Part shown: positions 1-64,000 of the stretch, one piece after another
Numbering within the stretch: the stretch's first letter is position 1
Layout of the letters: each line of letters begins with the position of its first letter
Virus record (IMG/VR): IMGVR_UViG_2643221492_000001
Span: 7,564-71,563 of that record
Source: a virus
Direction: 5' to 3' (one strand)
Length of the DNA stretch: 64,000 nucleotides
Program-made: the position numbers and the translations under genes
Notes under the pieces: generated by a model
What the model was told of the DNA's origin: nothing
The model's input: only the letters and a program-made list of their open reading frames with translations
The model's database searches: none

Positions 1-30
1 CGGCGCCCAGCACCAAGTCAAGACGCGGGC

Positions 31-204
31 CTATAGCTCAATGTGATCCGGGCCCGGCAGCACGATGCAGTGCAGCGTCTTTGTGCCACCGACGCGCAGC
101 ACCTGATACAGCCGCCCGGAGTTCATCTTCAGCACATCCCCCGGGCCCGGCACATCGCCCCAAGCGACGCGCAGCTTCACCGGGTCTCAAGGGCGGCTGC
201 TCAT
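31..204 (-). pseudogene. small ORF (57 codons) interrupted by an in-frame TGA at codon 6
   Basis: Reads MSSRP*DPVKLRVAWGDVPGPGDVLKMNSGRLYQVLRVGGTKTLHCIVLPGPDHIEL; starts 8 nt after the methylase stop; GC-rich third positions. Confidence 0.35.
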
Positions 205-212
205 GATGTAGT

Positions 213-983
213 TCAGAAGTTGGTGATGAGCAGCTCGCGCGACGGCGAGCGGTTCTCGGCTGAGCCGACCGAGTAGGTGATGGACAGCGGGCGCAGCATC
301 AGGCCGGCGAAGGTCTGGCGCATCTCGGGAATGTCGTTGACGCTGACGACGGCCTTCCCTTTCATCGACTTCAGCAGCTCGGCCATGCGGCCGTACTGGT
401 CGAGGCCGAACGGCACGTCATAGCCCTCGGTGCCCCAGTAGGGAGGGTCGAGGTAGAACAGTGTGTGGCTGCGGTCATAGCGCTGGACGCACGCGGCCCA
501 GTCGAGCCGCTCGATGGTGACCTGGTGAAGCCGCAGGTGCACGGCGCTCAGATCCTCCTCCATGCGCAGCAGATTCATGCGACCGGGCGATGAGGTCGCA
601 GTGCCGAACGTGCGGCCTTCGATCTTGCCGCCGAACGAGTGCTTCTGCAGGTAGAAGAACCGCGCCGCGCGCTGAATGTCGGTCAGCGTGGCCGGCGGCG
701 TCTCGTTGAGCCAGCCGAAGATCTCGCGGCTCGTGAGCGCCCACCTGAACTGCCGCACGAACTCGTCGAGGTGGTGCTGCACCACGCGGTACAGGTTCAC
801 GAGGTCGCTGTTGACATCGTTCAACACCTCGACCTTCGCCGGTTCCTTCAGGAAGAAGAGCGCCGCCGCGCCCGCGAAGGGCTCGACGTAGCAGGTGTGC
901 TCCGGGAACAGGGGAAGGATGTGCTTCGCGAGGCGGCGCTTGCCGCCGATCCACGGCACCAGAGGTTTCGCTGAAATTTCCAT
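213..983 (-). CDS. DNA adenine methyltransferase (Dam/D12 class, alpha group)
   Basis: PWIGGKRRL, EPFAGAAAL (motif I) and DPPY (motif IV); start MEISAK at 983. Confidence 0.93.
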   Translation of the reverse strand: MEISAKPLVPWIGGKRRLAKHILPLFPEHTCYVEPFAGAAALFFLKEPAKVEVLNDVNSDLVNLYRVVQHHLDEFVRQFRWALTSREIFGWLNETPPATLTDIQRAARFFYLQKHSFGGKIEGRTFGTATSSPGRMNLLRMEEDLSAVHLRLHQVTIERLDWAACVQRYDRSHTLFYLDPPYWGTEGYDVPFGLDQYGRMAELLKSMKGKAVVSVNDIPEMRQTFAGLMLRPLSITYSVGSAENRSPSRELLITNF

Positions 984-1130
984 TGTGCAAGCCTTTATTC
1001 CACATTTTTTGATAGGCTTGGCCCACTCTGTACAGGGTGGCGGGCCTCGCCGGCTTGCAGGCTCGATCTGCATTTCGGGGCTTGAACAGGTGCTCCAACA
1101 CCTGAACAGGTCGCCCGTCTTTTTTGTGAT
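984..1130 (-). promoter_or_regulatory. structured 5' leader of the methylase gene
   Basis: Two hairpins (CAGGTG-n6-CACCTG; GGCCC..CCAC..GTGGGCC) and three CAAGCC copies complementary to GGCTTG just upstream of the ATG. Confidence 0.5.
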
Positions 1131-2147
1131 TCAGGGCGCGGCCGTCGCCGCGCCCGTGGGCACCTCGTAGACGTTGAACCGCACGACTTCGTCGCCGATC
1201 CACGCGTTGATCTCCTTGAACCGGTCCTGCAGCGGCTTGATCTCGTTGAGCGCGAAGACCTGGGCGGCCGGTACCACGGCGCCGAAGCCGCCGGTGTTGC
1301 TTGGCACGATGCCCAGCAGCTGCGGCGGGATGCGATGCGCAGCCAGCACGTCATCGCGACTCACGTTCTTGATGTTGAAGAAGTCGTCTTTCGCGGCCAC
1401 CTCGCTGACCGGGATCAGCTGCACGCCGTCTTTCTTGCCGCCGGGCGAGTAAAGAAACAGGTTGCGGAAATTGCCCGGGCCCTTGCTTTCCTTCAGCGCC
1501 GTGCGCATCGCATCGATGTCCCCCTGCTGCTGCGCCGGGTCGCTGACATACAGGATGAAGCCCGCGTGGCTGCCGTTGTTGTAGTAGCGGCGGCGGAACA
1601 GCGTGGCCGACTCGTTGAGCCAGGCCGACTGCAGCGCGCTCAGATACTCGGGCAGTCCGTACACCTCCTGATTGATGTCGGCCTCGCGCAGGTGGAAGAC
1701 GCTGCCGGCCTTGAACTCGTGTTCATCCTTCCAGCCGCGCACAAAGAAGTAGCTTTCGAGGTCTGCACCGCGCCGCACGTACTTCGCGAGCGCGTGCTTC
1801 AGTTCCACAGGTCGCCGCGTGAGCGAGTCCCGCCGCTCCACGTACGCGTTGCCGAAAGTCAGGAAGTCCAATGCAAAGGCGCTGAAGGTCGTGCGGTCCA
1901 TCAGCCTGTGCGGAATGAAGGTACTCAGCAGGATGTTGCGCTTGAAGTAGATCGAGCTGCTGTGGTGCGTGCTGGCGCGGAACGACTTCGCCAGACCGTC
2001 CCAGCTGACCGGCGGCTCGTACCAGCGGCCGTTCATCCAGCACTCGATGTAGTCGAGGATCTCGCGTCGGTCCATCACCGGCACCGGGTCACCGAAGGTG
2101 AACGCTTCCATGCCCGCCGGCTTTGCGGCAGTCGTTTGTGTATCCAT
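1131..2147 (-). CDS. P2-type portal protein (gpQ)
   Basis: FTFGDPVPV, WYEPP, YGLPEY, HRIPPQLLG motifs of PBSX/P2 portals; follows the terminase. Confidence 0.95.
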   Translation of the reverse strand: MDTQTTAAKPAGMEAFTFGDPVPVMDRREILDYIECWMNGRWYEPPVSWDGLAKSFRASTHHSSSIYFKRNILLSTFIPHRLMDRTTFSAFALDFLTFGNAYVERRDSLTRRPVELKHALAKYVRRGADLESYFFVRGWKDEHEFKAGSVFHLREADINQEVYGLPEYLSALQSAWLNESATLFRRRYYNNGSHAGFILYVSDPAQQQGDIDAMRTALKESKGPGNFRNLFLYSPGGKKDGVQLIPVSEVAAKDDFFNIKNVSRDDVLAAHRIPPQLLGIVPSNTGGFGAVVPAAQVFALNEIKPLQDRFKEINAWIGDEVVRFNVYEVPTGAATAAP

Positions 2148-3934
2148 CAGGAAATCTCCATGAAGCCGCTGTTCGCGGCAGTGGTGCCTTCGAGCGGCTC
2201 GTTGTCGAGGGCGTGCATGCAGGCCCACGCGAGGTCGGCATGGCCGGTGTCTTCGGTGCGCCCCGCTTCGAACGTGACATTCCGGCCGCTGGCCGTGAGC
2301 GTCTTGCGGATGGCGAGGAACGCGTGCGCGAGATCGACCCAGCCAGCATCGAACTCGAGTCTTCCCTTGCTGATCACGCTCTTGGCCTTCAGCACAAGGC
2401 GCGTCTTCACCTCGAGCGAGTAGTTGATCGCCCTGGCGGCGGGGAAGAACTTGCTCACCAGCTGGTAGACGCCCTGGCCAAGGCCCGTGGTGTCGATGCC
2501 GATGTACGCCACGTTGTAGCGCTCTGTGATCTTGCGAATGGCCTCGGCCTGCGCCTCGAAGTCGAGGCCTCGGAACTGGTGCTTCTCCAGCACGCGGAAC
2601 TTTCCGCCGGGGCGATCGGGCGGCGCGAGCACCACGCAGCCGGCGGTATCACCGGTGTGCGAGGGGTCGTAGCCCACCCACACCGGCCGGTAGCCGTAGG
2701 GACGGGGCGCCAGCGGCTTGTACACGTCGGCCCAGTCCACCCACGAGTCGACCATGCACGCCTGCAGCTCCGACATCGGGAACACCGATTGCGTGTCGTC
2801 GATGAACTCGCACATCAGCAGGTTGGCGAACTCCTGCGGGTTGTACTCGAGCCGCAGTTCGTCGATGTCGAAGAGATCGCAGCCTGCGGCCTCGGCGTCG
2901 ATGATGTTGACGATGTTGCGCCACACCTTGTCTTCGCCCGTGAAGCCACCGGCCAGGCGGTCGTGCGAGAGGTCGATGGCGACGCGTTGATCCTTCGGCC
3001 GGTTCTTGTTGAAGTGGGCGCCGCTCCAGCGTGCGTAGGCCTCATGCTGGATCGAGCTGGGCGAGCTGAAGTAGGTCTTGCGCCAGCGCTTGTGCATCGC
3101 CATGGCGCTCGCGACCTTGTTGAGCTCTTCGAAGCGGTGCGTCCAGAAGAACTCATCGAAATAGAAATTCCCGTGGTAGCCCTGGGCGGTGCGCGCGTTG
3201 GTGCCGAGGAAGTAGATGTGAGCGCCGTTGGGCAGGATCATCGGATCGCCGGTCAGCGTCACGCCGCAGGCTTCCTGCGCGAACTGCACGATGTACTGGC
3301 GGAAGATGTACGCCTGCGCCTTGCTGGCCGACAGGAAGATCTGATTGCGCCCGGTCTTCAGCGCGTCGACGAGGGCTTCGCGCGCGAAGTACCAGGTCGC
3401 GCCGATCTGCCGGCTCTTGAGCACCATGCGCGTGCGCTCGTGCCCGTTGCGGAACCATACCTTCTGATGGCCGAAGAGCGAGTCCTGAAACGCCTCGTAC
3501 AGCTCGTCGGCCTGCTCATCGGTGAAGTGGTTGCGCTGCGGCTTCTTCTTCGGTCCAGCATTGCGCTTCTCGATCTCGGGATTGAGGTCCGCTTCCTTGC
3601 CGGTCTTCTCGTAGCGCGTGATGCGCGCGGTGCGCTCCAGCTGCCGGCCCAGCAGGTCGATCTCTTTGAAGTCGCCGCCGGTCTTCGATTCCTTGCCGAT
3701 CAACTGCACGAGCCGGGCTTCGAGCGCGCCCTCCACGCGTTGGATCGGTTGCGCCTTGTCCCACTCCTCGGCATCCTTCCATCCGTGCACTGTCGTGCGC
3801 GGAATTCCAAGATGTTCCGCGATCGAGGAAATGCGCCAGCCTTGCCAGTAGAGATGACGCGCCGCGCGGCGCTGATCCACCACCGGCGCACCAAGGGCCT
3901 CGGGCGCTTCGACGACATCGCTGCATGAATCCAT
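2147..3934 (-). CDS. terminase ATPase subunit (gpP)
   Basis: N-terminal HTH (YWQGWRISSIA), LKSRQIGAT Walker A, YFDEFFW Walker B, C-terminal nuclease (GYDP, HADLAWA). Confidence 0.96.
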   Translation of the reverse strand: MDSCSDVVEAPEALGAPVVDQRRAARHLYWQGWRISSIAEHLGIPRTTVHGWKDAEEWDKAQPIQRVEGALEARLVQLIGKESKTGGDFKEIDLLGRQLERTARITRYEKTGKEADLNPEIEKRNAGPKKKPQRNHFTDEQADELYEAFQDSLFGHQKVWFRNGHERTRMVLKSRQIGATWYFAREALVDALKTGRNQIFLSASKAQAYIFRQYIVQFAQEACGVTLTGDPMILPNGAHIYFLGTNARTAQGYHGNFYFDEFFWTHRFEELNKVASAMAMHKRWRKTYFSSPSSIQHEAYARWSGAHFNKNRPKDQRVAIDLSHDRLAGGFTGEDKVWRNIVNIIDAEAAGCDLFDIDELRLEYNPQEFANLLMCEFIDDTQSVFPMSELQACMVDSWVDWADVYKPLAPRPYGYRPVWVGYDPSHTGDTAGCVVLAPPDRPGGKFRVLEKHQFRGLDFEAQAEAIRKITERYNVAYIGIDTTGLGQGVYQLVSKFFPAARAINYSLEVKTRLVLKAKSVISKGRLEFDAGWVDLAHAFLAIRKTLTASGRNVTFEAGRTEDTGHADLAWACMHALDNEPLEGTTAANSGFMEIS

Positions 3935-3986
3935 GCGGGTGAGGCTATGGGCGCTCGCGTCTCTTCGCGACGCCTCTCAGACCTGT

Positions 3987-4017
3987 TTCGGTTGTAGATC
4001 GCGCATTCACAACCGAA
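3987..4017. promoter_or_regulatory. late-promoter activator (Ogr-type) site for the divergent P/O promoters
   Basis: Inverted repeat TTCGGTTGT-N13-ACAACCGAA; near-identical copy upstream of gpV. Confidence 0.75.
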
Positions 4018-4087
4018 TTGCATTGAGCCTCGCGCATGCTCGGCCGACCATCAGCGCCATCACTCGTCAACCTACCCGCACACCACC

Positions 4088-4939
4088 ATGGCCCAGAAGT
4101 CCAAGTTCTTTCGTGTCGCCGTCGAAGGCGCTACCACCGACGGTCGCACCATCGAGCGCTCCTGGCTGCAACAGATGGCCGCCAACTTCGACCCCGCGAA
4201 GTACGGCGCGCGCATCTGGCTCGAACACATTCGCGGCACGCTGCCCGACAGCCCCTTCAAGGCCTACGGCGACGTGACCGCGCTGAAGTCCGAGGAGATC
4301 ACTCTCGACGGGCAGAAGAAGCTCGCGCTGTTCGCCCAACTCGACCCCACCCCCGATCTGGTCAAGCTGGCGAAGGAACGCCAGAAGATCTACACCAGCA
4401 TGGAGGTCAACCCGAAGTTCGGCGACACCGGCCAGGCCTATCTGGTCGGCCTGGGCATCACCGATAGCCCCGCGAGCCTGGGCACCGAGATCCTTAGCTT
4501 CGCGGCCAAGCACCCCGACAGCAACCCCTTCGCGGGGAAGAAGCAGGCGCCCGAGAACCTCTTCTCCGAGGCCGTCGAGGTCACCCTCGAATTCGAGGAA
4601 GAAGAGGACGAAGACAAGGGCGTGCTCGCGAAGGTGAAGAGCTGGCGCGATTCGTTCTCGAAGAAATTCGCCTCCCAGTCGAAGCGCAACGACGCCACGG
4701 CCACCGAGCTGATGGGCGCCCTCGATGACCTCGGCGAGACGCTGCAGGCGTCGGTCGAGCAAGGCAGCACGACCTCCAAGGATCTCGCCGCCTTGCAGAA
4801 GAAGTTCAACACGCTCGAAGCCGAGCACAAGGGCCTGAAGGCGAAGTTCGAAACCATCGACACCACCGATGCGAACAAGCACTCGCGGCGCCCGCCGGCC
4901 ACCGGCACCGATCCGAAGATGCAGACCACCGACTGCTGA
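4088..4939 (+). CDS. capsid scaffolding protein (gpO)
   Basis: KFFRVAVEGATTDGR, RIWLEH, YLVGLGITDSPASLGTE. Confidence 0.95.
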   Translation: MAQKSKFFRVAVEGATTDGRTIERSWLQQMAANFDPAKYGARIWLEHIRGTLPDSPFKAYGDVTALKSEEITLDGQKKLALFAQLDPTPDLVKLAKERQKIYTSMEVNPKFGDTGQAYLVGLGITDSPASLGTEILSFAAKHPDSNPFAGKKQAPENLFSEAVEVTLEFEEEEDEDKGVLAKVKSWRDSFSKKFASQSKRNDATATELMGALDDLGETLQASVEQGSTTSKDLAALQKKFNTLEAEHKGLKAKFETIDTTDANKHSRRPPATGTDPKMQTTDC

Positions 4940-5001
4940 TCGCCCGCCCTCGCCACAACCGCCACCAGCCACAGCCACTTACCCGCATCACCGGAGCCAC
5001 C

Positions 5002-6009
5002 ATGCAAAACGCAACCCGTCTTCTCTTCAACAAGCTCATGGATCGCCTGGGCGAGCTCAACGGCGTGCCTTCGGCGCGCGAGCAGTTCGCCGTCGAGCCG
5101 ACCGTGCAGCAGACGCTGGAAACGAAGATCCAGGAGTCGAGCGAGTTCCTCGGCAAGATCAACATCATCGGCGTCGACGAGATGAAGGGCGAGAAGCTGG
5201 GCCTCGGCGTCAGCGGTCCGATCGCGAGCCGCACCAACACCGACAACGCCGACCGCGTGCCGCGTTCGGTCGAGACGCTCGATCAGCACACCTACGAGTG
5301 CAAGAAGACCAACTACGACACCGCGATCAAATACGCCACCCTGGACGCGTGGGCCAAGTTCCCGGACTTCCAGACCCGGGTGCGTGATGTGATCGTCAAG
5401 CGACAGGCGCTGGACCGGATCATGATCGGCTTCAACGGCATCAGCGCTGCGGCAAACACCGACCTCGTCGCGAACCCGCTGCTGCAAGACGTGAACATCG
5501 GCTGGCTGCAGCACATCCGCACCGACGCACCGGCGCGCGTGCTGGACGATGGCGCGGCCCCGGGCGTGATCACCGTGGGCCCGACCGGCGACTACAAGAA
5601 CCTCGACGCGCTGGTGTACGACGCGTACCAGACGCTGCTGGACCCGTGGTATCGCGAAGACGGTGGCCTCGTGGCGATCGTCGGGCGTCCCCTGATGCAC
5701 GACAAGCTCTTCCCGCTGGTGAGCGACCCCGAGGCCCCCACCGAGATCCTCGCGGCCGACATCGTGCGCAGCCAGCGCCGCCTGGGCAGCCTGCCCGGTC
5801 TGTCTCTGCCCTACTTCCCGACCAACAAGGTGCTGATCACGCGCCTGGACAACCTGTCGATCTACTTCCAGAACTCGGCGCGTCGACGCAAGGTCGAGGA
5901 CAACGCCAAGCGCGACCGCATCGAGAACTACGAGTCGAGCAACGACGCGTTCGTGGTCGAGGACTACGGCCTGTGCGCGCTGGTCGAGAACATCACGATC
6001 CAGCCCTGA
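5002..6009 (+). CDS. major capsid protein, P2 family (gpN)
   Basis: FAVEPTVQQTLE, ALDRIMIGFNG, NPLLQDVNIGWL, NYESSNDAFVVEDY. Confidence 0.96.
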   Translation: MQNATRLLFNKLMDRLGELNGVPSAREQFAVEPTVQQTLETKIQESSEFLGKINIIGVDEMKGEKLGLGVSGPIASRTNTDNADRVPRSVETLDQHTYECKKTNYDTAIKYATLDAWAKFPDFQTRVRDVIVKRQALDRIMIGFNGISAAANTDLVANPLLQDVNIGWLQHIRTDAPARVLDDGAAPGVITVGPTGDYKNLDALVYDAYQTLLDPWYREDGGLVAIVGRPLMHDKLFPLVSDPEAPTEILAADIVRSQRRLGSLPGLSLPYFPTNKVLITRLDNLSIYFQNSARRRKVEDNAKRDRIENYESSNDAFVVEDYGLCALVENITIQP

Positions 6010-6014
6010 TCGCC

Positions 6015-6725
6015 ATGCGCCAGACCCCCGCACAGCGCCACCTGCAGGCCAAGCTCGCCAAGATCGCCTCCGCTGCGGCGGGCGTGGGCGGCGAGCTGCA
6101 GGGCAGCGCCTACCAGCTCATGCTGGCCCAGTTGGCCGAGCACCGCCGTGCGCTCAAGGACATCCAGTCCGTCGAACGCAAGATCGAAGCGAAGCGCGCC
6201 TTCCTGCCTGTCTACGACGCATGGATCGATGGCGTCCTGGCCAGCAACGGCGGCGCGCAGGATCAGGTGGTGACCACCGTGCTCGTGTGGCACATCGACG
6301 CGGGCAACTACCAGCGTGCGATCGAGATCGCGGAATACGCCGTGACGCACAAGCTGGCGCCGCCTGACCAGTACGACCGCAACCTGGCCACGATCCTGAT
6401 CGACGAATTCGCCACGGCGGCACTGACCGGCAAGATGGATCGCGCCACCGCGCGCGACCTGCTGCCGATCGTCCTGCACGGCACCCGAGACCTCGACGCA
6501 CCGGATCAGGCCCGGGCCAAGCTGCACAAGGCCTTCGGCTATGCCGTGATCGGCAGGGCTGGCTCTGCCGACGTGGACTACGACAAGGTGTCCGCCGACG
6601 ATGCCCGCCTTGCGCTGGACCACCTGCAACGCGCCCTCGCCCTGTTCGAACAGGTGGGCGTGAAGAAAGACATCGAGCGCCTGGAGCGCCGGCTCAACAA
6701 GCCGGAGACGCCCCCCGCGCCGTAA
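6015..6725 (+). CDS. terminase endonuclease subunit (gpM)
   Basis: VWHIDAGNY, RAKLHKA, GVKKDIERLER; position after gpN. Confidence 0.9.
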   Translation: MRQTPAQRHLQAKLAKIASAAAGVGGELQGSAYQLMLAQLAEHRRALKDIQSVERKIEAKRAFLPVYDAWIDGVLASNGGAQDQVVTTVLVWHIDAGNYQRAIEIAEYAVTHKLAPPDQYDRNLATILIDEFATAALTGKMDRATARDLLPIVLHGTRDLDAPDQARAKLHKAFGYAVIGRAGSADVDYDKVSADDARLALDHLQRALALFEQVGVKKDIERLERRLNKPETPPAP

Positions 6726-6830
6726 CCGAGTCCGACCCCGGACCCCGGCGGCTCGGGCTGGCTCCTGAAGCACCTTGACAGGCCTGCCCACGGAAGACGC
6801 CCGACCACCGCCGACCTTTTCCCCTTCGCC

Positions 6831-7301
6831 ATGAACTTCCTCGGAAACCCGCCCACCCCGACCGCCGCCGAAGAGACACCGCTGGCGAACGACGGATGGT
6901 TTCCCGATATCGATCTGGCGAAGCTGCGCGCCACCGCGCGTCTGGACGGCACCGTGACGCCCGAGCGACTGCGCCACAGCGCCATACAGGCCGTGCTCAG
7001 CGTCAACACCGAGCTGTCGCTGTACAAGGCCGCGCAGCTCGTGCTCGGCCACGCGAAGCTCGAAGACGTGCCCGCGCCCGAGGTCGACGGCAAGAGCGTG
7101 CAGGTCGCTCGCTACCTGCGCGCGGTCTACAGCTACACGCAGGCCGACCTGGTCGAGCGCTACCGCGACTTCGACACCACGGGCGCCGGCGACAAGAAGG
7201 CCGAGAAGCTCGAAATGCGCGACTGCGATCTGCGCCGCGACGTGCGCTGGGCGATCTCCGACTTCCTCGGCATCCGCCGGACCACTGTCGAGCTCATCTG
7301 A
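6831..7301 (+). CDS. head completion/stabilisation protein (gpL)
   Basis: NDGWFPDIDL, RYLRAVY, RRTTVELI. Confidence 0.9.
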   Translation: MNFLGNPPTPTAAEETPLANDGWFPDIDLAKLRATARLDGTVTPERLRHSAIQAVLSVNTELSLYKAAQLVLGHAKLEDVPAPEVDGKSVQVARYLRAVYSYTQADLVERYRDFDTTGAGDKKAEKLEMRDCDLRRDVRWAISDFLGIRRTTVELI

Positions 7302-7504
7302 TGCAGATCCGCACCCAACAGAACGACACCGTCGACCTGCTGTGCTGGCGCTACCTGCAGCGCACGCAGGGCGTGGTGGAAGCCACCCTCCTCCTCAACC
7401 CCGGGCTCGCTGATCGCGGGCCCATCCTGCCGGCGGGCCTGCTGGTCGAGCTGGCCGAACCCGCCAGCACCACCACGCGGCGCACCGTGCAGCTCTGGGA
7501 CTGA
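7301..7504 (+). CDS. tail protein X
   Basis: MQIRTQQNDTVDLLCWRY...NPGLADRGPILPAG...VQLWD; TGA/ATG overlap with gpL. Confidence 0.9.
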   Translation: MQIRTQQNDTVDLLCWRYLQRTQGVVEATLLLNPGLADRGPILPAGLLVELAEPASTTTRRTVQLWD

Positions 7505-7508
7505 AGAC

Positions 7509-7925
7509 ATGCAAGACTGGCTCAAGAAGCTCTTCACCGAACCCCAGACGCTGGGGATCATCGTTTCCAGCGCCCTCGTCGGCCTCTTCGCCGGCCTCGC
7601 GCAGGGTGTCGTTGAAAAGCGCCACGGCGGCTGGGGCGGCTTCCTGCGCGCCCTGCTCACCGGCGTCTCGGTCGCGGTCTTCGTCGGCCTGGGCATCGAG
7701 GGCTTCGTGGCGTCCGAGACGCTGCGCCTGGCCATCGTCGGCGCCTGCGCCGTGGTCAGCGAGGACATCTGGATGGGTCTGCGGTCCGTGGGCGGCGCCA
7801 TGCGCAACGACCCGCTCGGCTTCGCGGTGCGCCTGCTCGATGCCATTCGCGGGCGCGATCACTCGGCCCGAACGTCCGGCGGCACCGACTTCGCGCCACC
7901 CACCGATGAAAGGAGCAAACCATGA
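7509..7925 (+). CDS. putative holin (multi-TM membrane protein)
   Basis: About three hydrophobic segments, charged C-terminus, first gene of the lysis block. Confidence 0.6.
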   Translation: MQDWLKKLFTEPQTLGIIVSSALVGLFAGLAQGVVEKRHGGWGGFLRALLTGVSVAVFVGLGIEGFVASETLRLAIVGACAVVSEDIWMGLRSVGGAMRNDPLGFAVRLLDAIRGRDHSARTSGGTDFAPPTDERSKP

Positions 7926-8230
7926 TGTGGCTACTCGCCGTGCTGCTCGGCCTGGCCGCGCTGCTGCAGTTCGCTGTGCACACGGCGCCCGACATCCACG
8001 ACGCCCCGCTGCGCGGCAAGGCCCGCCGGGTCAAGATCGCCGCGCTGTCGCTGCTGTGCGGCTACTTCGGCTGGGCCGCCTTCCTCGGCCAGCGGGAGCA
8101 CCCGTGGCTGCTGCTGGCCGTGACCCTCTCCGCGATCTCGGAACTGGGCTTCGCCATCAACCGCCTGTTCCCGGGGCAAAACAACCGTCTCCATGGGCGG
8201 GAAGTTGGCCGGGAGGTCCGCCATGAATGA
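7922..8230 (+). CDS. second lysis-region membrane protein (holin/antiholin-like)
   Basis: Three hydrophobic helices; overlaps both neighbours. Confidence 0.5.
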   Translation: MMWLLAVLLGLAALLQFAVHTAPDIHDAPLRGKARRVKIAALSLLCGYFGWAAFLGQREHPWLLLAVTLSAISELGFAINRLFPGQNNRLHGREVGREVRHE

Positions 8231-8798
8231 GCAGCTGCGCATGGGCGCGGATGGCCACGAGGTCGCCCACTACTTCGAGCAGTGCAAGCTGCTGGCCTAC
8301 CCCGACCCGGGTTCGCCCCTGTTCAAGGCGCTGAGCGCAGCGGGCATCGATCCCTATCGCATCACCTCGGTGCCTGCGGCGTTCGCCCGGCTCAGCGGCA
8401 AGCCCTGGACGATCGGATGGGGCGACACCGGGCCCGACGTGGTGCCCGGCCTCACCATCACTCGGGCCGATGCCGATGAGCGCTATGCGCGTCGCATGTC
8501 CGGCGAGTTCGAGCCGGCGGTGCGCCGCGCAGTCACCGTGAACGTCACCCAGCGGCAGTTCGACGCGCTCGTTTCGATCTTCTACAACGGCGGGGTCGAG
8601 GCTCTCTCGAAGTCCACGCTCGTGCGCCTGCTCAACGCAGGCGACACGGCCGGCGCCGCCGCGCAGTTCCCGCGCTGGAACATGTCCGGCGGCAAGGTGC
8701 TCAAGGGCCTCGATCGCCGCCGCGAGGCCGAGCGGCTGCTGTTCCTGGGCACAGATCCGAAGCCGGCCATCGCCGCCGCCCTGGCGAAGTTCCCATGA
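8223..8798 (+). CDS. endolysin, T4-lysozyme/GH24 family
   Basis: FEQCKLLAYPD (catalytic E), WTIGWG, QRQFDALVS, GLDRRREAE. Confidence 0.92.
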   Translation: MNEQLRMGADGHEVAHYFEQCKLLAYPDPGSPLFKALSAAGIDPYRITSVPAAFARLSGKPWTIGWGDTGPDVVPGLTITRADADERYARRMSGEFEPAVRRAVTVNVTQRQFDALVSIFYNGGVEALSKSTLVRLLNAGDTAGAAAQFPRWNMSGGKVLKGLDRRREAERLLFLGTDPKPAIAAALAKFP

Positions 8799-9340
8799 GC
8801 TGGCTGCTCAAGGCCCTGCCCTATGTCATCGCGGTGGCGCTCTTCGGCGCTTGGACAGGGCTGGTCTGGCACCTGGGCGGCCGGTCAACCGGCGATGCGG
8901 TGCGCCTGGAGTGGCAGACCGATCGCGTCAACAACGCCCGCGCGGCCGTCGACGCCTTCACGCGCACGCTCGATGCGCAATGGCAGATGACAGACAGCCT
9001 TGCCAAGCGCGATGCCGCACATGCAGAGGAGATCAAACGTGTTCAAGGTGAAAAAGCTTTTCTGGAGCACCAGCTTCGCACTGGCGCTGTCCGGGTGTCA
9101 GTCCCAGCCCGTGTCACCGCCTGTCCTGCAGCCGGGCCTTCAGGTGCCGCCGTTGCCGGCCAGCCTGCAGAAGCGCGAGCCGAACTTGAGCCAGCGTTTG
9201 CGGCAGCTCTGGCAGGAATCACCGGCGAGGGAGACATCGCCATCCACGACCTCAACGCCTGCATCGACCGGTACAACGAAGTCCGCGGCAGGATCAACGC
9301 CCTGACCAGATCCGGGAGCACCGATGCTCAAACCCCATAG
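8795..9340 (+). CDS. i-spanin (Rz-like)
   Basis: N-terminal TM, coiled coil, LRTGAVRVSVP, NACIDRY. Confidence 0.85.
   Translation: MSWLLKALPYVIAVALFGAWTGLVWHLGGRSTGDAVRLEWQTDRVNNARAAVDAFTRTLDAQWQMTDSLAKRDAAHAEEIKRVQGEKAFLEHQLRTGAVRVSVPARVTACPAAGPSGAAVAGQPAEARAELEPAFAAALAGITGEGDIAIHDLNACIDRYNEVRGRINALTRSGSTDAQTP
9039..9305 (+). CDS. o-spanin lipoprotein (Rz1-like), embedded in Rz
   Basis: GAGGAG RBS, GTG start, signal peptide with lipobox LSGC, Pro-rich mature part, alternate frame inside Rz. Confidence 0.8.
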   Translation: MFKVKKLFWSTSFALALSGCQSQPVSPPVLQPGLQVPPLPASLQKREPNLSQRLRQLWQESPARETSPSTTSTPASTGTTKSAAGSTP

Positions 9341-9836
9341 CCTGCGCGCGCACCTGACTGACGCGACGCCTGAGCTGAAGCGCGATCCGGACAAGCTCAC
9401 CATCTTCATCACCAACGGGCGGATCGTCGCCGCCGCGGCGGCGTCGTTGTCGTTCGTCTACCGCTACACCCTGAAGCTCGTGGTGCTGGACTACAGCAGC
9501 CACGCGGACGCGATCTTCGTGCCAATGCTGGCTTGGCTGCGCACCAATCAGGTCGAGATCTTCGAGAACCCCGACCTCCGGGAGAAGAGCATCCGCTTCG
9601 AGGCTGAGTACCTCAACAAGGAAACGATGGATCTCTCGATCGAGCTGGACCTGACCGAGCGGGTGATCGTCAAGCCGGGCCCGGACCCGACTTCGAAGGA
9701 AACCGCCAAGCGCTACGACGTGACGCACGCGGCCGAGCCGCCGCACGTCGGCATCGTGCAGGAAGCCCAGCACGTCGAGGTCTACTTCGAAGGCCAGCAG
9801 CTGGCCTCATGGGACTTCCCGGCCACCGAGTTCTGA
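9324..9836 (+). CDS. tail completion protein (gpR)
   Basis: MLKPHSLRAHL, PMLAWLRTNQ, LSIELDLTERV. Confidence 0.9.
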   Translation: MLKPHSLRAHLTDATPELKRDPDKLTIFITNGRIVAAAAASLSFVYRYTLKLVVLDYSSHADAIFVPMLAWLRTNQVEIFENPDLREKSIRFEAEYLNKETMDLSIELDLTERVIVKPGPDPTSKETAKRYDVTHAAEPPHVGIVQEAQHVEVYFEGQQLASWDFPATEF

Positions 9837-9837
9837 C

Positions 9838-10290
9838 GTGGCCGACGATCTTCATGCCCTTGAAGACTGGGTGACGCCGCTGCTGTCGCAGCTCACCTCG
9901 CCGAAGCGCCGCGCGCTGGCCCGCAAGATCGGCCTCGCTCTGCGGCGCAAGCAGGCACAGCGCATCGCGTCGCAGCGCAATCCGGACGGCACCGCCTACG
10001 AGCCGCGCAAGACCACGAACGCCCGCTTGCAGAAAGGCACCATCCGACGCACCATGTTCGAGAAGCTGCGCGCCGCGCGCCACCTGCGCGTCGAGGCCGA
10101 AGATGATGGCGTAGCGGTCGGCTTCTTCGGTCGCACCGCTCGCATTGCCCGCGTGCACCACGAAGGCCTGCGCGATCTCGTGCAGCCCGGCGGGCCCAGC
10201 TACAAGTATCCGGCGCGTGGCCTTCTCGCGATGAACGACGAAGAGCGCGAGCTGGTGAAAGACATGCTCCTGCAGCACCTCGCCCCCTGA
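9838..10290 (+). CDS. virion morphogenesis protein (gpS)
   Basis: QRIASQRNPDGTAYEPRK, ARIARVHHEG, YPARGLL. Confidence 0.9.
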   Translation: MADDLHALEDWVTPLLSQLTSPKRRALARKIGLALRRKQAQRIASQRNPDGTAYEPRKTTNARLQKGTIRRTMFEKLRAARHLRVEAEDDGVAVGFFGRTARIARVHHEGLRDLVQPGGPSYKYPARGLLAMNDEERELVKDMLLQHLAP

Positions 10291-10293
10291 TCT

Positions 10294-10323
10294 TTCGGTT
10301 GTAGATCACGCTCGCACAACCGA
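10294..10323. promoter_or_regulatory. late-promoter activator site (pV)
   Basis: TTCGGTTGT-N13-ACAACCGA, matching the site at 3987. Confidence 0.75.
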
Positions 10324-10365
10324 TAAGAAGTGCGTCGCGCGCGCACGGTCGGCACCATCGACGGC

Positions 10366-11103
10366 ATGTCTGGAAAGGCCCCGTCCCCGTTCGAACTGCA
10401 GCGCCTGATCGAGAACCTCGTGCGGGCCGGCACCATCATGGCGGTGGACCCAGCAGGCTACAGATGCCGCGTGAAGTCCGGCAAGCTTGAGACCAACTGG
10501 CTGCCATGGTTCGCCCGCCGCGCCGGCGATGTGCGGCACTGGTCTCCCCCTTTCGTGGGTGAGCAATGCATGGTGCTCTCGCCGGGCGGCGACATGGCCT
10601 CCGGCTTCGTGCTCGTGGGCCTCTTCAGCGACAGCGTGCCCCCGAACGGTGACAGCGGCGACGTGGAGCGCACCACTTATCCCGATGGGGCGGTCTTCGA
10701 ATACGACCATAGCGCGAGCGCGCTGAAGGTCACGTTACCCGGTGGCGGCACCGCCGACATCACCGTGCCGGACTCGATCACCGTGCAGTGCAAGACCGCC
10801 GACGTGACGGCCAGCGAGAGCGCCAAGGTGCACTCGCAGGAGATCACCCTCGATGCGCCGATGAACATCGTGACCGGCCAGCTGGTCGTGCAGGGTCTGC
10901 TCACCTACACCGCCGGCATGGCCGGCTCGGGCACTGGGCCCGGCGGCAAGACGGCTCAGATCGACGGCGACATGGAGTTCATCAACGGCCACGGCATCAC
11001 TACCGATGGCGGCGACATCGTCGCGGGCGACATCAGCGTGCAGGGCCACGGCCACATCGAGCAGGACGACGGCGGCCGGACTGCTGGTGGAGCGGTGCCA
11101 TGA
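10366..11103 (+). CDS. baseplate spike/assembly protein (gpV)
   Basis: NLVRAGTI, WLPW, PFVGEQCMVLSPGGD, YPDGAVFEYD, terminal HGH-like motif. Confidence 0.92.
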   Translation: MSGKAPSPFELQRLIENLVRAGTIMAVDPAGYRCRVKSGKLETNWLPWFARRAGDVRHWSPPFVGEQCMVLSPGGDMASGFVLVGLFSDSVPPNGDSGDVERTTYPDGAVFEYDHSASALKVTLPGGGTADITVPDSITVQCKTADVTASESAKVHSQEITLDAPMNIVTGQLVVQGLLTYTAGMAGSGTGPGGKTAQIDGDMEFINGHGITTDGGDIVAGDISVQGHGHIEQDDGGRTAGGAVP

Positions 11104-11465
11104 GCGGAGGCATGAACCGCCTCACCGGCAAAGCGCTCGATGGCATCGACCACCTGCGCCAGAGCATCGCCGACATCCTCGCGACCGCGTTGGGTAGTCG
11201 CGTCATGCGCCGCCCCTACGGCAGTCTCTGGCCCGAGCTGATCGACCACCCGGACAACAGCGCTACCCGCGTGCGCCTGTACGCTGCCACGGCGGGCGCG
11301 CTGATGAAGTGGGAGCCGCGTCTGCGCCTGTCGCGCGTGCAGATCTTCAGCACCGACACGCCCGGCCAGGTCCTGCTGGATCTGCAGGGCATCTACAGCC
11401 CGCTGGGCCAGCGCCGCAGCGTGCTGTCGATGCGCGTGCCCGTGCAGGTCGGAGCGGCAGCATGA
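11100..11465 (+). CDS. baseplate wedge protein (gpW/gp25-like)
   Basis: HLRQSIADILATALGSRVMRRPYGS, WEPRL. Confidence 0.92.
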   Translation: MSGGMNRLTGKALDGIDHLRQSIADILATALGSRVMRRPYGSLWPELIDHPDNSATRVRLYAATAGALMKWEPRLRLSRVQIFSTDTPGQVLLDLQGIYSPLGQRRSVLSMRVPVQVGAAA

Positions 11466-12358
11466 GCATGGACATGTCGCTGCTGCCGGCGCCAGCCGTG
11501 ATCGAGGTGCTCGATTTCGAGACGATCTTCGCGCGGCGCGTGGCGCAGTTTCAGGAGCTGTGCGCGGCCGTGGGCTTCGACTACACGTTGCTGCTCGAAT
11601 CCGATCCGGCAATGAAGCTGTTGGAGGTGCAGGCCTACCAAGAACTGGAGATGCGCCAGCGCATCAACGACGCGGCCAAGGCCTGCATGCTGGCTTACGC
11701 CACGGGCGCGGACCTCGACAACCTCGGCGCGAACTACAAGGTTTTCCGGCTGATCGTCACGCCGGCCAATCCCGACGCTGTGCCGCCCGTGGAGGCTGTC
11801 TACGAAGACGACGAACGCTTCCGCGAACGCATCCAGCTCGCGCCCGAGGGCATCACCACCGCCGGTCCGCGTGACAGCTACCGGTTCCACGCGCTCAGCG
11901 CCAGCGCGCAAGTCGCAGACGTGGGCATCGACAGCCCGATCCCTGGCACGGTGCGCGTCACGGTGCTGTCCACCGATCCGAGCGGCGTGCCCACCGAGGC
12001 GCTGCTCGGCACCGTGAGCGGCGCGCTCAACGACGAGAAGATCCGCCCGCTGTGCGACAGCGTGCCGGTGCAGGGGCCGGAGATCTTCGAAACGACGATC
12101 GAGGCGACGGTCTACCGCAAGGAAGGCCCTGCCGGCGAGGTCGCGCTGGCGAACGGCAAGGCAGCGCTAGACGCCTGGCTGATCAAGATCCGCAGGCTCG
12201 GGGAAGGCCTTGCACGCTCCGGCATCGATGGCGCCCTCCACCAGCCAGGCGTGAGCCGCGTGAGCATCACCTCACCCGCTGCTGACATGCTGTGCACGGA
12301 AACGCAATGGGTGCGCGTCACGGCCATCACCGTCCTCGAAGAGGTGATCCGTGTCTAG
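11462..12358 (+). CDS. baseplate J protein
   Basis: LESDPAMKLL, YATGADLDNLGA, TTAGPRDSY, IRPLCD. Confidence 0.93.
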   Translation: MSMDMSLLPAPAVIEVLDFETIFARRVAQFQELCAAVGFDYTLLLESDPAMKLLEVQAYQELEMRQRINDAAKACMLAYATGADLDNLGANYKVFRLIVTPANPDAVPPVEAVYEDDERFRERIQLAPEGITTAGPRDSYRFHALSASAQVADVGIDSPIPGTVRVTVLSTDPSGVPTEALLGTVSGALNDEKIRPLCDSVPVQGPEIFETTIEATVYRKEGPAGEVALANGKAALDAWLIKIRRLGEGLARSGIDGALHQPGVSRVSITSPAADMLCTETQWVRVTAITVLEEVIRV

Positions 12359-12929
12359 CCTCACGCCTTCGCAGCGGCTGCTGCCGCCCAATCGCACACC
12401 GTTGGAGCTGGCGCTCGCAGGCGCCTCACCGCTGGAGCTGGACACCAATGGCCTTCGGCACATGTGGACGGCCATGCTGTGCCTCGCGCCACTGCTGCCA
12501 TGGCTCTCGTGGACGCTCTCCGTGGAGGCCTGGCAGGACGCCAGATCCGACGACGCCAAACGTGCGCTGATCCTGAACTCCATCGAGATCCATCGGCACA
12601 AAGGCACGCCCTGGGCGATCCGCCTGCTGATCCGCTCGCTGGGCTTCGGCGAGGTGGACATCATCGAGCGCATCGGCGGCCGCACCCACGACGGCACTTT
12701 CCGCCGCAACGGCGTCTATCCGCACGCCTCGCTTGCCAGCTCCTGGGCGACCTACATGGTCGCGCTGCAGCGCCCCATCACCAACGCCCAGGCCGAGCGC
12801 CTGCGCAAGCTCCTGCCGTCCGTCGCGCCGGCGCGCTGCCATCTGGTCGCGCTGCGTTACGCATCGGTCGCCAACAGCCACAACGGCGCCACCCGACGTG
12901 ACGGCGCCTACAACCACGGAAGCGCCTGA
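12351..12929 (+). CDS. tail protein I
   Basis: LLPPNRTPLE, LLPWLSWTLSV, HRHKGT. Confidence 0.93.
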   Translation: MSSLTPSQRLLPPNRTPLELALAGASPLELDTNGLRHMWTAMLCLAPLLPWLSWTLSVEAWQDARSDDAKRALILNSIEIHRHKGTPWAIRLLIRSLGFGEVDIIERIGGRTHDGTFRRNGVYPHASLASSWATYMVALQRPITNAQAERLRKLLPSVAPARCHLVALRYASVANSHNGATRRDGAYNHGSA

Positions 12930-14059
12930 TGGCCAACCTCAACGAAACCGACCAGTGGGAAACCGGCATCTACCAGATCGAGGAAGATGACCCGGTCCTC
13001 GGCGGCCCCTCCGGCATCGACAACCGGCCCCCGCGCGAGCTTGCGAATCGCACCCGCTTCCTGCGCGTGCGCAATGTCACGCCGTGGGATCCCGCCTTCA
13101 GCTATCCCGCCAACGTGGCCTATGTCAGCTACGGCGGCACCACGTGGCGCAGCATGGGCGACAGCCTCAACGTGCCGCCCGGCAGCGACCCGACGAAATG
13201 GACGCGCTGGGGCCATACCGCGGCCGAGCTGAATGCGGCGCTCAGCGACTCGACGGCTGCGCACGAAGCCAAGGTCAATCCGCATCCTCAGTACGCGACC
13301 GACGCCGATCTCGCCGCTCACTTCGCGGACCCAGACCCGCACCCGATGTACGCGTTCCGGGGCCCCATCGTCGCTGTCCCGAACGTGAACATCGGCCCCG
13401 TCATCACGGTGCAGACGCCGCATATCCGGCAGATGGTCTGGAACGGCACCGCCTACGTGCGCGCGCCCTGGCATCAGCCCGGCATGCTGCTGTACAGCTA
13501 CGACAACCCGTCGAGCATTCCCGGCTATCTGCCAGTCCGTGCTGATCTGACCTATGAGCAGGCCAACTACCCTGATCTGGTTGCGCGGCTGGGACTCTCC
13601 GGCGCCGGGACGTTCTCACTGGTGGAGCTTCGCGGCGAATTCATCCGCTGCTTGGACAACGGCCGAGGTGTCAACGCATCGCGCGTGCTGCGGTCGGCCG
13701 AGGCAAGCGGGAACGCCGCGCACACCCACGGTGTTACGGACCTCGGCCACGGCCACTATGTGAACGATCCCGGCCACGTGCACGGCGGCTGGACCGACTC
13801 GCAAGGGGCGCACAACCACGGCATGCAAGTCCCGCAGAACGTGGCGGACTCGGACCGTGGAACGGGGCAGTACTCCGACTTCAGCATCGACTCGCCGAGG
13901 CCCATCAACTACGACGGCGCCCACACGCACAACGTCGGCATCGATTCGAGGAAAACCGGCATCTGGCTCAACAACAGCGCCACGGGAATTTCGATCAATT
14001 CGGATGGCTCCGAGGCCCGTCCTCGCAATGTGGCTTTCCCGGCGTGGATTAGCTACTAA
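12929..14059 (+). CDS. tail fibre protein (gpH-like) with collar domain
   Basis: LANRTRFL, HPQY repeats, ELRGEFIRCLDNGRGV, His-x-His repeats, EARPRNVAF. Confidence 0.88.
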   Translation: MANLNETDQWETGIYQIEEDDPVLGGPSGIDNRPPRELANRTRFLRVRNVTPWDPAFSYPANVAYVSYGGTTWRSMGDSLNVPPGSDPTKWTRWGHTAAELNAALSDSTAAHEAKVNPHPQYATDADLAAHFADPDPHPMYAFRGPIVAVPNVNIGPVITVQTPHIRQMVWNGTAYVRAPWHQPGMLLYSYDNPSSIPGYLPVRADLTYEQANYPDLVARLGLSGAGTFSLVELRGEFIRCLDNGRGVNASRVLRSAEASGNAAHTHGVTDLGHGHYVNDPGHVHGGWTDSQGAHNHGMQVPQNVADSDRGTGQYSDFSIDSPRPINYDGAHTHNVGIDSRKTGIWLNNSATGISINSDGSEARPRNVAFPAWISY

Positions 14060-14074
14060 CCCGGACACCATCCC

Positions 14075-14722
14075 ATGACCAAGACCATCTATCTAGTCGA
14101 TCCTGAGACCGGACTCTTCGTCGGCGAGTCGGTGCACCCGCTCGATCCCGTTGCGACTGAACGCACCGGCAAGCCGGTCTATGCGCTGCTCAACCCCGCC
14201 TTGGCAACCGAAACCGTGCCGCCGCACATCCCCAGCGGCATGCGGGCTCGCATGGTGCGCGGCAAATGGGCGTTGGAACCGCTGCCGCCAGCGCCGCAAC
14301 CCGAGGTGGCCGTCGTACCGCCGCCGCCCCCAGCGCCGGCGCCCAGCACCATCGATGACCGCATCGCGTCTCTGCGCGCCTACGTGCAGGAATACATGGA
14401 CGCAATGGCGCGGTCACTCGGCTACGACGACATCAGGACGGCCGTCACCTACGCCGAGGAGCCCGCCGTGCCCAAGTTCCAAAACGAGGGCCGTGCGCTG
14501 CGTGCGTGGCGCTCTCGCGTCTGGGCCGCCTGCTACGAGCTGCTCGACCGCGTGAAGGGCGGTCAAGCGGCAGAGCCTTCACAGAAGACTCTGGCCGGTC
14601 TGCTTCCAGCTCTGGAGATCCCACCGCTCGCAGCGCCCTCGCCGCCATCCGACGAGACGTCGGCGCAAGCGCTCGACGAGGCACAGAGCCCTCCGATCAC
14701 AGAACAACCCACTGCGGACTAG
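14075..14722 (+). CDS. tail fibre assembly/chaperone-like protein
   Basis: Follows the fibre; ATETVPP; C-terminal GYDDIRTAVTYA..EGRALRAWRSRVW domain. Confidence 0.65.
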   Translation: MTKTIYLVDPETGLFVGESVHPLDPVATERTGKPVYALLNPALATETVPPHIPSGMRARMVRGKWALEPLPPAPQPEVAVVPPPPPAPAPSTIDDRIASLRAYVQEYMDAMARSLGYDDIRTAVTYAEEPAVPKFQNEGRALRAWRSRVWAACYELLDRVKGGQAAEPSQKTLAGLLPALEIPPLAAPSPPSDETSAQALDEAQSPPITEQPTAD

Positions 14723-14756
14723 CCGCGCCGAATCCCGAACTTCACAGGAGCACCAA

Positions 14757-15938
14757 ATGGCAACCACCGAATACCACCATGGCGTCCGCGTCTTCGAGGT
14801 CAACGAAGGCACGCGCCCCATCCGCGTAATCAACACCTCGATCATTGGCCTGGTCGCGACCGCGCCGGACGCCGACCCGGCTGTCTTCCCGCTGAACACG
14901 CCCGTACTGGTGACCAACGTCTACAACGCCATGGGCAAGGCCGGCACAACCGGAACGCTCAAGAAGACGCTCGAGTACATCGCGGCACTGGCCCGTCCCA
15001 TCACGGTGGTGGTGCGCGTCGAGCCCGGCGCCGACGAAGCGGCCACGACCAGCAACGTCATCGGCACAGTGCTGCCGAGCGGCCAGCGCACGGGCATGAA
15101 GGCCCTCCTCTCGGCACAGGCCAGGCTCGGCATCAAGCCGCGCATCCTTGGCTGCCCTGGCCTCGACACCCAGCCCGTCGCCGCCGCGCTCTCCACAATT
15201 GCCAAGAGCCTGCGCGCGTTCGCCTACGTCAATGCCTGGGGCTGCGAAACGGTCGAGCAGGCCACGGCATATCGCCAGCAGTTCGGCGCGCGCGAGCTGA
15301 TGGTGATCCACCCGGACTTCCTCGCCTGGGACACGGTCGCCAACGCCAATGCACGGGCGCCCGCTGTCGCGTTTGCGCTGGGCCTGCGCGCGAAGATCGA
15401 CAACGAGATCGGCTGGCACAAGACCCTTTCGAATGTCGCAGTCGACGGCGTCACCGGCATCAGCCAGGACATCTACTGGGATCTGCAAGATCCGGCCACC
15501 GACGCGGGTGTGCTCAATGCCGGCGACGTCACGACGCTGATCAACCGCGACGGCTACCGCTTCTGGGGCTCGCGCACCTGCAGCGATGACCCGCTGTTCG
15601 CCTTCGAGTCGGCCACCCGTACCGCGCAGGTGCTCGCCGACACCATCGCCGAAGCCCACATGTGGGCCAACGACAAGCCGCTCCTGCCCGGCCTGGTGAA
15701 AGACATCCTCGAAGGCGTCAACAGCAAGTTCCGCTACCTGACGCGCTCGGGCTACATCGTAGGCGGCGGCGTCTGGGCCGTCGACGGCGAGGTGAACACC
15801 GCCGACGAGCTCAAGAGCGGCAACCTGATGCTCGACTACGACTTCACGCCGTGCGCGCCTCTGGAGAACCTGATGTTTCGCCAGCGCATCACGGGCCGCT
15901 ACTACGAGAACTTCGCCGATCAGGTTGCCAAGGCCTGA
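14757..15938 (+). CDS. tail sheath (gpFI)
   Basis: YHHGVRV, FPLNTPVL, HKTLSNV, GYRFWGSRTC. Confidence 0.96.
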   Translation: MATTEYHHGVRVFEVNEGTRPIRVINTSIIGLVATAPDADPAVFPLNTPVLVTNVYNAMGKAGTTGTLKKTLEYIAALARPITVVVRVEPGADEAATTSNVIGTVLPSGQRTGMKALLSAQARLGIKPRILGCPGLDTQPVAAALSTIAKSLRAFAYVNAWGCETVEQATAYRQQFGARELMVIHPDFLAWDTVANANARAPAVAFALGLRAKIDNEIGWHKTLSNVAVDGVTGISQDIYWDLQDPATDAGVLNAGDVTTLINRDGYRFWGSRTCSDDPLFAFESATRTAQVLADTIAEAHMWANDKPLLPGLVKDILEGVNSKFRYLTRSGYIVGGGVWAVDGEVNTADELKSGNLMLDYDFTPCAPLENLMFRQRITGRYYENFADQVAKA

Positions 15939-15973
15939 TCGCACCTACCCGCTGATCTACAGAGGAAAGCACC

Positions 15974-16486
15974 ATGTCCCTCCCCCGCGTACTCAAGAAC
16001 TTCATTCTCTTCAATGACGGCAATGCCTACCTCGGCGAAGTGCCCGAGGCCACCCCTCCCAAGCTCAGCCGCAAGATGGAGGATTACCGCGCCGGTGGCA
16101 TGAACGGCCCAATCGGCATTGACCTTGGCATGGAGGCGCTGGAGTTCGAATGGACTGCCGCCGGCTACATGAAGAGCATGCTCACCCAGTGGGGCGAGCC
16201 CACGCACGACGGCGTGCTGCTGCGGCTCGCCGGCGCAATTCAGGCTGACGACACCGCCGAGGTGCAGGCCTGCGAGATGGTGATGCGCGGGCGTCACAAG
16301 GAAATCGACTTCGGCAACGCCAAGGCCGGCGAGAAGACCGAGATCAAGGTGAAATCCTCGCTCAGCTACTACAAGCTCTCGATCGACGGCGAAGTGTTGA
16401 TCGAGATCGACTTCGTCAACTTCATTGAGGTGGTCGGCGGCGTCGATCGCATGGCGCAGATCCGACGCGCACTCGGCCTGTTCTGA
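15974..16486 (+). CDS. tail tube (gpFII)
   Basis: LPRVLKNF, YRAGGMNGP, YYKLSIDG, GVDRMA. Confidence 0.95.
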   Translation: MSLPRVLKNFILFNDGNAYLGEVPEATPPKLSRKMEDYRAGGMNGPIGIDLGMEALEFEWTAAGYMKSMLTQWGEPTHDGVLLRLAGAIQADDTAEVQACEMVMRGRHKEIDFGNAKAGEKTEIKVKSSLSYYKLSIDGEVLIEIDFVNFIEVVGGVDRMAQIRRALGLF

Positions 16487-16558
16487 CCTGACGCGAACCC
16501 TTTGGCGCCGGCAGCTGTCGGCACTTCCCCTTTCCTCTCAACGCTCTCGAGCAGCACC

Positions 16559-16915
16559 ATGAACCTCAACGACACCAGCGTTACCGACGTCACCCCGAAG
16601 CCCAGCGGCAACACCACGGAAGCCGCCGCCGGCGAAGTCATCCTCGACACGCCCGTGCAGCGCGGCGGCCAGTCCATAACCAAGGTGCTCATCCGCAAGC
16701 CACGCTCCGGCGAGCTGCGCGGCACCTCGCTGGCCGCTCTAATGCAGATGGACGTGGTCGCCCTGACCACCGTGCTGCCCCGTCTCACCATGCCCAGTCT
16801 CACGAAGCCCGAGGTCGAAGCACTGGAGCCGTCCGACCTGCTGCAGTGCGGCACCGAGGTGGTGAATTTTTTGCTGCCGAAGGCGGACCGGATTCCCGTG
16901 TCCCAGAGCACGTAG
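16559..16915 (+). CDS. tail assembly chaperone (gpE)
   Basis: LDTPVQRG, RKPRSGELRG; TTTTTTG slippery site near the 3' end. Confidence 0.9.
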   Translation: MNLNDTSVTDVTPKPSGNTTEAAAGEVILDTPVQRGGQSITKVLIRKPRSGELRGTSLAALMQMDVVALTTVLPRLTMPSLTKPEVEALEPSDLLQCGTEVVNFLLPKADRIPVSQST

Positions 16916-17040
16916 AAGACGCCATGGCGGACCTCGCCTTCGTCTTCCACTGGGGCCCCGCCCATATGGATGACATGGCGGTGTCCGACCTGATGCAGTG
17001 GCGCGAGCGCGCCCGTGAACGCCACGAACCGCCCAAGTAG
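16867..17040 (+). CDS. gpE' extension reached by -1 frameshift at TTTTTTG (16867-16873)
   Basis: The -1 frame reads FAAEGG...MADLAFVFHWGP..M..L..WRERA, the P2 E' signature. Confidence 0.85.
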   Translation, partial: FFAAEGGPDSRVPEHVEDAMADLAFVFHWGPAHMDDMAVSDLMQWRERARERHEPPK

Positions 17041-17108
17041 ACCCATGCGCCCCCTTCCCCCCTTCCAGCTCCATTCGCGCCTCGTGGCGGCCTCGCAAGG
17101 GAGTGCAC

Positions 17109-19784
17109 ATGTCCAGTAGCGGCGATCTGCGCCTGATGGTGATCCTGCAGGCGCTGGACAAGGCCTCCGCGCCCTTCAAGAAGGTCTCCGAAAGCAGCAG
17201 CAAGGCCGCGAGGGCTCTTCGCGAGGCCCGCGACCGGCTCAAGGAACTCAACTCCCAGCAGAAGAGCGTCGGCGAGTTCCGCGAGATCCGCGCCGGTCTG
17301 CAGGACACCACCGCCAAGCTCACGGCCGCGCAGGCACGCGTCAAGCAACTTGCGCAGGGGCTGGGCGCCCTGGGCCCGCCGTCCAAGGCCATGATCCGCG
17401 ACTTCGCCGCGGCGAAGCGAGAGGCAGCAGCTCTCAGCGAACAGCACCAGCGGCAGTCCGCCCGCGTGCAGGCCCTGCGCGACAAGCTCACGGCCGCAGG
17501 CATCAGCGCGAGCGCCATGGGCACGCACGAGCGCCGGCTGCGCACCGAGATCTCGGCAGCCAACCGCGCCATCGACGAGCAGACCGCCAAGCTCAAGCAG
17601 TTGGGCGATCGGCAGCGCGCCATGCACGCCGCCAAGGCCGACTACCAGAAGGGCAAGCACCTCGGCCACAACACCGCCGTCGCTGGCGCCATCGCGGCTG
17701 GTTCGGGCTTCGCGGTGCTGCACGCCATGCGCGCACCGATCGAGGAAAGCTCCAAGTTCGCGACCGAGCAGCAGCGCATCGCGGCGCTCGGCCTGGGCGA
17801 CAAGATCACGAGTGACGCCATCAAGTATGCGAAGGCGATGGAGACCTACGGCACAAGCACCCGGGACAACCTGATGCTCGTGCGCGACGGCTTGACCGTG
17901 TTCGCCGACCTCCACCACGCCGAGATGGTGGCGCCCACGCTGGCGAAGATGAAGTTCGCTAACGAGGCGATCTACGGCGAAGAGCAGGGCCACGAGAACG
18001 AGAAGAAGTTCATGGACATGCTCAAGGTCATCGAGCTGCGCGGCGGCCTGGCCAACGAGAAGGTGTTCAAGGACCAGGCCGACAAGATCCAGCGCGTGAT
18101 CGCTGCCACCGGCGGGCGCGTGCAGGGCGAGGAATGGCTCAACGTCATCAAGACCGGCGGCGTCGCGGCCAAGGGCCTCACGGACGAGGCCCTCTACTAC
18201 CAGATGGAGCCGTTGGTGCAGGAAATGGGCGGACACCGCGTGGGCACCGCGATGATGTCGGCCTACTCCAACATCTACCAGGGCAAGACGACCAAGCGTT
18301 CGGCACAGATGCTGATGGATCTCGGTCTGATCGCCGACCCTTCGAAGGTCAAGCACGACAAGGTGGGACAGATCTCCCAGCTCGGCGTCGGCGCGCTCAA
18401 GGGCAGCGAGATCTTCCGGGAGAACCAGTTCGAGTGGATGGAAAAGATCCTGCTGCCTGCTCTTGCCGCCAAGGGCATCACCGAGAAGCAGCAGGTGCTC
18501 GACGCCATGGGGGGCATGTTCAGCAACCGCACTGCCTCCAACCTGTTCGCGCAGATGTACCTGCAGCGCGAGCAGATCCACAAGAACGCGAAGCTCAACG
18601 CCGGCGCCGATGGCATCGGCACGCTGTACGACCGCGCGCTGCAGACCTCCTCGGGCGCCGAGCTGGAGCTGGCCGCGCGGCGCAATGACCTCTACAAGCA
18701 GTTCGGCGACAGCATCATGCCGGCCTACGTCGCGGCGCTGCGGCTCGCCGCCGCCGCGATGAAGGGCCTCACGAATTGGATGGCGGCCAACCCTCGCCTC
18801 GCGCAGCTGCTGGCGACCGGCCTGGGCATCCTCGCGGTGGCGCTTGTGGCGCTCGGCGGCATCCTGCTGGTGGTGGGCCCTGCGATCCTGGGCTTCGTCG
18901 CCATGCGGTTCGCCTTCGCTGCCATGGGCATTCAGGGCGGCGTGCTCGCCCGCGTGCTGGGCCTGCTCGCCACGGGCTTCCGCCTGGCCGGCACCGCGCT
19001 GCTGTGGCTCGGCCGCGCGCTGCTGCTGAATCCCATCGGCCTCATCATCACCGCGATCGCGGTCGCCGCCTATCTGATCTACCGCTACTGGGGGCCGATC
19101 AGCGCCTTCTTCGTCGACCTGTGGAACCGTGCGAAAGCCGCCTTCGACCAATTCTGGCAGTACCTGGGCGGCTCGGTGCCTGCTGCACTCGCCACGGTCG
19201 GCGGCGCGATCCTGAACTGGTCGCCGGCCGGACTCTTCTACCAGGCGTTCGCCGAGACGATGCGCTGGTTTGGCTTCGAGCTGCCGGGGAAGTTCACCGA
19301 GTTCGGCAGCCAGATGATGCAGGGTCTGGCCAACGGCATCACGGGCGCGCTCGGGCAGGTTCAGGGCGCGATATCGGGCGCGGCAGATTCGGCCCTGGCG
19401 TGGTTCAAGGAAAAGCTCGGCATCCGCAGCCCGAGCCGGGTCTTCATGCTGGCCGGCAACGAGATCAGCAACGGGGCGGCGCTGGGCATCGCCGGCCGCG
19501 CGGGCTACGTGCGCCAGGCTGCGCTCGGCATGGCAACGGCTGCCGCCTCAGTGCTGCCCATGGGCACGGCCGGCGCGGAAGCGCTGCGCTTCGACACCCG
19601 CGCGCCGATCAGCGCCAGCGCCGGCCAGCTCGCCCCTGTCGCCGGCGCCAAATACGAGATCCACATTCACGCGGCGCCGGGCATGAGTGCTCAGGAGATT
19701 GCCCGCGCCGTGTCGATGGAGCTGGACCGCCGCGAGCGTGCGAAGAGCGCCGCCGGCCGGTCCTCGTTGTCCGACCGCGACTGA
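17109..19784 (+). CDS. tail tape measure protein (gpT)
   Basis: About 890 aa, coiled-coil N-terminus, hydrophobic helices, GIRSPSRVF; lies between E' and U. Confidence 0.92.
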   Translation: MSSSGDLRLMVILQALDKASAPFKKVSESSSKAARALREARDRLKELNSQQKSVGEFREIRAGLQDTTAKLTAAQARVKQLAQGLGALGPPSKAMIRDFAAAKREAAALSEQHQRQSARVQALRDKLTAAGISASAMGTHERRLRTEISAANRAIDEQTAKLKQLGDRQRAMHAAKADYQKGKHLGHNTAVAGAIAAGSGFAVLHAMRAPIEESSKFATEQQRIAALGLGDKITSDAIKYAKAMETYGTSTRDNLMLVRDGLTVFADLHHAEMVAPTLAKMKFANEAIYGEEQGHENEKKFMDMLKVIELRGGLANEKVFKDQADKIQRVIAATGGRVQGEEWLNVIKTGGVAAKGLTDEALYYQMEPLVQEMGGHRVGTAMMSAYSNIYQGKTTKRSAQMLMDLGLIADPSKVKHDKVGQISQLGVGALKGSEIFRENQFEWMEKILLPALAAKGITEKQQVLDAMGGMFSNRTASNLFAQMYLQREQIHKNAKLNAGADGIGTLYDRALQTSSGAELELAARRNDLYKQFGDSIMPAYVAALRLAAAAMKGLTNWMAANPRLAQLLATGLGILAVALVALGGILLVVGPAILGFVAMRFAFAAMGIQGGVLARVLGLLATGFRLAGTALLWLGRALLLNPIGLIITAIAVAAYLIYRYWGPISAFFVDLWNRAKAAFDQFWQYLGGSVPAALATVGGAILNWSPAGLFYQAFAETMRWFGFELPGKFTEFGSQMMQGLANGITGALGQVQGAISGAADSALAWFKEKLGIRSPSRVFMLAGNEISNGAALGIAGRAGYVRQAALGMATAAASVLPMGTAGAEALRFDTRAPISASAGQLAPVAGAKYEIHIHAAPGMSAQEIARAVSMELDRRERAKSAAGRSSLSDRD

Positions 19785-19795
19785 CCGGAGACCCC

Positions 19796-20248
19796 ATGAG
19801 CATGATGATGGCCTTGGGCCAATTCGTTTTCAGCCTCGACACGCTGGCCTATCAGGAGCTGCAGCGGCAGATGAAGTGGCGCCACGCCAGCAACAGCCGC
19901 ATCGGCGCGCGCCCAGCGCGGCAGTTCCTCGGCGTGGGCGACGACACCTTCAACCTGTCGGGCGTGCTGATGCCTGAGCTGACGGGCAGCACCGCTTCCC
20001 TCGACGAACTGCGCGAGATGGGCAACCTGGGCGCCTCGTGGCCGTTGGTCGACGGCATGGGCATCGTGTACGGCCTGTACATCATCGAGGGCCTCACCGA
20101 GACGAAGACGGTGTTTCTGCCGAACGGCGCGGCGCGGCGCATCGAGTTCCAGCTCCAGCTCGAGCGCGTCGACGACGAACAGACCGATTCCATCGGCGAT
20201 GACGAACAGACCGACGGCATCGGCGGCGACGAAGAGGTTGCGGCTTGA
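19796..20248 (+). CDS. tail protein U
   Basis: MMMALGQFVF, RIGARPARQFLG, RIEFQLQL. Confidence 0.9.
   Translation: MSMMMALGQFVFSLDTLAYQELQRQMKWRHASNSRIGARPARQFLGVGDDTFNLSGVLMPELTGSTASLDELREMGNLGASWPLVDGMGIVYGLYIIEGLTETKTVFLPNGAARRIEFQLQLERVDDEQTDSIGDDEQTDGIGGDEEVAA
20171..20224 (+). repeat. 27-bp imperfect tandem duplication in the gpU 3' end
   Basis: gacgacgaacagaccgattccatcggc / gatgacgaacagaccgacggcatcggc (DDEQTDSIG / DDEQTDGIG). Confidence 0.85.
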
Positions 20249-21297
20249 CGATGGACCCGCAAGACCAGGCCACCGCGCACCCTGCGCCCAGCTACCGCCT
20301 GAAGCTCGGCGAGCGGGACATCACCCCCGCCGTGGACGCGCGTCTGATCAACATGACGCTGTCCGAGTGCCGCGGCAACGAGGCCGACCAGCTCGATCTG
20401 GTGCTCGACGATCACGATGGCGCGCTGGAGATCCCCCGCAAGGGCGTCGAGCTGCAGCTCGCCATCGGCTGGAGCGGCACCGACCTGGTCGACAAAGGAA
20501 CGTTCATCGTCGACGAGGCCGAGCATTCCGGCGCGCCCGACCAGATCTGCATCCGCGCGCGCAGCGCGGAAATGCATCAGTCGTTGCGCACGCGTGTGGA
20601 GCGTAGCTTCCACGGCGTCACGCTCGGCGAGATCGTCCGGCAGATCGCCGCCCGGCACCAGCTGGTGGCACGCATCGATCCCACGCTCGGGGCCCGCCAG
20701 ATCGAGCACATCGACCAGACCAACGAAAGCGACCTGAACTTCCTCACGCGCCTGGCGAAGCTGCACGATGCCGTAGCAACGATCAAACGCGGGCGCCTGC
20801 TGTTCCTGCCCATCGTCGGCACAACCACGTCGAGCGGCGAGAGCCTGCCAGTGATCGAGATCACGAGAGCCGATGGCGACAGCCACCGCTATCACTCCAG
20901 CGACCGAGACGCGTATAGCGGCGTGCGGGCCTACTGGCACGATCCGAAGCGCGCGAAGAGGCGCGGGGTGCTGGTGGGGGTCAGCGGCAATGCGAAGCGA
21001 GTCAAGGACACGTTCGCGAACGAAGCCGACGCACGTGCAGCGGCGCAGGCCGAATGGCGGCGCATTCAGCGCGGGCTCGCGACGTTCGAACTGACGCTGG
21101 CGCTGGGCCAACCCCTGCTCACCCCTCAATCGCCGGTGAAGGTTTCAGGATGGAATAAGCCTGAGATCGACGACACGGATTGGCTGTCGGTCAAGGTACG
21201 GCACACCATGACGGGCGACGGTGGTTTCACATCTCATGCCGAGCTCGAGGTGAGCATCTCCGGAGCCACAGAAACAAGTGCCGTGGAGGACGACTAG
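20245..21297 (+). CDS. late control/tail protein D
   Basis: EADQLDL, FIVDEAEHSGAPD, DQTNESDLNFLTRLA. Confidence 0.93.
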   Translation: MTMDPQDQATAHPAPSYRLKLGERDITPAVDARLINMTLSECRGNEADQLDLVLDDHDGALEIPRKGVELQLAIGWSGTDLVDKGTFIVDEAEHSGAPDQICIRARSAEMHQSLRTRVERSFHGVTLGEIVRQIAARHQLVARIDPTLGARQIEHIDQTNESDLNFLTRLAKLHDAVATIKRGRLLFLPIVGTTTSSGESLPVIEITRADGDSHRYHSSDRDAYSGVRAYWHDPKRAKRRGVLVGVSGNAKRVKDTFANEADARAAAQAEWRRIQRGLATFELTLALGQPLLTPQSPVKVSGWNKPEIDDTDWLSVKVRHTMTGDGGFTSHAELEVSISGATETSAVEDD

Positions 21298-21377
21298 GCG
21301 GTTCGAACTGCCGAAGTCACCAATTCTCTTGGCCTGAGCTTGAACTGTATGCTCCCGAACACCTAGAGGAGCAAGAG

Positions 21378-22916
21378 ATGAGTCAACTGGTGGTTCGGAA
21401 CGTCGCTGATGCGGCACGTGGCCCAGCAATCGTCGAGCACTTTGCGATCGAGGGACTTTTCGGATACCGGTCCGTCAGTTTTTCCTCGAGCAATGCAGCA
21501 ACCGTTCTTATTGCGCGCAACGGATCGGGAAAAACGACCCTTATAGCAGCATTGGATGCTTTCTTAAGAGGTCAGTTTTCTCGATTTGCAACCGTAGCGT
21601 TCACAAAAATATATTGCCGGCTGCGCGGACTCGACTTCTGGCTGGAGGTCTCCAAGGAAATGATCGACAGCTTAATCGATTTTTCATCACAAACCGAATT
21701 ACTACTAAGCGCCAAAACGTGGGACGTGCAACCCTTTGCATTGCTCGAACTCCTGGAAACTGTTCGAGGTGCGAAAATTGATGAATTGCATGAAAATCCC
21801 ACTTTTCATGCAATATATTCGAAAACCGGATTTGACACGCAAGTCACACGTTTCCAGTGCGAAAAACTCGCTGCAGCACTTGATGATCGAGTACCCCAAC
21901 TGGCGAAGATTCGCAACACGATTCGCAAAGTACTGGGAAATACCGAAATAGTTTATCTACCGACCTACCGGCGAATTGAACTTTCTATCCCTCAGCCGGA
22001 TCAGCCGAAATATATGGGCCGAAAGAGAAACATGCTCTCACGGCTCGGAATTGCCAGAAGCGGGCTATACACCGCAGACATTCAATTTGGGCTCGGCGAC
22101 ATTTCAGATCGATTAAAAGCACTCTACTCCGAGATGCTTTCCATTTCAAATCAAGGGTACGGGAAAGTCAGTGCAAACATTATTAATGACTTGATCTCGG
22201 GGGGATACAAAAATTCAAGCGCCGATCCAAGCCTCCTGCCCACCAAAGAAGCACTTGAACTATTTTTCAACAGGATAAAGCAGGCGGAGCGCAGCTATGG
22301 AAGGACGCCATTTCGGAATTTCATTCTGAGCCCCGATTTAAATCGAGTATACAGTGGGGACGTGCCACAAGACGCCGCACCGTTCTTAAACTATTTCCTA
22401 GAGCAGTTAAATTCAATTATCCAGCAAACGAGAGGCACCGAGGAACTGGTTGAGGCGTTCATCGGAAGCTGCAACAATTATCTCTCTAACGAAGATTTTT
22501 CAACAGACAATTTCGCCGCATTCGACAATAAGCGTCTCACCTTTAATCGTCGAAATTTCAAAGTCAAAGTTATAAGCTTGGCGACCAAATCTGAAGTTCC
22601 CCTTGAGTCCCTCTCGTCAGGGGAAAAGCAGATGATTTCGCTCTTCGCCCGACTGTACCTTTACCCCGGCCCGAAGATTATCCTGATTGACGAGCCCGAG
22701 CTGTCGCTCTCATTGGACTGGCAACGCCAGATCCTGCTGGACGTGCTTAGAGCTCCCTCATGTCAGCAAACCATTGCGATCACGCACTCACCTTTCATTT
22801 TCGATAACGAGCTTGAAGCGTATGCTGGTGCGTTGCAGGTAAAGATTGACCCTCCAGAAGCCTCACTTTTCTCAGACACGGGTTTCGATGAAGATCTGGA
22901 AGGAGACGAAGAGTGA
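21378..22916 (+). CDS. ariA: ABC/AAA_21-type ATPase, PARIS AriA-like
   Basis: Walker A ARNGSGKTT, long helical insert, ABC signature LSSGEKQ, Walker B LIDEPE, ITHSP; GAGGAG RBS; AT-rich codons. Confidence 0.8.
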   Translation: MSQLVVRNVADAARGPAIVEHFAIEGLFGYRSVSFSSSNAATVLIARNGSGKTTLIAALDAFLRGQFSRFATVAFTKIYCRLRGLDFWLEVSKEMIDSLIDFSSQTELLLSAKTWDVQPFALLELLETVRGAKIDELHENPTFHAIYSKTGFDTQVTRFQCEKLAAALDDRVPQLAKIRNTIRKVLGNTEIVYLPTYRRIELSIPQPDQPKYMGRKRNMLSRLGIARSGLYTADIQFGLGDISDRLKALYSEMLSISNQGYGKVSANIINDLISGGYKNSSADPSLLPTKEALELFFNRIKQAERSYGRTPFRNFILSPDLNRVYSGDVPQDAAPFLNYFLEQLNSIIQQTRGTEELVEAFIGSCNNYLSNEDFSTDNFAAFDNKRLTFNRRNFKVKVISLATKSEVPLESLSSGEKQMISLFARLYLYPGPKIILIDEPELSLSLDWQRQILLDVLRAPSCQQTIAITHSPFIFDNELEAYAGALQVKIDPPEASLFSDTGFDEDLEGDEE

Positions 22917-23830
22917 GCGAAAGCCCAAATCAGGATGCGTTTTTCGAACGCATAAAGAAGGCAAAGGAAGTTCGAGCCGTCCGAAAAGTCGAGTTCGCCG
23001 CATTTGCCTCAGCAATACCCGAGCACAAAAAGATATTCGCCTTTGAAGGGACCGATGACCGCCTGGTATACCATTACTGGATTAAACGCCTGCGTCCAGA
23101 TTTGGAGTACGAAGCGTACCAGTGCAACGGCAAACGAAAGGTCCTGCAGTTGTTTGACAGCCTCAAGTCTGACTTAACAGGGCTCAAAAATAGAGTTTGG
23201 TATTTTATAGATCGAGATTTTGATGAACTTCAAGGGAGAAGTGCAGATAAGAAAATTTTTCTCACTGACCGTTACTCGATTGAGAATTACATTGTATGCG
23301 ACAAGGTTCTAGATGACTTGCTCAATGTCGAATTCCATTGCAACGGCCATCCGGGACATCGACAAAAGATAGTTCAAGAGTTTTTGCGCGTTTACGATCT
23401 ATTTTTGGAGTCGACGAAGGAATTAAATTTCCGAATTTATGCAGCAAGAAATTTAAATATCAAAACGAGTGATTTACCGGAAACCATTCACCTTCTCGTT
23501 AACGTATCTCTCAACGACGCAACTGTTATTGACGTGCCCTTGACGAATGTAGTTATTCTGGATCGCGAGCCGACTCCAGAGGAAATTACAATTTTGCGAA
23601 AACAATTCGATCAGCTTAACGCTCGCCACAGGTATCGCGGAAAATTCGCGATGCTTTTCTTTATAAAATGGCTTGGTCTTTTGAGGAGCGATCGTCTTAC
23701 AGATCCCTCGACGATGTTCGCCAATATTCCGCACCCCGAAAATGCTGTCGGCGGTGGTTTCTCCCTTAGTGCTTTGGCACCTAAATCTCGCGCCCCGAAT
23801 CATTTAGGCCCATTTTTGGCTTCGGTGTAA
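22913..23830 (+). CDS. ariB: TOPRIM (DUF4435-like) nuclease, PARIS AriB-like
   Basis: FAFEGTDD (TOPRIM Glu), GKRKV, FIDRDFD (DxD), YSIENY, C-terminal RGKF; 4-nt overlap with the ATPase. Confidence 0.8.
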   Translation: MSESPNQDAFFERIKKAKEVRAVRKVEFAAFASAIPEHKKIFAFEGTDDRLVYHYWIKRLRPDLEYEAYQCNGKRKVLQLFDSLKSDLTGLKNRVWYFIDRDFDELQGRSADKKIFLTDRYSIENYIVCDKVLDDLLNVEFHCNGHPGHRQKIVQEFLRVYDLFLESTKELNFRIYAARNLNIKTSDLPETIHLLVNVSLNDATVIDVPLTNVVILDREPTPEEITILRKQFDQLNARHRYRGKFAMLFFIKWLGLLRSDRLTDPSTMFANIPHPENAVGGGFSLSALAPKSRAPNHLGPFLASV

Positions 23831-24024
23831 TCGCACGCGCAGAGAACGCGGAATCCGATTTTTCATTTCGCGTCGAGCGAGAGGCGAAAAGCAGGGTCTC
23901 GCCGCTACCCAGCGTTTAAAGCAACGCTAAGGGCGCCTGCCACAGGTCGTCGATGCGGAGTTGATCGTGGCGCCAGTCCAGCTTGTGTAACGCCCACAAC
24001 AACTGAGTCCAGAGTCGCCGCCGG

Positions 24025-24369
24025 TTAACCGACTTTCTGTTTCGCGAGCGAAGAAAGCACCCTCCGGGCCGCAGCCCTTCCCTCCTCGTCGGCGTGATCG
24101 TAGTTGTCCAGCAATGCCTGCTGCTCTTGGCTGAGTGACGCTGTTGGCTTTGGCGTCCGCTGCCCCGTCAGCACATAGAGCACATCGACCCCGTGCGTCG
24201 CTGCAACAGCGAGAAAGTCCGCCTTCGGGGCAGAGTTGCCCCTCTCCCAGTCTTGCTCGGCGCGCAGCGAAACGTCGCCCAGTTCCGCAAAGGCGGTCTG
24301 CGACATCCCTAACCGCTCACGCTCTTCTCTCAAGCGCACGCCAATAGATAAGCGGATTTTTTCGTCCAT
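24025..24369 (-). CDS. XRE-family HTH prophage repressor (CI-like)
   Basis: IGVRLREERERLGMSQTAFA...WERG...GVDVLYVLTGQR. Confidence 0.9.
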   Translation of the reverse strand: MDEKIRLSIGVRLREERERLGMSQTAFAELGDVSLRAEQDWERGNSAPKADFLAVAATHGVDVLYVLTGQRTPKPTASLSQEQQALLDNYDHADEEGRAAARRVLSSLAKQKVG

Positions 24370-24373
24370 TTCG

Positions 24374-24402
24374 TTGCAATAAGCAGATTTCTGCTCTATA
24401 TT
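24374..24402 (+). promoter_or_regulatory. sigma70 early lytic promoter with a central operator palindrome
   Basis: -35 TTGCAA, 17-bp spacer, -10 TATATT; AGCAGA-TT-TCTGCT palindrome (24382-24395) in the spacer. Confidence 0.75.
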
Positions 24403-24450
24403 CCGCTTCACTGTGCAATTCTTCGTTTCACAAGCATACAGCCGACGTCC

Positions 24451-24660
24451 ATGAAGCCCGCCTCGAAGACCCGTGTCCGTCGTGCTCCAAATGGAGCAGT
24501 CAGCGACAAACCCATCGCGGTGCGACTGCACCCTGAAGAGCTGGAACGATTCAAGAGCCGCGCCGCTCGCGAGCAGCGTTCCATGGCCTCAGTGGTTCGC
24601 TTGGCCGCCCTTCGAGGTCTCGACGAATGCGACCGCACCAACACGCCGCTCACGGCCTGA
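24451..24660 (+). CDS. small DNA-binding protein (ribbon-helix-helix-like, Cro position)
   Basis: KPIAVRLHPEELERFKSRAAREQRSMASVVR; divergent from the repressor. Confidence 0.65.
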   Translation: MKPASKTRVRRAPNGAVSDKPIAVRLHPEELERFKSRAAREQRSMASVVRLAALRGLDECDRTNTPLTA

Positions 24661-24693
24661 CCTTTCCTGCAGCAATCCTCGGAAGGCTCCCCC

Positions 24694-24891
24694 ATGTACC
24701 CCGATCCCAAGCGCGTGCGCTCCAACCGCTACACGATCCGCCTCGACGACTACGAGGATGGGCTCGTTCAAGCGATGGCTGACTATCAGGGCGAGCAGCT
24801 CGCGACGTTGTTGCGCGAGCTGGCCCTGCGTGAAGCGCGGCAGGTGCTGGGGTTGGTTCATGAGCCGAGTCTCGACCGGCGAGCGGCCTGA
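24694..24891 (+). CDS. conserved P2-like phage RHH-like protein
   Basis: MYPDPKRVR..YTIRLDDYE..QGEQLATLLRELAL; RBS present. Confidence 0.7.
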   Translation: MYPDPKRVRSNRYTIRLDDYEDGLVQAMADYQGEQLATLLRELALREARQVLGLVHEPSLDRRAA

Positions 24892-24941
24892 AGGAAGGCC
24901 GCAAACAGCCGCTTCACGGCGCAAAAAGAGCAGCCGAAAAG

Positions 24942-25145
24942 ATGCCCGAGCACACCATCACCTTCAACGACGAAGACCACGCGCTGATCGAGCGCGTGCA
25001 GTTGGAACTCGGGCTGCCCACGTTTGAATCTGCTGCCGAGTGGTTGGTGAAGGCCCGCCTTCGCCGCGCTGCTCGCGCCACGACCGGGCGCGGCCGTGCC
25101 CTCTATCTCGTCGACCGGCGCCCTGCGCCCGTGGAGCCGCAATGA
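24942..25145 (+). CDS. hypothetical phage protein
   Basis: HTITFNDEDHALIERV..EWLVKARLRR..GRGRALY; coupled to ogr. Confidence 0.65.
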   Translation: MPEHTITFNDEDHALIERVQLELGLPTFESAAEWLVKARLRRAARATTGRGRALYLVDRRPAPVEPQ

Positions 25146-25465
25146 GACTGCGCTGCCCTCATTGCGACCACCTCGGCTCCATTCGAACCACCAAGGTGAT
25201 GACTGCGACCGTGTCGCACCACTACGTGGTGTGCAGCAACTTCGAATGCGGGCACACCTGGCGCGCGACCACCGAGGCGGACATGACGATCTCGCCCTCG
25301 GCCACGCCCGCCCCATCCGTGCACCTGCCTCTCGCATCGCACATGCGCCGCGACGTGCTGGCCCAGCAGATCCGCTCGGGCAACACGGCCGAGCACACGC
25401 CCCTCATGACGCCGCCGGAGACGCGTGATCTCTTCGCGCCGGCCGGCGTCGACGGGCCCTCATAG
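25142..25465 (+). CDS. ogr: Ogr/Delta-like zinc-finger late transcription activator
   Basis: CPHC..YVVCSNFECGHTW. Confidence 0.88.
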   Translation: MRLRCPHCDHLGSIRTTKVMTATVSHHYVVCSNFECGHTWRATTEADMTISPSATPAPSVHLPLASHMRRDVLAQQIRSGNTAEHTPLMTPPETRDLFAPAGVDGPS

Positions 25466-25561
25466 CGCCCAGAGCACTCCGCTCGATCCCCCTTTTCACC
25501 CAACCCCTGCGGTGCCTGTTCGGAGGCCCTGCGGGACGTGCTCACCCCGGAGGTTTCCACC

Positions 25562-25939
25562 ATGCCCACTTTCTCCCCCGCCGCGCTTGATCGTCGCCCC
25601 GCCCATGTCGCCAGCGAGCCCGAATACGCATATCAGCGCCGCTTCGGCAGTGATTCAAACGACGCGTACAGAGGCTCGAGATCAGCTGACAACCGCTCCA
25701 GCGAGGAATTCGCTCCGGCGATGGCCGCGGCGGCCGTGTACCGCGATGGGAAAACAGACCTCGCCGAGTTGCAGATTGACATGGGTCTGCATACGTGTGC
25801 GCGCTTCATTCTGAGGCTCGATACCGCCCAACTGCGCGATCTCTCCGCCCGCCTCCTTGACGCGGCGCATGACATCGAGGCCAACCCCGCAGCAGTCCTC
25901 GCCCAATCCGCCCGAGCATCGGCAGGGGTCGCATCGTGA
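25562..25939 (+). CDS. hypothetical phage protein
   Basis: GGAGG RBS; coherent frame; GTGA overlap with the next ORF. Confidence 0.55.
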   Translation: MPTFSPAALDRRPAHVASEPEYAYQRRFGSDSNDAYRGSRSADNRSSEEFAPAMAAAAVYRDGKTDLAELQIDMGLHTCARFILRLDTAQLRDLSARLLDAAHDIEANPAAVLAQSARASAGVAS

Positions 25940-26265
25940 GCGCCCGAATCCTCGACCAGAGCGGCAATCACTGGGTGCCCCACGGTCACACGATCTGCCA
26001 CAAGCAGAACGGCAACCCCGACGCGACGCCCGGTGTCGGGCTCGACGTCTACTCGTACCACAGTGCCGGCGGCAGCAACAGAAGCCATCGGCCCTTCGTG
26101 CTGGTGGTGGTCGGCTCGGGCCCGACCGCCGGCATCCTGCCCCTGCACATCACGCCGGACGATGCCCGCGCACTCGCCACGGCCTTGAACCGCGCCGCAG
26201 CCGCCGCTGATGCCGCCGACGCCGCTGTGCAGGCCCGCCGTCGCCGCCAAGAGGTGTCTGCCTGA
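25936..26265 (+). CDS. hypothetical phage protein
   Basis: GC-rich third positions; translationally coupled on both sides. Confidence 0.6.
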   Translation: MSARILDQSGNHWVPHGHTICHKQNGNPDATPGVGLDVYSYHSAGGSNRSHRPFVLVVVGSGPTAGILPLHITPDDARALATALNRAAAAADAADAAVQARRRRQEVSA

Positions 26266-26399
26266 TGCGCCAGACCTCCTTCCGCCCCGTGCAGATGCGC
26301 GCGTCGATCGCCGGCCTGCTGGCCTTCCTGCCCGCCCTTGCGGTGGTGCTGATCGCAGTCCTGCTCGGCCGCGCGCTCGCGCTGGCCGGGCTGCTCTGA
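26265..26399 (+). CDS. 44-aa membrane peptide (not in the ORF track)
   Basis: MRQTSFRPVQMRASIAGLLAFLPALAVVLIAVLLGRALALAGLL; TGATG overlap. Confidence 0.55.
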   Translation: MRQTSFRPVQMRASIAGLLAFLPALAVVLIAVLLGRALALAGLL

Positions 26400-26406
26400 G
26401 GGCTCC

Positions 26407-29286
26407 ATGCACAGCGATCTCTACGACGAAATCAGCGCGGCGCTGGAGCGGGACTTCGAGTTCAAGCTCTCCAGCGATCGCCAGTACCTGCAGAAGGGCA
26501 AATGCCCCAACTGCGGCCAACGCGAGATGTTCACGTGGGCCGCGAAGCCGCTGGTGGTCATCTGCCAGCGCACCAACAACTGCGGCTACCAGTCGCACGT
26601 CAAGGACTTGCTGCCCGACTTCTTCGACAACTGGAGCGAGCGCTTCCAGAAACCCGAGCTGCAGAAGCCGCCAGACCAGCAGAACCCCAGCGCCGCAGCC
26701 GATGCCTATCTCGCCGAGAGCCGTGGCTTCGACCTGTCCCTGATCAAGGGCCTGTACACGCAGGAGCACTACTTCGACGCTCGCGCCGATGGCGGGCGCG
26801 GCGCCGGCACAGGCACCGTTCGCTTCCAGCTCGAGGAGACCTGGTGGGAGCGCTTCTTCGACGCGCCCCACCGCTTCGGCAAGAAGAAGGCCAACTTCAA
26901 GACCGGCGGCGCCTACAAGGGCACATGGTGGGCACTGCCCTCGCTGTCGTTCGCCGAGCCGGCACCGACCGAAACCGCCCTGTCTGCGGCCCTGCAGCAG
27001 GCGATGCGCGCCGCCGGCACCAGCAACACCGAAGCGCCCACCACCAATCCGCCCCCGACCGAGCTGTGGCTCGTGGAAGGCATCTTCGACGCGATCGCGC
27101 TGGCGCATCACGGCATCGCCGCCGTGGCGCTGCTGAGCTGCAACAACTACCCGGAGAAGGCGCTCGCCGCGCTCAAGGCCCAGCTCGAAGCCCAGGGCGG
27201 CACCGTCCCTGCGCCCGTGCTGGTGTGGGCCTTCGATGGCGATACCGCTGGGCGGGCTTTTACGCTGAAGTACGCGCGCCGCGCCCGCGATGAGGGCTGG
27301 GTGTGCGAGGCCGCTCAGATCCCGCAGGACAAGGGCAAGAAGGTCGACTGGAACGACGCGCACCAGCACGACCGGCTCAAAGAGAGCCACCTCAGGGAGT
27401 ACCGCTACCACGGTGCGCTGCTGCTGGCCGACTCGGCGCAGGAGAAAGCGCTGCTCATCTACAACCACACCGGCCGCGCGGAGTTCGACTTCGACCACGG
27501 CAATCGGCTGTGGTGGTTCAAGCTGGATCTCGACCGCTACGGCAAGGCCCGCGACGCGCTGCGCGAGGCGATCAAGGAAGGCACCCGGGAGGAAATGACA
27601 GAGGACGCCCAGCGCGACCAGGCGCTGCTCGAGTCCCACACCATCCAGAACATCGCGAACTGCCTGCCTCGGGCCCTCTACTACCAGAAGAACGAGGTCA
27701 CCGACGAGGCCTGGTACTACTTCCGCGTCACGTTCCCGCACGACAGCCCGGCAATCAAGGCCACGTTCACCTCAGGCCAGCTCACGGCCGCCACCGAGTT
27801 CGAGAAGCGGCTCCTGCACATCGCACCAGGCGCGATGTTCAGCGGCAGCAGCCACCAACTCAAGAAGATCATGCAGTGGCAGCTGGACAACCCGAAGGTG
27901 GTCCAGACCATCGATTTCATCGGCTACAGCGCCTCGCACAAGGCCTACATCCTCGGCAAGGTGGCCGTGCGCGAAGGCCAGATCCACGAGGCCAATAAGG
28001 AAGACTATTTCGAGTTCAACAAGCTCTCGATCAAGTCGCTTCAGAAGTCGATCCAGCTGCGGATCAATGCCGACCGCGAGGGCTATCAGCGGGCATGGCA
28101 GCAGCACCTGTGGCGCGCCTTTGGTGCCAAGGGCTACATCGCGTTGGCATTCTGGTTTGGCAGTCTCTTCGCCGAGCAGGTACGCGCCGAACAGCAGAGC
28201 TTCCCGTTCCTTGAGATCGTCGGCGAGCCCGGCGCCGGCAAGACCACGCTGATCCAGTTCCTCTGGAAGCTGCTCGGGCGCGACTACGAGGGCTTCGATC
28301 CCTCGAAGTCCACCGCCGCCGGGCGCCTGCGCACGTTCACGCAGGTCAGCAACCTTCCCATCGTGCTGATCGAGTCGGACCGGGAAACGAAGACCGGCGG
28401 GCAGGCCCACGTGAGGTCGTTCGACTGGGACGAGCTGAAAGACGCCTACAACGGCAACAGCATCCGCACCACCGGCGTGAAGACCGGCGGCAATGAGACA
28501 TACGACCCGCCCTTCCGCGCGTCGATCGTCATCAGCCAGAACAACCAGGTGCAGGCCTCGCAAGCCATCATGGAGCGGATCTGCCACATGACCTTCGACA
28601 CCGGAGGTTTCACGCAGAGCAGCTACGAGAGCGCCAAGACGCTCGAGAAGGTGGAGATCGAGGCGGTCAGCGGTTTCATCCTGGCCGCGCTGCGCCGCGA
28701 GGCCGAGGTGATGCAGGCCATCACCAGCTCGCACGACGAGAACATCCGCTTCCTGCTTGCGCAGGACGGCATCCACAAGCCGCGCATCGCGAAGAACCAC
28801 GCGCAGCTGTTGGCGATGGCCACGGCCATGCGCGGCGTGGTGAAGCTCTCGGACGAGCAGTTCGACCAGGTGCAGGCGCAGATCGTCACGATGGCCCGCG
28901 AACGCCAGAGCTCGATCAACGCCGACCACCCGCTGGTGCAGGAGTTCTGGGAGGCCTTCGATTACCTCGATGCCCTCGGCTACACGAACGTCAAGGGCGA
29001 GCACTTCGACCGCCCGTTGCTCAACCACAGCCGCACGGCCGATCAGATCGCCGTGAACCTCAACGAGTTCGTCGAGAAGGCGAACACGCACCGGCAGCAG
29101 ATCCCGCTGATGGCCGATCTCAAGAAGGTGCTGCGCACCAGCAAGACGCGGCGCTTTCTCGACGTCAAGTCCGTCAGCAGCGCCATCCGCTTCAGCGTGG
29201 TCGCGGTCACGGCGACCGACGTGAAGAAGGAAGTTCCGAAGACCGTGCATTGCTGGGTCTTCGAGCGGCCTGGGCGGGGGGGCTGA
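26407..29286 (+). CDS. Zn-finger/TOPRIM primase fused to a P-loop helicase (replication protein)
   Basis: CPNC..C..C, WLVEGIFDAIAL, AFDGD, IVGEPGAGKTTL. Confidence 0.88.
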   Translation: MHSDLYDEISAALERDFEFKLSSDRQYLQKGKCPNCGQREMFTWAAKPLVVICQRTNNCGYQSHVKDLLPDFFDNWSERFQKPELQKPPDQQNPSAAADAYLAESRGFDLSLIKGLYTQEHYFDARADGGRGAGTGTVRFQLEETWWERFFDAPHRFGKKKANFKTGGAYKGTWWALPSLSFAEPAPTETALSAALQQAMRAAGTSNTEAPTTNPPPTELWLVEGIFDAIALAHHGIAAVALLSCNNYPEKALAALKAQLEAQGGTVPAPVLVWAFDGDTAGRAFTLKYARRARDEGWVCEAAQIPQDKGKKVDWNDAHQHDRLKESHLREYRYHGALLLADSAQEKALLIYNHTGRAEFDFDHGNRLWWFKLDLDRYGKARDALREAIKEGTREEMTEDAQRDQALLESHTIQNIANCLPRALYYQKNEVTDEAWYYFRVTFPHDSPAIKATFTSGQLTAATEFEKRLLHIAPGAMFSGSSHQLKKIMQWQLDNPKVVQTIDFIGYSASHKAYILGKVAVREGQIHEANKEDYFEFNKLSIKSLQKSIQLRINADREGYQRAWQQHLWRAFGAKGYIALAFWFGSLFAEQVRAEQQSFPFLEIVGEPGAGKTTLIQFLWKLLGRDYEGFDPSKSTAAGRLRTFTQVSNLPIVLIESDRETKTGGQAHVRSFDWDELKDAYNGNSIRTTGVKTGGNETYDPPFRASIVISQNNQVQASQAIMERICHMTFDTGGFTQSSYESAKTLEKVEIEAVSGFILAALRREAEVMQAITSSHDENIRFLLAQDGIHKPRIAKNHAQLLAMATAMRGVVKLSDEQFDQVQAQIVTMARERQSSINADHPLVQEFWEAFDYLDALGYTNVKGEHFDRPLLNHSRTADQIAVNLNEFVEKANTHRQQIPLMADLKKVLRTSKTRRFLDVKSVSSAIRFSVVAVTATDVKKEVPKTVHCWVFERPGRGG

Positions 29287-29290
29287 AGCC

Positions 29291-29512
29291 ATGGAGCACG
29301 ACACCATGCACCTCCCCGAATCCCGGCCCTTCCGCTGCCACTACCGGCACGCCGTGCCAGGCCAGGAGCCGATCGCGCTCTTCATCCAGCTGCGCGCGCG
29401 TGACGCCGATGCGGCCCAGCGCCTCGCAGAGGCCGCTGTGGGCCGGCTGGTCGACCGCGTCGAGCCCGCCCCCTTCCCCTTTTCCATCACCAACCCTGCA
29501 AAGGAGGTCTGA
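29291..29512 (+). CDS. hypothetical phage protein
   Basis: Small ORF in the early operon with GC-rich third positions. Confidence 0.5.
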   Translation: MEHDTMHLPESRPFRCHYRHAVPGQEPIALFIQLRARDADAAQRLAEAAVGRLVDRVEPAPFPFSITNPAKEV

Positions 29513-29514
29513 CC

Positions 29515-29661
29515 ATGCACGCCTACATCGTGAAGGTCATCGACGCCACTGGCGTCTTCTACGGGTACGTCCAGCTCGCCACCTCGTGCGCCGCAGCCGA
29601 AGGCCTCGCCTTCGACCGCTTCGGCGACGTGCGACTGCTCAGCGTGCGGAGGTCCGCATGA
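29515..29661 (+). CDS. 48-aa hypothetical protein (not in the ORF track)
   Basis: AAGGAGG RBS; MHAYIVKVIDATGVFYGY...; ATGA overlap with the next ORF. Confidence 0.6.
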   Translation: MHAYIVKVIDATGVFYGYVQLATSCAAAEGLAFDRFGDVRLLSVRRSA

Positions 29662-29864
29662 GAAAGCGCAAATGGGACGAGCGGTCCAGCCTGGAGCGCA
29701 CAGCCTGCACAGCCGTGCTGCTGTCGGCGCTGCGCAACCTGCACAAGGTCTGCCTCGACATGGAACTGGAGCGCGAAGACAAGCGACCCAGCGAAGCCCA
29801 GTACCAGAACGCCATGCGCCACGCCGGCGCCGCCATCGCCATGTGCAGCGGAGGTGCATCGTGA
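29658..29864 (+). CDS. hypothetical phage protein
   Basis: GGAGG RBS; MRKRKWDERSSLERTAC... Confidence 0.55.
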   Translation: MRKRKWDERSSLERTACTAVLLSALRNLHKVCLDMELEREDKRPSEAQYQNAMRHAGAAIAMCSGGAS

Positions 29865-30067
29865 CCGGCCCCCGCAAGACCATGCCGACGCACAGCATCT
29901 ACGCGGACAACTTCAAGTATCGCGACTCGGCTCACACCGATATCCGCGAGACCTTCAAAGCCGCTCGGCGTGCGCTGGCCCGCGAGGCTCAGCGCAAGGC
30001 CGAGGAGCGCCAGCAGAGCCTGGAACTCGACAACGTGGTGCCCATGCCCTCGCGAGGTGGCAAATGA
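29861..30067 (+). CDS. hypothetical phage protein
   Basis: FKYRDSAHTDIRETFKAAR; coupled overlaps. Confidence 0.6.
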   Translation: MTGPRKTMPTHSIYADNFKYRDSAHTDIRETFKAARRALAREAQRKAEERQQSLELDNVVPMPSRGGK

Positions 30068-30348
30068 GCGGTTACGACATCGCGACCGCGCCGGATACGG
30101 CGATCGTGCAGCTCGTGTTCACGTCGCCGCCGTGCGTGGGCCACAGCAAGCCCATGGAACGGGCGCTAGTGACCTCGTTTCGGGCTTGCGAGCTGTGCAC
30201 GCACTCGACGGCCCGCGCCGGCCGTCTGCTGTGCGACAGCCCAGCCGTGCGGCTGACGGGCCAGCCCGAAGCGCTGGACGTGGCACGTGCGCCGGCCGGC
30301 AGCTGCGGGCCCAACGCCAGGCATCTCGACATGCCGGGCTGGCACTGA
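30064..30348 (+). CDS. Cys-rich hypothetical protein
   Basis: RACELCTH..LLCDSP..GSCGPNARH; GAGG RBS. Confidence 0.55.
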   Translation: MSGYDIATAPDTAIVQLVFTSPPCVGHSKPMERALVTSFRACELCTHSTARAGRLLCDSPAVRLTGQPEALDVARAPAGSCGPNARHLDMPGWH

Positions 30349-30363
30349 CGACGAGAAGCCGCC

Positions 30364-30636
30364 ATGGCCCACGCGATCGAGCCCACCGACCAGATGCTGC
30401 ACGAAGCCTGCGCACGCATGGCGGAGCGCTTTCACTGGGCCGATGACTTCGAGGCGGTGATGCAGGACCGCGTGCGCAGCCGACTGGTGCGCATCGCAGC
30501 CCGGCATCCGACCGCCGCCGGCAGGGCACCCGCGCCGCCGCGCGCGCCGGCCTGCCGCCCCTTCCAGCCACCCACCAGCGGAATCCCCCTTTTCGACCGC
30601 AAGCGCGCCGCCTCGGGCGAGCGCGATGACGACTGA
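30364..30636 (+). CDS. hypothetical phage protein
   Basis: C-terminal FDRKRAASGERDD motif. Confidence 0.6.
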   Translation: MAHAIEPTDQMLHEACARMAERFHWADDFEAVMQDRVRSRLVRIAARHPTAAGRAPAPPRAPACRPFQPPTSGIPLFDRKRAASGERDDD

Positions 30637-30659
30637 CACAACCCTTTCAGAGACTCAAC

Positions 30660-31625
30660 ATGAAACGCGTCTACATCGAGGCCCCTCGTGCCTTCGGCAA
30701 GGTCACCCAGCGCAGCATCACGGTGATCGCCTTCACCGGGAAGACCGGCGCGGGCAAGGACAGTTGTGCCGCTGTCCTGCACAACCGCTTCCAGTTCGAA
30801 ACCATCGCGTTCGCCGACGCACTGCGGCGAGAGATCGCGGCGGCATGGCGTCTCGACGAACGGATGCTCAACTTTCGGCCGACGAAGGAATTCTCGATTC
30901 CTGCGCTCGCCGTGGGCATGTGCAGCGATCCTGCCTTCATCAACTGGTGCTTCGACGCCGACGAGAGCCTGCACGAGCCGCGCAGCCCGCGCTGGGTGAT
31001 GCAGCACTGGGCCGACTACCAGCGCCGTTACCGCCCGACCTACTACGCCGACATCGTCACGCGCTGGATCAGCCGGCAGGCCTCGGTGGGCTTTCGCCGC
31101 TTCGCGGTCACAGATCTGCGCGATCCGGTCGAGGTGCAAGCCCTGATGGCCCTCGGCGTGCAGTTGAGCGTGGTCCGCGTCCTGGGCCCGCACGCGGCCG
31201 GGCTCAGCGCCGACACGGCGCACCACAGCAGCGAGCGGCACGAGATCGATGCGGACTTCGAGCTGGTGAACGATGGAAGCCTGGAGTTGCTCGCCGAACG
31301 CGTCTCGGCCTTGCCGCCAGTGCGGTGCCTGACCGACGAAGGGCGCGCGGCGTTCATGCAGGAAATGCTCACCGGCCACTTCAGCAGTGAGGCCCATCCG
31401 TTGGAGGAACTGGTCAAGCAGTACCACGAGCGCTGCGAGACCTACGACCGCAGCGTATGCACGGGGCCGGTGGGCGTCGACGGCATCTTGCCGGCCACCG
31501 ACCGTGAACGCAGCCTCATCAACCTCAACGCACAACGCGTGCGCCAAGAGATCCTCGGGCGCAACGGCATCGGCCCTGCCGCCTTCAGCGCCGCCCTGGC
31601 CTCTTTCGGTCGCCGGGGAGTCTGA
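30660..31625 (+). CDS. deoxynucleoside monophosphate kinase-like P-loop protein with a C-terminal extension
   Basis: IAFTGKTGAGKDS, AFADALR, PRWVMQHW, VTDLR, HSSE, NDGS. Confidence 0.75.
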   Translation: MKRVYIEAPRAFGKVTQRSITVIAFTGKTGAGKDSCAAVLHNRFQFETIAFADALRREIAAAWRLDERMLNFRPTKEFSIPALAVGMCSDPAFINWCFDADESLHEPRSPRWVMQHWADYQRRYRPTYYADIVTRWISRQASVGFRRFAVTDLRDPVEVQALMALGVQLSVVRVLGPHAAGLSADTAHHSSERHEIDADFELVNDGSLELLAERVSALPPVRCLTDEGRAAFMQEMLTGHFSSEAHPLEELVKQYHERCETYDRSVCTGPVGVDGILPATDRERSLINLNAQRVRQEILGRNGIGPAAFSAALASFGRRGV

Positions 31626-31627
31626 TC

Positions 31628-31948
31628 GTGGACGAGCTCTTCGTCATCCTCGACATCACGGGCTGCGAAAACTGGCCCTTCGCCCTGCAGTACCTCACCG
31701 GGCCGGCCTCGCCGCGCAGCATTCCGCCGGAAGGCCGTTCGAACGTGCTGCAGGTCAGCCGTGGCGCTGCCGAGCGCGAGGCGGTGCGCCTGGCAGAAAT
31801 GCATCCGGGCCACACGTTCGCGCTGTTCCTCGCCACCCACGCCACCGTGCGGACCGAGATCCCGGCGAGCGTGAACTTCAAAGGAGAGCCGTTCATGCGG
31901 CGCAGCCTCACCCAGCTGCTGCCTCTCGATGACGGCGTGCCCTTCTGA
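31628..31948 (+). CDS. hypothetical phage protein
   Basis: AAEREAVRLAEMHPGHTFALF; ends in DDGVPF. Confidence 0.6.
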   Translation: MDELFVILDITGCENWPFALQYLTGPASPRSIPPEGRSNVLQVSRGAAEREAVRLAEMHPGHTFALFLATHATVRTEIPASVNFKGEPFMRRSLTQLLPLDDGVPF

Positions 31949-32063
31949 GGGCCGACATGAAGCACCAGAAGAAACGCCATCGCCGCCCGGCGCGCACCTG
32001 CGCCGAGCTGGCGCGCATGGCCGAACTCAATCAAGCGCGCGACGAGGCGCTCAAGGAGATCTC

Positions 32064-32288
32064 ATGAAGTGCCCCGCCTGCACAAGCACAGAGCAGCGCG
32101 TGCTTTCCACGCGCACCGCCGACTCCAGAATCACGCGCCTGCGCTGCTGCGACGCCTGCGGGCACCGGTGGAACACCGTGGAGATCGGCGCTCAGAACCT
32201 CAACCGCATGGAGTCCGCCGTGGCGGCCGTGCGCACCTTCACCAGCCTTTCCAAAGAACTCGAAGATGCCAAGGCCACGCACAGTTAA
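32064..32288 (+). CDS. NrdR N-terminal-like zinc-ribbon protein
   Basis: MKCPAC..RVLSTR..TRLRCCDACGHRWNTVE; AAGGAG RBS; overlaps the int start. Confidence 0.7.
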   Translation: MKCPACTSTEQRVLSTRTADSRITRLRCCDACGHRWNTVEIGAQNLNRMESAVAAVRTFTSLSKELEDAKATHS

Positions 32289-33402
32289 CAAGAAGATCCC
32301 GGACCTGCCACGCGGCATGCGCCGGGTGGATGGAGTCTGGTACTGGCGCGGCACCGACGGGCTCACCAGGGAGATCGAGGCGGGGCTGAAAGCGACCGGC
32401 ATGAAGATGCGGTGCGGCACGACGCCCGTCCAGGCCCGGCTCTGGTGGGAGAAGCATGTCTCGCCGGCGCTCGCCGCCGCGGTGCCCGACGACGATGTCG
32501 TCGGCACCATCGAGGAGATCATTCGGAAGTACGAGGCCGACGAGCTCGCCACCATGAAGCGAGAGAAGACGAAGGAGGAGTACAGCGGCCGCATCCGCCG
32601 GCTGCGCGCTGCCTTTCGTACGAAGCGCTACCCAAAAACTGAGGCGCACGCCCTGCTGCCCGGCTACCTGAGCGCGGTCGCGATCACGCAGCACCTGCAC
32701 GACAACCGGGAGCGGGCATCGTCAGCCAACAAAGACATGCAGCTTCTGTCGCGCATGTTCCGCCTGGCGCGCGTGCGCTGGGGCTTGACCACATTCAACC
32801 CGTGCGACGGCATCGAATACCTGCCCGAGGCGCCGCGCGACCAATACGTCAGCGACGCCCGCTATGCCGATATCCACGCCGCGGCGAGCCCGCTGCTGCA
32901 GTGCATGCTGGAGATCAGCACCCAAACCGGCGCCCGTCAGGGGATGATCCTCGACATCCGGATCGGAGACTTCAACCAGCAGGGCATCGACATCCGCGTG
33001 ACGAAGAAGCGCAACAGCACCGGCTTCGTGACGAAGCGCTACGCCATGACGCCCGACCTCTGGCGCGCGCTGAGCACCGCGCTCGAGCTGCGGAAGAAGC
33101 GTCGCGGTGGCGCCCAGTGCCTGCCGGAGCACCACCTTTTCATCACGAAAAACGGCACGCCGTACACGAAGGAATCTTTCAAGAGCCTGTGGCGCGTGGT
33201 GCGCAAGAAGCTCGGCCTCGGCGGCCGGGAGATCACCTTCCACGACATGCGCGCCAAGGCGGCATCCGATGCCGTGTCCGACACTGCCGCGCAGGAGCTG
33301 CTGCACCACGAAGACGTCAAGGTCACGAAGCGCGTCTACCGTCGCAAAGTGCCAACAGGTACACCCCTGCCGTCAGCAATCGGGGGGCGTGACGAAACCT
33401 GA
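32266..33402 (+). CDS. int: tyrosine recombinase (integrase)
   Basis: TGARQG (R), FHDMRAK (HxxR), LLHHED, KRVY (Y); adjacent to att. Confidence 0.92.
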   Translation: MPRPRTVNKKIPDLPRGMRRVDGVWYWRGTDGLTREIEAGLKATGMKMRCGTTPVQARLWWEKHVSPALAAAVPDDDVVGTIEEIIRKYEADELATMKREKTKEEYSGRIRRLRAAFRTKRYPKTEAHALLPGYLSAVAITQHLHDNRERASSANKDMQLLSRMFRLARVRWGLTTFNPCDGIEYLPEAPRDQYVSDARYADIHAAASPLLQCMLEISTQTGARQGMILDIRIGDFNQQGIDIRVTKKRNSTGFVTKRYAMTPDLWRALSTALELRKKRRGGAQCLPEHHLFITKNGTPYTKESFKSLWRVVRKKLGLGGREITFHDMRAKAASDAVSDTAAQELLHHEDVKVTKRVYRRKVPTGTPLPSAIGGRDET

Positions 33403-33448
33403 AAGGCCCCGGGTTTGTCAGGAACCCTATCCATTTGTCAGCCGCAAA

Positions 33449-33483
33449 GAAAAACGGGTCAGGACTTGTGGTCCTAACCCGTT
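33449..33483 (-). terminator. rho-independent terminator downstream of the tRNA 3' end
   Basis: Minus strand AACGGGTTAGGAC-cacaa-GTCCTGACCCGTT followed by a T-run. Confidence 0.75.
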
Positions 33484-33500
33484 GATCTATCTAGCAAAAA

Positions 33501-33547
33501 TGGTCGGTGTGAAAGGATTCGAACCTTCGACCCCTTGCACCCCATGC
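33501..33547 (-). tRNA. 3' half of tRNA-Pro(GGG): att core between the two prophages, not an intact gene
   Basis: Minus strand GC-ATGGGGT-GCAAG GGGTC GAAGG TTCGAAT CCTTT CACACCG ACCA; D arm and 5' acceptor strand absent. Confidence 0.9.
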
Positions 33548-33689
33548 GAGGGGGTTCGGTGCAACTAAGTGGTTGTCGCGATTTAAGTTTCTGGAAAACA
33601 CCGTGACAAAAAATCACCGGTAGGATTCTCGATTTTTGCATCTGTGTCAGAGGGAAGGCGGCGCATTTGTCCGCGCAGCCACCTCTGCC

Positions 33690-33705
33690 TACTACCATCG
33701 GTAGG
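33690..33705 (-). repeat. dispersed 16-bp motif, copy 1 (CCTACCGATGGTAGTA)
   Basis: Immediately after the stop codon of the giant gene. Confidence 0.8.
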
Positions 33706-36700
33706 CTAGTCCGAGCTTGCCGGAGACAATTTTTCCCGGGTCTTTTTCCCGAGTTCCTTCAGCTTCTCGATCTCGCGCGCTATCCGCCGCTCACCCTCCT
33801 CTCGGCTGATCTCGCCACGAGCCATCTTGCGGCCAATGGAACGGGCCTCGGTCTCGATCACCTTCTCTCTGGCCTTGGCATCCAGGCCGACGCTGGCCGC
33901 CTCATCAGCCAGGCGGCGAGAGTCGACCTTCACGCCCAGGGCTTTCGACACCGCCAAGCCGGCATCCGTTTCCTTTCCGAGCCCGGTCTTGGCGCCGTCG
34001 AGAGCCTTCTCGATGCCGGTCCAGCCATAGGGGTCCAGCATGCCGCTATCAACCGGGGCGCCCATCTTGCGCATGAGCCAGCCCAGGCCCGGCGTGGGCA
34101 AGTTCGGCAGCATGAACTTCGCGAGCGTGTCGGAGACCTTCATCACCATCTCGCCGGCCGTGTCGGTCGGCTTGACGATCTTGTCGCCGCGCCAGTTGGT
34201 GTTCGAGTAGAAGTCGATCAACAGGGAAAGCGGGCCTCCGATTGACAGCCAGCTCGGCAGGGGGACGCTGGCCTTGCTGCCGCTGGTGTCCGTGATGTCT
34301 CCGGCTGGGAGCCATCGGCGCACGTCCAGCCACATGGGGTCATTGCTCTCGTTGTTCCACGGCAGCCGCACCATTTTCGGAAGGCCCAGCGATTTGCCCT
34401 GCAGGTCTTCGGGCAACAGCCGCTCTTCCTTTTCGCGATCACCACCGGCACCCAGCGCCATATAGGTCAGCATCGACAACGCCTCACCGAGCGCGGCGTA
34501 CTTGGCGAACTTCCAGGGCTTCGTAACCACGGCCTTCGCAAGCAAGGGCACCGCCCGATAGGTGAAGCTGACGAACGGAAGCACGCTGCGACGTGCTGCC
34601 CGGACCCAAGGAGCGTTGATGTCGTAGTTGAGGAAGGCGTCGCGCGCAGCCTTGCCTGCGTCCGCGTCGCTCTTCCCTGCCTCGATCTCGTTGAGGAACT
34701 TCGCCAAGCGGAACACAGAGTCTTCCGACTGGTAGGCCTTGATCATCGCGCCCATGGTGCTACCCAGCGCCCGCCCCGGCAGGGTCTTCGTGGAAGCGAT
34801 GCCGGCCTCACGGAAACTGCCGTGGGCGGCAAGCGCGACCACGTTGGCAAGGCTGGCCTTCTGCACCGACTCCGGGTCGCTCTTGGCAATCTGCTGCAGC
34901 AGCGGCTCGATCACCGAAGTCCTGATCTCGTTGCTCGCGAACGACCCGCCCTCAGCGCCAGAATCGTCATAGCGCTCGATCAAAGCCTTCGCCCTGGCAT
35001 CCCCTGCCTTCGACGCAACGATGGTCTCCAGGGCCTTGCGAAGGTCGTTCACTCCGACCTCCGCGAGGTCGGCCATGATGAAGTTCGACATCACATTGTT
35101 GACGTGAACCGCGGGCGACAGTGCCGTCTTGCTGATCTTCCAAGCACCCAGCAGCTTGTCCCACAGGCCGTTGCGCAGCTCCATCGCGCCAGCGATGTCG
35201 GAATACATCACGGCCGGGAGGTACTTGCCAGCCAAGTCGCCATAGCGTGCAACCTGGGTTCCCTTGATCTTGGTCTCGGGCACCTTGACCCACTGGTCAC
35301 GAGTGAACGTCTGCGAGCCGAGCACTGCATGAGCACCGCTGATGTCGACGACATCGAGACCGGCATCGCTGTCCTTGCCGTAGTTGATGGCCGTCCACTG
35401 CAGCAGCCGCGAGGTCTCGACATCCCGGACGCCCTGTACCATCGTGCGCGCGAAGGCATACCTTGCATCTTCGATCTCGCCCATGCGCTGCCGTTCGGCC
35501 AGGGTGAAGTCGCGCCAAACCTTGATGTTGCCGGCCTTGGTCGCGTCGCGTACCTCCCAGGTGCCGGCGTTTGCGTAGCCTTCCAGTGCGACAGGCCGCT
35601 TTGCCCCTTGAACCAGATACTCGCGGCGAATGAGCTTGCCGCTGTTGTCCCGCTTCTCCAGCATTTCCAGCTTGAGCCCCTTCAGGTCTTCCGGCAGATC
35701 GCCGCGCACGCGATCCAGGCTTGCCTCCAGCTCCATGCCGCGCCCCTTGAACTGGTCGCCCTTCAGACGTTGAGCGCGCTGACGCGCGACAGCCTGAGAG
35801 CCGGTCAGCTCTGCCTCGTACTTCTTGTAGCTCCGATGGACGTAGGCCATCTTGTTGCGCTCGTAAGTCTCCGGCGTGATGAGCCCGAGTTTGACCGCCT
35901 CCTTGGAGAGGTTGTCGATGTCGGTCTTCATCTGCCGCATCACTTCCTGCTGAACTGCAGGAAGCCTTTCGAGAAGCTCGCGTTCGCGAGCTGTATCGGG
36001 CTTCTCCTGCAGCCATTGATAGGCGACGGAGAGCTGGTCAGGCGTCATAGACGAGAGACGATCCAAGGTGCCCTTGGCCTCGCGCATGAGCTTGTTCTCG
36101 CGAACGGTCTTGTCGAACTTTGCAGACAGGTACTCGGCAGGGAGCCCGTAGTCCGAGATGAGGCCTTGCTTGGCCTTCTCCAGCCAAGACCAGGACGACT
36201 TCGCATCGAGTGCACGCTCAGCCAGGCTCACAGCCTTGGCGCCGAGTGCCTTCACGCCCGAGACGCGCGCGAGCTGTTCGCCGATAGAGTCGACAACCTT
36301 GTTCGTAACTTGGAGGCCTGCCATTACTGGCGCAGTCGCCTTTATGCCCAAAGCACCAACGGCCGCCGCGGCGGCTCCGGCAGTACGCCCTTGATCCTCC
36401 TGGGCATGCTCCGATGCGCGGGAGCTACGGCGCAGTCCTAGTTCGGCGTCAGCGGCGACCGAGCGCACAGTCGGGCTTCTTCTGGCGGCCTCTGCGTAGG
36501 CCCTCGCCAGGTCCGTCCTCATCGAAATCGCAGCGTTGCCGAAGCCAGAGTCTTTGGAGAGGTCCACCTTGAAGCCTACATCCACCAGTCGGTTCAACCA
36601 ACGCGCCGCCCATCGGAAGAATCGCTTCAAACCGGTCGAATCCATCTCAGCCTGGAACTCTTCCCAGAATCTGTCCTGCTTAAACGCAGCGCCAGCCACG

Positions 36701-39700
36701 TCGGAAAGATTCTCTTCCTCGACCAATGAGTCGCTGACCTTCCGGCCGTAGCTCTGCTCCTGGAACTCACGATTTGCCAAGCTGTCCCGAGACACGCGGC
36801 GCAAAGCAGCCATCAGGCCCGCATGCAGGTCTGGGTGAGCCTCTTTGAGCGAATGCGTGAATTCGTGCCCGAAGGTCGAAACTGGGTCGACATCGCCACG
36901 AGCGTGGATGTAGACGGTCTTCGGGTCGCCAGGAACATAAGCGCCACCGGCAGGAGCGTTCGGATCGTCAGACTGGAAGTAGACCGTCTCGACGCCGAAA
37001 TACTGCTTCATCGCAGCGGCGAGCTGTCCTCTACTAGACTTCGGTTCGACCTCAACATGGCGTACCCGCACATCGGTGCCGGCATCCTTGCTGAGAGCTG
37101 CGGCGAGCCTGGAGACTCTCGACGCATCTGCCGAAGCAGCTTGACCATTGGAAGCCGCCGACGTGCTCTCTCGCGAAGAGCGGCGCGATAGCGCATCCAT
37201 CTCTTCGCCCATGCGCGAAGACCGGCGAGCAATCGGATCGGCGGAAGCATTCGGCGATTCTATGCCCGCTCCGTCCTGACTCACCCATTCGGGCAGCAAG
37301 CCGGTCTTCTGGTCTGCAAAGACAGTGTTGACGCCGCTGGCGGTCCGGTTGCTGTCACCGTGCGGCCCGTAGTTAACCCAGGAATTTTGGCCCCGGGTCT
37401 CGGAGGTCATGGCCCTTCGCGCCAGCGGCGAGTACATGGCCGAATGCAAGCGCCATGCGTTCTCCTCGCCATCAGCACGGAAGCCGACAGCCTCTTTGAC
37501 GTGCCCGAAGTAGTCGTGAACGATGCGGAAGACATCGTTCGCCACCATGTCAACGCCGTCGAGCGTCTCGCCAACCTTGCGGAGTAGCGGATTCGAGCTG
37601 GCGTCGAAGCTGCTGGAGCCGAATCCATCGGTCGTGGGGAACACCCAGAGGTGGTTGTTCTCCTGCACGTCGATGATCGCCAGGCGAGGCGACGCAGCAT
37701 ATGGGTCGCCGCCCTTCTCAAAGTCGATGAACTCGACTTTCAACTCCGGGTGATACTTCTTGATCGCCGCCCACTGCGCGAGAGTCTCCTCGATCATCTT
37801 GTCGTAGGCGGCCTTGACCTCTGGGTCAGAGGGGTCGTGAGCCATCTCGGCGTAGGCGTCAGCGATACGCCGCGCTCGCCCCTCGTCAACGCGAGCAAAC
37901 GTGGTCGGCGGCTTGTAGTCGATACCCGCGTCGCGAGCGTAAGCCTCGGCGACAGCACGGGCTTTCTCCGTGGGGCGGACTTCAACCGCTCCCCTGCCGG
38001 GAACCTCTATGGTTGCCGGGAGGCCTGCAAGTCTTCCGCGTACTTCTCCAGCGCTGCGATGTTCCGCCCCTGGTTGAACCGCCACCGACCGAGCGCTTCT
38101 TCGTGCTGCTCCGTCGTCTCGAAGTCCTCGCGCTTGGGAGCTGTTCTCTTCAGTTGCTCGGCCCTCTCGCGGGCCTGCGCTGCTGTGATCGCTTCCATTT
38201 ACGCCTGCCCTTCCTGGGGACTGTTCCCGTCCATCACGCTCGTCGCGAAGCCGCCCGGAATCAACTGGCTCTCCAGCCGGTCGGGAATCTTGCCGGTCTT
38301 GATGGCCTCTTCCATCTGCTCGATCCACAGATTGCGCGGCATCGCCTCGGGCGGGATCGACGCGCTCTTGCCGAACTTCAGCCGGAACTCGCGCATCAGC
38401 TCGGTCGCCCGGCTTGGCTTCAATGACACTCCTTGCGTACTCATAGGCTTTCGGCGCACGCCGCTCCAGTTCTGCTCTATTGGTGAAGTATGCGCGAACG
38501 ATCTGCGCATGAATCTCCGACTGCACGAGTGCAGCCGGGAGTGGCTTTCCAGAATCGGTTGCATCGAATGCAGCTTCAAGTGGGTACGCAAAAAGCGTCG
38601 CCAGCGAAGAGCCGTCTTGAGCGCCATAGAGGTCGAAGACCTCCTGAGCCACCGCGCCTTTAGCTTCAATACTACCATCGGTAGTAATAGCGAGCCGCGA
38701 ATCGCTCGCAGAGCGCATTGCGTTGCCGTCGAAGTCGCCGTTATGCGCCAACTCGTGGATGAGTTGCCCGCGGAATTCCTGCTGCTCTGCCAGGTTCGCA
38801 TTCAAGCCGGGGACCGTCGAGTCCACGTCGGTCTGCTTGAATGAGACGCCGCGCACAGTCTTGCCACGGAGGTTCTTCTTGAAGAAATTGGCAAGTCCCC
38901 CGGGGAACTTCGGCGTGTTGACAAAGAAGCCTTGCACCGAGTTCACCCAAGCGCGGGGCACGCCAAGCGCAAGAATGTCCCGCAGAGCCGCCGAGACAGC
39001 CTGAGACTGCTCATTCGACAGGGCGCCGAACATCGTGCCTGTCGGGTCGCCCATGAAGTCTGGTTCACCGAACTGATGCTCGTGATCGAACGTCGGATCG
39101 AGATCGACGCGGGCCTCGGGATCGATGTTCTCGGCCGGCCGACCAAATGCGGGCTGCGACTGCACGCCACGGCGCGCATCGCTTCGACGCAACGCCTCGA
39201 CTGCGGCTTCGCGATTACCCTCACGGGCGGCACGAGTTGCTGCAAAGAATTCGTCTCGGGTCATGTGCCCGGCCTTGACCGCATCGCGGCCCGCCTCCGT
39301 CACATGGGACACAAAGTCTTCATCAGCCGCCGTGGTTGACTCCTGCCGCGTTGACGTGATCTGACCTTGCTCGCCAGCGATCTGTCGCAGCGCCTCGATC
39401 ATCGCATCAGCGTCCTTGCCGCGCAGCACCGCTACTGCGCGACGAGGCTCGGCTGCGATGGCCGCGCGTGCCATACCGATGTCGTCGCCAGCAATGGGGG
39501 CCTTTGCCAAGAGCGACTCTGCGGTCTTGGCTGCCATGCGGTTCAGCTCCCCGCTGATGCGGGCTTTGTCGGCTGCTCTCCCAACCAGTCGCGTTGCCCC
39601 CAAACGGTCGCTTGCCGCGCCGGCTTGGCGCATTGCCTTGGGGCTCAGAAGACGCGGCGCGACCGCGAGCGGCCCATCGGCCAACGCGGCACGCAGCAAA

Positions 39701-42219
39701 GCTGATTGCGTCGCGTCTTCCGGCGTGGCCGAAACAACGGAACGTGGTTCGCCAGCCGCGCCTGGCTTTACGACCAGCTTTTCGTCGGGATTGGCGTAGA
39801 AGAAGTAGCTGATCGAGCCATCGGCCTCGACCCTGGTCACAACGCCCAGTTCGGATGTGGGCGACAGGGCGCGAGCAGCAGCCATAGAGGTCTGCTCGAT
39901 CTCGACCTTGCGCCTGGCGCGCTTCGTATTGGCTCTCTCCGCAAGCTCGCGCATGCGATCTTCGAAGCCCAACTCCCGCTGGCGCTGGGCATCGATCCAC
40001 TCAGCGCGCCTGGCTTCGTCGCCCTTCTTTGGGAACAGCTTGGATGCCTCGGATTCCAGGCGCTCCGTCGCGATCTGGTCGCTGCTGCGAGTCTCACCCT
40101 GCACTCGCGCCTGACCCTCAGCGTCCACGGAGATCGGCGTCGGAGTCGCTCGCCGTGTCTGGTCGAAGCCCAACTCACCCGGAGCGCGAGCAGAAGGAGA
40201 GGTGATCTCGGCACGGCCGCTCTTGCGCGGCAAGTCGCCCAGCGTGGCATCGCGTTCCTGCGGACGAGCGGACTGTTCGTCGGTTACTGCGTTGCCGCGG
40301 CCGTCAACCGAGATCGGCGTCTGCTGCCCACGCGGTGCTGAAGGTTCGAAGCCGAGCTTGCCCAGCTCGTCGCGAACGATGTCTGCACGGCCGACTGCCT
40401 TGGCAGCAGGCTCGAAACTCGTATCGCGCACCTGGGTATCGCCATCGGTGCGAGCTGCCCCCTCGCTGTCGACAATGATCGGGGTCGGCGTTGAGCGTGG
40501 CGTAGGCTCGTATCCCAGAGCCTTCAGTTCGTCCCGCACCGTCTGGCGGACCTCACTCGTGTCGGCTCGGCCGGACACTCGCGCCGCCGCCTCGAACGGA
40601 GGCTCCACGCCATCCATGCGTGCGTTTCCGCGGCTGTCCACACGAACAACAGGAGCTGGCAGGGCGAGCGGCGCAGAGCCCGGCGCCTCTGCATCCACGA
40701 CCGTGCCCGCGTCGATAGCAGCTCCAGGCTTGCCATGCCTCGTGATCGCCCCCCTCACCCCACCCATGCCGGCGCCACCAGCGGCGCCCAATGCGAATTC
40801 TCCGAACGATCCATCCCCGAGATCGCGGGTATCGCCAGTCGAATCATTCACGCCCTTGCGCTGCGCGACCCCCTCCCCCACCTCCTGGATGCCCTCTTCG
40901 GCAGCTCCAAGCACCGCGCCGATCACGGCTCGCGCAACGCTGCCCTTCGCTGCGCTTTCGAGTGCATGGCCGCCTGCCTTGCCGAGCAGTGCGCCAGTCA
41001 GCGCGCCGCCCGCAGCGGATACCGGTGCCACGTACTTTGCAACGCGATCCTCCGTCTCCTTCGCAAGGGCGGCACGCGCGTCCGCAGGCGCCTCGCCTTT
41101 GGCAATACGTTCGCGAAAGACCGGCGAGATGGCCGCGAGCTGCTCGTCCGTCTTGCTGCCGAACCAGTCGCGCACCTCACTGACGGCTGAGCCCACCCCT
41201 TGCGAGGCGCCGACGAGGGTGCCGGTTGCAATCTGCGCCGGAATGGACTGCCCGCGTGTGCTTACCGCGATGCCGACCTGCGGCAGAACTTGGCCCGAGA
41301 TGTTGGCAGCCTGCAGGCCGAAGCCTGCTGCAGTTGGAGACTTGCCCAGGGTCAAGCCAGACGCATCACCCTCGCGCACTGCCTGAATGATGTTGCCCTC
41401 GGGCGTGGTGTTCTCCATCGCCGTCTTCGCCGCCTGGCTCCGGGTGCCGAGGATCGCCTCGCCCTTCTTCGTGAGCCATCCGCCGACCGGATTGGCGACG
41501 GCGGCAAGCACCTTGCCAGGTACACCAGTGCCGTGCTTCACGTAGGCCAGTCCAGGGTCTTCCTTCCAGGCCTTGTCAATCTCCTCCTGTCCGATGTCCC
41601 CGGCCTTGCCGATCCCGGTCAGGGCATCGCCCGCTGACTTGACGACGCTCCCCCCGAATTGCTTCAGGTAGTCCATCGCCCCGACACTCTCTTCAGGCGC
41701 ATCGAGGAAGGCGTCGGCAGACGGCGCATCCACGACGGGCGATTCATCAGGGATGTCGAGAAACGCATCAGCGCTCATCCCGCGCTTAGCGGCAGTTCGA
41801 CTAACCTTGCCGCGAGAACTGCCTGGCTCTGCGATTTCGGAGTGAATCTTCGAAGCGTAGGACGCCGTTTCCGGGTTGTTCCAAGAATCTCGGTTCCACC
41901 CGTTGTTGTAGGCGCGCGCCGCATCGTCCGGGTTCTGGAACTTCGCGAGGTTCTCCTTCATAGCCTCGCGATGGATGTACAGCGCATCAGCTTCGTTGAA
42001 TGGATCGAGCTTGCGGCCGGCGCGCTCTGACAGCGTGCGCAACGTCTTCGGCATGACCTGAGCGAGCCCCATGGCGCCCGCCCTGGAGACGGCAGCCGGG
42101 TCGTTGTTCGATTCCACCCTGATCTGGGCTGCCGACCAACCCTTGGGAAGTCCAAGAAGCCTGTCCGTTTCGGCGAGGTAGGTGTCTCGGTCGAAGTCGA
42201 GGAAGTCGTCTGCGTTCAT
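33706..42219 (-). CDS. 2837-aa polyvalent internal virion/ejection protein: N-terminal lytic transglycosylase, three zincin-like motifs, LPD38-like C-terminus
   Basis: RVESNN..SRAGAMGLAQVMP..AYNNG (SLT); HELAH, HDYFGH..GEENAW, HEFTH; C-terminal DVRRWLPAGD region; last of three ejection-type genes. Confidence 0.85.
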   Translation of the reverse strand: MNADDFLDFDRDTYLAETDRLLGLPKGWSAAQIRVESNNDPAAVSRAGAMGLAQVMPKTLRTLSERAGRKLDPFNEADALYIHREAMKENLAKFQNPDDAARAYNNGWNRDSWNNPETASYASKIHSEIAEPGSSRGKVSRTAAKRGMSADAFLDIPDESPVVDAPSADAFLDAPEESVGAMDYLKQFGGSVVKSAGDALTGIGKAGDIGQEEIDKAWKEDPGLAYVKHGTGVPGKVLAAVANPVGGWLTKKGEAILGTRSQAAKTAMENTTPEGNIIQAVREGDASGLTLGKSPTAAGFGLQAANISGQVLPQVGIAVSTRGQSIPAQIATGTLVGASQGVGSAVSEVRDWFGSKTDEQLAAISPVFRERIAKGEAPADARAALAKETEDRVAKYVAPVSAAGGALTGALLGKAGGHALESAAKGSVARAVIGAVLGAAEEGIQEVGEGVAQRKGVNDSTGDTRDLGDGSFGEFALGAAGGAGMGGVRGAITRHGKPGAAIDAGTVVDAEAPGSAPLALPAPVVRVDSRGNARMDGVEPPFEAAARVSGRADTSEVRQTVRDELKALGYEPTPRSTPTPIIVDSEGAARTDGDTQVRDTSFEPAAKAVGRADIVRDELGKLGFEPSAPRGQQTPISVDGRGNAVTDEQSARPQERDATLGDLPRKSGRAEITSPSARAPGELGFDQTRRATPTPISVDAEGQARVQGETRSSDQIATERLESEASKLFPKKGDEARRAEWIDAQRQRELGFEDRMRELAERANTKRARRKVEIEQTSMAAARALSPTSELGVVTRVEADGSISYFFYANPDEKLVVKPGAAGEPRSVVSATPEDATQSALLRAALADGPLAVAPRLLSPKAMRQAGAASDRLGATRLVGRAADKARISGELNRMAAKTAESLLAKAPIAGDDIGMARAAIAAEPRRAVAVLRGKDADAMIEALRQIAGEQGQITSTRQESTTAADEDFVSHVTEAGRDAVKAGHMTRDEFFAATRAAREGNREAAVEALRRSDARRGVQSQPAFGRPAENIDPEARVDLDPTFDHEHQFGEPDFMGDPTGTMFGALSNEQSQAVSAALRDILALGVPRAWVNSVQGFFVNTPKFPGGLANFFKKNLRGKTVRGVSFKQTDVDSTVPGLNANLAEQQEFRGQLIHELAHNGDFDGNAMRSASDSRLAITTDGSIEAKGAVAQEVFDLYGAQDGSSLATLFAYPLEAAFDATDSGKPLPAALVQSEIHAQIVRAYFTNRAELERRAPKAYEYARSVIEAKPGDRADARVPAEVRQERVDPARGDAAQSVDRADGRGHQDRQDSRPAGEPVDSGRLRDERDGREQSPGRAGVNGSDHSSAGPREGRATEENSSQARGLRDDGAARRSARSVAVQPGAEHRSAGEVRGRLAGLPATIEVPGRGAVEVRPTEKARAVAEAYARDAGIDYKPPTTFARVDEGRARRIADAYAEMAHDPSDPEVKAAYDKMIEETLAQWAAIKKYHPELKVEFIDFEKGGDPYAASPRLAIIDVQENNHLWVFPTTDGFGSSSFDASSNPLLRKVGETLDGVDMVANDVFRIVHDYFGHVKEAVGFRADGEENAWRLHSAMYSPLARRAMTSETRGQNSWVNYGPHGDSNRTASGVNTVFADQKTGLLPEWVSQDGAGIESPNASADPIARRSSRMGEEMDALSRRSSRESTSAASNGQAASADASRVSRLAAALSKDAGTDVRVRHVEVEPKSSRGQLAAAMKQYFGVETVYFQSDDPNAPAGGAYVPGDPKTVYIHARGDVDPVSTFGHEFTHSLKEAHPDLHAGLMAALRRVSRDSLANREFQEQSYGRKVSDSLVEEENLSDVAGAAFKQDRFWEEFQAEMDSTGLKRFFRWAARWLNRLVDVGFKVDLSKDSGFGNAAISMRTDLARAYAEAARRSPTVRSVAADAELGLRRSSRASEHAQEDQGRTAGAAAAAVGALGIKATAPVMAGLQVTNKVVDSIGEQLARVSGVKALGAKAVSLAERALDAKSSWSWLEKAKQGLISDYGLPAEYLSAKFDKTVRENKLMREAKGTLDRLSSMTPDQLSVAYQWLQEKPDTARERELLERLPAVQQEVMRQMKTDIDNLSKEAVKLGLITPETYERNKMAYVHRSYKKYEAELTGSQAVARQRAQRLKGDQFKGRGMELEASLDRVRGDLPEDLKGLKLEMLEKRDNSGKLIRREYLVQGAKRPVALEGYANAGTWEVRDATKAGNIKVWRDFTLAERQRMGEIEDARYAFARTMVQGVRDVETSRLLQWTAINYGKDSDAGLDVVDISGAHAVLGSQTFTRDQWVKVPETKIKGTQVARYGDLAGKYLPAVMYSDIAGAMELRNGLWDKLLGAWKISKTALSPAVHVNNVMSNFIMADLAEVGVNDLRKALETIVASKAGDARAKALIERYDDSGAEGGSFASNEIRTSVIEPLLQQIAKSDPESVQKASLANVVALAAHGSFREAGIASTKTLPGRALGSTMGAMIKAYQSEDSVFRLAKFLNEIEAGKSDADAGKAARDAFLNYDINAPWVRAARRSVLPFVSFTYRAVPLLAKAVVTKPWKFAKYAALGEALSMLTYMALGAGGDREKEERLLPEDLQGKSLGLPKMVRLPWNNESNDPMWLDVRRWLPAGDITDTSGSKASVPLPSWLSIGGPLSLLIDFYSNTNWRGDKIVKPTDTAGEMVMKVSDTLAKFMLPNLPTPGLGWLMRKMGAPVDSGMLDPYGWTGIEKALDGAKTGLGKETDAGLAVSKALGVKVDSRRLADEAASVGLDAKAREKVIETEARSIGRKMARGEISREEGERRIAREIEKLKELGKKTREKLSPASSD
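38007..38198 (-). CDS. nested 63-aa ORF B in the +1 frame of the giant gene
   Basis: MEAITAAQARERAEQLKRTAPKREDFETTEQHEEALGRW...; ATG directly after the TAA of ORF A; G/C-rich third positions in this frame. Confidence 0.7.
   Translation of the reverse strand: MEAITAAQARERAEQLKRTAPKREDFETTEQHEEALGRWRFNQGRNIAALEKYAEDLQASRQP
38199..38423 (-). CDS. nested 74-aa ORF A in the +1 frame of the giant gene (alternative start ATG 38444)
   Basis: AAGGAG RBS 5 nt before TTG; reads ..ELMREFRLKFGKSASIPPEAMPRNLWIEQMEEAIKTGKIP..; G/C-rich third positions in this frame. Confidence 0.72.
   Translation of the reverse strand: MKPSRATELMREFRLKFGKSASIPPEAMPRNLWIEQMEEAIKTGKIPDRLESQLIPGGFATSVMDGNSPQEGQA
38670..38685 (-). 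promoter_or_regulatory. 16-bp motif copy 2, overlapping a candidate extended -10 promoter (TGG TAGTAT)
   Basis: Perfect TACTACC-N3-GGTAGTA palindrome; AT-rich codons inside a GC-rich gene; about 240 nt upstream of nested ORF A. Confidence 0.6.
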
Positions 42220-43469
42220 TGAAATCCCAGGGCTTGCAGTTCTTGGCGCGCCGCTTCGCGCGACATCTGGCCGCTGCGAACAGCGGCCTTGATCTCCGCG
42301 GCACGACGCGCTTCAGCCGCGTCGAGCTGCGGCATCGCTCCCTTGCTCGGAGCCTTGATGCCCATCCCTGGGCCACTGCCGGTTCGGGCTGCGCTGCCGG
42401 GCGGCGTCATGCCTGCGCCGACCGGAGCGCCTGAGCCCACGCGAGAAGTGCCCGCCATCTGGGCAGCACCATCGACGAGCTGAGCCGCCTGCTTCAGGGC
42501 GTCCTCCGGCTTCAGCGGCGGCGCGCCAAGCTGTTTAGCGTTCGAGTCGACGAGCTTCGTCGCGACATCGGTAATGAGTGCCTCGCGGCTCTTCGCCTTG
42601 TCGCCCTTCCCCATCGCATACGCCAGGGCGGCATCCTCGTCGACGCCGAGGCGCTTCAGGCCATTCACCGTCTGCTCCATAGGCGACTGGCGCTCCGCCG
42701 CAATCTTTGAAGCCGAGGCTGTTGCCTGGGCAGTCTGGGCGTCGATGAGGCCCGCGCGCGCGCCCTGCTCTTCAACCTTGCCAGAACGTAGAGCGTTTTC
42801 GCTGGTAGTGTTGGCTTGGATGAGGCCAGTCTGTGCGTCGGCCTGACGGGTCTGTGCAGCTCGAAGCAGATTGTCGGCGCGGCTCTTTTCCGCTTCACGC
42901 AGAGTGGCTGCCACGCTGCCGTTCTTGGTGAAGGTGTCGACCATGCCGATCATCTCGTCGCGGCTTTTGAAGCTCATCGGCACCGTATTGCCATCGGGGC
43001 CAGTAACCGAACCAGTGATCGCGCCCGACTTGTCGGCGTTCGCCGAGAACTTGTAGCCAGGCGACATCTCCGACATCACGGATGCGATCTGGGTCGGATC
43101 GCCGGTCATGGCCGCCTGATTGAGCTTCGTGTTGAAGTGCAAAGACTTCAATGCGACGCTCTTACTCGCGAGCTGTTCATAGCCTTCCAGGTCTCCGCTC
43201 TGCAGCCGGGCCTGCGAAGCACGGTCAAGAGACTCCCAGATCGGCCGCTTCGTCTCTGGCACCGGCCCCTCGTCGCCCGCACGCGCTGGCTGGTTGTCAG
43301 CCGCCACGGCTATCGAAACATCGGCCTTGCGCGAGTCGCGCAGCGCGCGCTCGCGCTGGCGATCCTCCTCTTGACGGTCGAGCATCTGCTGGCGCCGCGC
43401 GTTCGCGGTCCACTGCTGCCCCATCTCGACACCATCAGCCAAACCACCCCAGAAACCGCCTCCAGACAT
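42216..43469 (-). CDS. internal virion/DNA ejection protein
   Basis: MSGGGFWGGLADG start, A/Q-rich coiled coils; middle of three ejection-type genes. Confidence 0.65.
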   Translation of the reverse strand: MSGGGFWGGLADGVEMGQQWTANARRQQMLDRQEEDRQRERALRDSRKADVSIAVAADNQPARAGDEGPVPETKRPIWESLDRASQARLQSGDLEGYEQLASKSVALKSLHFNTKLNQAAMTGDPTQIASVMSEMSPGYKFSANADKSGAITGSVTGPDGNTVPMSFKSRDEMIGMVDTFTKNGSVAATLREAEKSRADNLLRAAQTRQADAQTGLIQANTTSENALRSGKVEEQGARAGLIDAQTAQATASASKIAAERQSPMEQTVNGLKRLGVDEDAALAYAMGKGDKAKSREALITDVATKLVDSNAKQLGAPPLKPEDALKQAAQLVDGAAQMAGTSRVGSGAPVGAGMTPPGSAARTGSGPGMGIKAPSKGAMPQLDAAEARRAAEIKAAVRSGQMSREAARQELQALGFQ

Positions 43470-43479
43470 TTCGCGCTCC

Positions 43480-44340
43480 TTACGTCGACATCAGGCCGGC
43501 ACCCACAGCCGTGAGCGCAGCGCTACCCGCAGCGCTACCTGCATAGGCGCTGGCAGCGCCGCCAATTAGTTTCCCGATACCAGCGCTCTTTGCGTCACTG
43601 GAGGCCTGCTGCTGCTGCGCCATGCTCTGGAACGTGTTCCCAGCGCCACCGATGGTGCTTGCCGCCTGGCCGAAGCCACCCATAGTCGAATTGAAGCTCT
43701 GGTTGTTTGCGCTGATGAGGCCCGCCATTCCTGCCGCACTCGACTGCCCCGCGCGAAGTGCTGCGTCCGAGGCGGCCGTCGAGTTCGCAGGGAGGTTCCG
43801 GCCGAGTCCAGCCGCATCCATCCGCATCGCAAAGCCCTTCCCCTTCACCGCCTCGGCGGTGCTCGTGGCCGCATTCGCAGCGGTAGCGGCCTGAGACAGC
43901 GAGGAGTTCTCTCGCAAGGCGAGAGCCTTGGCCGAATTGGGGTTGAGGCCAGCTCGCAGCATGTCCCGTTGCGCCCCGGCGTTCGCCTTGTCGTAGGCCT
44001 GGACAACAGCCGCGTCCGCCTTGCCAGCCTCTGCGGCGATGCGCTCCGTCGAGTCGTAGTTCCTCGCCTCGTCGATGATCTGGTTTTCGAGCGGAACCTG
44101 AACGTCGCGGTATCGATTCAACGCGAGTTCGGCGGCATCAGCTTGGGCGCTCTGCAAGCGCTGCTCAGTCGGCTGATTTGCCTTGATGATGTCCATGTAT
44201 TCGCGCTGCAGCACCGTGTCGCTGTCGAGCTTCTGCTGAGCGAGCGCGTTTTGCTGCAGCCCTAGCACCGCCTGAGTCTGTGCTTGATAGAGCGCAGCAA
44301 CGCCCAGGTTCTTATCCGATCCGCCGCCACCCATACACAT
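43480..44340 (-). CDS. internal virion/pilot protein
   Basis: MCMGGGG start, A/G-rich C-terminus typical of podovirus ejection proteins. Confidence 0.7.
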   Translation of the reverse strand: MCMGGGGSDKNLGVAALYQAQTQAVLGLQQNALAQQKLDSDTVLQREYMDIIKANQPTEQRLQSAQADAAELALNRYRDVQVPLENQIIDEARNYDSTERIAAEAGKADAAVVQAYDKANAGAQRDMLRAGLNPNSAKALALRENSSLSQAATAANAATSTAEAVKGKGFAMRMDAAGLGRNLPANSTAASDAALRAGQSSAAGMAGLISANNQSFNSTMGGFGQAASTIGGAGNTFQSMAQQQQASSDAKSAGIGKLIGGAASAYAGSAAGSAALTAVGAGLMST

Positions 44341-44343
44341 GGC

Positions 44344-44838
44344 TTACTCCTTCGACGTAGAAGACGCCGCAAACTGGGCGCGCAGGTTTTCGATATAGGC
44401 CTCGTATCCCTCGATGTGGAATTGGCGTCGCGCCGTTGCCGCGACTTCACGCGCCCAATCCCATCCGCCGACGATCCGCGCGGACATGAGCGCGACATTC
44501 AGATAGTCAGAGCGGGTGATGAAGGCGATACGCTTGTCGGCGGCACTGTTGGTCCGCTCCAGCTCGTTTGCCGTGAGCCAGTTGAGCATTGCCATTTCCA
44601 TGAGCGGACTCAGCATCGCGAAGTGACGCTGATAGAACGGATCGCGCGGCAATGCGATCAACGCCCCAAACATCATCAGGCTTGTGTCGGCCTGCTTGTC
44701 GCCATCAACGAGGTCATCCCAGAGATGTACGACCGCAAAGAGCATCTCAAGGAAAGCCGCCGCTTCGCGGTCCCCCTTTACGAGATAGTCGATCAGGGCA
44801 CGAACAGGTTTGCCAGAGAAGTCGGGAGTAGTGTTCAT
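44344..44838 (-). CDS. alpha-helical protein with a DDxxD motif (isoprenoid-synthase-like)
   Basis: HLWDDLVDGD, LPRDPFY, NWLTANELE. Confidence 0.6.
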   Translation of the reverse strand: MNTTPDFSGKPVRALIDYLVKGDREAAAFLEMLFAVVHLWDDLVDGDKQADTSLMMFGALIALPRDPFYQRHFAMLSPLMEMAMLNWLTANELERTNSAADKRIAFITRSDYLNVALMSARIVGGWDWAREVAATARRQFHIEGYEAYIENLRAQFAASSTSKE

Positions 44839-44853
44839 GCTCGCATCAGTAGG
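44838..44853 (-). repeat. 16-bp motif copy (CCTACTGATGCGAGCA)
   Basis: Overlaps the first base of the ATG at 44838. Confidence 0.7.
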
Positions 44854-44903
44854 ATTGCCGAGCATCCTAGGCCTCTAGCCGCGAGCAGCGGACGGTTTTC
44901 TCG

Positions 44904-45575
44904 TCAATACCCAGTCACATCGACAACTAGGTCGGTCACGTTTCGCGTGGAAACATAGCCGCGCCTGGTGGCTGTGAAATAGCGTCGATAGATGAAAAAG
45001 CTGCGCTCGATGGTGTTGTCGTTCGGAGTTCGCGCGCCTAGCAAAGCCTCCCATTGCATTGACGCTGAGTCTTGCATGTAGCGGAGCATTCCACTGACGA
45101 CAACTGCCACCTTCTTTCCGGGATAGCTGCGACTGGCGACGCCGCTGGGAAAGAACACGTTTCCCTGCTTATAGGTGTCCACTACCCGCAACGACTTGTC
45201 GTTCGAGTCATAGACCTGCGTGCCAGCGGCGTTCCAGACCTGCAGCCCACAATTGCTAGGAGTAGGTGGCGACTGGTCAAAGACATAGAAAGTGACCGAT
45301 CCCGGAGCCGTGTCCACTGCCGCGGCGCGCACTAGAAACGTCGTCGGCGAGAACTGCCGAATCATCGCGATGGAGCAGAGCACCGTCGAACGGACTGCCA
45401 CGAGTGGGGTGTTGCCGGAAATGACGGTGGATACCGTCCCAGCGAACAGCTCCGGCGATGCGCCGCCTGGTCCCGGGAAGTTGAACGTCTGCACGCTGGT
45501 GAGGCGGAAGTTCGTGTACTCCGAGTCGATCTGGAAGAAACCGTTGTCGTTAAAAACTTGAATCCCTGCCGGCAT
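44904..45575 (-). CDS. minor tail/tail-tip protein
   Basis: MPAGIQVFNDNG..QIDSEY; internal GLQVWNAAGTQVYDS repeat-like motif. Confidence 0.7.
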   Translation of the reverse strand: MPAGIQVFNDNGFFQIDSEYTNFRLTSVQTFNFPGPGGASPELFAGTVSTVISGNTPLVAVRSTVLCSIAMIRQFSPTTFLVRAAAVDTAPGSVTFYVFDQSPPTPSNCGLQVWNAAGTQVYDSNDKSLRVVDTYKQGNVFFPSGVASRSYPGKKVAVVVSGMLRYMQDSASMQWEALLGARTPNDNTIERSFFIYRRYFTATRRGYVSTRNVTDLVVDVTGY

Positions 45576-45859
45576 CAGTAGGCCCCATAGACGATGTTCA
45601 TGGTGGGAGGCGATGGGCTGAAAGGCTCGGCCGGGAACGCGGTCCACGAAAGAGTTTGTCCGCTGACGTTGAAGTCATATGACATCTCTTGCCAGTCGTA
45701 GCTGTTGTCGTTGAGTACGGCGAACCAAGGCCGCCCATTTGGCACGGCCACCGAGCCGTTACCCGTGATCGAAACGTAGCCAATGACGCGACAGACGCTG
45801 GTGGACGAGTTGAGAATTTCGTTTCCGAACTGGTCCCAAATTTGAAGCCCAAATGGCAT
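45575..45859 (-). CDS. minor tail/tail-tip protein
   Basis: MPFGLQIWDQFG..ILNSS, ends IVYGAY; TAATG and TGATG overlaps. Confidence 0.7.
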   Translation of the reverse strand: MPFGLQIWDQFGNEILNSSTSVCRVIGYVSITGNGSVAVPNGRPWFAVLNDNSYDWQEMSYDFNVSGQTLSWTAFPAEPFSPSPPTMNIVYGAY

Positions 45860-47100
45860 TACCAAATTCCCAGCCGCACACGCAGCACATTCGCGTCGTC
45901 GAAAACAAGAATCTGGCTATTCGTTATGACTAGTCGTCGCGTCCCAGCCTGCCCCACCACGTTGATCGTCCCATTGAATGTGGCGTTCCCGTTGACAATG
46001 CTGAAGCCAGGCGCAAAAACATTGCCTCCAGCCTCTACCTGGAAGTAGCGGCCATCGTTCGCGTTCCCAAGAAGCAGCCCGTTCCCGCCAATGTAAAAGC
46101 CAGTCTGCCCAGACGCCGGCCATGCGTATCCAGCAAAGCCGCCGCCAGTGACTTGGCCGCGGAAATTTCCGGTCGCACCGGAAATGCTTCCAGCGAAGGA
46201 GCCAGCGGAGGCATAGACAGTGCCGCGAATCACAACGTTGTTGAACTCGGCGGTTCCGTCCGCGTTAATGCGCCATCCGGATGAGCCGCCGATGTAGCCC
46301 TGACTTCCAATCCATTGGCCGACTGCGATGCTGCCTGCCTTTAGCTTGCTAACCGACAGCTCCGAAATCTTCGCGTCGTCGACTGCCAGATTGCCAATCT
46401 TGGCGTTGGTGATCGTCCCGTTCTTGACCCATGCGTCGGCCATATAGACGCCAACGGGAACCTCGACCCCGTTGTTCATGATCGGCGCGGTGACAACAGA
46501 AAACATCGGGGCCGAGCTATTCTCGTTTGCCACGTAGAAGAGCCCAGCTCGAACGGCCATCTTCGTGAACGGAGCATCGGGGTTCTCAGCCGCCTCTGTG
46601 ATCGCGTCAAGCAATGCCGCGACGGAGAGAGCGGTCTGCGCTGGCTTGCCTGCCTGATCATTGAGCGGCCCCTTTCGACCGGCGACATTCACAAAGCGAA
46701 CCCAGTAGAAATATGCCGCCGAGCCAACCCCCACCGCATCGACATAGAGGGAGCCCTGAGTCTGCCCGACCTGCGAAGCGAGGGTGAAGTCGTTCGTGCC
46801 CGCTCGATAGATTTCGGTGTAGGCATGGCCGGGATATTGATTTCCGGACCACTCCAGGAAGATGACGCCGGAACCAACAGTAATCGTCAACCCAGTCGGC
46901 TGAGGCGGGGGCGGCAGATCGCCCCCAACGGGCGGCACCACCAGACTGCCGTCCTCCTCGACGACCAGACCCGCGGCCTTCAGCTCTTCCCGACTGACCG
47001 CGGTGGCGTTGAGCGACATCACGGCGCGACGCAACTCCATCAGCAGAGGCGCCAGATCGCCCGCCGACTTCGGCACATCGCGGACGGCGACTTTTGTCAT
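45859..47100 (-). CDS. tail-tip/host-specificity protein (FN3 plus J-like C-terminus)
   Basis: PPPQPTGL, HAYTEIYRA, YFYWVRFVN, ITNAKIGN, GWRINADG, VLRVRLGIW. Confidence 0.8.
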   Translation of the reverse strand: MTKVAVRDVPKSAGDLAPLLMELRRAVMSLNATAVSREELKAAGLVVEEDGSLVVPPVGGDLPPPPQPTGLTITVGSGVIFLEWSGNQYPGHAYTEIYRAGTNDFTLASQVGQTQGSLYVDAVGVGSAAYFYWVRFVNVAGRKGPLNDQAGKPAQTALSVAALLDAITEAAENPDAPFTKMAVRAGLFYVANENSSAPMFSVVTAPIMNNGVEVPVGVYMADAWVKNGTITNAKIGNLAVDDAKISELSVSKLKAGSIAVGQWIGSQGYIGGSSGWRINADGTAEFNNVVIRGTVYASAGSFAGSISGATGNFRGQVTGGGFAGYAWPASGQTGFYIGGNGLLLGNANDGRYFQVEAGGNVFAPGFSIVNGNATFNGTINVVGQAGTRRLVITNSQILVFDDANVLRVRLGIW

Positions 47101-48731
47101 GCGCCGATGTCCTGCAGCTCGTCCGAGGTTTCAGCGAGGGTAACGCGACGCACCTTGGCAACGCCCTCTACCTGTACTTCGAACTCGAAGGCCGTGTAGC
47201 CCGAAGGCATCGTGAACTCTTCATTGCTCTGGACGGTCTTCTCTCCCACAAGCGCGCCGTCCGCGAAGAGCTTCAGTGTCACCGGATAGCTGTCTGCGAG
47301 TACGCGCCCAACGCTCAGGTTGGCCCGACTTGGCAGCACCCACTTGCGGCTCTTCCAGGTGTAGGGAAGCAGATCGCCTTCCTCGAAGCACATGAGCTTC
47401 GAGCCCATCGCCAAGTAGAGCTTGCCGTTCGTGACATGCGCGGCTGAAGCGAAGGCGGTTGTCTCGGTAAAGCCAACAACATTCGGATCGAAGATCAGCC
47501 CACGCTTTACCAAACCGTTGTCGTAGAACCCGATGTATCGCGAGCCCGATGTGATGCCGAGCATCGTATCTGGCGCGAACTTCTTCCACTCGTTCTTCTG
47601 CACGTAGGCAGCCGTCAGCAGTTGCGAGCTGGAAGGCGAGAGCATCACGATGCCATGCTCGTTCGGATAGAAGACAGCACCAGGCACCGAGACAATGCCC
47701 CTCTTCGACGCGCAGCCCGAGCACTCGTCCAATACCTCCGCGGGCGCCAGTACAAAGTCGTCTGGATGTCCACCGCTGGCAGTGAGCGGCGCGCCCTTGG
47801 TCAAGACCACGAGCGCGGTGCCGAAGCTGCCAATCCCCACAATGGGGTCGTTCGTGGCCTGTGAGTACGCGAGAGGCGCGGCATAGGGCGAGAGCGGCTC
47901 ACCGAAATATACGTCGTAGTCCTTGAAGCCCACGGTCATGCCGCTCCAGAGAGCACGCAATCCCCGGATACCTTCAGGCCATGCATCCCACCCTTGAGTC
48001 TTAAGCGTCTCGCCAAGCTCCAGCTTGGTCTTTGAGTCGACATAGGTGGTTTGCGCTACCGGAATCTCCGCGACAAACTGGATGCCCGTCTGCAAGTTGC
48101 CAGAATACGAGCTTCGGTAGATGCGTCGTCGGTTGATCTGCGTGCTCCCGCTCGGGAGCGGCGTCAGATTGGTGATGGTATTCGTGGCACCAACCAGCGT
48201 TGACACACGATCTGAAGCAGGGCCAGGCTCGGACTCTTCATCCCATTCGGTAACGAACGTCTCGGTGTAGATGACATACTCCGGCTCAATCTTCCCGTCG
48301 CCGCCAGAAGTAGTGAACGCCGGCTTGCTCGTCGGCTTAGGGACACTGGCTTCCAGGTAGTTGGTCGGATACGGCGCTGTACCAGACTGCGCCAATCCGA
48401 ATCGTGTCTTTCGAACGATGTCCAATCCACCGATCACGCCACTGAAATAGGTTCGCTCCTCAGTGTCATTCGAGATCGCGGCCTTCGCCACGTCGATGTC
48501 GTTCTCGAAAGCGAACCACCACTGCATCTCGTTGCCGCTCTTGTAGCCGAACTTGTAGATAGTCTTCGGGTTCATGCGACCGAGATCGCCAACCAGGCGA
48601 TGGCCGCGCATAGGCGCAAGGGTTCCCCCTCGCAGATCGCAGTCGAGAGCTACCTGGGCCATGCTCTCTCCGAGTGCGATAGGAGCTACGATTGGAGCAA
48701 AGCCCAAGAACTTCTGTATATCGATCCGCAT
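47097..48731 (-). CDS. tail tubular/nozzle (stabilisation) protein
   Basis: YTETFVTEWDEESEP, RRRIYRS, PYAAPLAY, WKSRKW. Confidence 0.75.
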   Translation of the reverse strand: MRIDIQKFLGFAPIVAPIALGESMAQVALDCDLRGGTLAPMRGHRLVGDLGRMNPKTIYKFGYKSGNEMQWWFAFENDIDVAKAAISNDTEERTYFSGVIGGLDIVRKTRFGLAQSGTAPYPTNYLEASVPKPTSKPAFTTSGGDGKIEPEYVIYTETFVTEWDEESEPGPASDRVSTLVGATNTITNLTPLPSGSTQINRRRIYRSSYSGNLQTGIQFVAEIPVAQTTYVDSKTKLELGETLKTQGWDAWPEGIRGLRALWSGMTVGFKDYDVYFGEPLSPYAAPLAYSQATNDPIVGIGSFGTALVVLTKGAPLTASGGHPDDFVLAPAEVLDECSGCASKRGIVSVPGAVFYPNEHGIVMLSPSSSQLLTAAYVQKNEWKKFAPDTMLGITSGSRYIGFYDNGLVKRGLIFDPNVVGFTETTAFASAAHVTNGKLYLAMGSKLMCFEEGDLLPYTWKSRKWVLPSRANLSVGRVLADSYPVTLKLFADGALVGEKTVQSNEEFTMPSGYTAFEFEVQVEGVAKVRRVTLAETSDELQDIGA

Positions 48732-48732
48732 T

Positions 48733-48748
48733 TACTACTATTGGTAGG
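48733..48748 (-). repeat. 16-bp motif copy (CCTACCAATAGTAGTA)
   Basis: Ends 1 nt before the ATG at 48731. Confidence 0.7.
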
Positions 48749-48761
48749 TTGCAGGCCGTGC

Positions 48762-49298
48762 TTAAGCTGCCGTCTCGTAGAAACCGCAGACATTCAGCAC
48801 GTTGTTGCTAGCCATCGACTGCCCTGTAAAAGGCACCAGCAGCAGATTCGACGTACCCTGCCGGACGAACCCGATCACACCATACCCGGTCGTTTGTGAC
48901 TCTCGTCCAGCAAGTGACCACTCTGCATAGGTGTTGGCCAGCGCCACCGCCGGATAAGGCAGCGGAAGGATGGCGTGCCCGGATGCTGTGCCGAGCGTAG
49001 TGATCAACACCGACGCTTGTACGAAGACTGTCTTCCCCTCTTTTCGAATGCGTAGAGAACCCGAGGCGTTGCCAAAGGCTCCGTTTGCAGCCGTTGGAAT
49101 TGGAGTAGACGCAACCCATGGGTTCGGCTGAACAACATTGACCTCGCCCGCTGCGTTCACCGTCAGGATGTCCTGCGTCGTCGCACCTGGGTTGCCGCGC
49201 GCGATCTTGAAGCCGCCCGCGCCATCGCTCACAAGCGTGAAGTTGTTGGTGGCCGTGACGCTGAGCCCGACCTGATAGCTGTCTGTTTTCGTGCCCAC
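48762..49298 (-). CDS. small tail-fibre/receptor-binding protein
   Basis: ATNNFTL..ARGNPGATTQDILTVNAAG leader; beta-rich C-terminal domain. Confidence 0.6.
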   Translation of the reverse strand: MGTKTDSYQVGLSVTATNNFTLVSDGAGGFKIARGNPGATTQDILTVNAAGEVNVVQPNPWVASTPIPTAANGAFGNASGSLRIRKEGKTVFVQASVLITTLGTASGHAILPLPYPAVALANTYAEWSLAGRESQTTGYGVIGFVRQGTSNLLLVPFTGQSMASNNVLNVCGFYETAA

Positions 49299-49307
49299 AG
49301 TGGCTCC

Positions 49308-49895
49308 TTAGTCGGGGTACATGAGGATCGCAGAGAGGCGGTTCGCGGAGCCGCCCGCGTCGCCGTTTAAGGTGCAGGTTCCGCTCGCCTGCCCCCGATA
49401 TACGTGCCCTTCGATGTAGTCGGTCGTACCGTTCATGTAGACGAGTTGACTGCCGCTATGCACACACACGAGAAGAACGGCGGAGGACGTGTTCGTCAAT
49501 CCGACCGTAATGTTGGTGAACCCATTCTTGTTGATGTGTGTTTGGCAGTTGTCGGACGCGGCGTCGCCATTGGTGGAGGATGTAAGGTGGACTGCGTACC
49601 AGCCGGGAACATCCGGGGTAAACCGGTTGGTGCTCGTATTGAAAGCGCCATTCGGGTTCCACCCCACGCCTGTATATGGAATCTTGGTATCAACATTGCG
49701 CGTGAACGCAGTATTCGCCGAGATAAAGACCGAGCAGCCGATCTTTTTGTTGCCAGCTTGCTTCAACACACCAGCGGGCATGACGAGGTTGCCGGGCAGC
49801 GTGATAAGGCCGGCCGCGCCCACGGTGAGCACGTCGATGGGCGTCTCGTTCTGGATGCGGCCACCAGTGGCCTCGGATACGATTTTGAGCGTCAT
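49308..49895 (-). CDS. C1q-like tail fibre head protein
   Basis: GAFNTSTNRFTPDVPGWY, VYMNGTTDYIE. Confidence 0.65.
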   Translation of the reverse strand: MTLKIVSEATGGRIQNETPIDVLTVGAAGLITLPGNLVMPAGVLKQAGNKKIGCSVFISANTAFTRNVDTKIPYTGVGWNPNGAFNTSTNRFTPDVPGWYAVHLTSSTNGDAASDNCQTHINKNGFTNITVGLTNTSSAVLLVCVHSGSQLVYMNGTTDYIEGHVYRGQASGTCTLNGDAGGSANRLSAILMYPD

Positions 49896-49905
49896 GGTGT
49901 TTTTC

Positions 49906-50544
49906 TCAGAGCTTGTAGCAGGGCAGCATCACAATGCTGGGGCCGGCCGATTCGCCAGACGTGTTCTCGAATGTGCCTGCCGTATAGGCAACGCGGACAC
50001 TCGCAGAGCCGAAGCTGCTTGGCGCGAAGGTTGCGCGCCATGCCCCTGTCTCGACTGTCGAGCCAAATACTGGCGAGCCGCTGCCGTCAGCCCACAAGTA
50101 CCCCATCGGACCTCCATCGAAGCCAATCGGCATCTTGTGCTGATGAACTTGCGTCGACGTGGCGTAGCCGTTGCCGTTCACGAAGGTCAGACCGTTGATG
50201 GTGCCCGGCGCGCGAATGAAACGCCCTCGCACATCGAACACGGTGAGCCGCTTGCCCGCCGCCCAGTCGGCGGCGGCGCTTGCGCCTCGTGTACTGGCCG
50301 AACCGGTCACCGTTTGAATCGGGAGCTGCGCGTCCGTGTAGTCGGTCCACCAGAGCGTGAAGAGCGCCAATGTATCGGCGTTGGCCCGGTTGGTAGCGCC
50401 GCTGCCACTGTTGCCGATGGTGCCGCCCGTGGCCGCGATCCAGCCAGCGTCGGCCGCCTGCGCCTGCCGCCATTTGAAGTCGCCCGTGCTCCACACCGAA
50501 GTGGAGCCTGTGATAGGCCCGTTGCCGTCGATCTTTACTGCCAT
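49906..50544 (-). CDS. tail-collar-domain fibre protein
   Basis: ADTLALFTLWW, DVRGRFIRA, HQH. Confidence 0.7.
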   Translation of the reverse strand: MAVKIDGNGPITGSTSVWSTGDFKWRQAQAADAGWIAATGGTIGNSGSGATNRANADTLALFTLWWTDYTDAQLPIQTVTGSASTRGASAAADWAAGKRLTVFDVRGRFIRAPGTINGLTFVNGNGYATSTQVHQHKMPIGFDGGPMGYLWADGSGSPVFGSTVETGAWRATFAPSSFGSASVRVAYTAGTFENTSGESAGPSIVMLPCYKL

Positions 50545-50553
50545 GACGGTTCC

Positions 50554-52110
50554 TTAAACGATGGTCAGGGTCGAGCCTGCCGGGATGGTGATCGTCGCCC
50601 CTGCGTTGATCGTGATGGGTCCAGCAGCCATAGCATTGCGGCCGGCCGGAACCGAGTAGTCCGTCGTGACCACGATGTCGCTTTCGTAGAAGACGGCGTC
50701 GGTGCCGCCGCCCGTGGCGCCGCCGAGCGAGCCCCAGCCGGTGCCACTGTTGATTTCAGCGCGGCCGAGCGTGATGTTGTACCGAAGGATGCCAACGGCG
50801 TTGGCGGGGCGCTGCGCCGTGGTGCCGGCTGGCAGGTTCGCGGCGCCCGTGTTGCTGTCCTTGGTGACCGTGATGGCCGCGTTGTCGGTGATCTGCTTCT
50901 GCAACTTGCCGGGTGCGGTCAGCACCGTGTCGGCCGCCGTGATGGCCGTGCCGGTAGCAAGGCTCAACCCCGTCAGCGGCGTAGCGCGCACGCGGGCCTG
51001 CGTGAAGAAGAGGTTCGTGGTCCCTTCGATAATGTCGTCGGTGGTGCCGGGCGACGCCACGATCTGCACGTAGATCGAGCTAGTCCAACGGTATTGCCGA
51101 TTGGTGTCGAGCGCGATGTATATCTTCCCCGTCTCGCCCGTTACTGGGAAAGCCGCGAGATTCGCGAATTCGAGCACGTCATCGACGTAGCTGGGGAGCT
51201 GCGAGGCCGGCACCACGCCAGCCACGAGGTCGGCCTTGTTGGCGAGGGCACCCGCCGTCGCCGAGCTGATCGGATAATCGGCCGGCGCGAGATTCCCAAC
51301 GTTAGTGATGTTCAGCGCCGCGCGTGCCTGTGCATACGTGATGGTGCCGAGTAGGCCTACCCATGAGTAGACCGGGCCATCTGCGATGCTGGCCGCGCTT
51401 GCCGCTGCCGCGAGCGCGTGGTATTTCGCGCTGTATTCGCCGCCTTCGACGGGGGTGCCGAGCTGGATCGCCCAGGCCTGGGCAAGATGTTTGGACCCGA
51501 CAGCCGCTGTCTCGCTTGCCGCAGCGTTGCCTGCACTAGCGCCTGCTGCCGTGGCGCTGTTCGCCGCGTTGTTCTGGCTCGTCAGGGCTGCGTTCGCGCT
51601 CGCCGCAGCGTTTGCTTCCGAGACTACTGCTGCGCTCTTACTGGCAAGCGCTGAAGCCGCGCTCGCTGACGCCGCGTTTGCGCTTCCATCCGCCTGCAAA
51701 GCGGAAGCGGCAGCGGCATCACGGGCCGCTTGAGCCTCGACCAGGGCCTGCAGCACCTGGGCAATCACGAGGGCGCCGTCAGGCCTCCCCTCGTAGGGCG
51801 GCAGCTCGGCGATGGCATGCAGGTCAATCGAGGCAAGGTTTGGCACGACGGCTGTCGTGCGAAGACTCTTCTCGTTCGCCGCGATGGTGATCTTGTAGAA
51901 GCTCGCGACAGAGCCGAGCTGGTTCGGCCAGAGGTGTAGGACCGCATAGCCATCGGCATCAGTGGTCGCCTCGACTTCCTCCGGTACGACGTAACCATCG
52001 TCAATGTCGTAGCCCGACAGCCGAGCGACGATGGTGGCGCCAACAATCGGCTCGCCACCGACCGAATCTCGGATGACGGCGCGGACTGCACAGGTAGGGA
52101 TCGCACTCAT
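50554..52110 (-). CDS. tail fibre protein
   Basis: Ala-rich stalk, VPASQLPSYVDDVLEF, FPVTGETGKIY, C-terminal GRNAMAAGPITI. Confidence 0.8.
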   Translation of the reverse strand: MSAIPTCAVRAVIRDSVGGEPIVGATIVARLSGYDIDDGYVVPEEVEATTDADGYAVLHLWPNQLGSVASFYKITIAANEKSLRTTAVVPNLASIDLHAIAELPPYEGRPDGALVIAQVLQALVEAQAARDAAAASALQADGSANAASASAASALASKSAAVVSEANAAASANAALTSQNNAANSATAAGASAGNAAASETAAVGSKHLAQAWAIQLGTPVEGGEYSAKYHALAAAASAASIADGPVYSWVGLLGTITYAQARAALNITNVGNLAPADYPISSATAGALANKADLVAGVVPASQLPSYVDDVLEFANLAAFPVTGETGKIYIALDTNRQYRWTSSIYVQIVASPGTTDDIIEGTTNLFFTQARVRATPLTGLSLATGTAITAADTVLTAPGKLQKQITDNAAITVTKDSNTGAANLPAGTTAQRPANAVGILRYNITLGRAEINSGTGWGSLGGATGGGTDAVFYESDIVVTTDYSVPAGRNAMAAGPITINAGATITIPAGSTLTIV

Positions 52111-52113
52111 GGG

Positions 52114-52755
52114 TTACAGCTCGTCGAAAGGGGTGGACTTCAGGGTCACAATGGCCCTCGTGTGCGACTTGTCGATACGTGCGCGAGCAGAGCGTGCCGC
52201 CTCGTCGATAAGCAGATCGCAGTCCTTCGACATGGCGACATCCGTCCAAGCCTTCTTCGGGATGCGATAGAGCACGCCAGCAGCGCCCTCGACCAACTCC
52301 TTGCGGTACATCTCGCCGAGCCAGTCAGGGATGTTCACGGTGCTCGGATTGCAGTAAAGCGCCAGTTCCACCTCGACGGTATCGACCCGCAATGGGATGG
52401 GGTAGAGGCGAACGAGGTGAGGCTCCTGCGGCGCGATATATGCGCGCGGCTGCTCTCCCGACTGCGTGCGCCAACCCGGCACCCGACGATCCATGTCGCG
52501 AGCGGTGTAGGGATCGATGGGGTTGGAGTCGCCCTGGAGGTTCATGCGCGTCACGGCGCAGATCAGCCCCTCTTCCACCAGGTCGCTGAGGTCGTACTCG
52601 AACTTGCCCGGCTTGGTCTTGAACTTGGCATTGACGCGCCATGCAGTCGAATCCCGCAGGAAGCGCCCCAGCGCCGTGTTCACTGCTGACGCGATGAGCT
52701 GTGGGGTAGCAGGAACGCGCTGAGCTACCTCGTCGTATAGGCTTTCGATCAGCAT
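52114..52755 (-). CDS. head-tail adaptor/tail tubular A-like protein
   Basis: Position after MCP; GEQPRAY, LVEGAAG..KAWTD. Confidence 0.6.
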   Translation of the reverse strand: MLIESLYDEVAQRVPATPQLIASAVNTALGRFLRDSTAWRVNAKFKTKPGKFEYDLSDLVEEGLICAVTRMNLQGDSNPIDPYTARDMDRRVPGWRTQSGEQPRAYIAPQEPHLVRLYPIPLRVDTVEVELALYCNPSTVNIPDWLGEMYRKELVEGAAGVLYRIPKKAWTDVAMSKDCDLLIDEAARSARARIDKSHTRAIVTLKSTPFDEL

Positions 52756-53369
52756 CAGCCCTGCCCTCCACCCAGCGTTGCAGCGAATGAAAGAAGCTGC
52801 ACGCCCTTCGCCGTGTCCGCGGCGTTGGTGTTGATCGTGAGCGCGCGGCCGGCGATGAAGTTCTCGGCGCTGGCCTGGAACACAGCCGACACGCCGTTGT
52901 CGGTGTTCTTCGTGGCATCAGTGACCGCAGCAGGGAGCGCCGTGACGGAGACAGTAGCCTTCGGAGCTGGAGCTGGACTCGGAGGGATCACGACTGGCGG
53001 ATACACGGCAAATCGGAATGGGTCGGCCTTCTGCCTCATCCAGACCTTGAACGGCTTGCTGGCGGCCTTCCCCCACCCCCTGGCCTGAACGCTCATCTCG
53101 GTCATGTCGACCTCGCGAACGTATTCCGCGCCCTGGTTCTTGAGCACGTCGACCAGGCCTAACGTTGTCAGCTTGGAGATCGACTGCATCTCGCCCGCCA
53201 CGAGTGGGACATCGATTTGCTCGGTAAAAAACTCCCCCCGCTGCAGCGCCAGAGCCCGCATGAAGTCGTTGAAGTAGCCGAGCAGCGTCGCATCGCTCCA
53301 ACGGGGCGACGTTCCTGCCGGGTCATTCAGGATGACGCGAGCACCAGCGATGGCGAGCGAGGGGACCAT
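52755..53369 (-). CDS. adaptor-like structural protein
   Basis: ILNDPAG..RWSDATLLGYFND, FAVYPP. Confidence 0.6.
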   Translation of the reverse strand: MVPSLAIAGARVILNDPAGTSPRWSDATLLGYFNDFMRALALQRGEFFTEQIDVPLVAGEMQSISKLTTLGLVDVLKNQGAEYVREVDMTEMSVQARGWGKAASKPFKVWMRQKADPFRFAVYPPVVIPPSPAPAPKATVSVTALPAAVTDATKNTDNGVSAVFQASAENFIAGRALTINTNAADTAKGVQLLSFAATLGGGQG

Positions 53370-53376
53370 CGCCGAC

Positions 53377-53808
53377 TTACTCCAGCTCGACGACGTTGAA
53401 GCGCGGGATGTTGTCCGAGGTGTACTCGCCCGTTTCCTTGCCGTTCTCGATCACCGGGCTGAACTCGGTGACATAGAGGCTGCGCAGATGCGCGATGAAC
53501 CCCGTGTCCAGCTCGATTTCCTTGCCGCGCTTCGCGACGAAGTTGAAACCGTTGACGGAGCCGAACACGTCGAACTTGCCATCGGGGCCTGAGCCGACCT
53601 CGATACGGCAGCGCTTCTTAATGCCGGTACGCGGGTCGTCGCCCTTGCCGGTCGCGACGCCCTTGTCGCTTTCGGTGGCGGCGCGACCGGGCGTCGGGTC
53701 GTTTTCCTTGAGCAGCGCTTCGAGGGCGCTGTTCGACATGGACTTGAGCGAAGGCTCCTCGCCGAGCTTCAGTTCGAGCGCGCGAGCAACCATTTCAGCC
53801 TTGGTCAT
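53377..53808 (-). CDS. hypothetical virion-associated protein
   Basis: AGGAG RBS; VFGSVNG..KRGKEIEL..RFNV. Confidence 0.55.
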   Translation of the reverse strand: MTKAEMVARALELKLGEEPSLKSMSNSALEALLKENDPTPGRAATESDKGVATGKGDDPRTGIKKRCRIEVGSGPDGKFDVFGSVNGFNFVAKRGKEIELDTGFIAHLRSLYVTEFSPVIENGKETGEYTSDNIPRFNVVELE

Positions 53809-53875
53809 ATGAATCTCCTGTTGAATGAATGGAAGAGAGGACCGCCACAGGCAAGCCCTCTCCTTCGCCGACGAC

Positions 53876-54856
53876 TTAGTTCGTGACGGCGATCTCGCCG
53901 CGCGACATCCAGGCGTCGTTGAGGATCACGCAGGCGTGGTAGGCCTTCCAGCCTGCCGAGCCACGCTGCCCCAGAGGGTCGCCCTGGACTGGCTTCGGGT
54001 TCACGATGGTCGGCGTGATAGCCGCCTTGCCCTTGAGCGGCACACACGCCCAGGCGTCCTTCCCGAGGTAGATCACCGGGAACACGTCGCAGTTGGTGCC
54101 GCTGGTCGACTGCATCGTGCCGCCAGCCGCGCCGCCCGCGTCAGCGAACGGGTCGCAGAGCGTCGAGGTGAGATAGCGGCAGTCCTCGACAGCGCCGACC
54201 TCGTTCTCGTAGGGCGAGAGCGAGCCGTAGGTCTCCACGGCCTTGAAGCCCGCCATGTCGCGCACGTCGTTCTCGATGTCGGTGTGGCCGATGGCGATGT
54301 ACGAGGCCTTGACGTTGCGGGTCTCGTAGGCCGGCGTCGAGCGCAGCACCGTGGTGATCGGCTTGGCGCTCTGGCGCTTCAGGGTCTTCGTGACCTTGCG
54401 CTGCAGCGCGGTCGTGATCTTCGTGTTCACCGCGGCACGGGTCGCGCCATTGGCATAGAACACGCTGGTGCCAGCCTTCAGCACGTTGTAGCGGACCTTC
54501 TCCAGCATCTGGCCGGCCTGCTCGCCCAGGATGGCCTGGGTCTCCTGCAGCACCGGATCGGTGTGCAGGTCTTGCACGACATCGGTCAACTCGATGAAGT
54601 CGCCGTACTGCTTGATCTCGACGCTCACATCGGTCTTGGTGAGCTGCTTGCCGGCAGGCGTCACGCCTTCGGCCAGAGCCACCGGCACGTTCGAAAGCGC
54701 GTTGTAGCGGCGGAAGATCATCGTCGAAGTGCTGTTCGACGGCAGAGGCTTCGTCTGGCCGAACTTCTCGAAGATGAGGTAGGGAATCGCGCGCGTCAGC
54801 AGCTCGGCTGCTTGTACGCCCGCGACGGCGGGGGAAATATCACCGTACTTGGTCAT
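53876..54856 (-). CDS. major capsid protein, N4-gp56-like family
   Basis: LPSNST..FRRY, EGVTP, QYGDFIELTD, DPLGQRGSAGWK, ILNDAWM. Confidence 0.88.
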   Translation of the reverse strand: MTKYGDISPAVAGVQAAELLTRAIPYLIFEKFGQTKPLPSNSTSTMIFRRYNALSNVPVALAEGVTPAGKQLTKTDVSVEIKQYGDFIELTDVVQDLHTDPVLQETQAILGEQAGQMLEKVRYNVLKAGTSVFYANGATRAAVNTKITTALQRKVTKTLKRQSAKPITTVLRSTPAYETRNVKASYIAIGHTDIENDVRDMAGFKAVETYGSLSPYENEVGAVEDCRYLTSTLCDPFADAGGAAGGTMQSTSGTNCDVFPVIYLGKDAWACVPLKGKAAITPTIVNPKPVQGDPLGQRGSAGWKAYHACVILNDAWMSRGEIAVTN

Positions 54857-54875
54857 GGCAATCTCTCAGGTTGAA

Positions 54876-55913
54876 TCAGGTCAGTTCGGGTGCCGCACGG
54901 GCTGCCGCTGCCGCGAATGCACTGTCGAAGTCGTCGGGCTTGCCCGCTGCCGCGCTCGGTGCCACAGGGGCGCTCCGGCTGGGCTGAGTGCTAAGCGCAC
55001 GCTTCTGTGCGTCGCGTCTGGCTTCATGTCCCGAAGGCGCTGCAGGAGCTGCAGCGGGAGCAGCAGACGGCGCGGGCGCGGCAGCCGGAGACGCCGCAGG
55101 GCTCGATGCGCGGTACTGGTTCAGCACCTCGATCACCTCTGCGGACGTGCCGGATTCCGCGACGCGCGCGAAGTGCTGCTGCGTCCAGGTCGGCTGGCTT
55201 TGCACCCAAGCAATCAGCTCGGGTGACTGGACAACGGCTTCCCAGTCAGGGTGAGCCTTCGCGATTGCCGCGAAGTGGTCTGCGTCCGACTGGGCTTGCT
55301 GCTTGGACTCGATGGGCTCGATGCGAACGTCGAGTTCCTTGATGCGCGCGGCGACGCGATCTTCGAAGGTGCGCTCCAGAGTGGCGCGATCCTTCTTCAT
55401 CATCAGCGTGACCGCCTTGTAGACGGTCGGCGCGCTCTCCTTCAGCTCGGCGAGTAGCTCCTCGGCCTCGGCGTCCTCGGCGCTCGGCGCGACCGGAGCG
55501 GCTGCTGGCGCAGGGGCCGGTGCAGGCGGTTCGGCTTGCTTCGTCTTGAGGGCCTTCAGCTCGTCGGAGGTCGAGCGCAGGAGACCTTGCACAGTCGAGA
55601 GACGCTGACGCAGCTTCACCGGATCGTTTTCCTCGTCTGCTGCCGCTGGCGCAGAGGCCGGTGCGGGAGCAGGCGCGGCGGGCGCTGGAGCCTCGACGGC
55701 AGAAGCCGGAGTGGCAGGCGCGGGAGCGGCGACCGGTGCGGCTGCAGGAGCCGGGGCCGGAGCAGCGCCACCATCAGGGGCGGAATCAGTCGGCGCCGCC
55801 GAACTACCATCGGTAGGATCGTCGGTCGAAGGATCGCCACCCTCGTCGAGCGAAGCGCTCACCTGGGCGTTGCGGTTGCCGAAAGCTGCGTCAAATTCGT
55901 CGTCTTGTTCCAC
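54876..55913 (-). CDS. capsid scaffolding protein
   Basis: Acidic and Pro/Ala-rich; HPDWEAVVQS..WVQSQP; directly upstream of MCP. Confidence 0.75.
   Translation of the reverse strand: MEQDDEFDAAFGNRNAQVSASLDEGGDPSTDDPTDGSSAAPTDSAPDGGAAPAPAPAAAPVAAPAPATPASAVEAPAPAAPAPAPASAPAAADEENDPVKLRQRLSTVQGLLRSTSDELKALKTKQAEPPAPAPAPAAAPVAPSAEDAEAEELLAELKESAPTVYKAVTLMMKKDRATLERTFEDRVAARIKELDVRIEPIESKQQAQSDADHFAAIAKAHPDWEAVVQSPELIAWVQSQPTWTQQHFARVAESGTSAEVIEVLNQYRASSPAASPAAAPAPSAAPAAAPAAPSGHEARRDAQKRALSTQPSRSAPVAPSAAAGKPDDFDSAFAAAAARAAPELT
55802..55817 (-). repeat. 16-bp motif copy (CCTACCGATGGTAGTT)
   Basis: About 96 nt into the scaffold gene, with AT-rich codons CCT ACC GAT GGT AGT. Confidence 0.75.
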
Positions 55914-56002
55914 GTTGTCTTCTCGTTGAGAGATCGTCGCGTCAAGCGCGGCTCGATCCTGTTTGCCTTGCGGCGGGCGGCCGTGGGCTCACGCCTGGCC
56001 TC

Positions 56003-56227
56003 TTAGCCCTCGTCGCGAGGTGCACCTCGCGACACGGGCATGCTCAGGGCCTCGCGTATCAGGCGAAGCTCCTTGAATCTGTGCTGGACCTCGACAGCAT
56101 TGCCGTTGCTCGCCAGCTCTTCAATCAACTCCTTCTCGCGCTCGACCAACAGCGAAATGAACGACTGCAGGCTTTGTGTGTTGGAGGAGCCATGCATCGC
56201 GCGGCGCGCGGTTTCGAAGGGAGTCAC
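56003..56227 (-). CDS. hypothetical protein between the spanin and scaffold genes
   Basis: GAGAGG RBS, GTG start, helical 74 aa. Confidence 0.55.
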   Translation of the reverse strand: MTPFETARRAMHGSSNTQSLQSFISLLVEREKELIEELASNGNAVEVQHRFKELRLIREALSMPVSRGAPRDEG

Positions 56228-56832
56228 CTTGGCGCCTCTCGTCCATTGAGGAGAAGCAGGACTCGCTGCTCCTCGTAGAACCTCTGGATGGCTTCGAGCT
56301 GTAGAGCGTTTGGCTTCAGCACCAGCTCGATGTTCTCTGCGGCCCAGACGGCGACGGCTTTGCATGAGACGCTGCCATCCTCATCCGTCGCTCCACCTCT
56401 TGCAGTGGCATCGGCTTGCGAGGCGGCTTCGCCAGCTCGGGAGGAAGTGGTTGCAGCACCGGCTGCGGGCTCAGGCTTGACGACATTGCGGAGCACCCCG
56501 CCAACACGGCGAGGCAAACGAACATCAGGCAGGTCACGAAGGGCGCCCGATAGCGCGGCAAGCGTTGCATCAGCGTTCTCCCGTTGGGCATCGAGCTGGT
56601 TCTGAAGATTGAGCACCGACCGATTGGCAAGGTCTCTCTGCTGGCGTTCGATCCCAAGCGCCTGCACTGCTTGGTCGGCTCGTGCGTTGGCTTTGGAAAG
56701 GTCGTGACGTGCACCGCGCAGCACAAGCGCCTGGGACAGAACAACGGAGATGAGCACCATGACCACCACAACGCACGTCAGGGCGAGCGTCAGGCTTCCC
56801 TTCTGGTGGTGAGTGATCTTGCTTGCTCTCAT
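56224..56832 (-). CDS. i-spanin (Rz-like)
   Basis: N-terminal TM, coiled coil, SCKAVAVW..N..QL. Confidence 0.75.
   Translation of the reverse strand: MRASKITHHQKGSLTLALTCVVVVMVLISVVLSQALVLRGARHDLSKANARADQAVQALGIERQQRDLANRSVLNLQNQLDAQRENADATLAALSGALRDLPDVRLPRRVGGVLRNVVKPEPAAGAATTSSRAGEAASQADATARGGATDEDGSVSCKAVAVWAAENIELVLKPNALQLEAIQRFYEEQRVLLLLNGREAPR
56316..56570 (-). CDS. o-spanin lipoprotein (Rz1-like), embedded
   Basis: GGGAG RBS, lipobox LAGC, Pro-rich PLPPELAKPP. Confidence 0.7.
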   Translation of the reverse strand: MQRLPRYRAPFVTCLMFVCLAVLAGCSAMSSSLSPQPVLQPLPPELAKPPRKPMPLQEVERRMRMAASHAKPSPSGPQRTSSWC

Positions 56833-56839
56833 CGGTAGT
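56824..56839 (-). repeat. 16-bp motif copy (ACTACCGATGAGAGCA)
   Basis: Contains the Rz ATG. Confidence 0.75.
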
Positions 56840-56896
56840 GTTTTCGAATGCGGTGAGGATAGGGTTGGCCGTTCTTGACGCTGGACGCTTTTCTCG

Positions 56897-57424
56897 CTAC
56901 TGCGCCGCCATGCACTTCGTGTAGCGTTCGAGCTGGCGCGTCCACACGCCATAGCAGCGCTTGTTCGGCTGTCCGTTCACCATGGTCGAGCAGTCGTAGC
57001 CTGCGGCGTAGCGCCAGTTGAGCAACGCCTCGCACGCCCCCGCATAGTCGCCCTTCAAAAGCCATGTGCGCGGAGACAGCGGCTTGATCCAGTTGCCCGA
57101 GCCGTACTGGTACACCCAGTCCATGTAGGTGTCGTATTCGGCTTGGCTCAGGCTCACGCCGTCGAGCGATGCTCGGAAGACGGCTTCCTCCTTGCCAATG
57201 TGCGCCTGAGCCTTGACAAGGGCGCGCACGGGCGTGGTGGTGTCTCCGAGCTTTACCGGCGCGCCGTTCTCGTGGAACGTGCTGCCAAAGCCAACCGTAG
57301 GCCTGTCACCCTTGGTCGGGACCACAGCGGTGCTGGTGTAGCTCTCGCTCCCGACGATGGCGATGAAGCCGGCAGCGCTGAGCGCAAGACTGGCGACGGC
57401 GATGCGTACTCGATTCGCCTGCAT
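56897..57424 (-). CDS. SAR-type endolysin (GH24)
   Basis: Hydrophobic N-terminus (IAVASLALSAAGFIAI), ESY..GDRPTVGFGST, CYGVWTRQLERY..C. Confidence 0.88.
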   Translation of the reverse strand: MQANRVRIAVASLALSAAGFIAIVGSESYTSTAVVPTKGDRPTVGFGSTFHENGAPVKLGDTTTPVRALVKAQAHIGKEEAVFRASLDGVSLSQAEYDTYMDWVYQYGSGNWIKPLSPRTWLLKGDYAGACEALLNWRYAAGYDCSTMVNGQPNKRCYGVWTRQLERYTKCMAAQ

Positions 57425-57425
57425 C

Positions 57426-57773
57426 TCAGTCCTCCTTCACCAGCTCAGCCCACTGGCTGCGCGTCATCAGAGGCTCGCCAGCAACCCAGCCACGGCGTAC
57501 CGCGACCGGCCGCAGCCAAGCTCGCCAGACCTTCTTGAAGAGCCACTCGCTGAAGAGCGCGGAGGTGTAGATCGCCGCCACGAGCGAGGCGATCTTGTCC
57601 CAGGGCAGTCCGACGATGATCCAGTACCAGGTCGGGTCGGAGGTTGGCGCCACGGCTTGGGCGACAGTCGTCGCGACCTGGCCTGCTGCATCGGTGTTGG
57701 CGCCGATTGCGGCGACGATTGCGGTGGTGCCTTTGGCGATGGGGGCCTTGATCTCGGTCATTTGCGGGTTCAT
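57426..57773 (-). CDS. holin (pinholin-like)
   Basis: Hydrophobic segments, IASLVAAIYT, basic C-terminus; upstream of the endolysin. Confidence 0.65.
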   Translation of the reverse strand: MNPQMTEIKAPIAKGTTAIVAAIGANTDAAGQVATTVAQAVAPTSDPTWYWIIVGLPWDKIASLVAAIYTSALFSEWLFKKVWRAWLRPVAVRRGWVAGEPLMTRSQWAELVKED

Positions 57774-59833
57774 ACGAGGGCAGGCTCCTGTTGGGCTGCG
57801 GGTTGCTGCGCGATCTGCGCTGCGGCTCCATTCACGATTTGGCCGGCGCGCTGGGCGGCTTCCGTGAGCTGGAGGATGATCTGATCGACGTTCTGCACCA
57901 GGGTCTCGGGTGGAATGCGCATGGCCTTCGCGATGGTCGCTACCGTTTGCATGGCAGCCGCGCCCATCTGCTTCTCCTGGTTCTCCTGGTCGGCCTCGCC
58001 CTGGGTCTTCAAGAACATGTCGGGGTCGAGGTCGAGATTGCGGGCTCGTTCTTCGAACAGCTCCCGCACCTTCGCCAGATCAGGCGCCATCTTGATGAGG
58101 TCGGCCGTGAAGCCGGCGAGCGCGTTGGAGCGAATCTCCTTCGCCACGAGCGACGAACTGCCGCGCGCTGTAACCTCGTGATCGCCCTTGATAGTCGGGT
58201 CATCGTTGAACTGCATGTTCCAGTCGTAGCAGTCGCCGATGAACGGCTCCGTGATGCCGTCGTCCCAGTTCTTCGCGAGGTCTTTCAGCGAGATGTTTGC
58301 CTGGCCCATGAGCATCGACAAGCCACCGACCGTCTTGCTGACCGCCGCGCCGTCCGTCCCGCCGTATGTGAACCTGGGGACGGTCGTCACCTCGTCGCCT
58401 AGCTCCATGAAGAGCTTCAGGAGTTGGGCGAACTCGGCGGTACGGATGGGGATGTCGATCACCCGGACGGCCGGGTACTGCGCATCTGCGGCCGATCCCG
58501 TGCGATGCCACACGCGGCCAGAGGTGAAGGTGTCGAGGTCTTGCTCCTCCGGCATCAGGCGGGTGTTGACCTCAAGGTTCGGCACGGCCGCCATCGCAGC
58601 GTTGTCCACCATGGCACGAACCGAAGTGTTGGCGCCCCTTTCGGTGTCGCGCATGATGGAGCACATGCCCTCGCCCCAGATGCTCGACTCGTCCTTGTCG
58701 AAGTAGAAGAGCTTGAAGGGACGCGATCCGCTGTCGAAGGGGTTGATGTCGATGCGGATGACGATGTGGCCGACCTGCCAGACCTGAGCCTCGTAATCCA
58801 CGCTCTCGTCTTCGACCGGCAGTCCGGCCGCCTTGAGCGTCGAGGCCTTGATCGTGCCCCACCGCTCCATGATCCGAAAGCGGCCCGTCGGGTTCGGCTT
58901 GTTCACCTGGTCCTTCGACAGCTCTCGCAGGCTCTGCTCCCACAGTTCGAGTTGGTTCACATTGCCGTTCGGAAAGGCGGAGAGCACCTTGTCGATCTGC
59001 TCAGGCATGTAGGCGTCATCGCGCCGCAGTTTGGCGATGTCGCTGGCCGTGGCTGGGCGCGCATCGAATTCGTAGCGGCACTGCTCGCGCTCGGTCGCCA
59101 GGGGGTCAGGGTAGTAATACCAGAGCGGGACGAAGGCGAAGTGAGGCTTGACGACCTTGCGGTCTTCCAGCACCCATTGCCCTTGCATGCGGCGCCAGCG
59201 ACGAGTCATCTGTGGCGACCCGAGCGGCCCCTTCAGGATGCCGGTGCCGTACATGTTGCCGGAGGCAATAACCTTGCGGCAGACCGACTCGTATCCGCCC
59301 TCTTCGAGCTGGTCGTTGACCGTCTTCTCCATACGCGCAGCGCAATCGCGAGCAACCTCTCGGATGGCGCTCTCGATGGCGGTCGGGCTCAGTTGCTGGC
59401 CGGCCTCCTGCGCGCGCTGCCGCAGTTGTGCGATCTCGTCGGCGTACATCTCCTCGTCGAGGGTTGGCATCGGCGTGGCTGTGATCGTCCAGTTCTTGTC
59501 GCCGGCCGGGAAAAGCATGTCGGACAGCCGCGCATTCAGGCTCTTCACCTTGGCGCGCGACAGGCGCAGGTAGAGCATCGAGCGCTTCTTGTCCTTCAGG
59601 CGCTGCAGCGTCGCCGCGTCGTATATGCCCTTGTACTGGCGCAGGTCGTCGAGCCAGCGTTGCTCAGTCTCCAAGCGGAAGGTCCGAGCTTCATCGAACT
59701 CCTTGAGGTGCGCGTTGCCCAGTTCCTCCAGCAGCTTCGCAAAGGCAGCCGGGTCGACCGCCTTCATGCTCTCATCGGTAGGACTGTCGGCCGAGAGTTG
59801 CTCGACCGTTTCGACGTTTTCCATGCCTGCCAT
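57770..59833 (-). CDS. portal protein
   Basis: RWLDDLRQYKG, YGTGILKGP, WGEGM, TVGGLSMLMG; 687 aa directly after TerL. Confidence 0.9.
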   Translation of the reverse strand: MAGMENVETVEQLSADSPTDESMKAVDPAAFAKLLEELGNAHLKEFDEARTFRLETEQRWLDDLRQYKGIYDAATLQRLKDKKRSMLYLRLSRAKVKSLNARLSDMLFPAGDKNWTITATPMPTLDEEMYADEIAQLRQRAQEAGQQLSPTAIESAIREVARDCAARMEKTVNDQLEEGGYESVCRKVIASGNMYGTGILKGPLGSPQMTRRWRRMQGQWVLEDRKVVKPHFAFVPLWYYYPDPLATEREQCRYEFDARPATASDIAKLRRDDAYMPEQIDKVLSAFPNGNVNQLELWEQSLRELSKDQVNKPNPTGRFRIMERWGTIKASTLKAAGLPVEDESVDYEAQVWQVGHIVIRIDINPFDSGSRPFKLFYFDKDESSIWGEGMCSIMRDTERGANTSVRAMVDNAAMAAVPNLEVNTRLMPEEQDLDTFTSGRVWHRTGSAADAQYPAVRVIDIPIRTAEFAQLLKLFMELGDEVTTVPRFTYGGTDGAAVSKTVGGLSMLMGQANISLKDLAKNWDDGITEPFIGDCYDWNMQFNDDPTIKGDHEVTARGSSSLVAKEIRSNALAGFTADLIKMAPDLAKVRELFEERARNLDLDPDMFLKTQGEADQENQEKQMGAAAMQTVATIAKAMRIPPETLVQNVDQIILQLTEAAQRAGQIVNGAAAQIAQQPAAQQEPALV
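59767..59782 (-). repeat. 16-bp motif copy (CCTACCGATGAGAGCA)
   Basis: About 51 nt into the portal gene; 15/16 identical to the copy at 56824. Confidence 0.75.
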
Positions 59834-59834
59834 T

Positions 59835-61376
59835 TCAGTACCCCGTTGCGGTATCGCCGCGGGCCGGAATGTGCGAGCTGGAGCGCGGGCGCTTAGTGGC
59901 CTGGGGGCGGTATGCTTTCATCGCGAGGTACTGTAGGGCGTCGTGCGGGTGCGAGAAGACGTTTTTCTCGGGCGCCTCCAGGAAGCGCACGTCGCTCGTA
60001 TTCGTCTTCAGGCGCCGGTAGTGGTAGCCGCCGTTGAAGCCTTCGCGCAAAGTCGGGCATTCGGGGCTGAGCCGGAAAGCGCTCTCGCCATCGATGTTCC
60101 GGGTGAGGAAGTAGTTGACCGCCTCCTGCCGCGTCGTCGGGTCGTTCGAGAAGGCGCTCTCGTACTGCGGCCAGAACTCCTCCAATATCTCCTGGCAGCT
60201 CGATCCCTCATCCTGCCCCTTCGCGTCTCCAGCAGGGTCGCCCGTGACGATCATTTCCTTGAAGGGATGGTTTGGGAAGTTCTCATTGAGGAACGGAACG
60301 ACCGCGCCTTCAATGAGCTGCCGCAGGCTCATGTCCTCGCTGGTGATCTCGGCAATCGTGCGAAGTTGGCCGCGTGTCGAGAGCTGGCCGATGACGCAGC
60401 ACGGCGTTCGGCCAAAGTCGAAAGAGAGCCGCAGGGGTAGCCCCTTGATTGCGAACAGCTTGGCCTTCGCAAGGTGCAGGCTGTCGCTGTACTGCGGATA
60501 GACGCGCTTGCCGCTAAAGGTCGATCCGTATTCGTTCTTGAGGTGCACGTTGATCCACTCCTCGGTCTTGCCGACCGCTGAAAACTGGTAGTAGCCGGGC
60601 ATCAGGTTGGCGATGTTCTCGGCGTGGGGCGACATCCCGCTGGGCTGCGCAAAGAACTCCATGAGGGGCTGGCCGGGCGAGATCAGCTCCATGCGCTCCA
60701 GTTCCTCGATGATCGGAGCCATGCGCTCCATCACTGCGGCGTGGCCCTTGGCACTGGGCTCGGCCATCTCGTACCACCAATGCCTGTCGCTCGGGCTGTT
60801 CGTGTCCATCACGAGGTAGCGCTCGGTGGGCCAGCTCTTGGCGTCGATCCACTCGGGCTTGTCGCGCTGCGACGGGTATCGACCAATCCGCCCCGTCAAG
60901 CCTTCGATCACGGCGAACGGCAGCTCGCGTGTCTCGTTGGTGAAGGCGGCGGTCAGCTCAAGCGACAGCAGCTTCTTCACGTCTTCAGGGCGGTCCACTG
61001 CGAGGAAGAGCACCTCGGCCTCGATGCGCGTGCCGTCTGGGTGTGGCAGCGTGATCGTGTGTGTGATCGGCGCATCCCAACTCATCGGCCCGAAGATGTC
61101 CTCTGGGAACCAGTCGAGCCAGGTCTTGATGGTCGTCGACTTCAACTCGGGGTAGGTGTTGCGGATGATCGCGAAGCGCGTGCGTCGCACGCCGTTGGCG
61201 TCGGGCTCCTGCTTCATCGCCGTGGCGAAGAGCCGAACGATGCAAGCGGCAGACTTGCCGGAGCCGATGGGGCCACGGATGCCACGAATAAACGCCTTTG
61301 ATTTAAAAAAATCATTGGCGACAGGGCCTGGTGGCCGCCATTTCAAGTTGAACGATTTCCCGGGCTTAGCAATCAA
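59835..61376 (-). CDS. terminase large subunit
   Basis: GIRGPIGSGKS (Walker A), IRNTYPEL, SLELT..NE, DFGRTP, GDPAG, HPHDALQY; TTG start. Confidence 0.93.
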   Translation of the reverse strand: MIAKPGKSFNLKWRPPGPVANDFFKSKAFIRGIRGPIGSGKSAACIVRLFATAMKQEPDANGVRRTRFAIIRNTYPELKSTTIKTWLDWFPEDIFGPMSWDAPITHTITLPHPDGTRIEAEVLFLAVDRPEDVKKLLSLELTAAFTNETRELPFAVIEGLTGRIGRYPSQRDKPEWIDAKSWPTERYLVMDTNSPSDRHWWYEMAEPSAKGHAAVMERMAPIIEELERMELISPGQPLMEFFAQPSGMSPHAENIANLMPGYYQFSAVGKTEEWINVHLKNEYGSTFSGKRVYPQYSDSLHLAKAKLFAIKGLPLRLSFDFGRTPCCVIGQLSTRGQLRTIAEITSEDMSLRQLIEGAVVPFLNENFPNHPFKEMIVTGDPAGDAKGQDEGSSCQEILEEFWPQYESAFSNDPTTRQEAVNYFLTRNIDGESAFRLSPECPTLREGFNGGYHYRRLKTNTSDVRFLEAPEKNVFSHPHDALQYLAMKAYRPQATKRPRSSSHIPARGDTATGY

Positions 61377-61408
61377 AATGGGCTCTTCCCAATCAAATTC
61401 TTTTTGTC

Positions 61409-61651
61409 ATGGCCCAAGACTGGTTTCTCTACGCTGATCCAATCCACTCCACCACCATCAAGGCTGCGATCAGCAACGGCGCCTTGTCCAACGTCCCGAG
61501 CTGCCCTCTTGTGGTCGGCGACACGCTCTCCTTCCCGGGCTCCCGACTCGCATACCGAGTCGTCTCTCGTCACCTCCAGCCCAACAAGGACGGCTCGGCA
61601 ATGGCCTGGGCGTTGAAGATCGAGCCCGTTCCAAACCCGATGACCGACTGA
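61409..61651 (+). CDS. 80-aa hypothetical protein, antisense to the late operon
   Basis: Clean ORF after an AT-rich spacer; LVVGDTLSF..YRVVSRH beta-rich pattern. Confidence 0.55.
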   Translation: MAQDWFLYADPIHSTTIKAAISNGALSNVPSCPLVVGDTLSFPGSRLAYRVVSRHLQPNKDGSAMAWALKIEPVPNPMTD

Positions 61652-61659
61652 GCTGGACA

Positions 61660-61974
61660 TCAGTGGGAGTAGCGAGAACGGTGATCGACGAAGAAGATCT
61701 TCGTTGGCGTCGTGCCGCCCTCGTCTGCGTAGATGCGGTTCAGGAGGTCGGCCGTCTCCCCCGTGACATATAGCTCAGGGGCGCCGGGCGCGTCGTCGCC
61801 GGCCGCGCTGACCAAGCTGTCCAGGATGTCGGCGGCAGCGAGTGCCAGCGCATCAGTGCTGTAGCGGTTGCGGTCGCCCTGGTCGTTGGTCATCTGCAGC
61901 AAGGTCAGCGCAACACGCAGCGACTGTGCGAGGTTCTTTGGGCGGCGTGCCTTCATACTCTGGACCTCAACCAA
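61660..61974 (-). CDS. hypothetical protein
   Basis: Coherent GC-rich frame; ATG 61956 after GAGG is the likely start. Confidence 0.5.
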   Translation of the reverse strand: MVEVQSMKARRPKNLAQSLRVALTLLQMTNDQGDRNRYSTDALALAAADILDSLVSAAGDDAPGAPELYVTGETADLLNRIYADEGGTTPTKIFFVDHRSRYSH

Positions 61975-61988
61975 CCCAAAGGAGAGCC

Positions 61989-62192
61989 ATGTCGAACTTC
62001 AATGCTCCGTCCCATGAGACCACCAACGCCATTCGGGACGCTTCGAACACTGCTGCTAGCCAGGTGAGATCGGCTTACGCCGTTCTGCAGACGGTCAATC
62101 CGGCTGCCAGCATCACGCCGGAAGCAATCGCGACCATGACGCTTGCCATTGCGGTGAACATGCTGACCGAGGTCCAGGCTCGGAAGGAGTAG
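61989..62192 (+). CDS. 67-aa hypothetical protein, antisense to the late operon
   Basis: AAAGGAG RBS; MSNFNAPSHETTNAIRDA... Confidence 0.6.
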   Translation: MSNFNAPSHETTNAIRDASNTAASQVRSAYAVLQTVNPAASITPEAIATMTLAIAVNMLTEVQARKE

Positions 62193-62197
62193 CACAG

Positions 62198-63124
62198 TCA
62201 TCGCGCAGCTTCCGCTGACGCACTCTCGTTGCGCTGCAGGTCGGCCAAACCTCCCTCTGGCGTTGCGGGTGCTGGAAGGAGATAGCGGCGGAAGCGCATC
62301 ACCACCGGGCCGCTCACTGCCGGCAATGACTTGGCTTGACTCATGAGGTACAGCGGGTCGCCCGGCTGTGGCACCGACTGTTCTTCATCTCGCATGGCAA
62401 TCACCTCGGCGGCCAAGATGCGCAACGCCCAGAGGTGGTAGTCGTCGCGCTCGGCCTCCTGCACCACATCCATGCGCGAGAGGCGGATCGCCTCGTCAAC
62501 ATCGGTTGTTTCGGGCAGGCCGGGCTTGAAGCTCAGAAGGGCTTCAGCAGCCTGCGCGCGGCGCTTCCAGTCCTGCAGGTCTTCGCGCGCTCCCGCATAG
62601 GCGTCGGCCATGTAAGGCTTCGTTTCGTCGCGCCCGCGCTGCACCAGCGCTTCGGCGCGAGAAGACACGGCGGGGTCGAGCGCAACATCGATCTCCCAGG
62701 CTAGCAGCTCGGCGAGCGCCTTCTCCGGGTCGGTCTCGTGTTCGCGGCGCAAGATGTGCGCACAGATCATCGCGGCGGTCACGGCCATCTTCCACGGGTT
62801 CTCGTCGGCGTGCCAGTTGATCGACGCCTTGGCGTAGATGCCGGTGCCCTTATCGGGGTCGCCGAAGTGCTCGCGCTCGATGGCCGAGAGCCGCTCCTCT
62901 TCGCGCCACTTCATGTGGTTGCGCAGGTAGAGGAAGGTGAGCGTCGCCGTGAGCGGCAGGAAGCCCCACGAGCCCGAGGCGATGATGAAGGCGAGCCAGC
63001 CGGCCTGCCCTGCCAACGAAATCAGCCATGCAAGCCGGTGCTTGTTGCCCGTCAGCACGGTGGAGACGATGGTGATGGCCGAGAGCAGCCACGGGAGAAA
63101 GGTGGTCAGGTGTGTGGCAGTCAT
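62198..63124 (-). CDS. fusion: N-terminal 3-TM (PnuC-like) membrane domain plus cytoplasmic phage domains
   Basis: WLLSAITIVSTVLTGNKHRLAWLISL..GWLAF..GFLPL..LYLRNHMKW. Confidence 0.6.
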   Translation of the reverse strand: MTATHLTTFLPWLLSAITIVSTVLTGNKHRLAWLISLAGQAGWLAFIIASGSWGFLPLTATLTFLYLRNHMKWREEERLSAIEREHFGDPDKGTGIYAKASINWHADENPWKMAVTAAMICAHILRREHETDPEKALAELLAWEIDVALDPAVSSRAEALVQRGRDETKPYMADAYAGAREDLQDWKRRAQAAEALLSFKPGLPETTDVDEAIRLSRMDVVQEAERDDYHLWALRILAAEVIAMRDEEQSVPQPGDPLYLMSQAKSLPAVSGPVVMRFRRYLLPAPATPEGGLADLQRNESASAEAAR

Positions 63125-63507
63125 TGGTTGTTTGCCTCGTTGATGAATGCGTCGGCCAGCTCGCGCGCGGCGATGGCCCAGACGGAGAAGAAGGCGGCTC
63201 GGTTGTTGTCGTTGAGCAGGTTCACGCTGTCAGGGCTTTGGCCGCCGATCCAGAATCGACTCAATACGTCGTCCAGCGTGATCGGCGTGTTGCGCATCAG
63301 CTCCAGGCGCTGGACGACTTGGGCGCGACGCTGACGCTCGTCCCATTCCTGCTGGGCCTTGCCTGCGGCCTCGACCTCGGCCACGGTGACGCGGCCATGT
63401 GTTGCAGCCGTTGGCATGACGGGGCGCGGTTCCTCGGGCCACTGCAGGCGAGCGGCCATGCTGTCCGCGCGCTCGGCGTAACCGCTGAAAGAGGTGCGCC
63501 CGGTCAT
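63121..63507 (-). CDS. hypothetical phage protein
   Basis: GGGAGG RBS; ATGA overlap with the next gene. Confidence 0.55.
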   Translation of the reverse strand: MTGRTSFSGYAERADSMAARLQWPEEPRPVMPTAATHGRVTVAEVEAAGKAQQEWDERQRRAQVVQRLELMRNTPITLDDVLSRFWIGGQSPDSVNLLNDNNRAAFFSVWAIAARELADAFINEANNQ

Positions 63508-63593
63508 GCCCGCCTCCCGATGGCGCACAGAGCTGTCCGCTCAAGATGCCAGCCTTCCAGAGGGCTCATACTCCCCTCCCCTAGGAGGTGGAA

Positions 63594-64000
63594 ATGGGTA
63601 AAGACATTGCGCGCACGCTCTACGTTGCTGGAGCTGCGCTTGTTGGAGGGGCCTTGCTCTGGGCGTTCGCGGCACATCCGCCGACGCATTCCAGCGATTG
63701 GGCCTCGTGGGTCCAAGCGTTTGGCGCCATTGCTGCGATTGCTGCGACCGGCATCTTTGTCCGCTGGCAGCACACGCTTGAGGTAGAGCGTGCAGAGAAG
63801 GCGGAATTGAGTGCTAAGACCAGAGCGCAAGCAGCGATCTTGTTGAGCCTTCAGAGCCTTGCCTCGGAACTGAGTCGAATGAACGTGCTGACTGGCTTCC
63901 AGATTGATGCTGTCGGCAATGAGATCATCTATCCCGATGCTTCTGCGGAATTCAATGCCATCGCTGGTCTGTTTTCGCAGTTGCCCATCGATCAGATCGC
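63594..64000 (+). CDS. membrane protein moron, truncated by the window end (not in the ORF track)
   Basis: AGGAGG RBS; MGKDIARTLYVAGAALVGGALLWAF..DWASWVQAFGAIAAIAATGIFVRWQ..; two TMs; open to the window end; lower GC. Confidence 0.75.
   Translation, partial: MGKDIARTLYVAGAALVGGALLWAFAAHPPTHSSDWASWVQAFGAIAAIAATGIFVRWQHTLEVERAEKAELSAKTRAQAAILLSLQSLASELSRMNVLTGFQIDAVGNEIIYPDASAEFNAIAGLFSQLPIDQI

Follow-up and report, generated by a model that had tools for sequence, protein, structure and literature searches.

The 64,000-nucleotide stretch of viral DNA analysed here (the window) holds a P2-like prophage and, to its right, the late operon of a second prophage (prophage 2), which runs from a giant ejection-protein gene up through tail, adaptor, capsid, scaffold, lysis, portal and large terminase genes. 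A sequence-only reading of the window had described an oriented motif repeated seven to eight times in this late region. All eight listed copies were found in place on the minus strand, seven of them strong and one weak, but their confinement to the late region did not hold. The motif, CCTACCRATRNNAGYWW, is 17 bp long and occurs in about 23 strong copies across all of prophage 2, from window position 33689 to 86064, that is, past the window end and into the remainder of the 97.6-kb record. The copies of the late operon are listed in Table 1.

Table 1. Motif copies in the late operon of prophage 2 (window coordinates, weight-matrix scores).
Feature	Sequence	Position	Strand	Score (bits)	Location
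Copy	CCTACCGATGGTAGTAG	33689..33705	-	24	Just beyond the stop of the last late gene, beside the left end of the prophage
Copy	ACTACCGATGGTAGTAT	38669..38685	-	27	Inside the gene of the 2837-aa ejection protein
Copy	CCTACTGATGCGAGCAT	44837..44853	-	22	Last base is the first of the ATG of a 164-aa gene
Weak match (doubtful as a functional copy)	CCTACTGATGCCGGCAG	45566..45582	-	10	TGATG is the stop/start overlap of two genes
Copy	CCTACCAATAGTAGTAA	48732..48748	-	28	Directly before the ATG (48731) of the 544-aa internal virion protein gene
Copy	CCTACCGATGGTAGTTC	55801..55817	-	25	About 100 nt into the scaffold-like gene
Copy	ACTACCGATGAGAGCAA	56823..56839	-	23	At the start of the spanin-like ('Rz') gene
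Copy	CCTACCGATGAGAGCAT	59766..59782	-	25	Portal ORF codons 18-23 (SPTDES), followed by an in-frame ATG
Weak match (doubtful as a real copy)	CCTCGCGATGAAAGCAT	59912..59928	-	12	Within the 3' end of the terminase gene
Late operon carrying these copies		33706..64000	-		Continues past the window to the small terminase gene (window 67828)

The complete prophage was scanned with a weight matrix, a score of at least 16.5 bits defining a strong copy. About 23 copies reached this score in the 56 kb of prophage 2, and no match above 12 bits was obtained in the 41 kb to its left, which include the P2-like prophage, in line with the earlier inspection by eye. Prophage specificity is judged against these 41 kb of neighbouring DNA, the 6.9-Mb host chromosome lying outside the scan. 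A matrix-independent search with the core CCTACCRA returned 17 co-oriented and 0 anti-oriented matches inside prophage 2, where about 1.7 per strand are expected, and 2 matches in the 41 kb outside it, where about 2.6 are expected by chance. The consensus of the sequence-only reading was matched 12 times with at most 2 mismatches against 0.72 expected from shuffles, 12 matches being reached in 0 of 100 shuffles, and a de novo search for 12-mers against a third-order Markov background placed the motif at the top (9 observed versus 0.07 expected). Positions C2, T3, A4, C5, C6, A8, A13 and G14 are invariant, and the flanks of the copies are unrelated to one another. Folding of the 23 copies gave values below -5 kcal/mol for only 3 of them, with no conserved hairpin or RNA pairing.

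The strongest sigma-70-like promoters of this phage and of two relatives, which are near the sigma-70 consensus, carry a copy of the motif in their spacer. These promoter copies (class I) correspond to the quasi-palindrome CCTACCGATAGTAGT, placed two bases after a perfect TTGACA within a spacer of 16-17 nt, and their half-sites are near-symmetric (CTAC-N5-GTAG, centres 10 bp apart). The window phage, rel1 (a related 59-kb phage with an 88% identical capsid) and a further phage, L016, share the arrangement TTGACA-(at/aa)-CCTACCGATAGTAGT. Prophage 2 has only four promoter-like sites that score 10 or more matches out of 12, and three of them carry the motif or a variant, the promoter-spacer copies lying at window 67861 and 85396 and the variant at 80234; in rel1 the motif is found in all strong promoter-like sites. 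A promoter-calling tool independently returned TTGACA-17-TATACT and TTGACA-16-TAGCAT. The variant, a weaker palindrome, lies in the promoter of a gene for a predicted lambda-CI-fold repressor, just outside the window.

About 18 copies (class II) keep all the invariant positions and are degenerate in the right half. They are co-directional with transcription in every operon and usually occupy short intergenic gaps, a few being located in the first ~100 nt of genes. The motif changes strand four times across the prophage, each time with the gene blocks, and a replication- or packaging-oriented signal is therefore ruled out. The earlier claim that every copy points in the direction of transcription is borne out by the 17:0 ratio of CCTACCRA. 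Orientation has a second possible cause, since most of the non-promoter copies directly precede start codons and the 3' part of the motif (GGAG/GAG) is then the ribosome-binding site. In about half of the non-promoter copies, the motif is at the same time a Shine-Dalgarno sequence, placed 2-7 nt ahead of the start codon. Among 57 strong copies from four phages, 31 have a start codon at -2 to +7 nt after the motif, and position 12 is a G in 25 of these 31, which creates the GAG/GGAG of a Shine-Dalgarno sequence. The co-orientation of start-adjacent copies could thus be a by-product of where ribosome-binding sites are located and not the mark of an orientation-dependent function. Independent support for orientation comes from only about six asymmetric copies away from start codons, all of which are co-oriented (56823, 65950, 68102, 68206, 82760 and 83056).

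Conservation was followed in rel1, whose proteins are 58-90% identical to those of the window phage. About 25 copies are present there, following the same strand switches, and a junction-by-junction comparison gave counterparts for roughly 15-17 of the 23 window copies, mostly at the same gene junctions. The motif persists in otherwise diverged coding DNA, in rare codons. Where the DNA aligns, the motif is 83% identical between the two phages and the flanks 78%, which is a slight excess only. More distant relatives, with capsids ~70% identical, lack the motif. Within the late operon, the copy at 44837..44853 has its counterpart at the same junction in rel1 (position 20150), the one at 59766..59782 is conserved in rel1, and that at 56823..56839 has counterparts in both rel1 and another phage, L004. 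The ATG inside this last copy is most likely the start of the spanin-like gene, so the placement of copies on or next to start codons was correctly noticed there and for the copies at 44837 and 48732, which abut ATG codons. The placement of copies inside the portal and scaffold genes by the sequence-only reading was equally correct. These two read CCT-ACC-GAT-GxT/GAG-AGT/AGC in a genome whose third codon positions are GC-rich, which bears out the earlier claim that in-gene copies force AT-rich codons. The scaffold copy encodes DD-PTDGS in rare codons, and its DNA is identical in rel1 and near-identical in L004 despite flanks that cannot be aligned. Other sites turn over. The copy at 48732..48748 fills a 30-nt intergenic gap here and is missing from rel1, in which the genes overlap, and a site of L004 (5415) is absent here. 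The copy at 33689..33705, with its palindromic core CTACC-GAT-GGTAG, has no counterpart in rel1, and that at 38669..38685, a perfect 6-3-6 palindrome, is not conserved in the giant gene of rel1. Chance, codon bias or recent duplication might be invoked for functionless repeats, and the two weak copies (45567 and 59913) are indeed at chance level. For the motif as a whole this explanation has practically no likelihood left, being refuted by a more than 100-fold enrichment over the third-order background, by the 17:0 strand bias, by the unrelated flanks and by conservation in a phage as diverged as rel1.

The location of class I copies in promoter spacers is that of an operator and therefore points to a repressor, not to an activator. 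At the level of sequence, the data support the view that the motif behaves like the target of a DNA-binding regulator that the phage encodes outside the window. The earlier proposal of an outside repressor or late activator acting along the late operon is thus supported in part, for the repressor, through the promoter-spacer sites and the lambda-CI-fold gene, and a late activator is unlikely. The candidate, Rep1 (P0122), is a protein of 186 aa encoded at window 80508-81068, just beyond the window. Its predicted fold combines an N-terminal HTH with a C-terminal S24-like barrel (pLDDT 78; top matches lambda repressor, LexA and UmuD; 3bdn, E 2e-7), and its rel1 homologue matches Pfam S24 (3e-7) and HTH_3 (0.006). 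Compared by sequence with solved structures, that of the TipsyTheTRex repressor included, Rep1 gave no match. All four homologues share the HTH segment KSYEMARRY without change, and each of the three whose DNA context was readable comes from a motif-bearing phage. In lambda CI/LexA-type repressors the Ser-Lys catalytic dyad (GDSM motif) underlies RecA-stimulated self-cleavage. GDSM is absent from all four Rep1 homologues, which have GDNAM, GDDAM or EDEAM at what we take, from knowledge of LexA and CI and not by structural superposition, to be the position of the catalytic motif; by this reading the S24-like domain of Rep1 lacks the catalytic serine. The window phage has a second HTH/S24 gene, but the motif-bearing rel1 does without it, so this gene is not required. 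Instead of Rep1, a cro-like protein or some other regulator could bind the motif. A further point against Rep1 is that lambda-CI-type repressors, as dimers, usually occupy symmetric sites, whereas class II copies offer a single good half-site.

We favour, with a probability of roughly 0.6, the reading in which the motif copies are operators and stoperator-like sites of the prophage's own repressor, Rep1 being the most likely binder. Starting from the observed anatomy, enrichment, orientation, conservation and promoter overlap of the motif, we infer the identity of the binder, the occupancy of class II sites and the stop in elongation. In the lysogen, the repressor would be held at sites along all four transcription units. 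At class I sites it would block initiation, at the variant in its own promoter it would exert negative autoregulation, and elsewhere the bound protein would form a roadblock silencing read-through, as L5 stoperators do. A bolder and decidedly more tentative version is that a lambda-CI-fold repressor with a non-cleavable S24-like domain independently evolved whole-genome silencing of the Cluster A kind, with stoperator-type sites built onto ribosome-binding sites. If this were true, one and the same 17-bp element would combine the functions of an operator, a roadblock to transcription and a signal for the start of translation, and it might be recognised in DNA as well as in mRNA.

Class II copies could instead be start-associated sequences (SASs) acting in the mRNA. 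The conserved box CCUACCRAU, immediately 5' of the Shine-Dalgarno sequence, would be recognised by rRNA or by a factor of phage or host origin and would thereby tune translation initiation, as has been proposed for the SASs of Cluster K mycobacteriophages; only the promoter copies would act as DNA operators. The 31 start-adjacent copies among the 57 strong ones, with GGAG/GAG at positions 11-14, speak for it, co-orientation would follow automatically, and the Cluster K SAS, GGGATAGGAGCCC, which lies 3-7 nt ahead of start codons, provides a direct precedent (PMC3203893). We nevertheless regard this as rather unlikely, as the promoter-spacer copies retain the same invariant bases although they precede the transcription start, and neither the in-gene copies nor the one after the last gene have a start codon nearby. 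The register also varies, from an ATG inside the motif up to one 7 nt after it, RNA pairing is not conserved, and the A14 G-type positions do not vary even at places that require no ribosome-binding site. Alternatively, all copies may bind the repressor with orientation being meaningless. Class II sites would then be auxiliary sites of low affinity, used for cooperative looping, for local concentration or for titration, and their accumulation at ribosome-binding sites would follow from the single-base difference between GGAG and the right half-site GTAG. The near-symmetric class I sites are those expected for an HTH dimer, the predicted Rep1 fold is of the lambda-CI dimerisation type, and sites turn over between relatives (48732; L004 5415). 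What makes this improbable to a similar degree is that the six asymmetric non-start copies are all co-oriented and that the conserved half CCTACCRA is found nowhere on the non-transcribed strand in 56 kb.

Many co-oriented copies ahead of genes would also fit a phage-specific promoter, to be read by an RNA polymerase or sigma-like factor that the phage encodes or delivers with its virion, on the model of T7-type promoters, T4 late promoters or the N4 hairpin promoters of a giant virion polymerase. In three copies the core, CTACC-GAT-GGTAG, has the potential to fold into a 5-bp stem closed by a 3-nt loop, as in N4 early promoters, but such a hairpin is impossible in 20 of 23 copies. The giant protein weakly matches virion polymerases of the N4 family in their N-terminal part, but this PHROG match is limited to residues 309-503, Pfam recognizes only SLT, and no relevant match was obtained among solved structures; no polymerase gene or domain was found. 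N4-type promoters have a 5-7 bp stem and 3-nt loop in every instance together with a virion polymerase domain, whereas here only 3 of 23 copies fold stably and SLT is the only domain of the giant protein. Starts 0-7 nt after the motif would leave transcripts initiated downstream without a ribosome-binding site, and the TTGACA copies are ordinary sigma-70 promoters with the motif filling the spacer. This explanation is accordingly very unlikely.

In stoperator-type silencing, dozens of oriented sites are occupied by one repressor, which halts elongation as well as initiation; to our knowledge, it has been tested so far only in actinobacteriophages (mycobacteriophages), with their unusual monomeric repressor. 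The L5 and TipsyTheTRex repressors bind promoter sites (operators) and sites in intergenic gaps (stoperators), which are oriented with transcription (PMC9283540). Our motif resembles those of Cluster A phages (L5 gp71, Bxb1, TipsyTheTRex), which are short, asymmetric, phage-specific, present in more than 20 copies per genome and strictly oriented in promoters and short intergenic gaps of early and late operons (PMC9283540). Copy number and specificity, the combination of promoter and intergenic sites and the orientation, the latter also in rel1, are all found in prophage 2. In contrast to Cluster A, the host is a Gram-negative soil/root bacterium and the virion is podophage-like, with an N4-gp56-type capsid and an SU10-type portal. 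The motif is 17 bp long and quasi-palindromic in promoters, and many sites are fused to ribosome-binding sites. The Cluster A repressor is a monomer with an HTH and a Stoperator domain, whereas Rep1 is modelled with a lambda CI/LexA fold, and the orientation-dependent block of elongation exerted by the former at stoperators is putative here, by analogy.

Coliphage P1/P7 C1, a protein unrelated to lambda CI, has asymmetric 17-bp operators scattered over the genome of a temperate proteobacterial phage and often overlapping promoters. Temperate lifestyle, site length, scattering over many places and promoter overlap are thus shared with our phage. P1 operators control separate promoters, and we know of no description of them as co-oriented within operons or fused to ribosome-binding sites. 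Oriented intergenic repeats of 22 bp in T1-like phages (T1, Stevie) and a 26-bp SAS-like repeat of the Felix O1-like phage Mordin were likened by their authors to stoperators or SASs (PMC4319613, PMC4611695). These are likewise asymmetric, mostly intergenic and oriented with transcription in phages of Proteobacteria, but the phages are lytic, the repeat sequences are unrelated, and neither promoter-spacer copies nor a repressor are linked to them.

The genome signature thus suggests stoperator-like silencing in an uncultured, temperate, podophage-like prophage lineage of soil/root Proteobacteria, with an apparent repressor of ordinary lambda-CI fold. If true, this silencing strategy would be convergent and may be more widespread than thought, and one small protein with a 17-bp site would offer a simple Gram-negative test system. 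The motif is also of use in annotating this phage group, where it flags early promoters and the starts of genes, and the recognition sequence could define immunity groups. The same motif in both apparent roles would, if true, also link stoperators with start-associated sequences. The Cluster K SAS is an asymmetric motif containing AGGAG, in one orientation 3-7 nt before starts and absent from the host (PMC3203893). As with SAS/ESAS, a ribosome-binding-site motif stands before starts in one orientation in 31 of our 57 strong copies, but not in the rest. In Cluster K, SASs occur only in the non-structural arm, with no reports of them in promoter spacers or within genes, whereas seven strong copies here lie in the late structural operon, several in promoter spacers and some in coding DNA. 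The two motifs have GATAGGAG in common.

All eight copies of the repeat listed by the sequence-only reading were recovered on the minus strand, where it had placed them. With up to two mismatches allowed, its consensus matched 12 times where 0.72 matches were expected, a number that none of the shuffles reached. Aligned together with their flanks, the copies define a 17-base motif, CCTACCRATRNNAGYWW, with A or T as the usual preceding base. A weight-matrix scan of the entire 97.6-kb record, of which the window is bases 7564-71563 and L001 to L003 are the part beyond the window, returned about 23 copies scoring 16.5 bits or more. These include seven of the eight listed ones, while the remaining one, at 45567, scored at chance level (10–12 bits), as did a match at 59913. 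The network had been described in the late region; strong copies run from window 33689 to 86064. Nothing above 12 bits was found in the 41 kb to the left of prophage 2, including the P2-like prophage, in which no copy had been seen by eye. Since the weight matrix was trained on these sites, two independent tests were added. The 8-mer CCTACCRA occurred 17 times co-oriented and never anti-oriented inside prophage 2 (about 1.7 expected per strand), and twice outside it (about 2.6 expected). When 12-mers were ranked de novo against a third-order Markov background, the motif came first (9 observed versus 0.07 expected). A chance origin of the repeats is excluded.

Features of prophage 2 and their positions. 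Window coordinates equal L002 + 63936 or L003 + 83836.
Feature	Window position	L002 position	Strand	Detail
Motif copies	33689, 38669, 44837, 48732, 55801, 56823, 59766, 65950, 66122		minus	weight matrix
Motif copies	67861, 68102, 68206, 68785, 70353, 72287, 72573		plus	weight matrix
Motif copies	77992, 78733, 80140		minus	weight matrix
Motif copies	82760, 83056, 85396, 86064		plus	weight matrix
Motif copy in promoter spacer	67861		plus	TTGACA-17-TATACT
Motif copy in promoter spacer	85396		plus	TTGACA-16-TATTAT
Promoter with variant		16287-16314		TTGACA-16-TAGCAT
Promoter-like site without motif	81998			TTGACA-17-TACATT
Late operon	small terminase gene (67828) to 33706		minus	PHROG, Pfam
Plus block	68244-74417		plus	DUF932 and DUF3268 genes included
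Minus block	74414-80136		minus	RusA, HNH, DUF1367, replication-type HTH protein included
Plus block	from 80508		plus	repressor-like gene, RecT, SSB, integrase (88138-89274)
Spanin-like gene	56224-56952		minus	motif copy 56823-56839
Fused Tad2-like gene	66404-67174	2468-3238	minus	late operon
Leader	67882-68243	3946-4307		non-coding
Second palindrome	68185-68199, 68765-68779	4249-4263, 4829-4843		AGTGCGCTTTGCACT
Region of cro-like gene and P0122 promoter	80178-80511	16242-16575		P0122 promoter inside 3' end of cro-like gene
P0123, cro-like gene			minus	103 aa
P0122	80508-81068	16572-17132	plus block	186 aa
Extra module	81069-81961	17133-18025		63-aa cro-like gene (minus) and 221-aa HTH/Peptidase_S24 gene
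HTH/S24 gene of extra module		17360-18025		

PHROG and Pfam searches resolved four gene blocks, and the motif strand matches them exactly, which links the motif with transcription as opposed to replication or packaging. A Chi-like signal oriented by replication or packaging was ruled out, the orientation flipping four times with gene strand. The late operon encodes, in order, the small terminase, a Tad2-like protein, the large terminase, an SU10-type portal, lysis proteins, a scaffold, an N4-gp56-type capsid, adaptors and tail proteins, and closes with a 2837-aa ejection protein containing an SLT domain. Its Tad2-like (anti-Thoeris) domain is fused to an N4 gp49/Sf6 gp66 domain.

The copies at 67861 and 85396 begin two bases after a perfect TTGACA and occupy the promoter spacer (class I). 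The promoter around copy 67861 was called unaided by a consensus scanner, which also called TTGACA-16-TAGCAT, carrying a palindromic variant, TCTACCTTTGGTAGCAT, in its spacer and -10. Three of the four promoter-like sites with at least 10 of 12 matches in prophage 2 bear the motif or the variant; the fourth, without the motif, follows an extra HTH/S24 module. Class I sites share an invariant CCTACCGATAGTAGT and form a quasi-palindrome (CTAC-N5-GTAG) whose half-sites are centred 10 bp from each other. Initiation is blocked when a protein occupies the stretch between the -35 and -10 of a sigma-70 promoter with optimal spacing, and MerR-type activation needs spacers of 19–20 nt. The sequence-only reading had proposed a repressor or a late activator as the binder; the position of the class I sites between -35 and -10, where initiation would be blocked, argues for the former and against the latter.

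The TTGACA-17-TATACT promoter is separated from the first plus-strand gene by a non-coding leader of about 350 nt, which is 86% identical to that of a relative, with conserved hairpins; in one of them the stem TCTGCC/GGCAGA is conserved while the loops differ between the two phages. No Rfam family matched this leader; it may act as a regulatory RNA, or it may be the divergent late operon's leader. Two motif copies have the palindrome AGTGCGCTTTGCACT 6–7 nt upstream of them, and in both cases the gene start that follows is AGGAGATCAGCATG. It is conserved in part in the relative and is probably the site of another regulator.

The remaining copies (class II) keep C2, T3, A4, C5, C6, A8, A13 and G14 and vary elsewhere. 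In four phages, 31 of 57 strong copies have a start codon at -2 to +7 nt after the motif; position 12 is G in 25 of these 31, so that positions 10–14 form a Shine-Dalgarno sequence. Such start-adjacent copies are placed in short intergenic gaps. Others lie near the beginning of the portal and scaffold genes (first ~100 nt), within RecT and the giant gene, in the 350-nt leader downstream of the 67853 promoter, and beyond the last late gene; the placements described previously at start codons, within portal and scaffold and past the last late gene hold. The portal and scaffold copies are embedded in poorly conserved, low-complexity N-terminal segments, where the motif is retained base by base in rare codons (CCT ACC GAT GGT AGT) and the neighbouring residues differ. 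The spanin-like gene most likely starts at an ATG inside its motif copy (MRASKITHHQKGSL...), which would make the ORF as listed about 38 codons too long; in two relatives (rel1 and L004) this position of the motif also holds an ATG in frame. A conserved hairpin, as an N4-like promoter or RNA structure, was ruled out, only 3 of 23 copies folding.

Capsid homologues number in the thousands, but close ones are few. The nearly whole genome of one relative, rel1 (Logan SRR35790128_20484, 59.4 kb; capsid 88% identical), was obtained by walking along contigs and is the same as a 59.6-kb JGI contig in a different permutation. About 25 copies scoring 16.5 bits or more are present in rel1, and they change strand as in the window phage. 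Every strong sigma-70-like promoter of rel1 has the motif in its spacer; among these are the SSB promoter and a perfect TTGACA-17-TATAAT whose place corresponds to window 67853. The same pattern was found in L016, a 5.8-kb contig of a different sample, and in the 6.5-kb fragment L004. Compared junction by junction, rel1 has counterparts of some 15–17 among the 23 window copies; a few were gained or lost along with a small intergenic gap, and copy 48732 is absent from rel1, where the genes overlap. Where the DNA aligns by BLAST, motif identity (83%) is little above flank identity (78%), an excess diluted by variable motif positions, and many flanks fail to align. The argument for conservation therefore relies on the invariant positions and on the motif's survival in DNA that cannot be aligned. 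The late regions of two distant relatives (L008 and L009, capsids ~70% identical) showed no repeated motif before late genes.

The candidate binder, P0122, belongs to a divergent gene pair with overlapping start codons that adjoins the leftward early operon; its partner is the cro-like gene P0123. The promoter of P0122 is the variant-bearing TTGACA-16-TAGCAT. Since this promoter is 250 nt upstream and falls within the cro-like gene's 3' end, the promoters would be face to face, an arrangement shared with P2 and 186. Between the stop codon of the cro-like gene and motif copy 80140, directly before the latter, is a terminator-like hairpin. Only three homologues of P0122 were found among 5.8 billion proteins; all three family members whose DNA context was read, P0122 counted, are in motif-bearing phages, a fourth member (P0126, on a 1.5-kb contig) being outside that count. 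The helix-turn-helix region is nearly invariant in the family (KSYEMARRY) and the C-terminal half diverges. The AlphaFold model of P0122 (pLDDT 78) matches LexA and lambda repressor, the latter both at full length and as the C-terminal domain. At what we take, from LexA and CI, to be the S24 nucleophile position, the family has GDNAM, GDDAM or EDEAM and not GDSM, and P0122 is therefore probably not self-cleaving. The variant in its own promoter would fit negative autoregulation.

The extra module is found in the window phage only, inserted between the repressor gene and RecT, at the place where two relatives have a back-to-back motif pair directly downstream of the repressor gene (L015 10603-10644, L016 1790-1831). 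Its HTH/S24 gene was ruled out as a required binder: the module is absent from the motif-bearing rel1 and is thus not needed for the network.

As class II sites keep all invariant bases, the most economical reading is that they would be bound by the same protein as class I. Repressor bound at every gene-block boundary and every few kb of the late operon would then stop read-through in the lysogen, as bound repressor does in L5 (PMC9283540). The interpretation advanced previously is partly supported, and the observation behind it confirmed and extended. The right half-site, GTAG, differs from GGAG by a single base, and it may be for this reason alone that sites gather on ribosome-binding sites, their orientation being automatic. 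Two observations speak against this as a full account: six asymmetric copies that do not adjoin a start codon are co-oriented too, and the conserved half is never on the other strand.

It is possible that class II copies act at the RNA level, like the start-associated sequences (SAS) of Cluster K mycobacteriophages (PMC3203893), a role to which their frequent place beside start codons lends itself; but it leaves the promoter-spacer, intragenic and post-operon copies unexplained, the register to the start codon is variable and no RNA pairing is conserved. That the motif is a promoter for a phage RNA polymerase is unlikely: no polymerase gene was found among the early-region ORFs, the giant protein has an SLT domain only, start codons are too close to the motif and most copies have no hairpin.

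In the surveyed literature, the term stoperator is applied almost exclusively to actinobacteriophages. For T1-like and Felix O1-like phages, oriented repeats have been compared with stoperators or SASs, but linked to neither promoters nor a repressor. The P1 C1 operators are dispersed and asymmetric, yet are not known to be co-oriented inside operons. Four sequence-level features are shared with the L5 network; the candidate repressor is of another family, and fusion with ribosome-binding sites is added. The phage lineage is an unstudied one, and capsids of the nearest cultured phages reach no more than 44% identity.

Portal searches found no relatives in genome_contigs and one 6.5-kb fragment in viral_contigs. 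The promoter-operator 23-mer matched nothing in these two collections and one 2.6-kb metagenome contig, and megablast against phages matched a lysozyme fragment alone. No RNA-seq run contained the phage; the DNA runs that did are plant, root and soil metagenomes. In a distant relative, Pseudomonas phage Rollin (OR577172.1, L018 1-500; capsid 44% identical), the top repeated word is a palindrome, AAAAGGTAGYAAST-TRCTACCTTTT, with 4–5 copies clustered within 500 bp, unlike the dispersed motif, with which it has a CTACC half-site in common.

Follow-up and report, generated by a model that had tools for sequence, protein, structure and literature searches.

Two small genes, A and B, lie end to end in the +1 frame of a prophage gene for a giant virion protein, and they are very probably real, separately translated genes that are tied to particular domains of that protein (Table 1). 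Comparison of homologues supports the view that both are genuine and conserved and can each be started separately, and that A forms a cassette with the zincin-like HELAH domain, while B forms one with the following domain, D, and not with HELAH. The window, that is, the whole stretch of DNA analysed, comprises 64,000 nucleotides of the IMG/VR virus record IMGVR_UViG_2643221492_000001 (positions 7,564 to 71,563). Both genes are complete ORFs on the same strand as the giant ORF that encloses them. The arrangement is a conserved dual coding that is new relative to the literature searched, in which no description of nested dual coding inside a polyvalent giant gene was found. Out-of-frame nested genes are known from phages, and to our knowledge few of them combine wide conservation with demonstrable selection.

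Table 1. Positions of the giant ORF, its domains and the nested genes in the window.
Feature	Position	Strand	Description	Basis
Giant ORF	33706-42219	-	2837 aa, prophage; polyvalent virion/ejection-type protein with N-terminal SLT transglycosylase	ORF list, translation
HELAH zincin-like domain	38434-39072	-	Giant residues ~1050-1262; C-terminal end APKAYEYA	Alignment to homologues
Nested gene A	38199-38444	-	+1 frame; 81 aa from ATG 38444 or 74 aa from TTG 38423; TAA 38201-38199	Translation
Shine-Dalgarno-like AAGGAG	38429-38434	-	5 nt before TTG 38423; rare giant-frame codons GCA AGG AGT	Sequence
Dual-coded linker of giant protein	38007-38436	-	Residues ~1262-1404, R/G/D-rich	Codon-position GC flip, open frame
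TAAATG stop-start junction A/B	38196-38201	-		Sequence
Nested gene B	38007-38198	-	+1 frame, 63 aa, core PKREDF..EQHEEALGRW	B profile match, homologues
Domain D	37240-38031	-	Giant residues ~1397-1660; motifs LAGLPAT.., HDYFGH, GEENAW, SETRGQNSW	Homologue alignment

Judged from its sequence, the giant protein is a member of the polyvalent class. It is a giant, multi-domain protein with several effector-type modules, namely an SLT domain (Pfam, E=1e-10) and at least three other conserved modules; its PHROG matches are internal virion protein/endolysin families, and genes for tail fibre and internal virion proteins stand upstream of it in a virion gene module. Among its 1347 large homologues, many have ART-PolyVal or LPD domains, the domains found being ART-PolyVal, InPase and LPD22/23/38. 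The host gene thus shares its giant size, multi-domain build and virion association with the polyvalent proteins described previously (Iyer et al., 2017; PMC5512222), but HELAH and D match no model in the Pfam copy used. A term search of Iyer et al. (2017) brought up no overlapping or frameshifted ORF within polyvalent genes. The HELAH domain is internal to the giant protein and shows 40-58% identity to four homologues (P0002, P0005, P0076 and P0109); HExxH and a conserved downstream Glu are readable in the alignments, and searches of Pfam and PADLOC with this domain gave no match. For domain D, tblastn matches in phages begin at giant residue 1396-1397, at least 586 relatives occur in IMG/VR, and the alignment (A4) has a mean column identity of 66%. 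Its predicted structure (pLDDT 87) had no convincing match among solved structures. Both HELAH and D are putative enzymatic domains, and any toxicity of theirs is hypothetical.

The sequence-only reading had reported two abutting ORFs in this segment, and their coordinates and translations hold, as do the spacing of AAGGAG and TTG ahead of A, the TAAATG start of B and the peptide motifs quoted, all of which are present in the translations. The G/C-rich third positions that it had seen in the +1 frame correspond to a shift to that frame, in 38444-38007 (-), of the GC signature that the giant ORF shows by codon position. GC by giant codon position is about 0.60/0.35/0.82 in the flanks versus up to 0.94/0.56/0.40 within the segment, where the third-position signature is carried by the +1 frame, and this sustained flip is the only one in the whole 8.5-kb giant gene. 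The giant frame itself stays open, as had been stated, and reads through A and B as a linker-like sequence rich in R, G and D. A caveat attached to that statement, that the frame could stay open by chance, was answered by synonymous resampling, in which codons were drawn anew according to the usage of this gene while the A and B proteins were fixed. The giant frame was open in just 0.42% of 5000 draws, the mean number of stops expected being 4.75 (P=0.004); the corresponding P values were 0.0002 in lineage L005 and 0.002 in L007, and the product over 8 lineages was 8e-13. In L011, which lacks the giant, at least three stops occur in this frame. By this measure the outer frame is held open by selection, while the amino-acid sequence of the linker evolves without constraint.

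The giant protein is translated through the nested genes, because its conserved motif LxGLP begins 5′ of the B stop, the last seven codons of B being overlapped by the conserved N-terminal motif of D, and because no ATG, GTG or TTG occurs between the B stop and the conserved start of D. On the same grounds, a new start behind B for the C-terminal part was rejected, LAGLPAT beginning before the B stop. A consensus scan of 37900-39000 found no sigma-70-like promoter or terminator, nor any promoter-like site backing expression of A and B in a lysogen.

Among the candidates in the open stretch, the AAGGAG ahead of A forms the strongest duplex with the anti-Shine-Dalgarno sequence (-8.0 kcal/mol); in the relatives of A, such a site is strong in some lineages only. 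An A-like +1 ORF stands directly after the HELAH domain in all eight homologous giants, whose flanks are 39-58% identical, and free copies occur as well. The statement that A always accompanies HELAH refers to these 8 lineages, a second search with the HELAH protein having given just P0002 and P0005. The family alignment (A1) contains invariant F, F, W, G, P, L and G, and matches of the A-profile HMM (E 1e-29 to 1e-33) are confined to the +1 frame. Four unsaturated pairs, on which the selection signal for A is based, gave pN/pS of 0.45-0.63 in the A frame versus 1.2-1.7 in the giant frame. AlphaFold modelled A as three helices (pLDDT ~84 over residues 11-60). Single-sequence and alignment scans of viral contigs gave no matches to A, and the ESM Atlas returned for it unnamed clusters only, below 0.9. 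One locus from a metagenome scan (L010) was discarded as a false positive, being an Hsp70-like protein. At the A-B junction, TAAATG recurs in L005 and L014, TAGATG is found in L003, and a stop followed by GCG and ATG in L006 and L007.

Gene B matched a profile built without it in frame +1 only (E=1.8e-12), and its homologues are present among the 1.8 billion proteins searched. Of the 78 viral contigs that carry D, 39 have a B-like ORF ahead of it, over a GC range of 0.39-0.69, in frame +1 in every case and at a distance of 35-220 nt; such ORFs also occur in two deposited GenBank phage records, one from an isolate and one environmental. An ATG opens 37 of the 39, and their Shine-Dalgarno sites are stronger than those at other +1-frame ATGs (median -5.8 vs -2.8 kcal/mol, P=1e-5); in low-GC genomes, this ATG lies at or just after a +1-frame stop. 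Close pairs gave pN/pS of 0.16-0.24 in the B frame versus 1.75-2.2 in the giant frame, with substitutions concentrated at third codon positions of B, so that the comparison of both frames proposed in the sequence-only reading reveals purifying selection on B as on A. About half of the D domains have no detectable B and keep their conserved, catalytic-looking motifs intact, and on the D tree, those with B and those without are intermingled, so that D can do without B. The ORFs called B′ in L002, L003 and L007 (motif DPNRPETEE..) and the ORF at the position of B in L006 do not match the B profile, and we regard them as a family of their own or as one that has diverged strongly.

At loci with a decayed giant frame, A, A-B and B-B are found as free-standing genes, and A and B remain ORFs where that frame has stops. 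These orphan copies (L008, L011, L014 and L100) are located on a small plasmid-like contig, in bacterial chromosomes and in islands, and they start at the same ATGs as the nested ones; by analogy, they have the appearance expected of orphan immunity genes. A third nested family, an MKKP-type ORF unrelated to A and B, is present in homologues of the giant and is likewise tied to one particular domain.

The products of A and B are small, acidic and helical. A, B, HELAH and D had no significant match in Pfam, PHROGs, PADLOC or PDB sequence profiles, and sequence, profile and fold searches revealed no characterised protein that resembles A, B or D. The profile search that the sequence-only reading had recommended for A and B likewise produced no functional match, the best hits of both being anti-CRISPR proteins at non-significant values (E 0.04-0.17). 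Foldseek against PDB and AFDB found nothing significant for the models of A and D; VIA-align of the D model reached Z of 2.5 at most, with zincin-type folds among the top matches. Fold and profile searches detected no DNA-binding or chaperone fold for the small proteins, and a DNA search with the segment in a phage collection gave no match.

These observations can be combined as follows. Translation of A and B would begin at a separate Shine-Dalgarno site and start codon for each, in frame +1 of the giant mRNA, while the giant frame over them would need only to stay open, yielding a disordered R/G/D-rich linker. Each nested gene and its adjoining enzymatic-looking domain would constitute one DNA cassette (HELAH-A upstream and B-D downstream), and the two cassettes would abut in this phage, leaving A and B as a pair translationally coupled through TAAATG. 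Since each gene is strictly linked to a particular domain and orphan copies exist, we infer that the small proteins may be cis-encoded partners of these domains, acting as inhibitors ("immunity") or as chaperones. The producing cell would make such partners from the late transcript that also encodes the giant protein; they would keep the domain inactive or competent for export up to the packaging and ejection of the giant protein, and would themselves remain behind. Such a gene may have originated by fusion of neighbouring effector genes through read-through of a small gene in the other frame, or alternatively by de novo overprinting. Taken as a whole, from nested genes through domain cassettes to the partner role, this explanation is somewhat probable, and a partner role of one kind or the other is modestly favoured. 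An inhibitor or immunity function is plausible and is put forward tentatively, whereas action as a chaperone seems rather unlikely. The proposal of the sequence-only reading that toxin-immunity cassettes were absorbed into the giant stands insofar as A and B are tied to neighbouring domains, but the MuF-like order that it implied does not, since B lies upstream of its domain.

A and B could instead be independent small effectors, acting for example in anti-defence or host takeover, which save space by lying in the linker and travel with a domain by physical linkage, with no interaction. The small, acidic and helical products with their own starts, the non-significant anti-CRISPR matches, the many D domains that do without B and the free copies in islands and on the plasmid-like contig would all suit such effectors, but space-saving fails to predict a domain-specific linkage over very diverse phages, and the positions are extremely fixed, B at its short distance before D and A directly after HELAH, with the third nested family also bound to one domain; this possibility is thus regarded as rather improbable. 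Programmed +1 ribosomal frameshifting, by which truncated giant isoforms would end in an A or B peptide and no free proteins would arise, is very unlikely. Structural genes of phages often give frameshift isoforms, and high-GC lineages have an open +1 frame that extends over tens of codons ahead of A. However, the low-GC B ORFs, starting at or just after a +1 stop, leave almost no room for a shift site, nearly all B ORFs combine ATG with an enriched Shine-Dalgarno site, and the free-standing copies begin at these ATGs. In the sequences read by eye, moreover, no conserved slippery motif is present at the start of A in three giants, whose DNA ceases to be alike directly beyond the conserved APKAYEY codons, or in the diverse 25-mers upstream of B starts.

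Selection might also act on the giant-frame linker peptide, a GG[VL]RGG processing site being one example, or else on some element of the RNA or DNA, with the +1 ORFs as by-products. A GG[VL]RGG-like motif does recur upstream of D in many homologues, and polyvalent proteins are said to be possibly subject to proteolytic processing. This motif is, however, the giant-frame image of EEYEEA in B, with G and R varying exactly where B changes synonymously, and the pN/pS of 2.2 in the giant frame versus 0.16 for B rules it out as the selected feature; moreover, the GC3 signature, ATG and Shine-Dalgarno site all belong to the +1 frame, and the persistence of A and B where the giant frame has stops makes such selection highly improbable. 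As to an artefact, long off-frame ORFs are indeed numerous in this high-GC gene, and chance ORFs or assembly frameshift errors fusing separate genes could be imagined, but the chance is negligible: a fortuitous open frame is ruled out by the resampling, and assembly or frameshift error by the recurrence of the same arrangement in more than 45 independent assemblies, including the two GenBank records and genomes of GC 0.39-0.45. Furthermore, significant profile matches fall in frame +1 only, and both frames show selection.

Several known systems resemble nested genes with domain-bound partners in part. Lambda Rz/Rz1, like A/B, has one phage gene placed whole within another, with a start codon of its own, on the same strand and in frame +1, and there both products, which are partners, are needed from one transcript. 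Rz1 is a lysis lipoprotein, whereas the proteins here are soluble-looking, helical and 45-80 aa long, share no sequence similarity with Rz/Rz1, and are encoded where a multi-domain virion protein has its disordered linker, with two or three nested families per gene, each tied to a domain. MuF-type toxins, CdiA-CT/CdiI and Rhs physically couple a small gene to an enzymatic module of a large delivered protein, much as A and B adjoin their putative enzymatic domains, and orphan copies occur in both, although many D domains here go without B. There, a C-terminal toxin domain is followed by a separate immunity gene, whereas here the domains, HELAH included, are internal, the small genes are overlapped, B precedes its domain, and toxicity and neutralisation are putative. 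In type II toxin-antitoxin operons and with type III secretion chaperones, a small acidic helical protein adjoins, and is translationally linked to, a larger one; these genes are adjacent, not nested, and have no sequence or fold similarity to A and B, but their order matches both B before D and the A-B coupling.

B thus recurs from AT-rich to GC-rich contigs within giant injected proteins that are central to phage-host conflict. The annotation of polyvalent proteins changes in that R/G-rich linker-like stretches and GG[VL]RGG are the shadow of another gene, and the modular build-up of effectors can be modelled concretely as fusion across a small gene. The two or three new small proteins provide handles on uncharacterised, highly conserved effector domains; if A and B are inhibitors, they would mark these domains as dangerous enzymes and would be their natural antidotes. 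It is conceivable, if doubtful, that linkers of polyvalent proteins form a hidden coding layer in which each enzymatic domain can carry a +1-overprinted small partner gene, giants being built by fusion of such cassettes. The three unrelated nested families suggest that the principle may be general and overlooked by gene callers. Standard annotation misses nested B, which gene callers report on contig fragments only.

Two real nested genes, A and B, occupy the +1 frame of an R/G/D-rich linker in the giant virion protein, and each is linked to an adjoining domain: A to the preceding zincin-like HELAH domain, and B to the conserved domain D that follows. The window belongs to an IMG/VR provirus of 97.6 kb, and the upstream neighbours of the giant gene are tail-fibre, internal-virion-protein and virion structural genes. 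The +1-frame arrangement described in the sequence-only reading (A with its AAGGAG and TTG, a TAAATG junction, then B) matches the sequence at 38444-38007 exactly, with ATG 38444 as an alternative start for A. Codon-position GC of the giant frame is ~0.60/0.35/0.82 in the flanks and reaches up to 0.94/0.56/0.40 within this segment, the sole sustained flip in the giant gene; the third-position signature here therefore belongs to the +1 frame, as the same reading had claimed. LAGLPAT, a conserved motif of the giant frame, overlaps the last seven codons of B, with no start codon after it; ribosomes must therefore translate the giant through the A/B segment. No promoter-like or terminator-like site was found in 37900-39000, so the simplest reading is that A and B are expressed from the transcript of the giant gene. 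Across 38470-38800, which encodes the C-terminal half of HELAH, third-position GC is only 0.46-0.60, whereas the gene averages 0.73, yet conservation there plainly follows the giant frame; no stop interrupts the +1 frame from 38801 onwards, although what it encodes ahead of 38444 is R/S/T-rich junk.

Coordinates of the giant gene, its domain D and the nested or related small ORFs (L numbers, homologous loci with fetched DNA)
Feature	Position	Strand	Remarks
Giant ORF	33706-42219	minus	2837 aa; N-terminal SLT transglycosylase; PHROG hits among internal virion and lytic tail proteins
Domain D	37240-38031	minus	giant residues ~1397-1660
ORF A	start TTG 38423, stop TAA 38201-38199	minus	+1 frame; AAGGAG 38434-38429, 5 nt before TTG
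ORF B	ATG of TAAATG to stop 38009-38007	minus	+1 frame; 63 aa
Post-A ORFs other than B	L003 6749-6931; L006 545-757; L007 533-769; L002 after its inserted frame-0 segment		
Three-ORF row (60-aa, A-like, B-like)	L014 3325-4257; also L015		
Third nested ORF	gene nt: L002 5687-5863; L003 5813-5986; L005 5606-5806		locus coordinate = gene nt + 3000

It had been cautioned that the giant frame of a high-GC3 gene may stay open by chance. When the A and B proteins were held constant and synonymous codons were redrawn by the giant gene's own usage, 4.75 stops were expected in the window's giant frame, which remained open in only 0.42% of the trials, and this answers the caveat. In L005 it remained open in 0.02% of the trials and in L007 in 0.18%, and the product of the open-frame probabilities across eight lineages is 8e-13. 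Where A-B lies outside a giant, in Variovorax sp. WDL1 (L011), the giant-equivalent frame has at least three stops. Substitutions compared in both frames show selection on the nested one as well. Among B pairs with 2-15% nucleotide divergence, pN/pS is 0.16 for the B frame vs 2.2 for the giant frame, and the first, second and third positions of B codons differ by 0.06, 0.05 and 0.20; four unsaturated pairs of A give 0.45-0.63 in the A frame vs 1.2-1.7 in the giant frame. The only constraint on the giant frame across A/B is staying open. To judge from the sequences, A and B are very probably genuine genes that are translated separately.

Residues 1050-1750 served as the query for homologous giants, whose DNA was then fetched. 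Three of them (P0002/L002, P0005/L003 and P0003/L005) have an A-like ORF in frame +1 right behind the HELAH domain. L006 and L007, two fragments found via A itself, repeat this layout with an uninterrupted giant frame and thus free the result from the length bias of the initial search; in more distant giants (L012, L013) that linker holds one A-like +1 ORF of ~100 aa and shows the GC flip too. Profile matches to A (E 1e-29 to 1e-33) are confined to the +1 frame, and the family alignment keeps invariant F, F, W, G, P, L and G. A start codon stands 12-24 codons ahead of the conserved Phe in every lineage; the preceding SD is strong in the window's own copy, L012, L013, L007 and L005, and weak in others. 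Between A and its successor, the stop-start junction again occurs, in the form TAGATG, TAAATG or stop+GCG+ATG. In L002, L003 and L007 this successor is not B-like and belongs to another short family, B' (motif DPN[RA]PETEE..EA[LI]RR), and L006 has a divergent ORF at this place; the B profile matched none of these four. The tail of the B'-position ORFs runs out of frame, rich in P/T/S/A, across the start of domain D.

Domain D (LxGLP.., HDxFGH, GEENAW, SETRGQNSW) has 66% mean column identity in its alignment, and 61 columns do not vary across 12 diverse sequences. Scanning IMG/VR with this alignment confirmed 586 of the first 600 pattern matches, hence at least 586 relatives; 80 were retained, and in 78 of these the upstream sequence was long enough. 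The B profile matched at E<1e-3 in 39 of these 78 contigs, always in frame +1 and -220 to -35 nt from D, and never in either remaining frame; left out of the profile, the window's B still scores E=1.8e-12 against it. The B-carrying genomes range in GC from 0.39 to 0.69, and in AT-rich ones B is a clean block of ~45 codons between stops. ATG is the start in 37/39 B ORFs, and SD sites pair more strongly here than ahead of the remaining ATGs of the +1 frame (median -5.8 vs -2.8 kcal/mol, P=1e-5). GG[VL]RGG, a recurrent motif of the giant-frame linker, is a shifted reading of EEYEEA in B. Planktothrix phage Pag-Yong1 and a Manatee Spring phage genome, both without the HELAH domain, have a B-like +1 ORF just upstream of D, where GC positions reach 0.93/0.60/0.17. 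Of the two ORFs that the earlier reading placed right after the metallopeptidase domain, A directly follows the zincin-like domain and goes with it, whereas B goes with the downstream D and occurs without HELAH. D domains with and without B are interspersed in the D tree and keep the conserved motifs in both cases. Some apparent B-less cases resemble a diverged B (L085 by eye; L044 at E=3.8e-3, just under the threshold).

The small ORFs also persist without a giant: the homologue check for A and B yielded free as well as nested copies. The Variovorax chromosome (L011) has a fused A-B'-type ORF of 163 aa beside a decayed remnant of the HELAH-domain end; a 4.4-kb contig with a Mob_Pre relaxase (L014/L015) encodes a 60-aa protein followed by A-like, TAAATG and B-like; in L008, A stands by itself with IS1595 and a type I restriction system nearby; and a tandem B-B protein lies at the site of a broken giant frame in L100. 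The 60-aa protein of L014 bears an ERNLEGDDEM..WPF motif, and upstream of the L014 ORFs there is a decayed piece of the end of the zincin-like domain. WPF also terminates two fused A-B' proteins, P0123 from Variovorax and P0128. As for origin, the giant may have been fused by reading through a small gene, which fits the codon signature; de novo overprinting would be indistinguishable from this, because no un-nested B-D pair was seen.

In function, A and B may be partner proteins of their adjoining domains, which is slightly more likely than not when both forms of the role are taken together: inhibitors or immunity proteins, as once proposed, are possible though less likely than not, and chaperones are rather unlikely. 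Searches with A, B, HELAH and D against Pfam, PHROGs, PADLOC and PDB profiles gave no significant match. The model of A consists of three helices (pLDDT ~84 across residues 11-60), for which a fold search returned no match. D is modelled confidently (pLDDT 87) and matches only uncharacterised AlphaFold clusters, and AFDB contains D-like stand-alone uncharacterised proteins of ~250 aa. Against solved structures the matches are weak (Z <=2.5), and the best of them include ArdC, minigluzincins and YbeY; as a lead only, D may be zincin-like.

A nested +1 gene is likewise found in Rz/Rz1, and this kind of arrangement is already known. The founding paper on polyvalent proteins never mentions overlapping or frameshifted ORFs, by term search (PMC5512222), and full-text literature searches for nested genes in polyvalent proteins found nothing; as far as could be found, the A/B families, their location in an effector linker, their domain linkage and their breadth are new. 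Full-length contigs have the giant ORF alone called, and on the short metagenome contigs L006, L007 and L099 the gene caller picked the nested ORFs over the giant frame, which is why A/B homologues are present in protein databases.

There are hints that nesting is a general phenomenon, from a third family in the giants of L002, L003 and L005. This +1 ORF of 58-67 aa, starting MKK[PQ].., lies in another linker; its ATG falls within the conserved GRISYEEAA of the giant, with a codon-position GC flip as in A/B. The window's giant has neither this ORF nor the corresponding domain.
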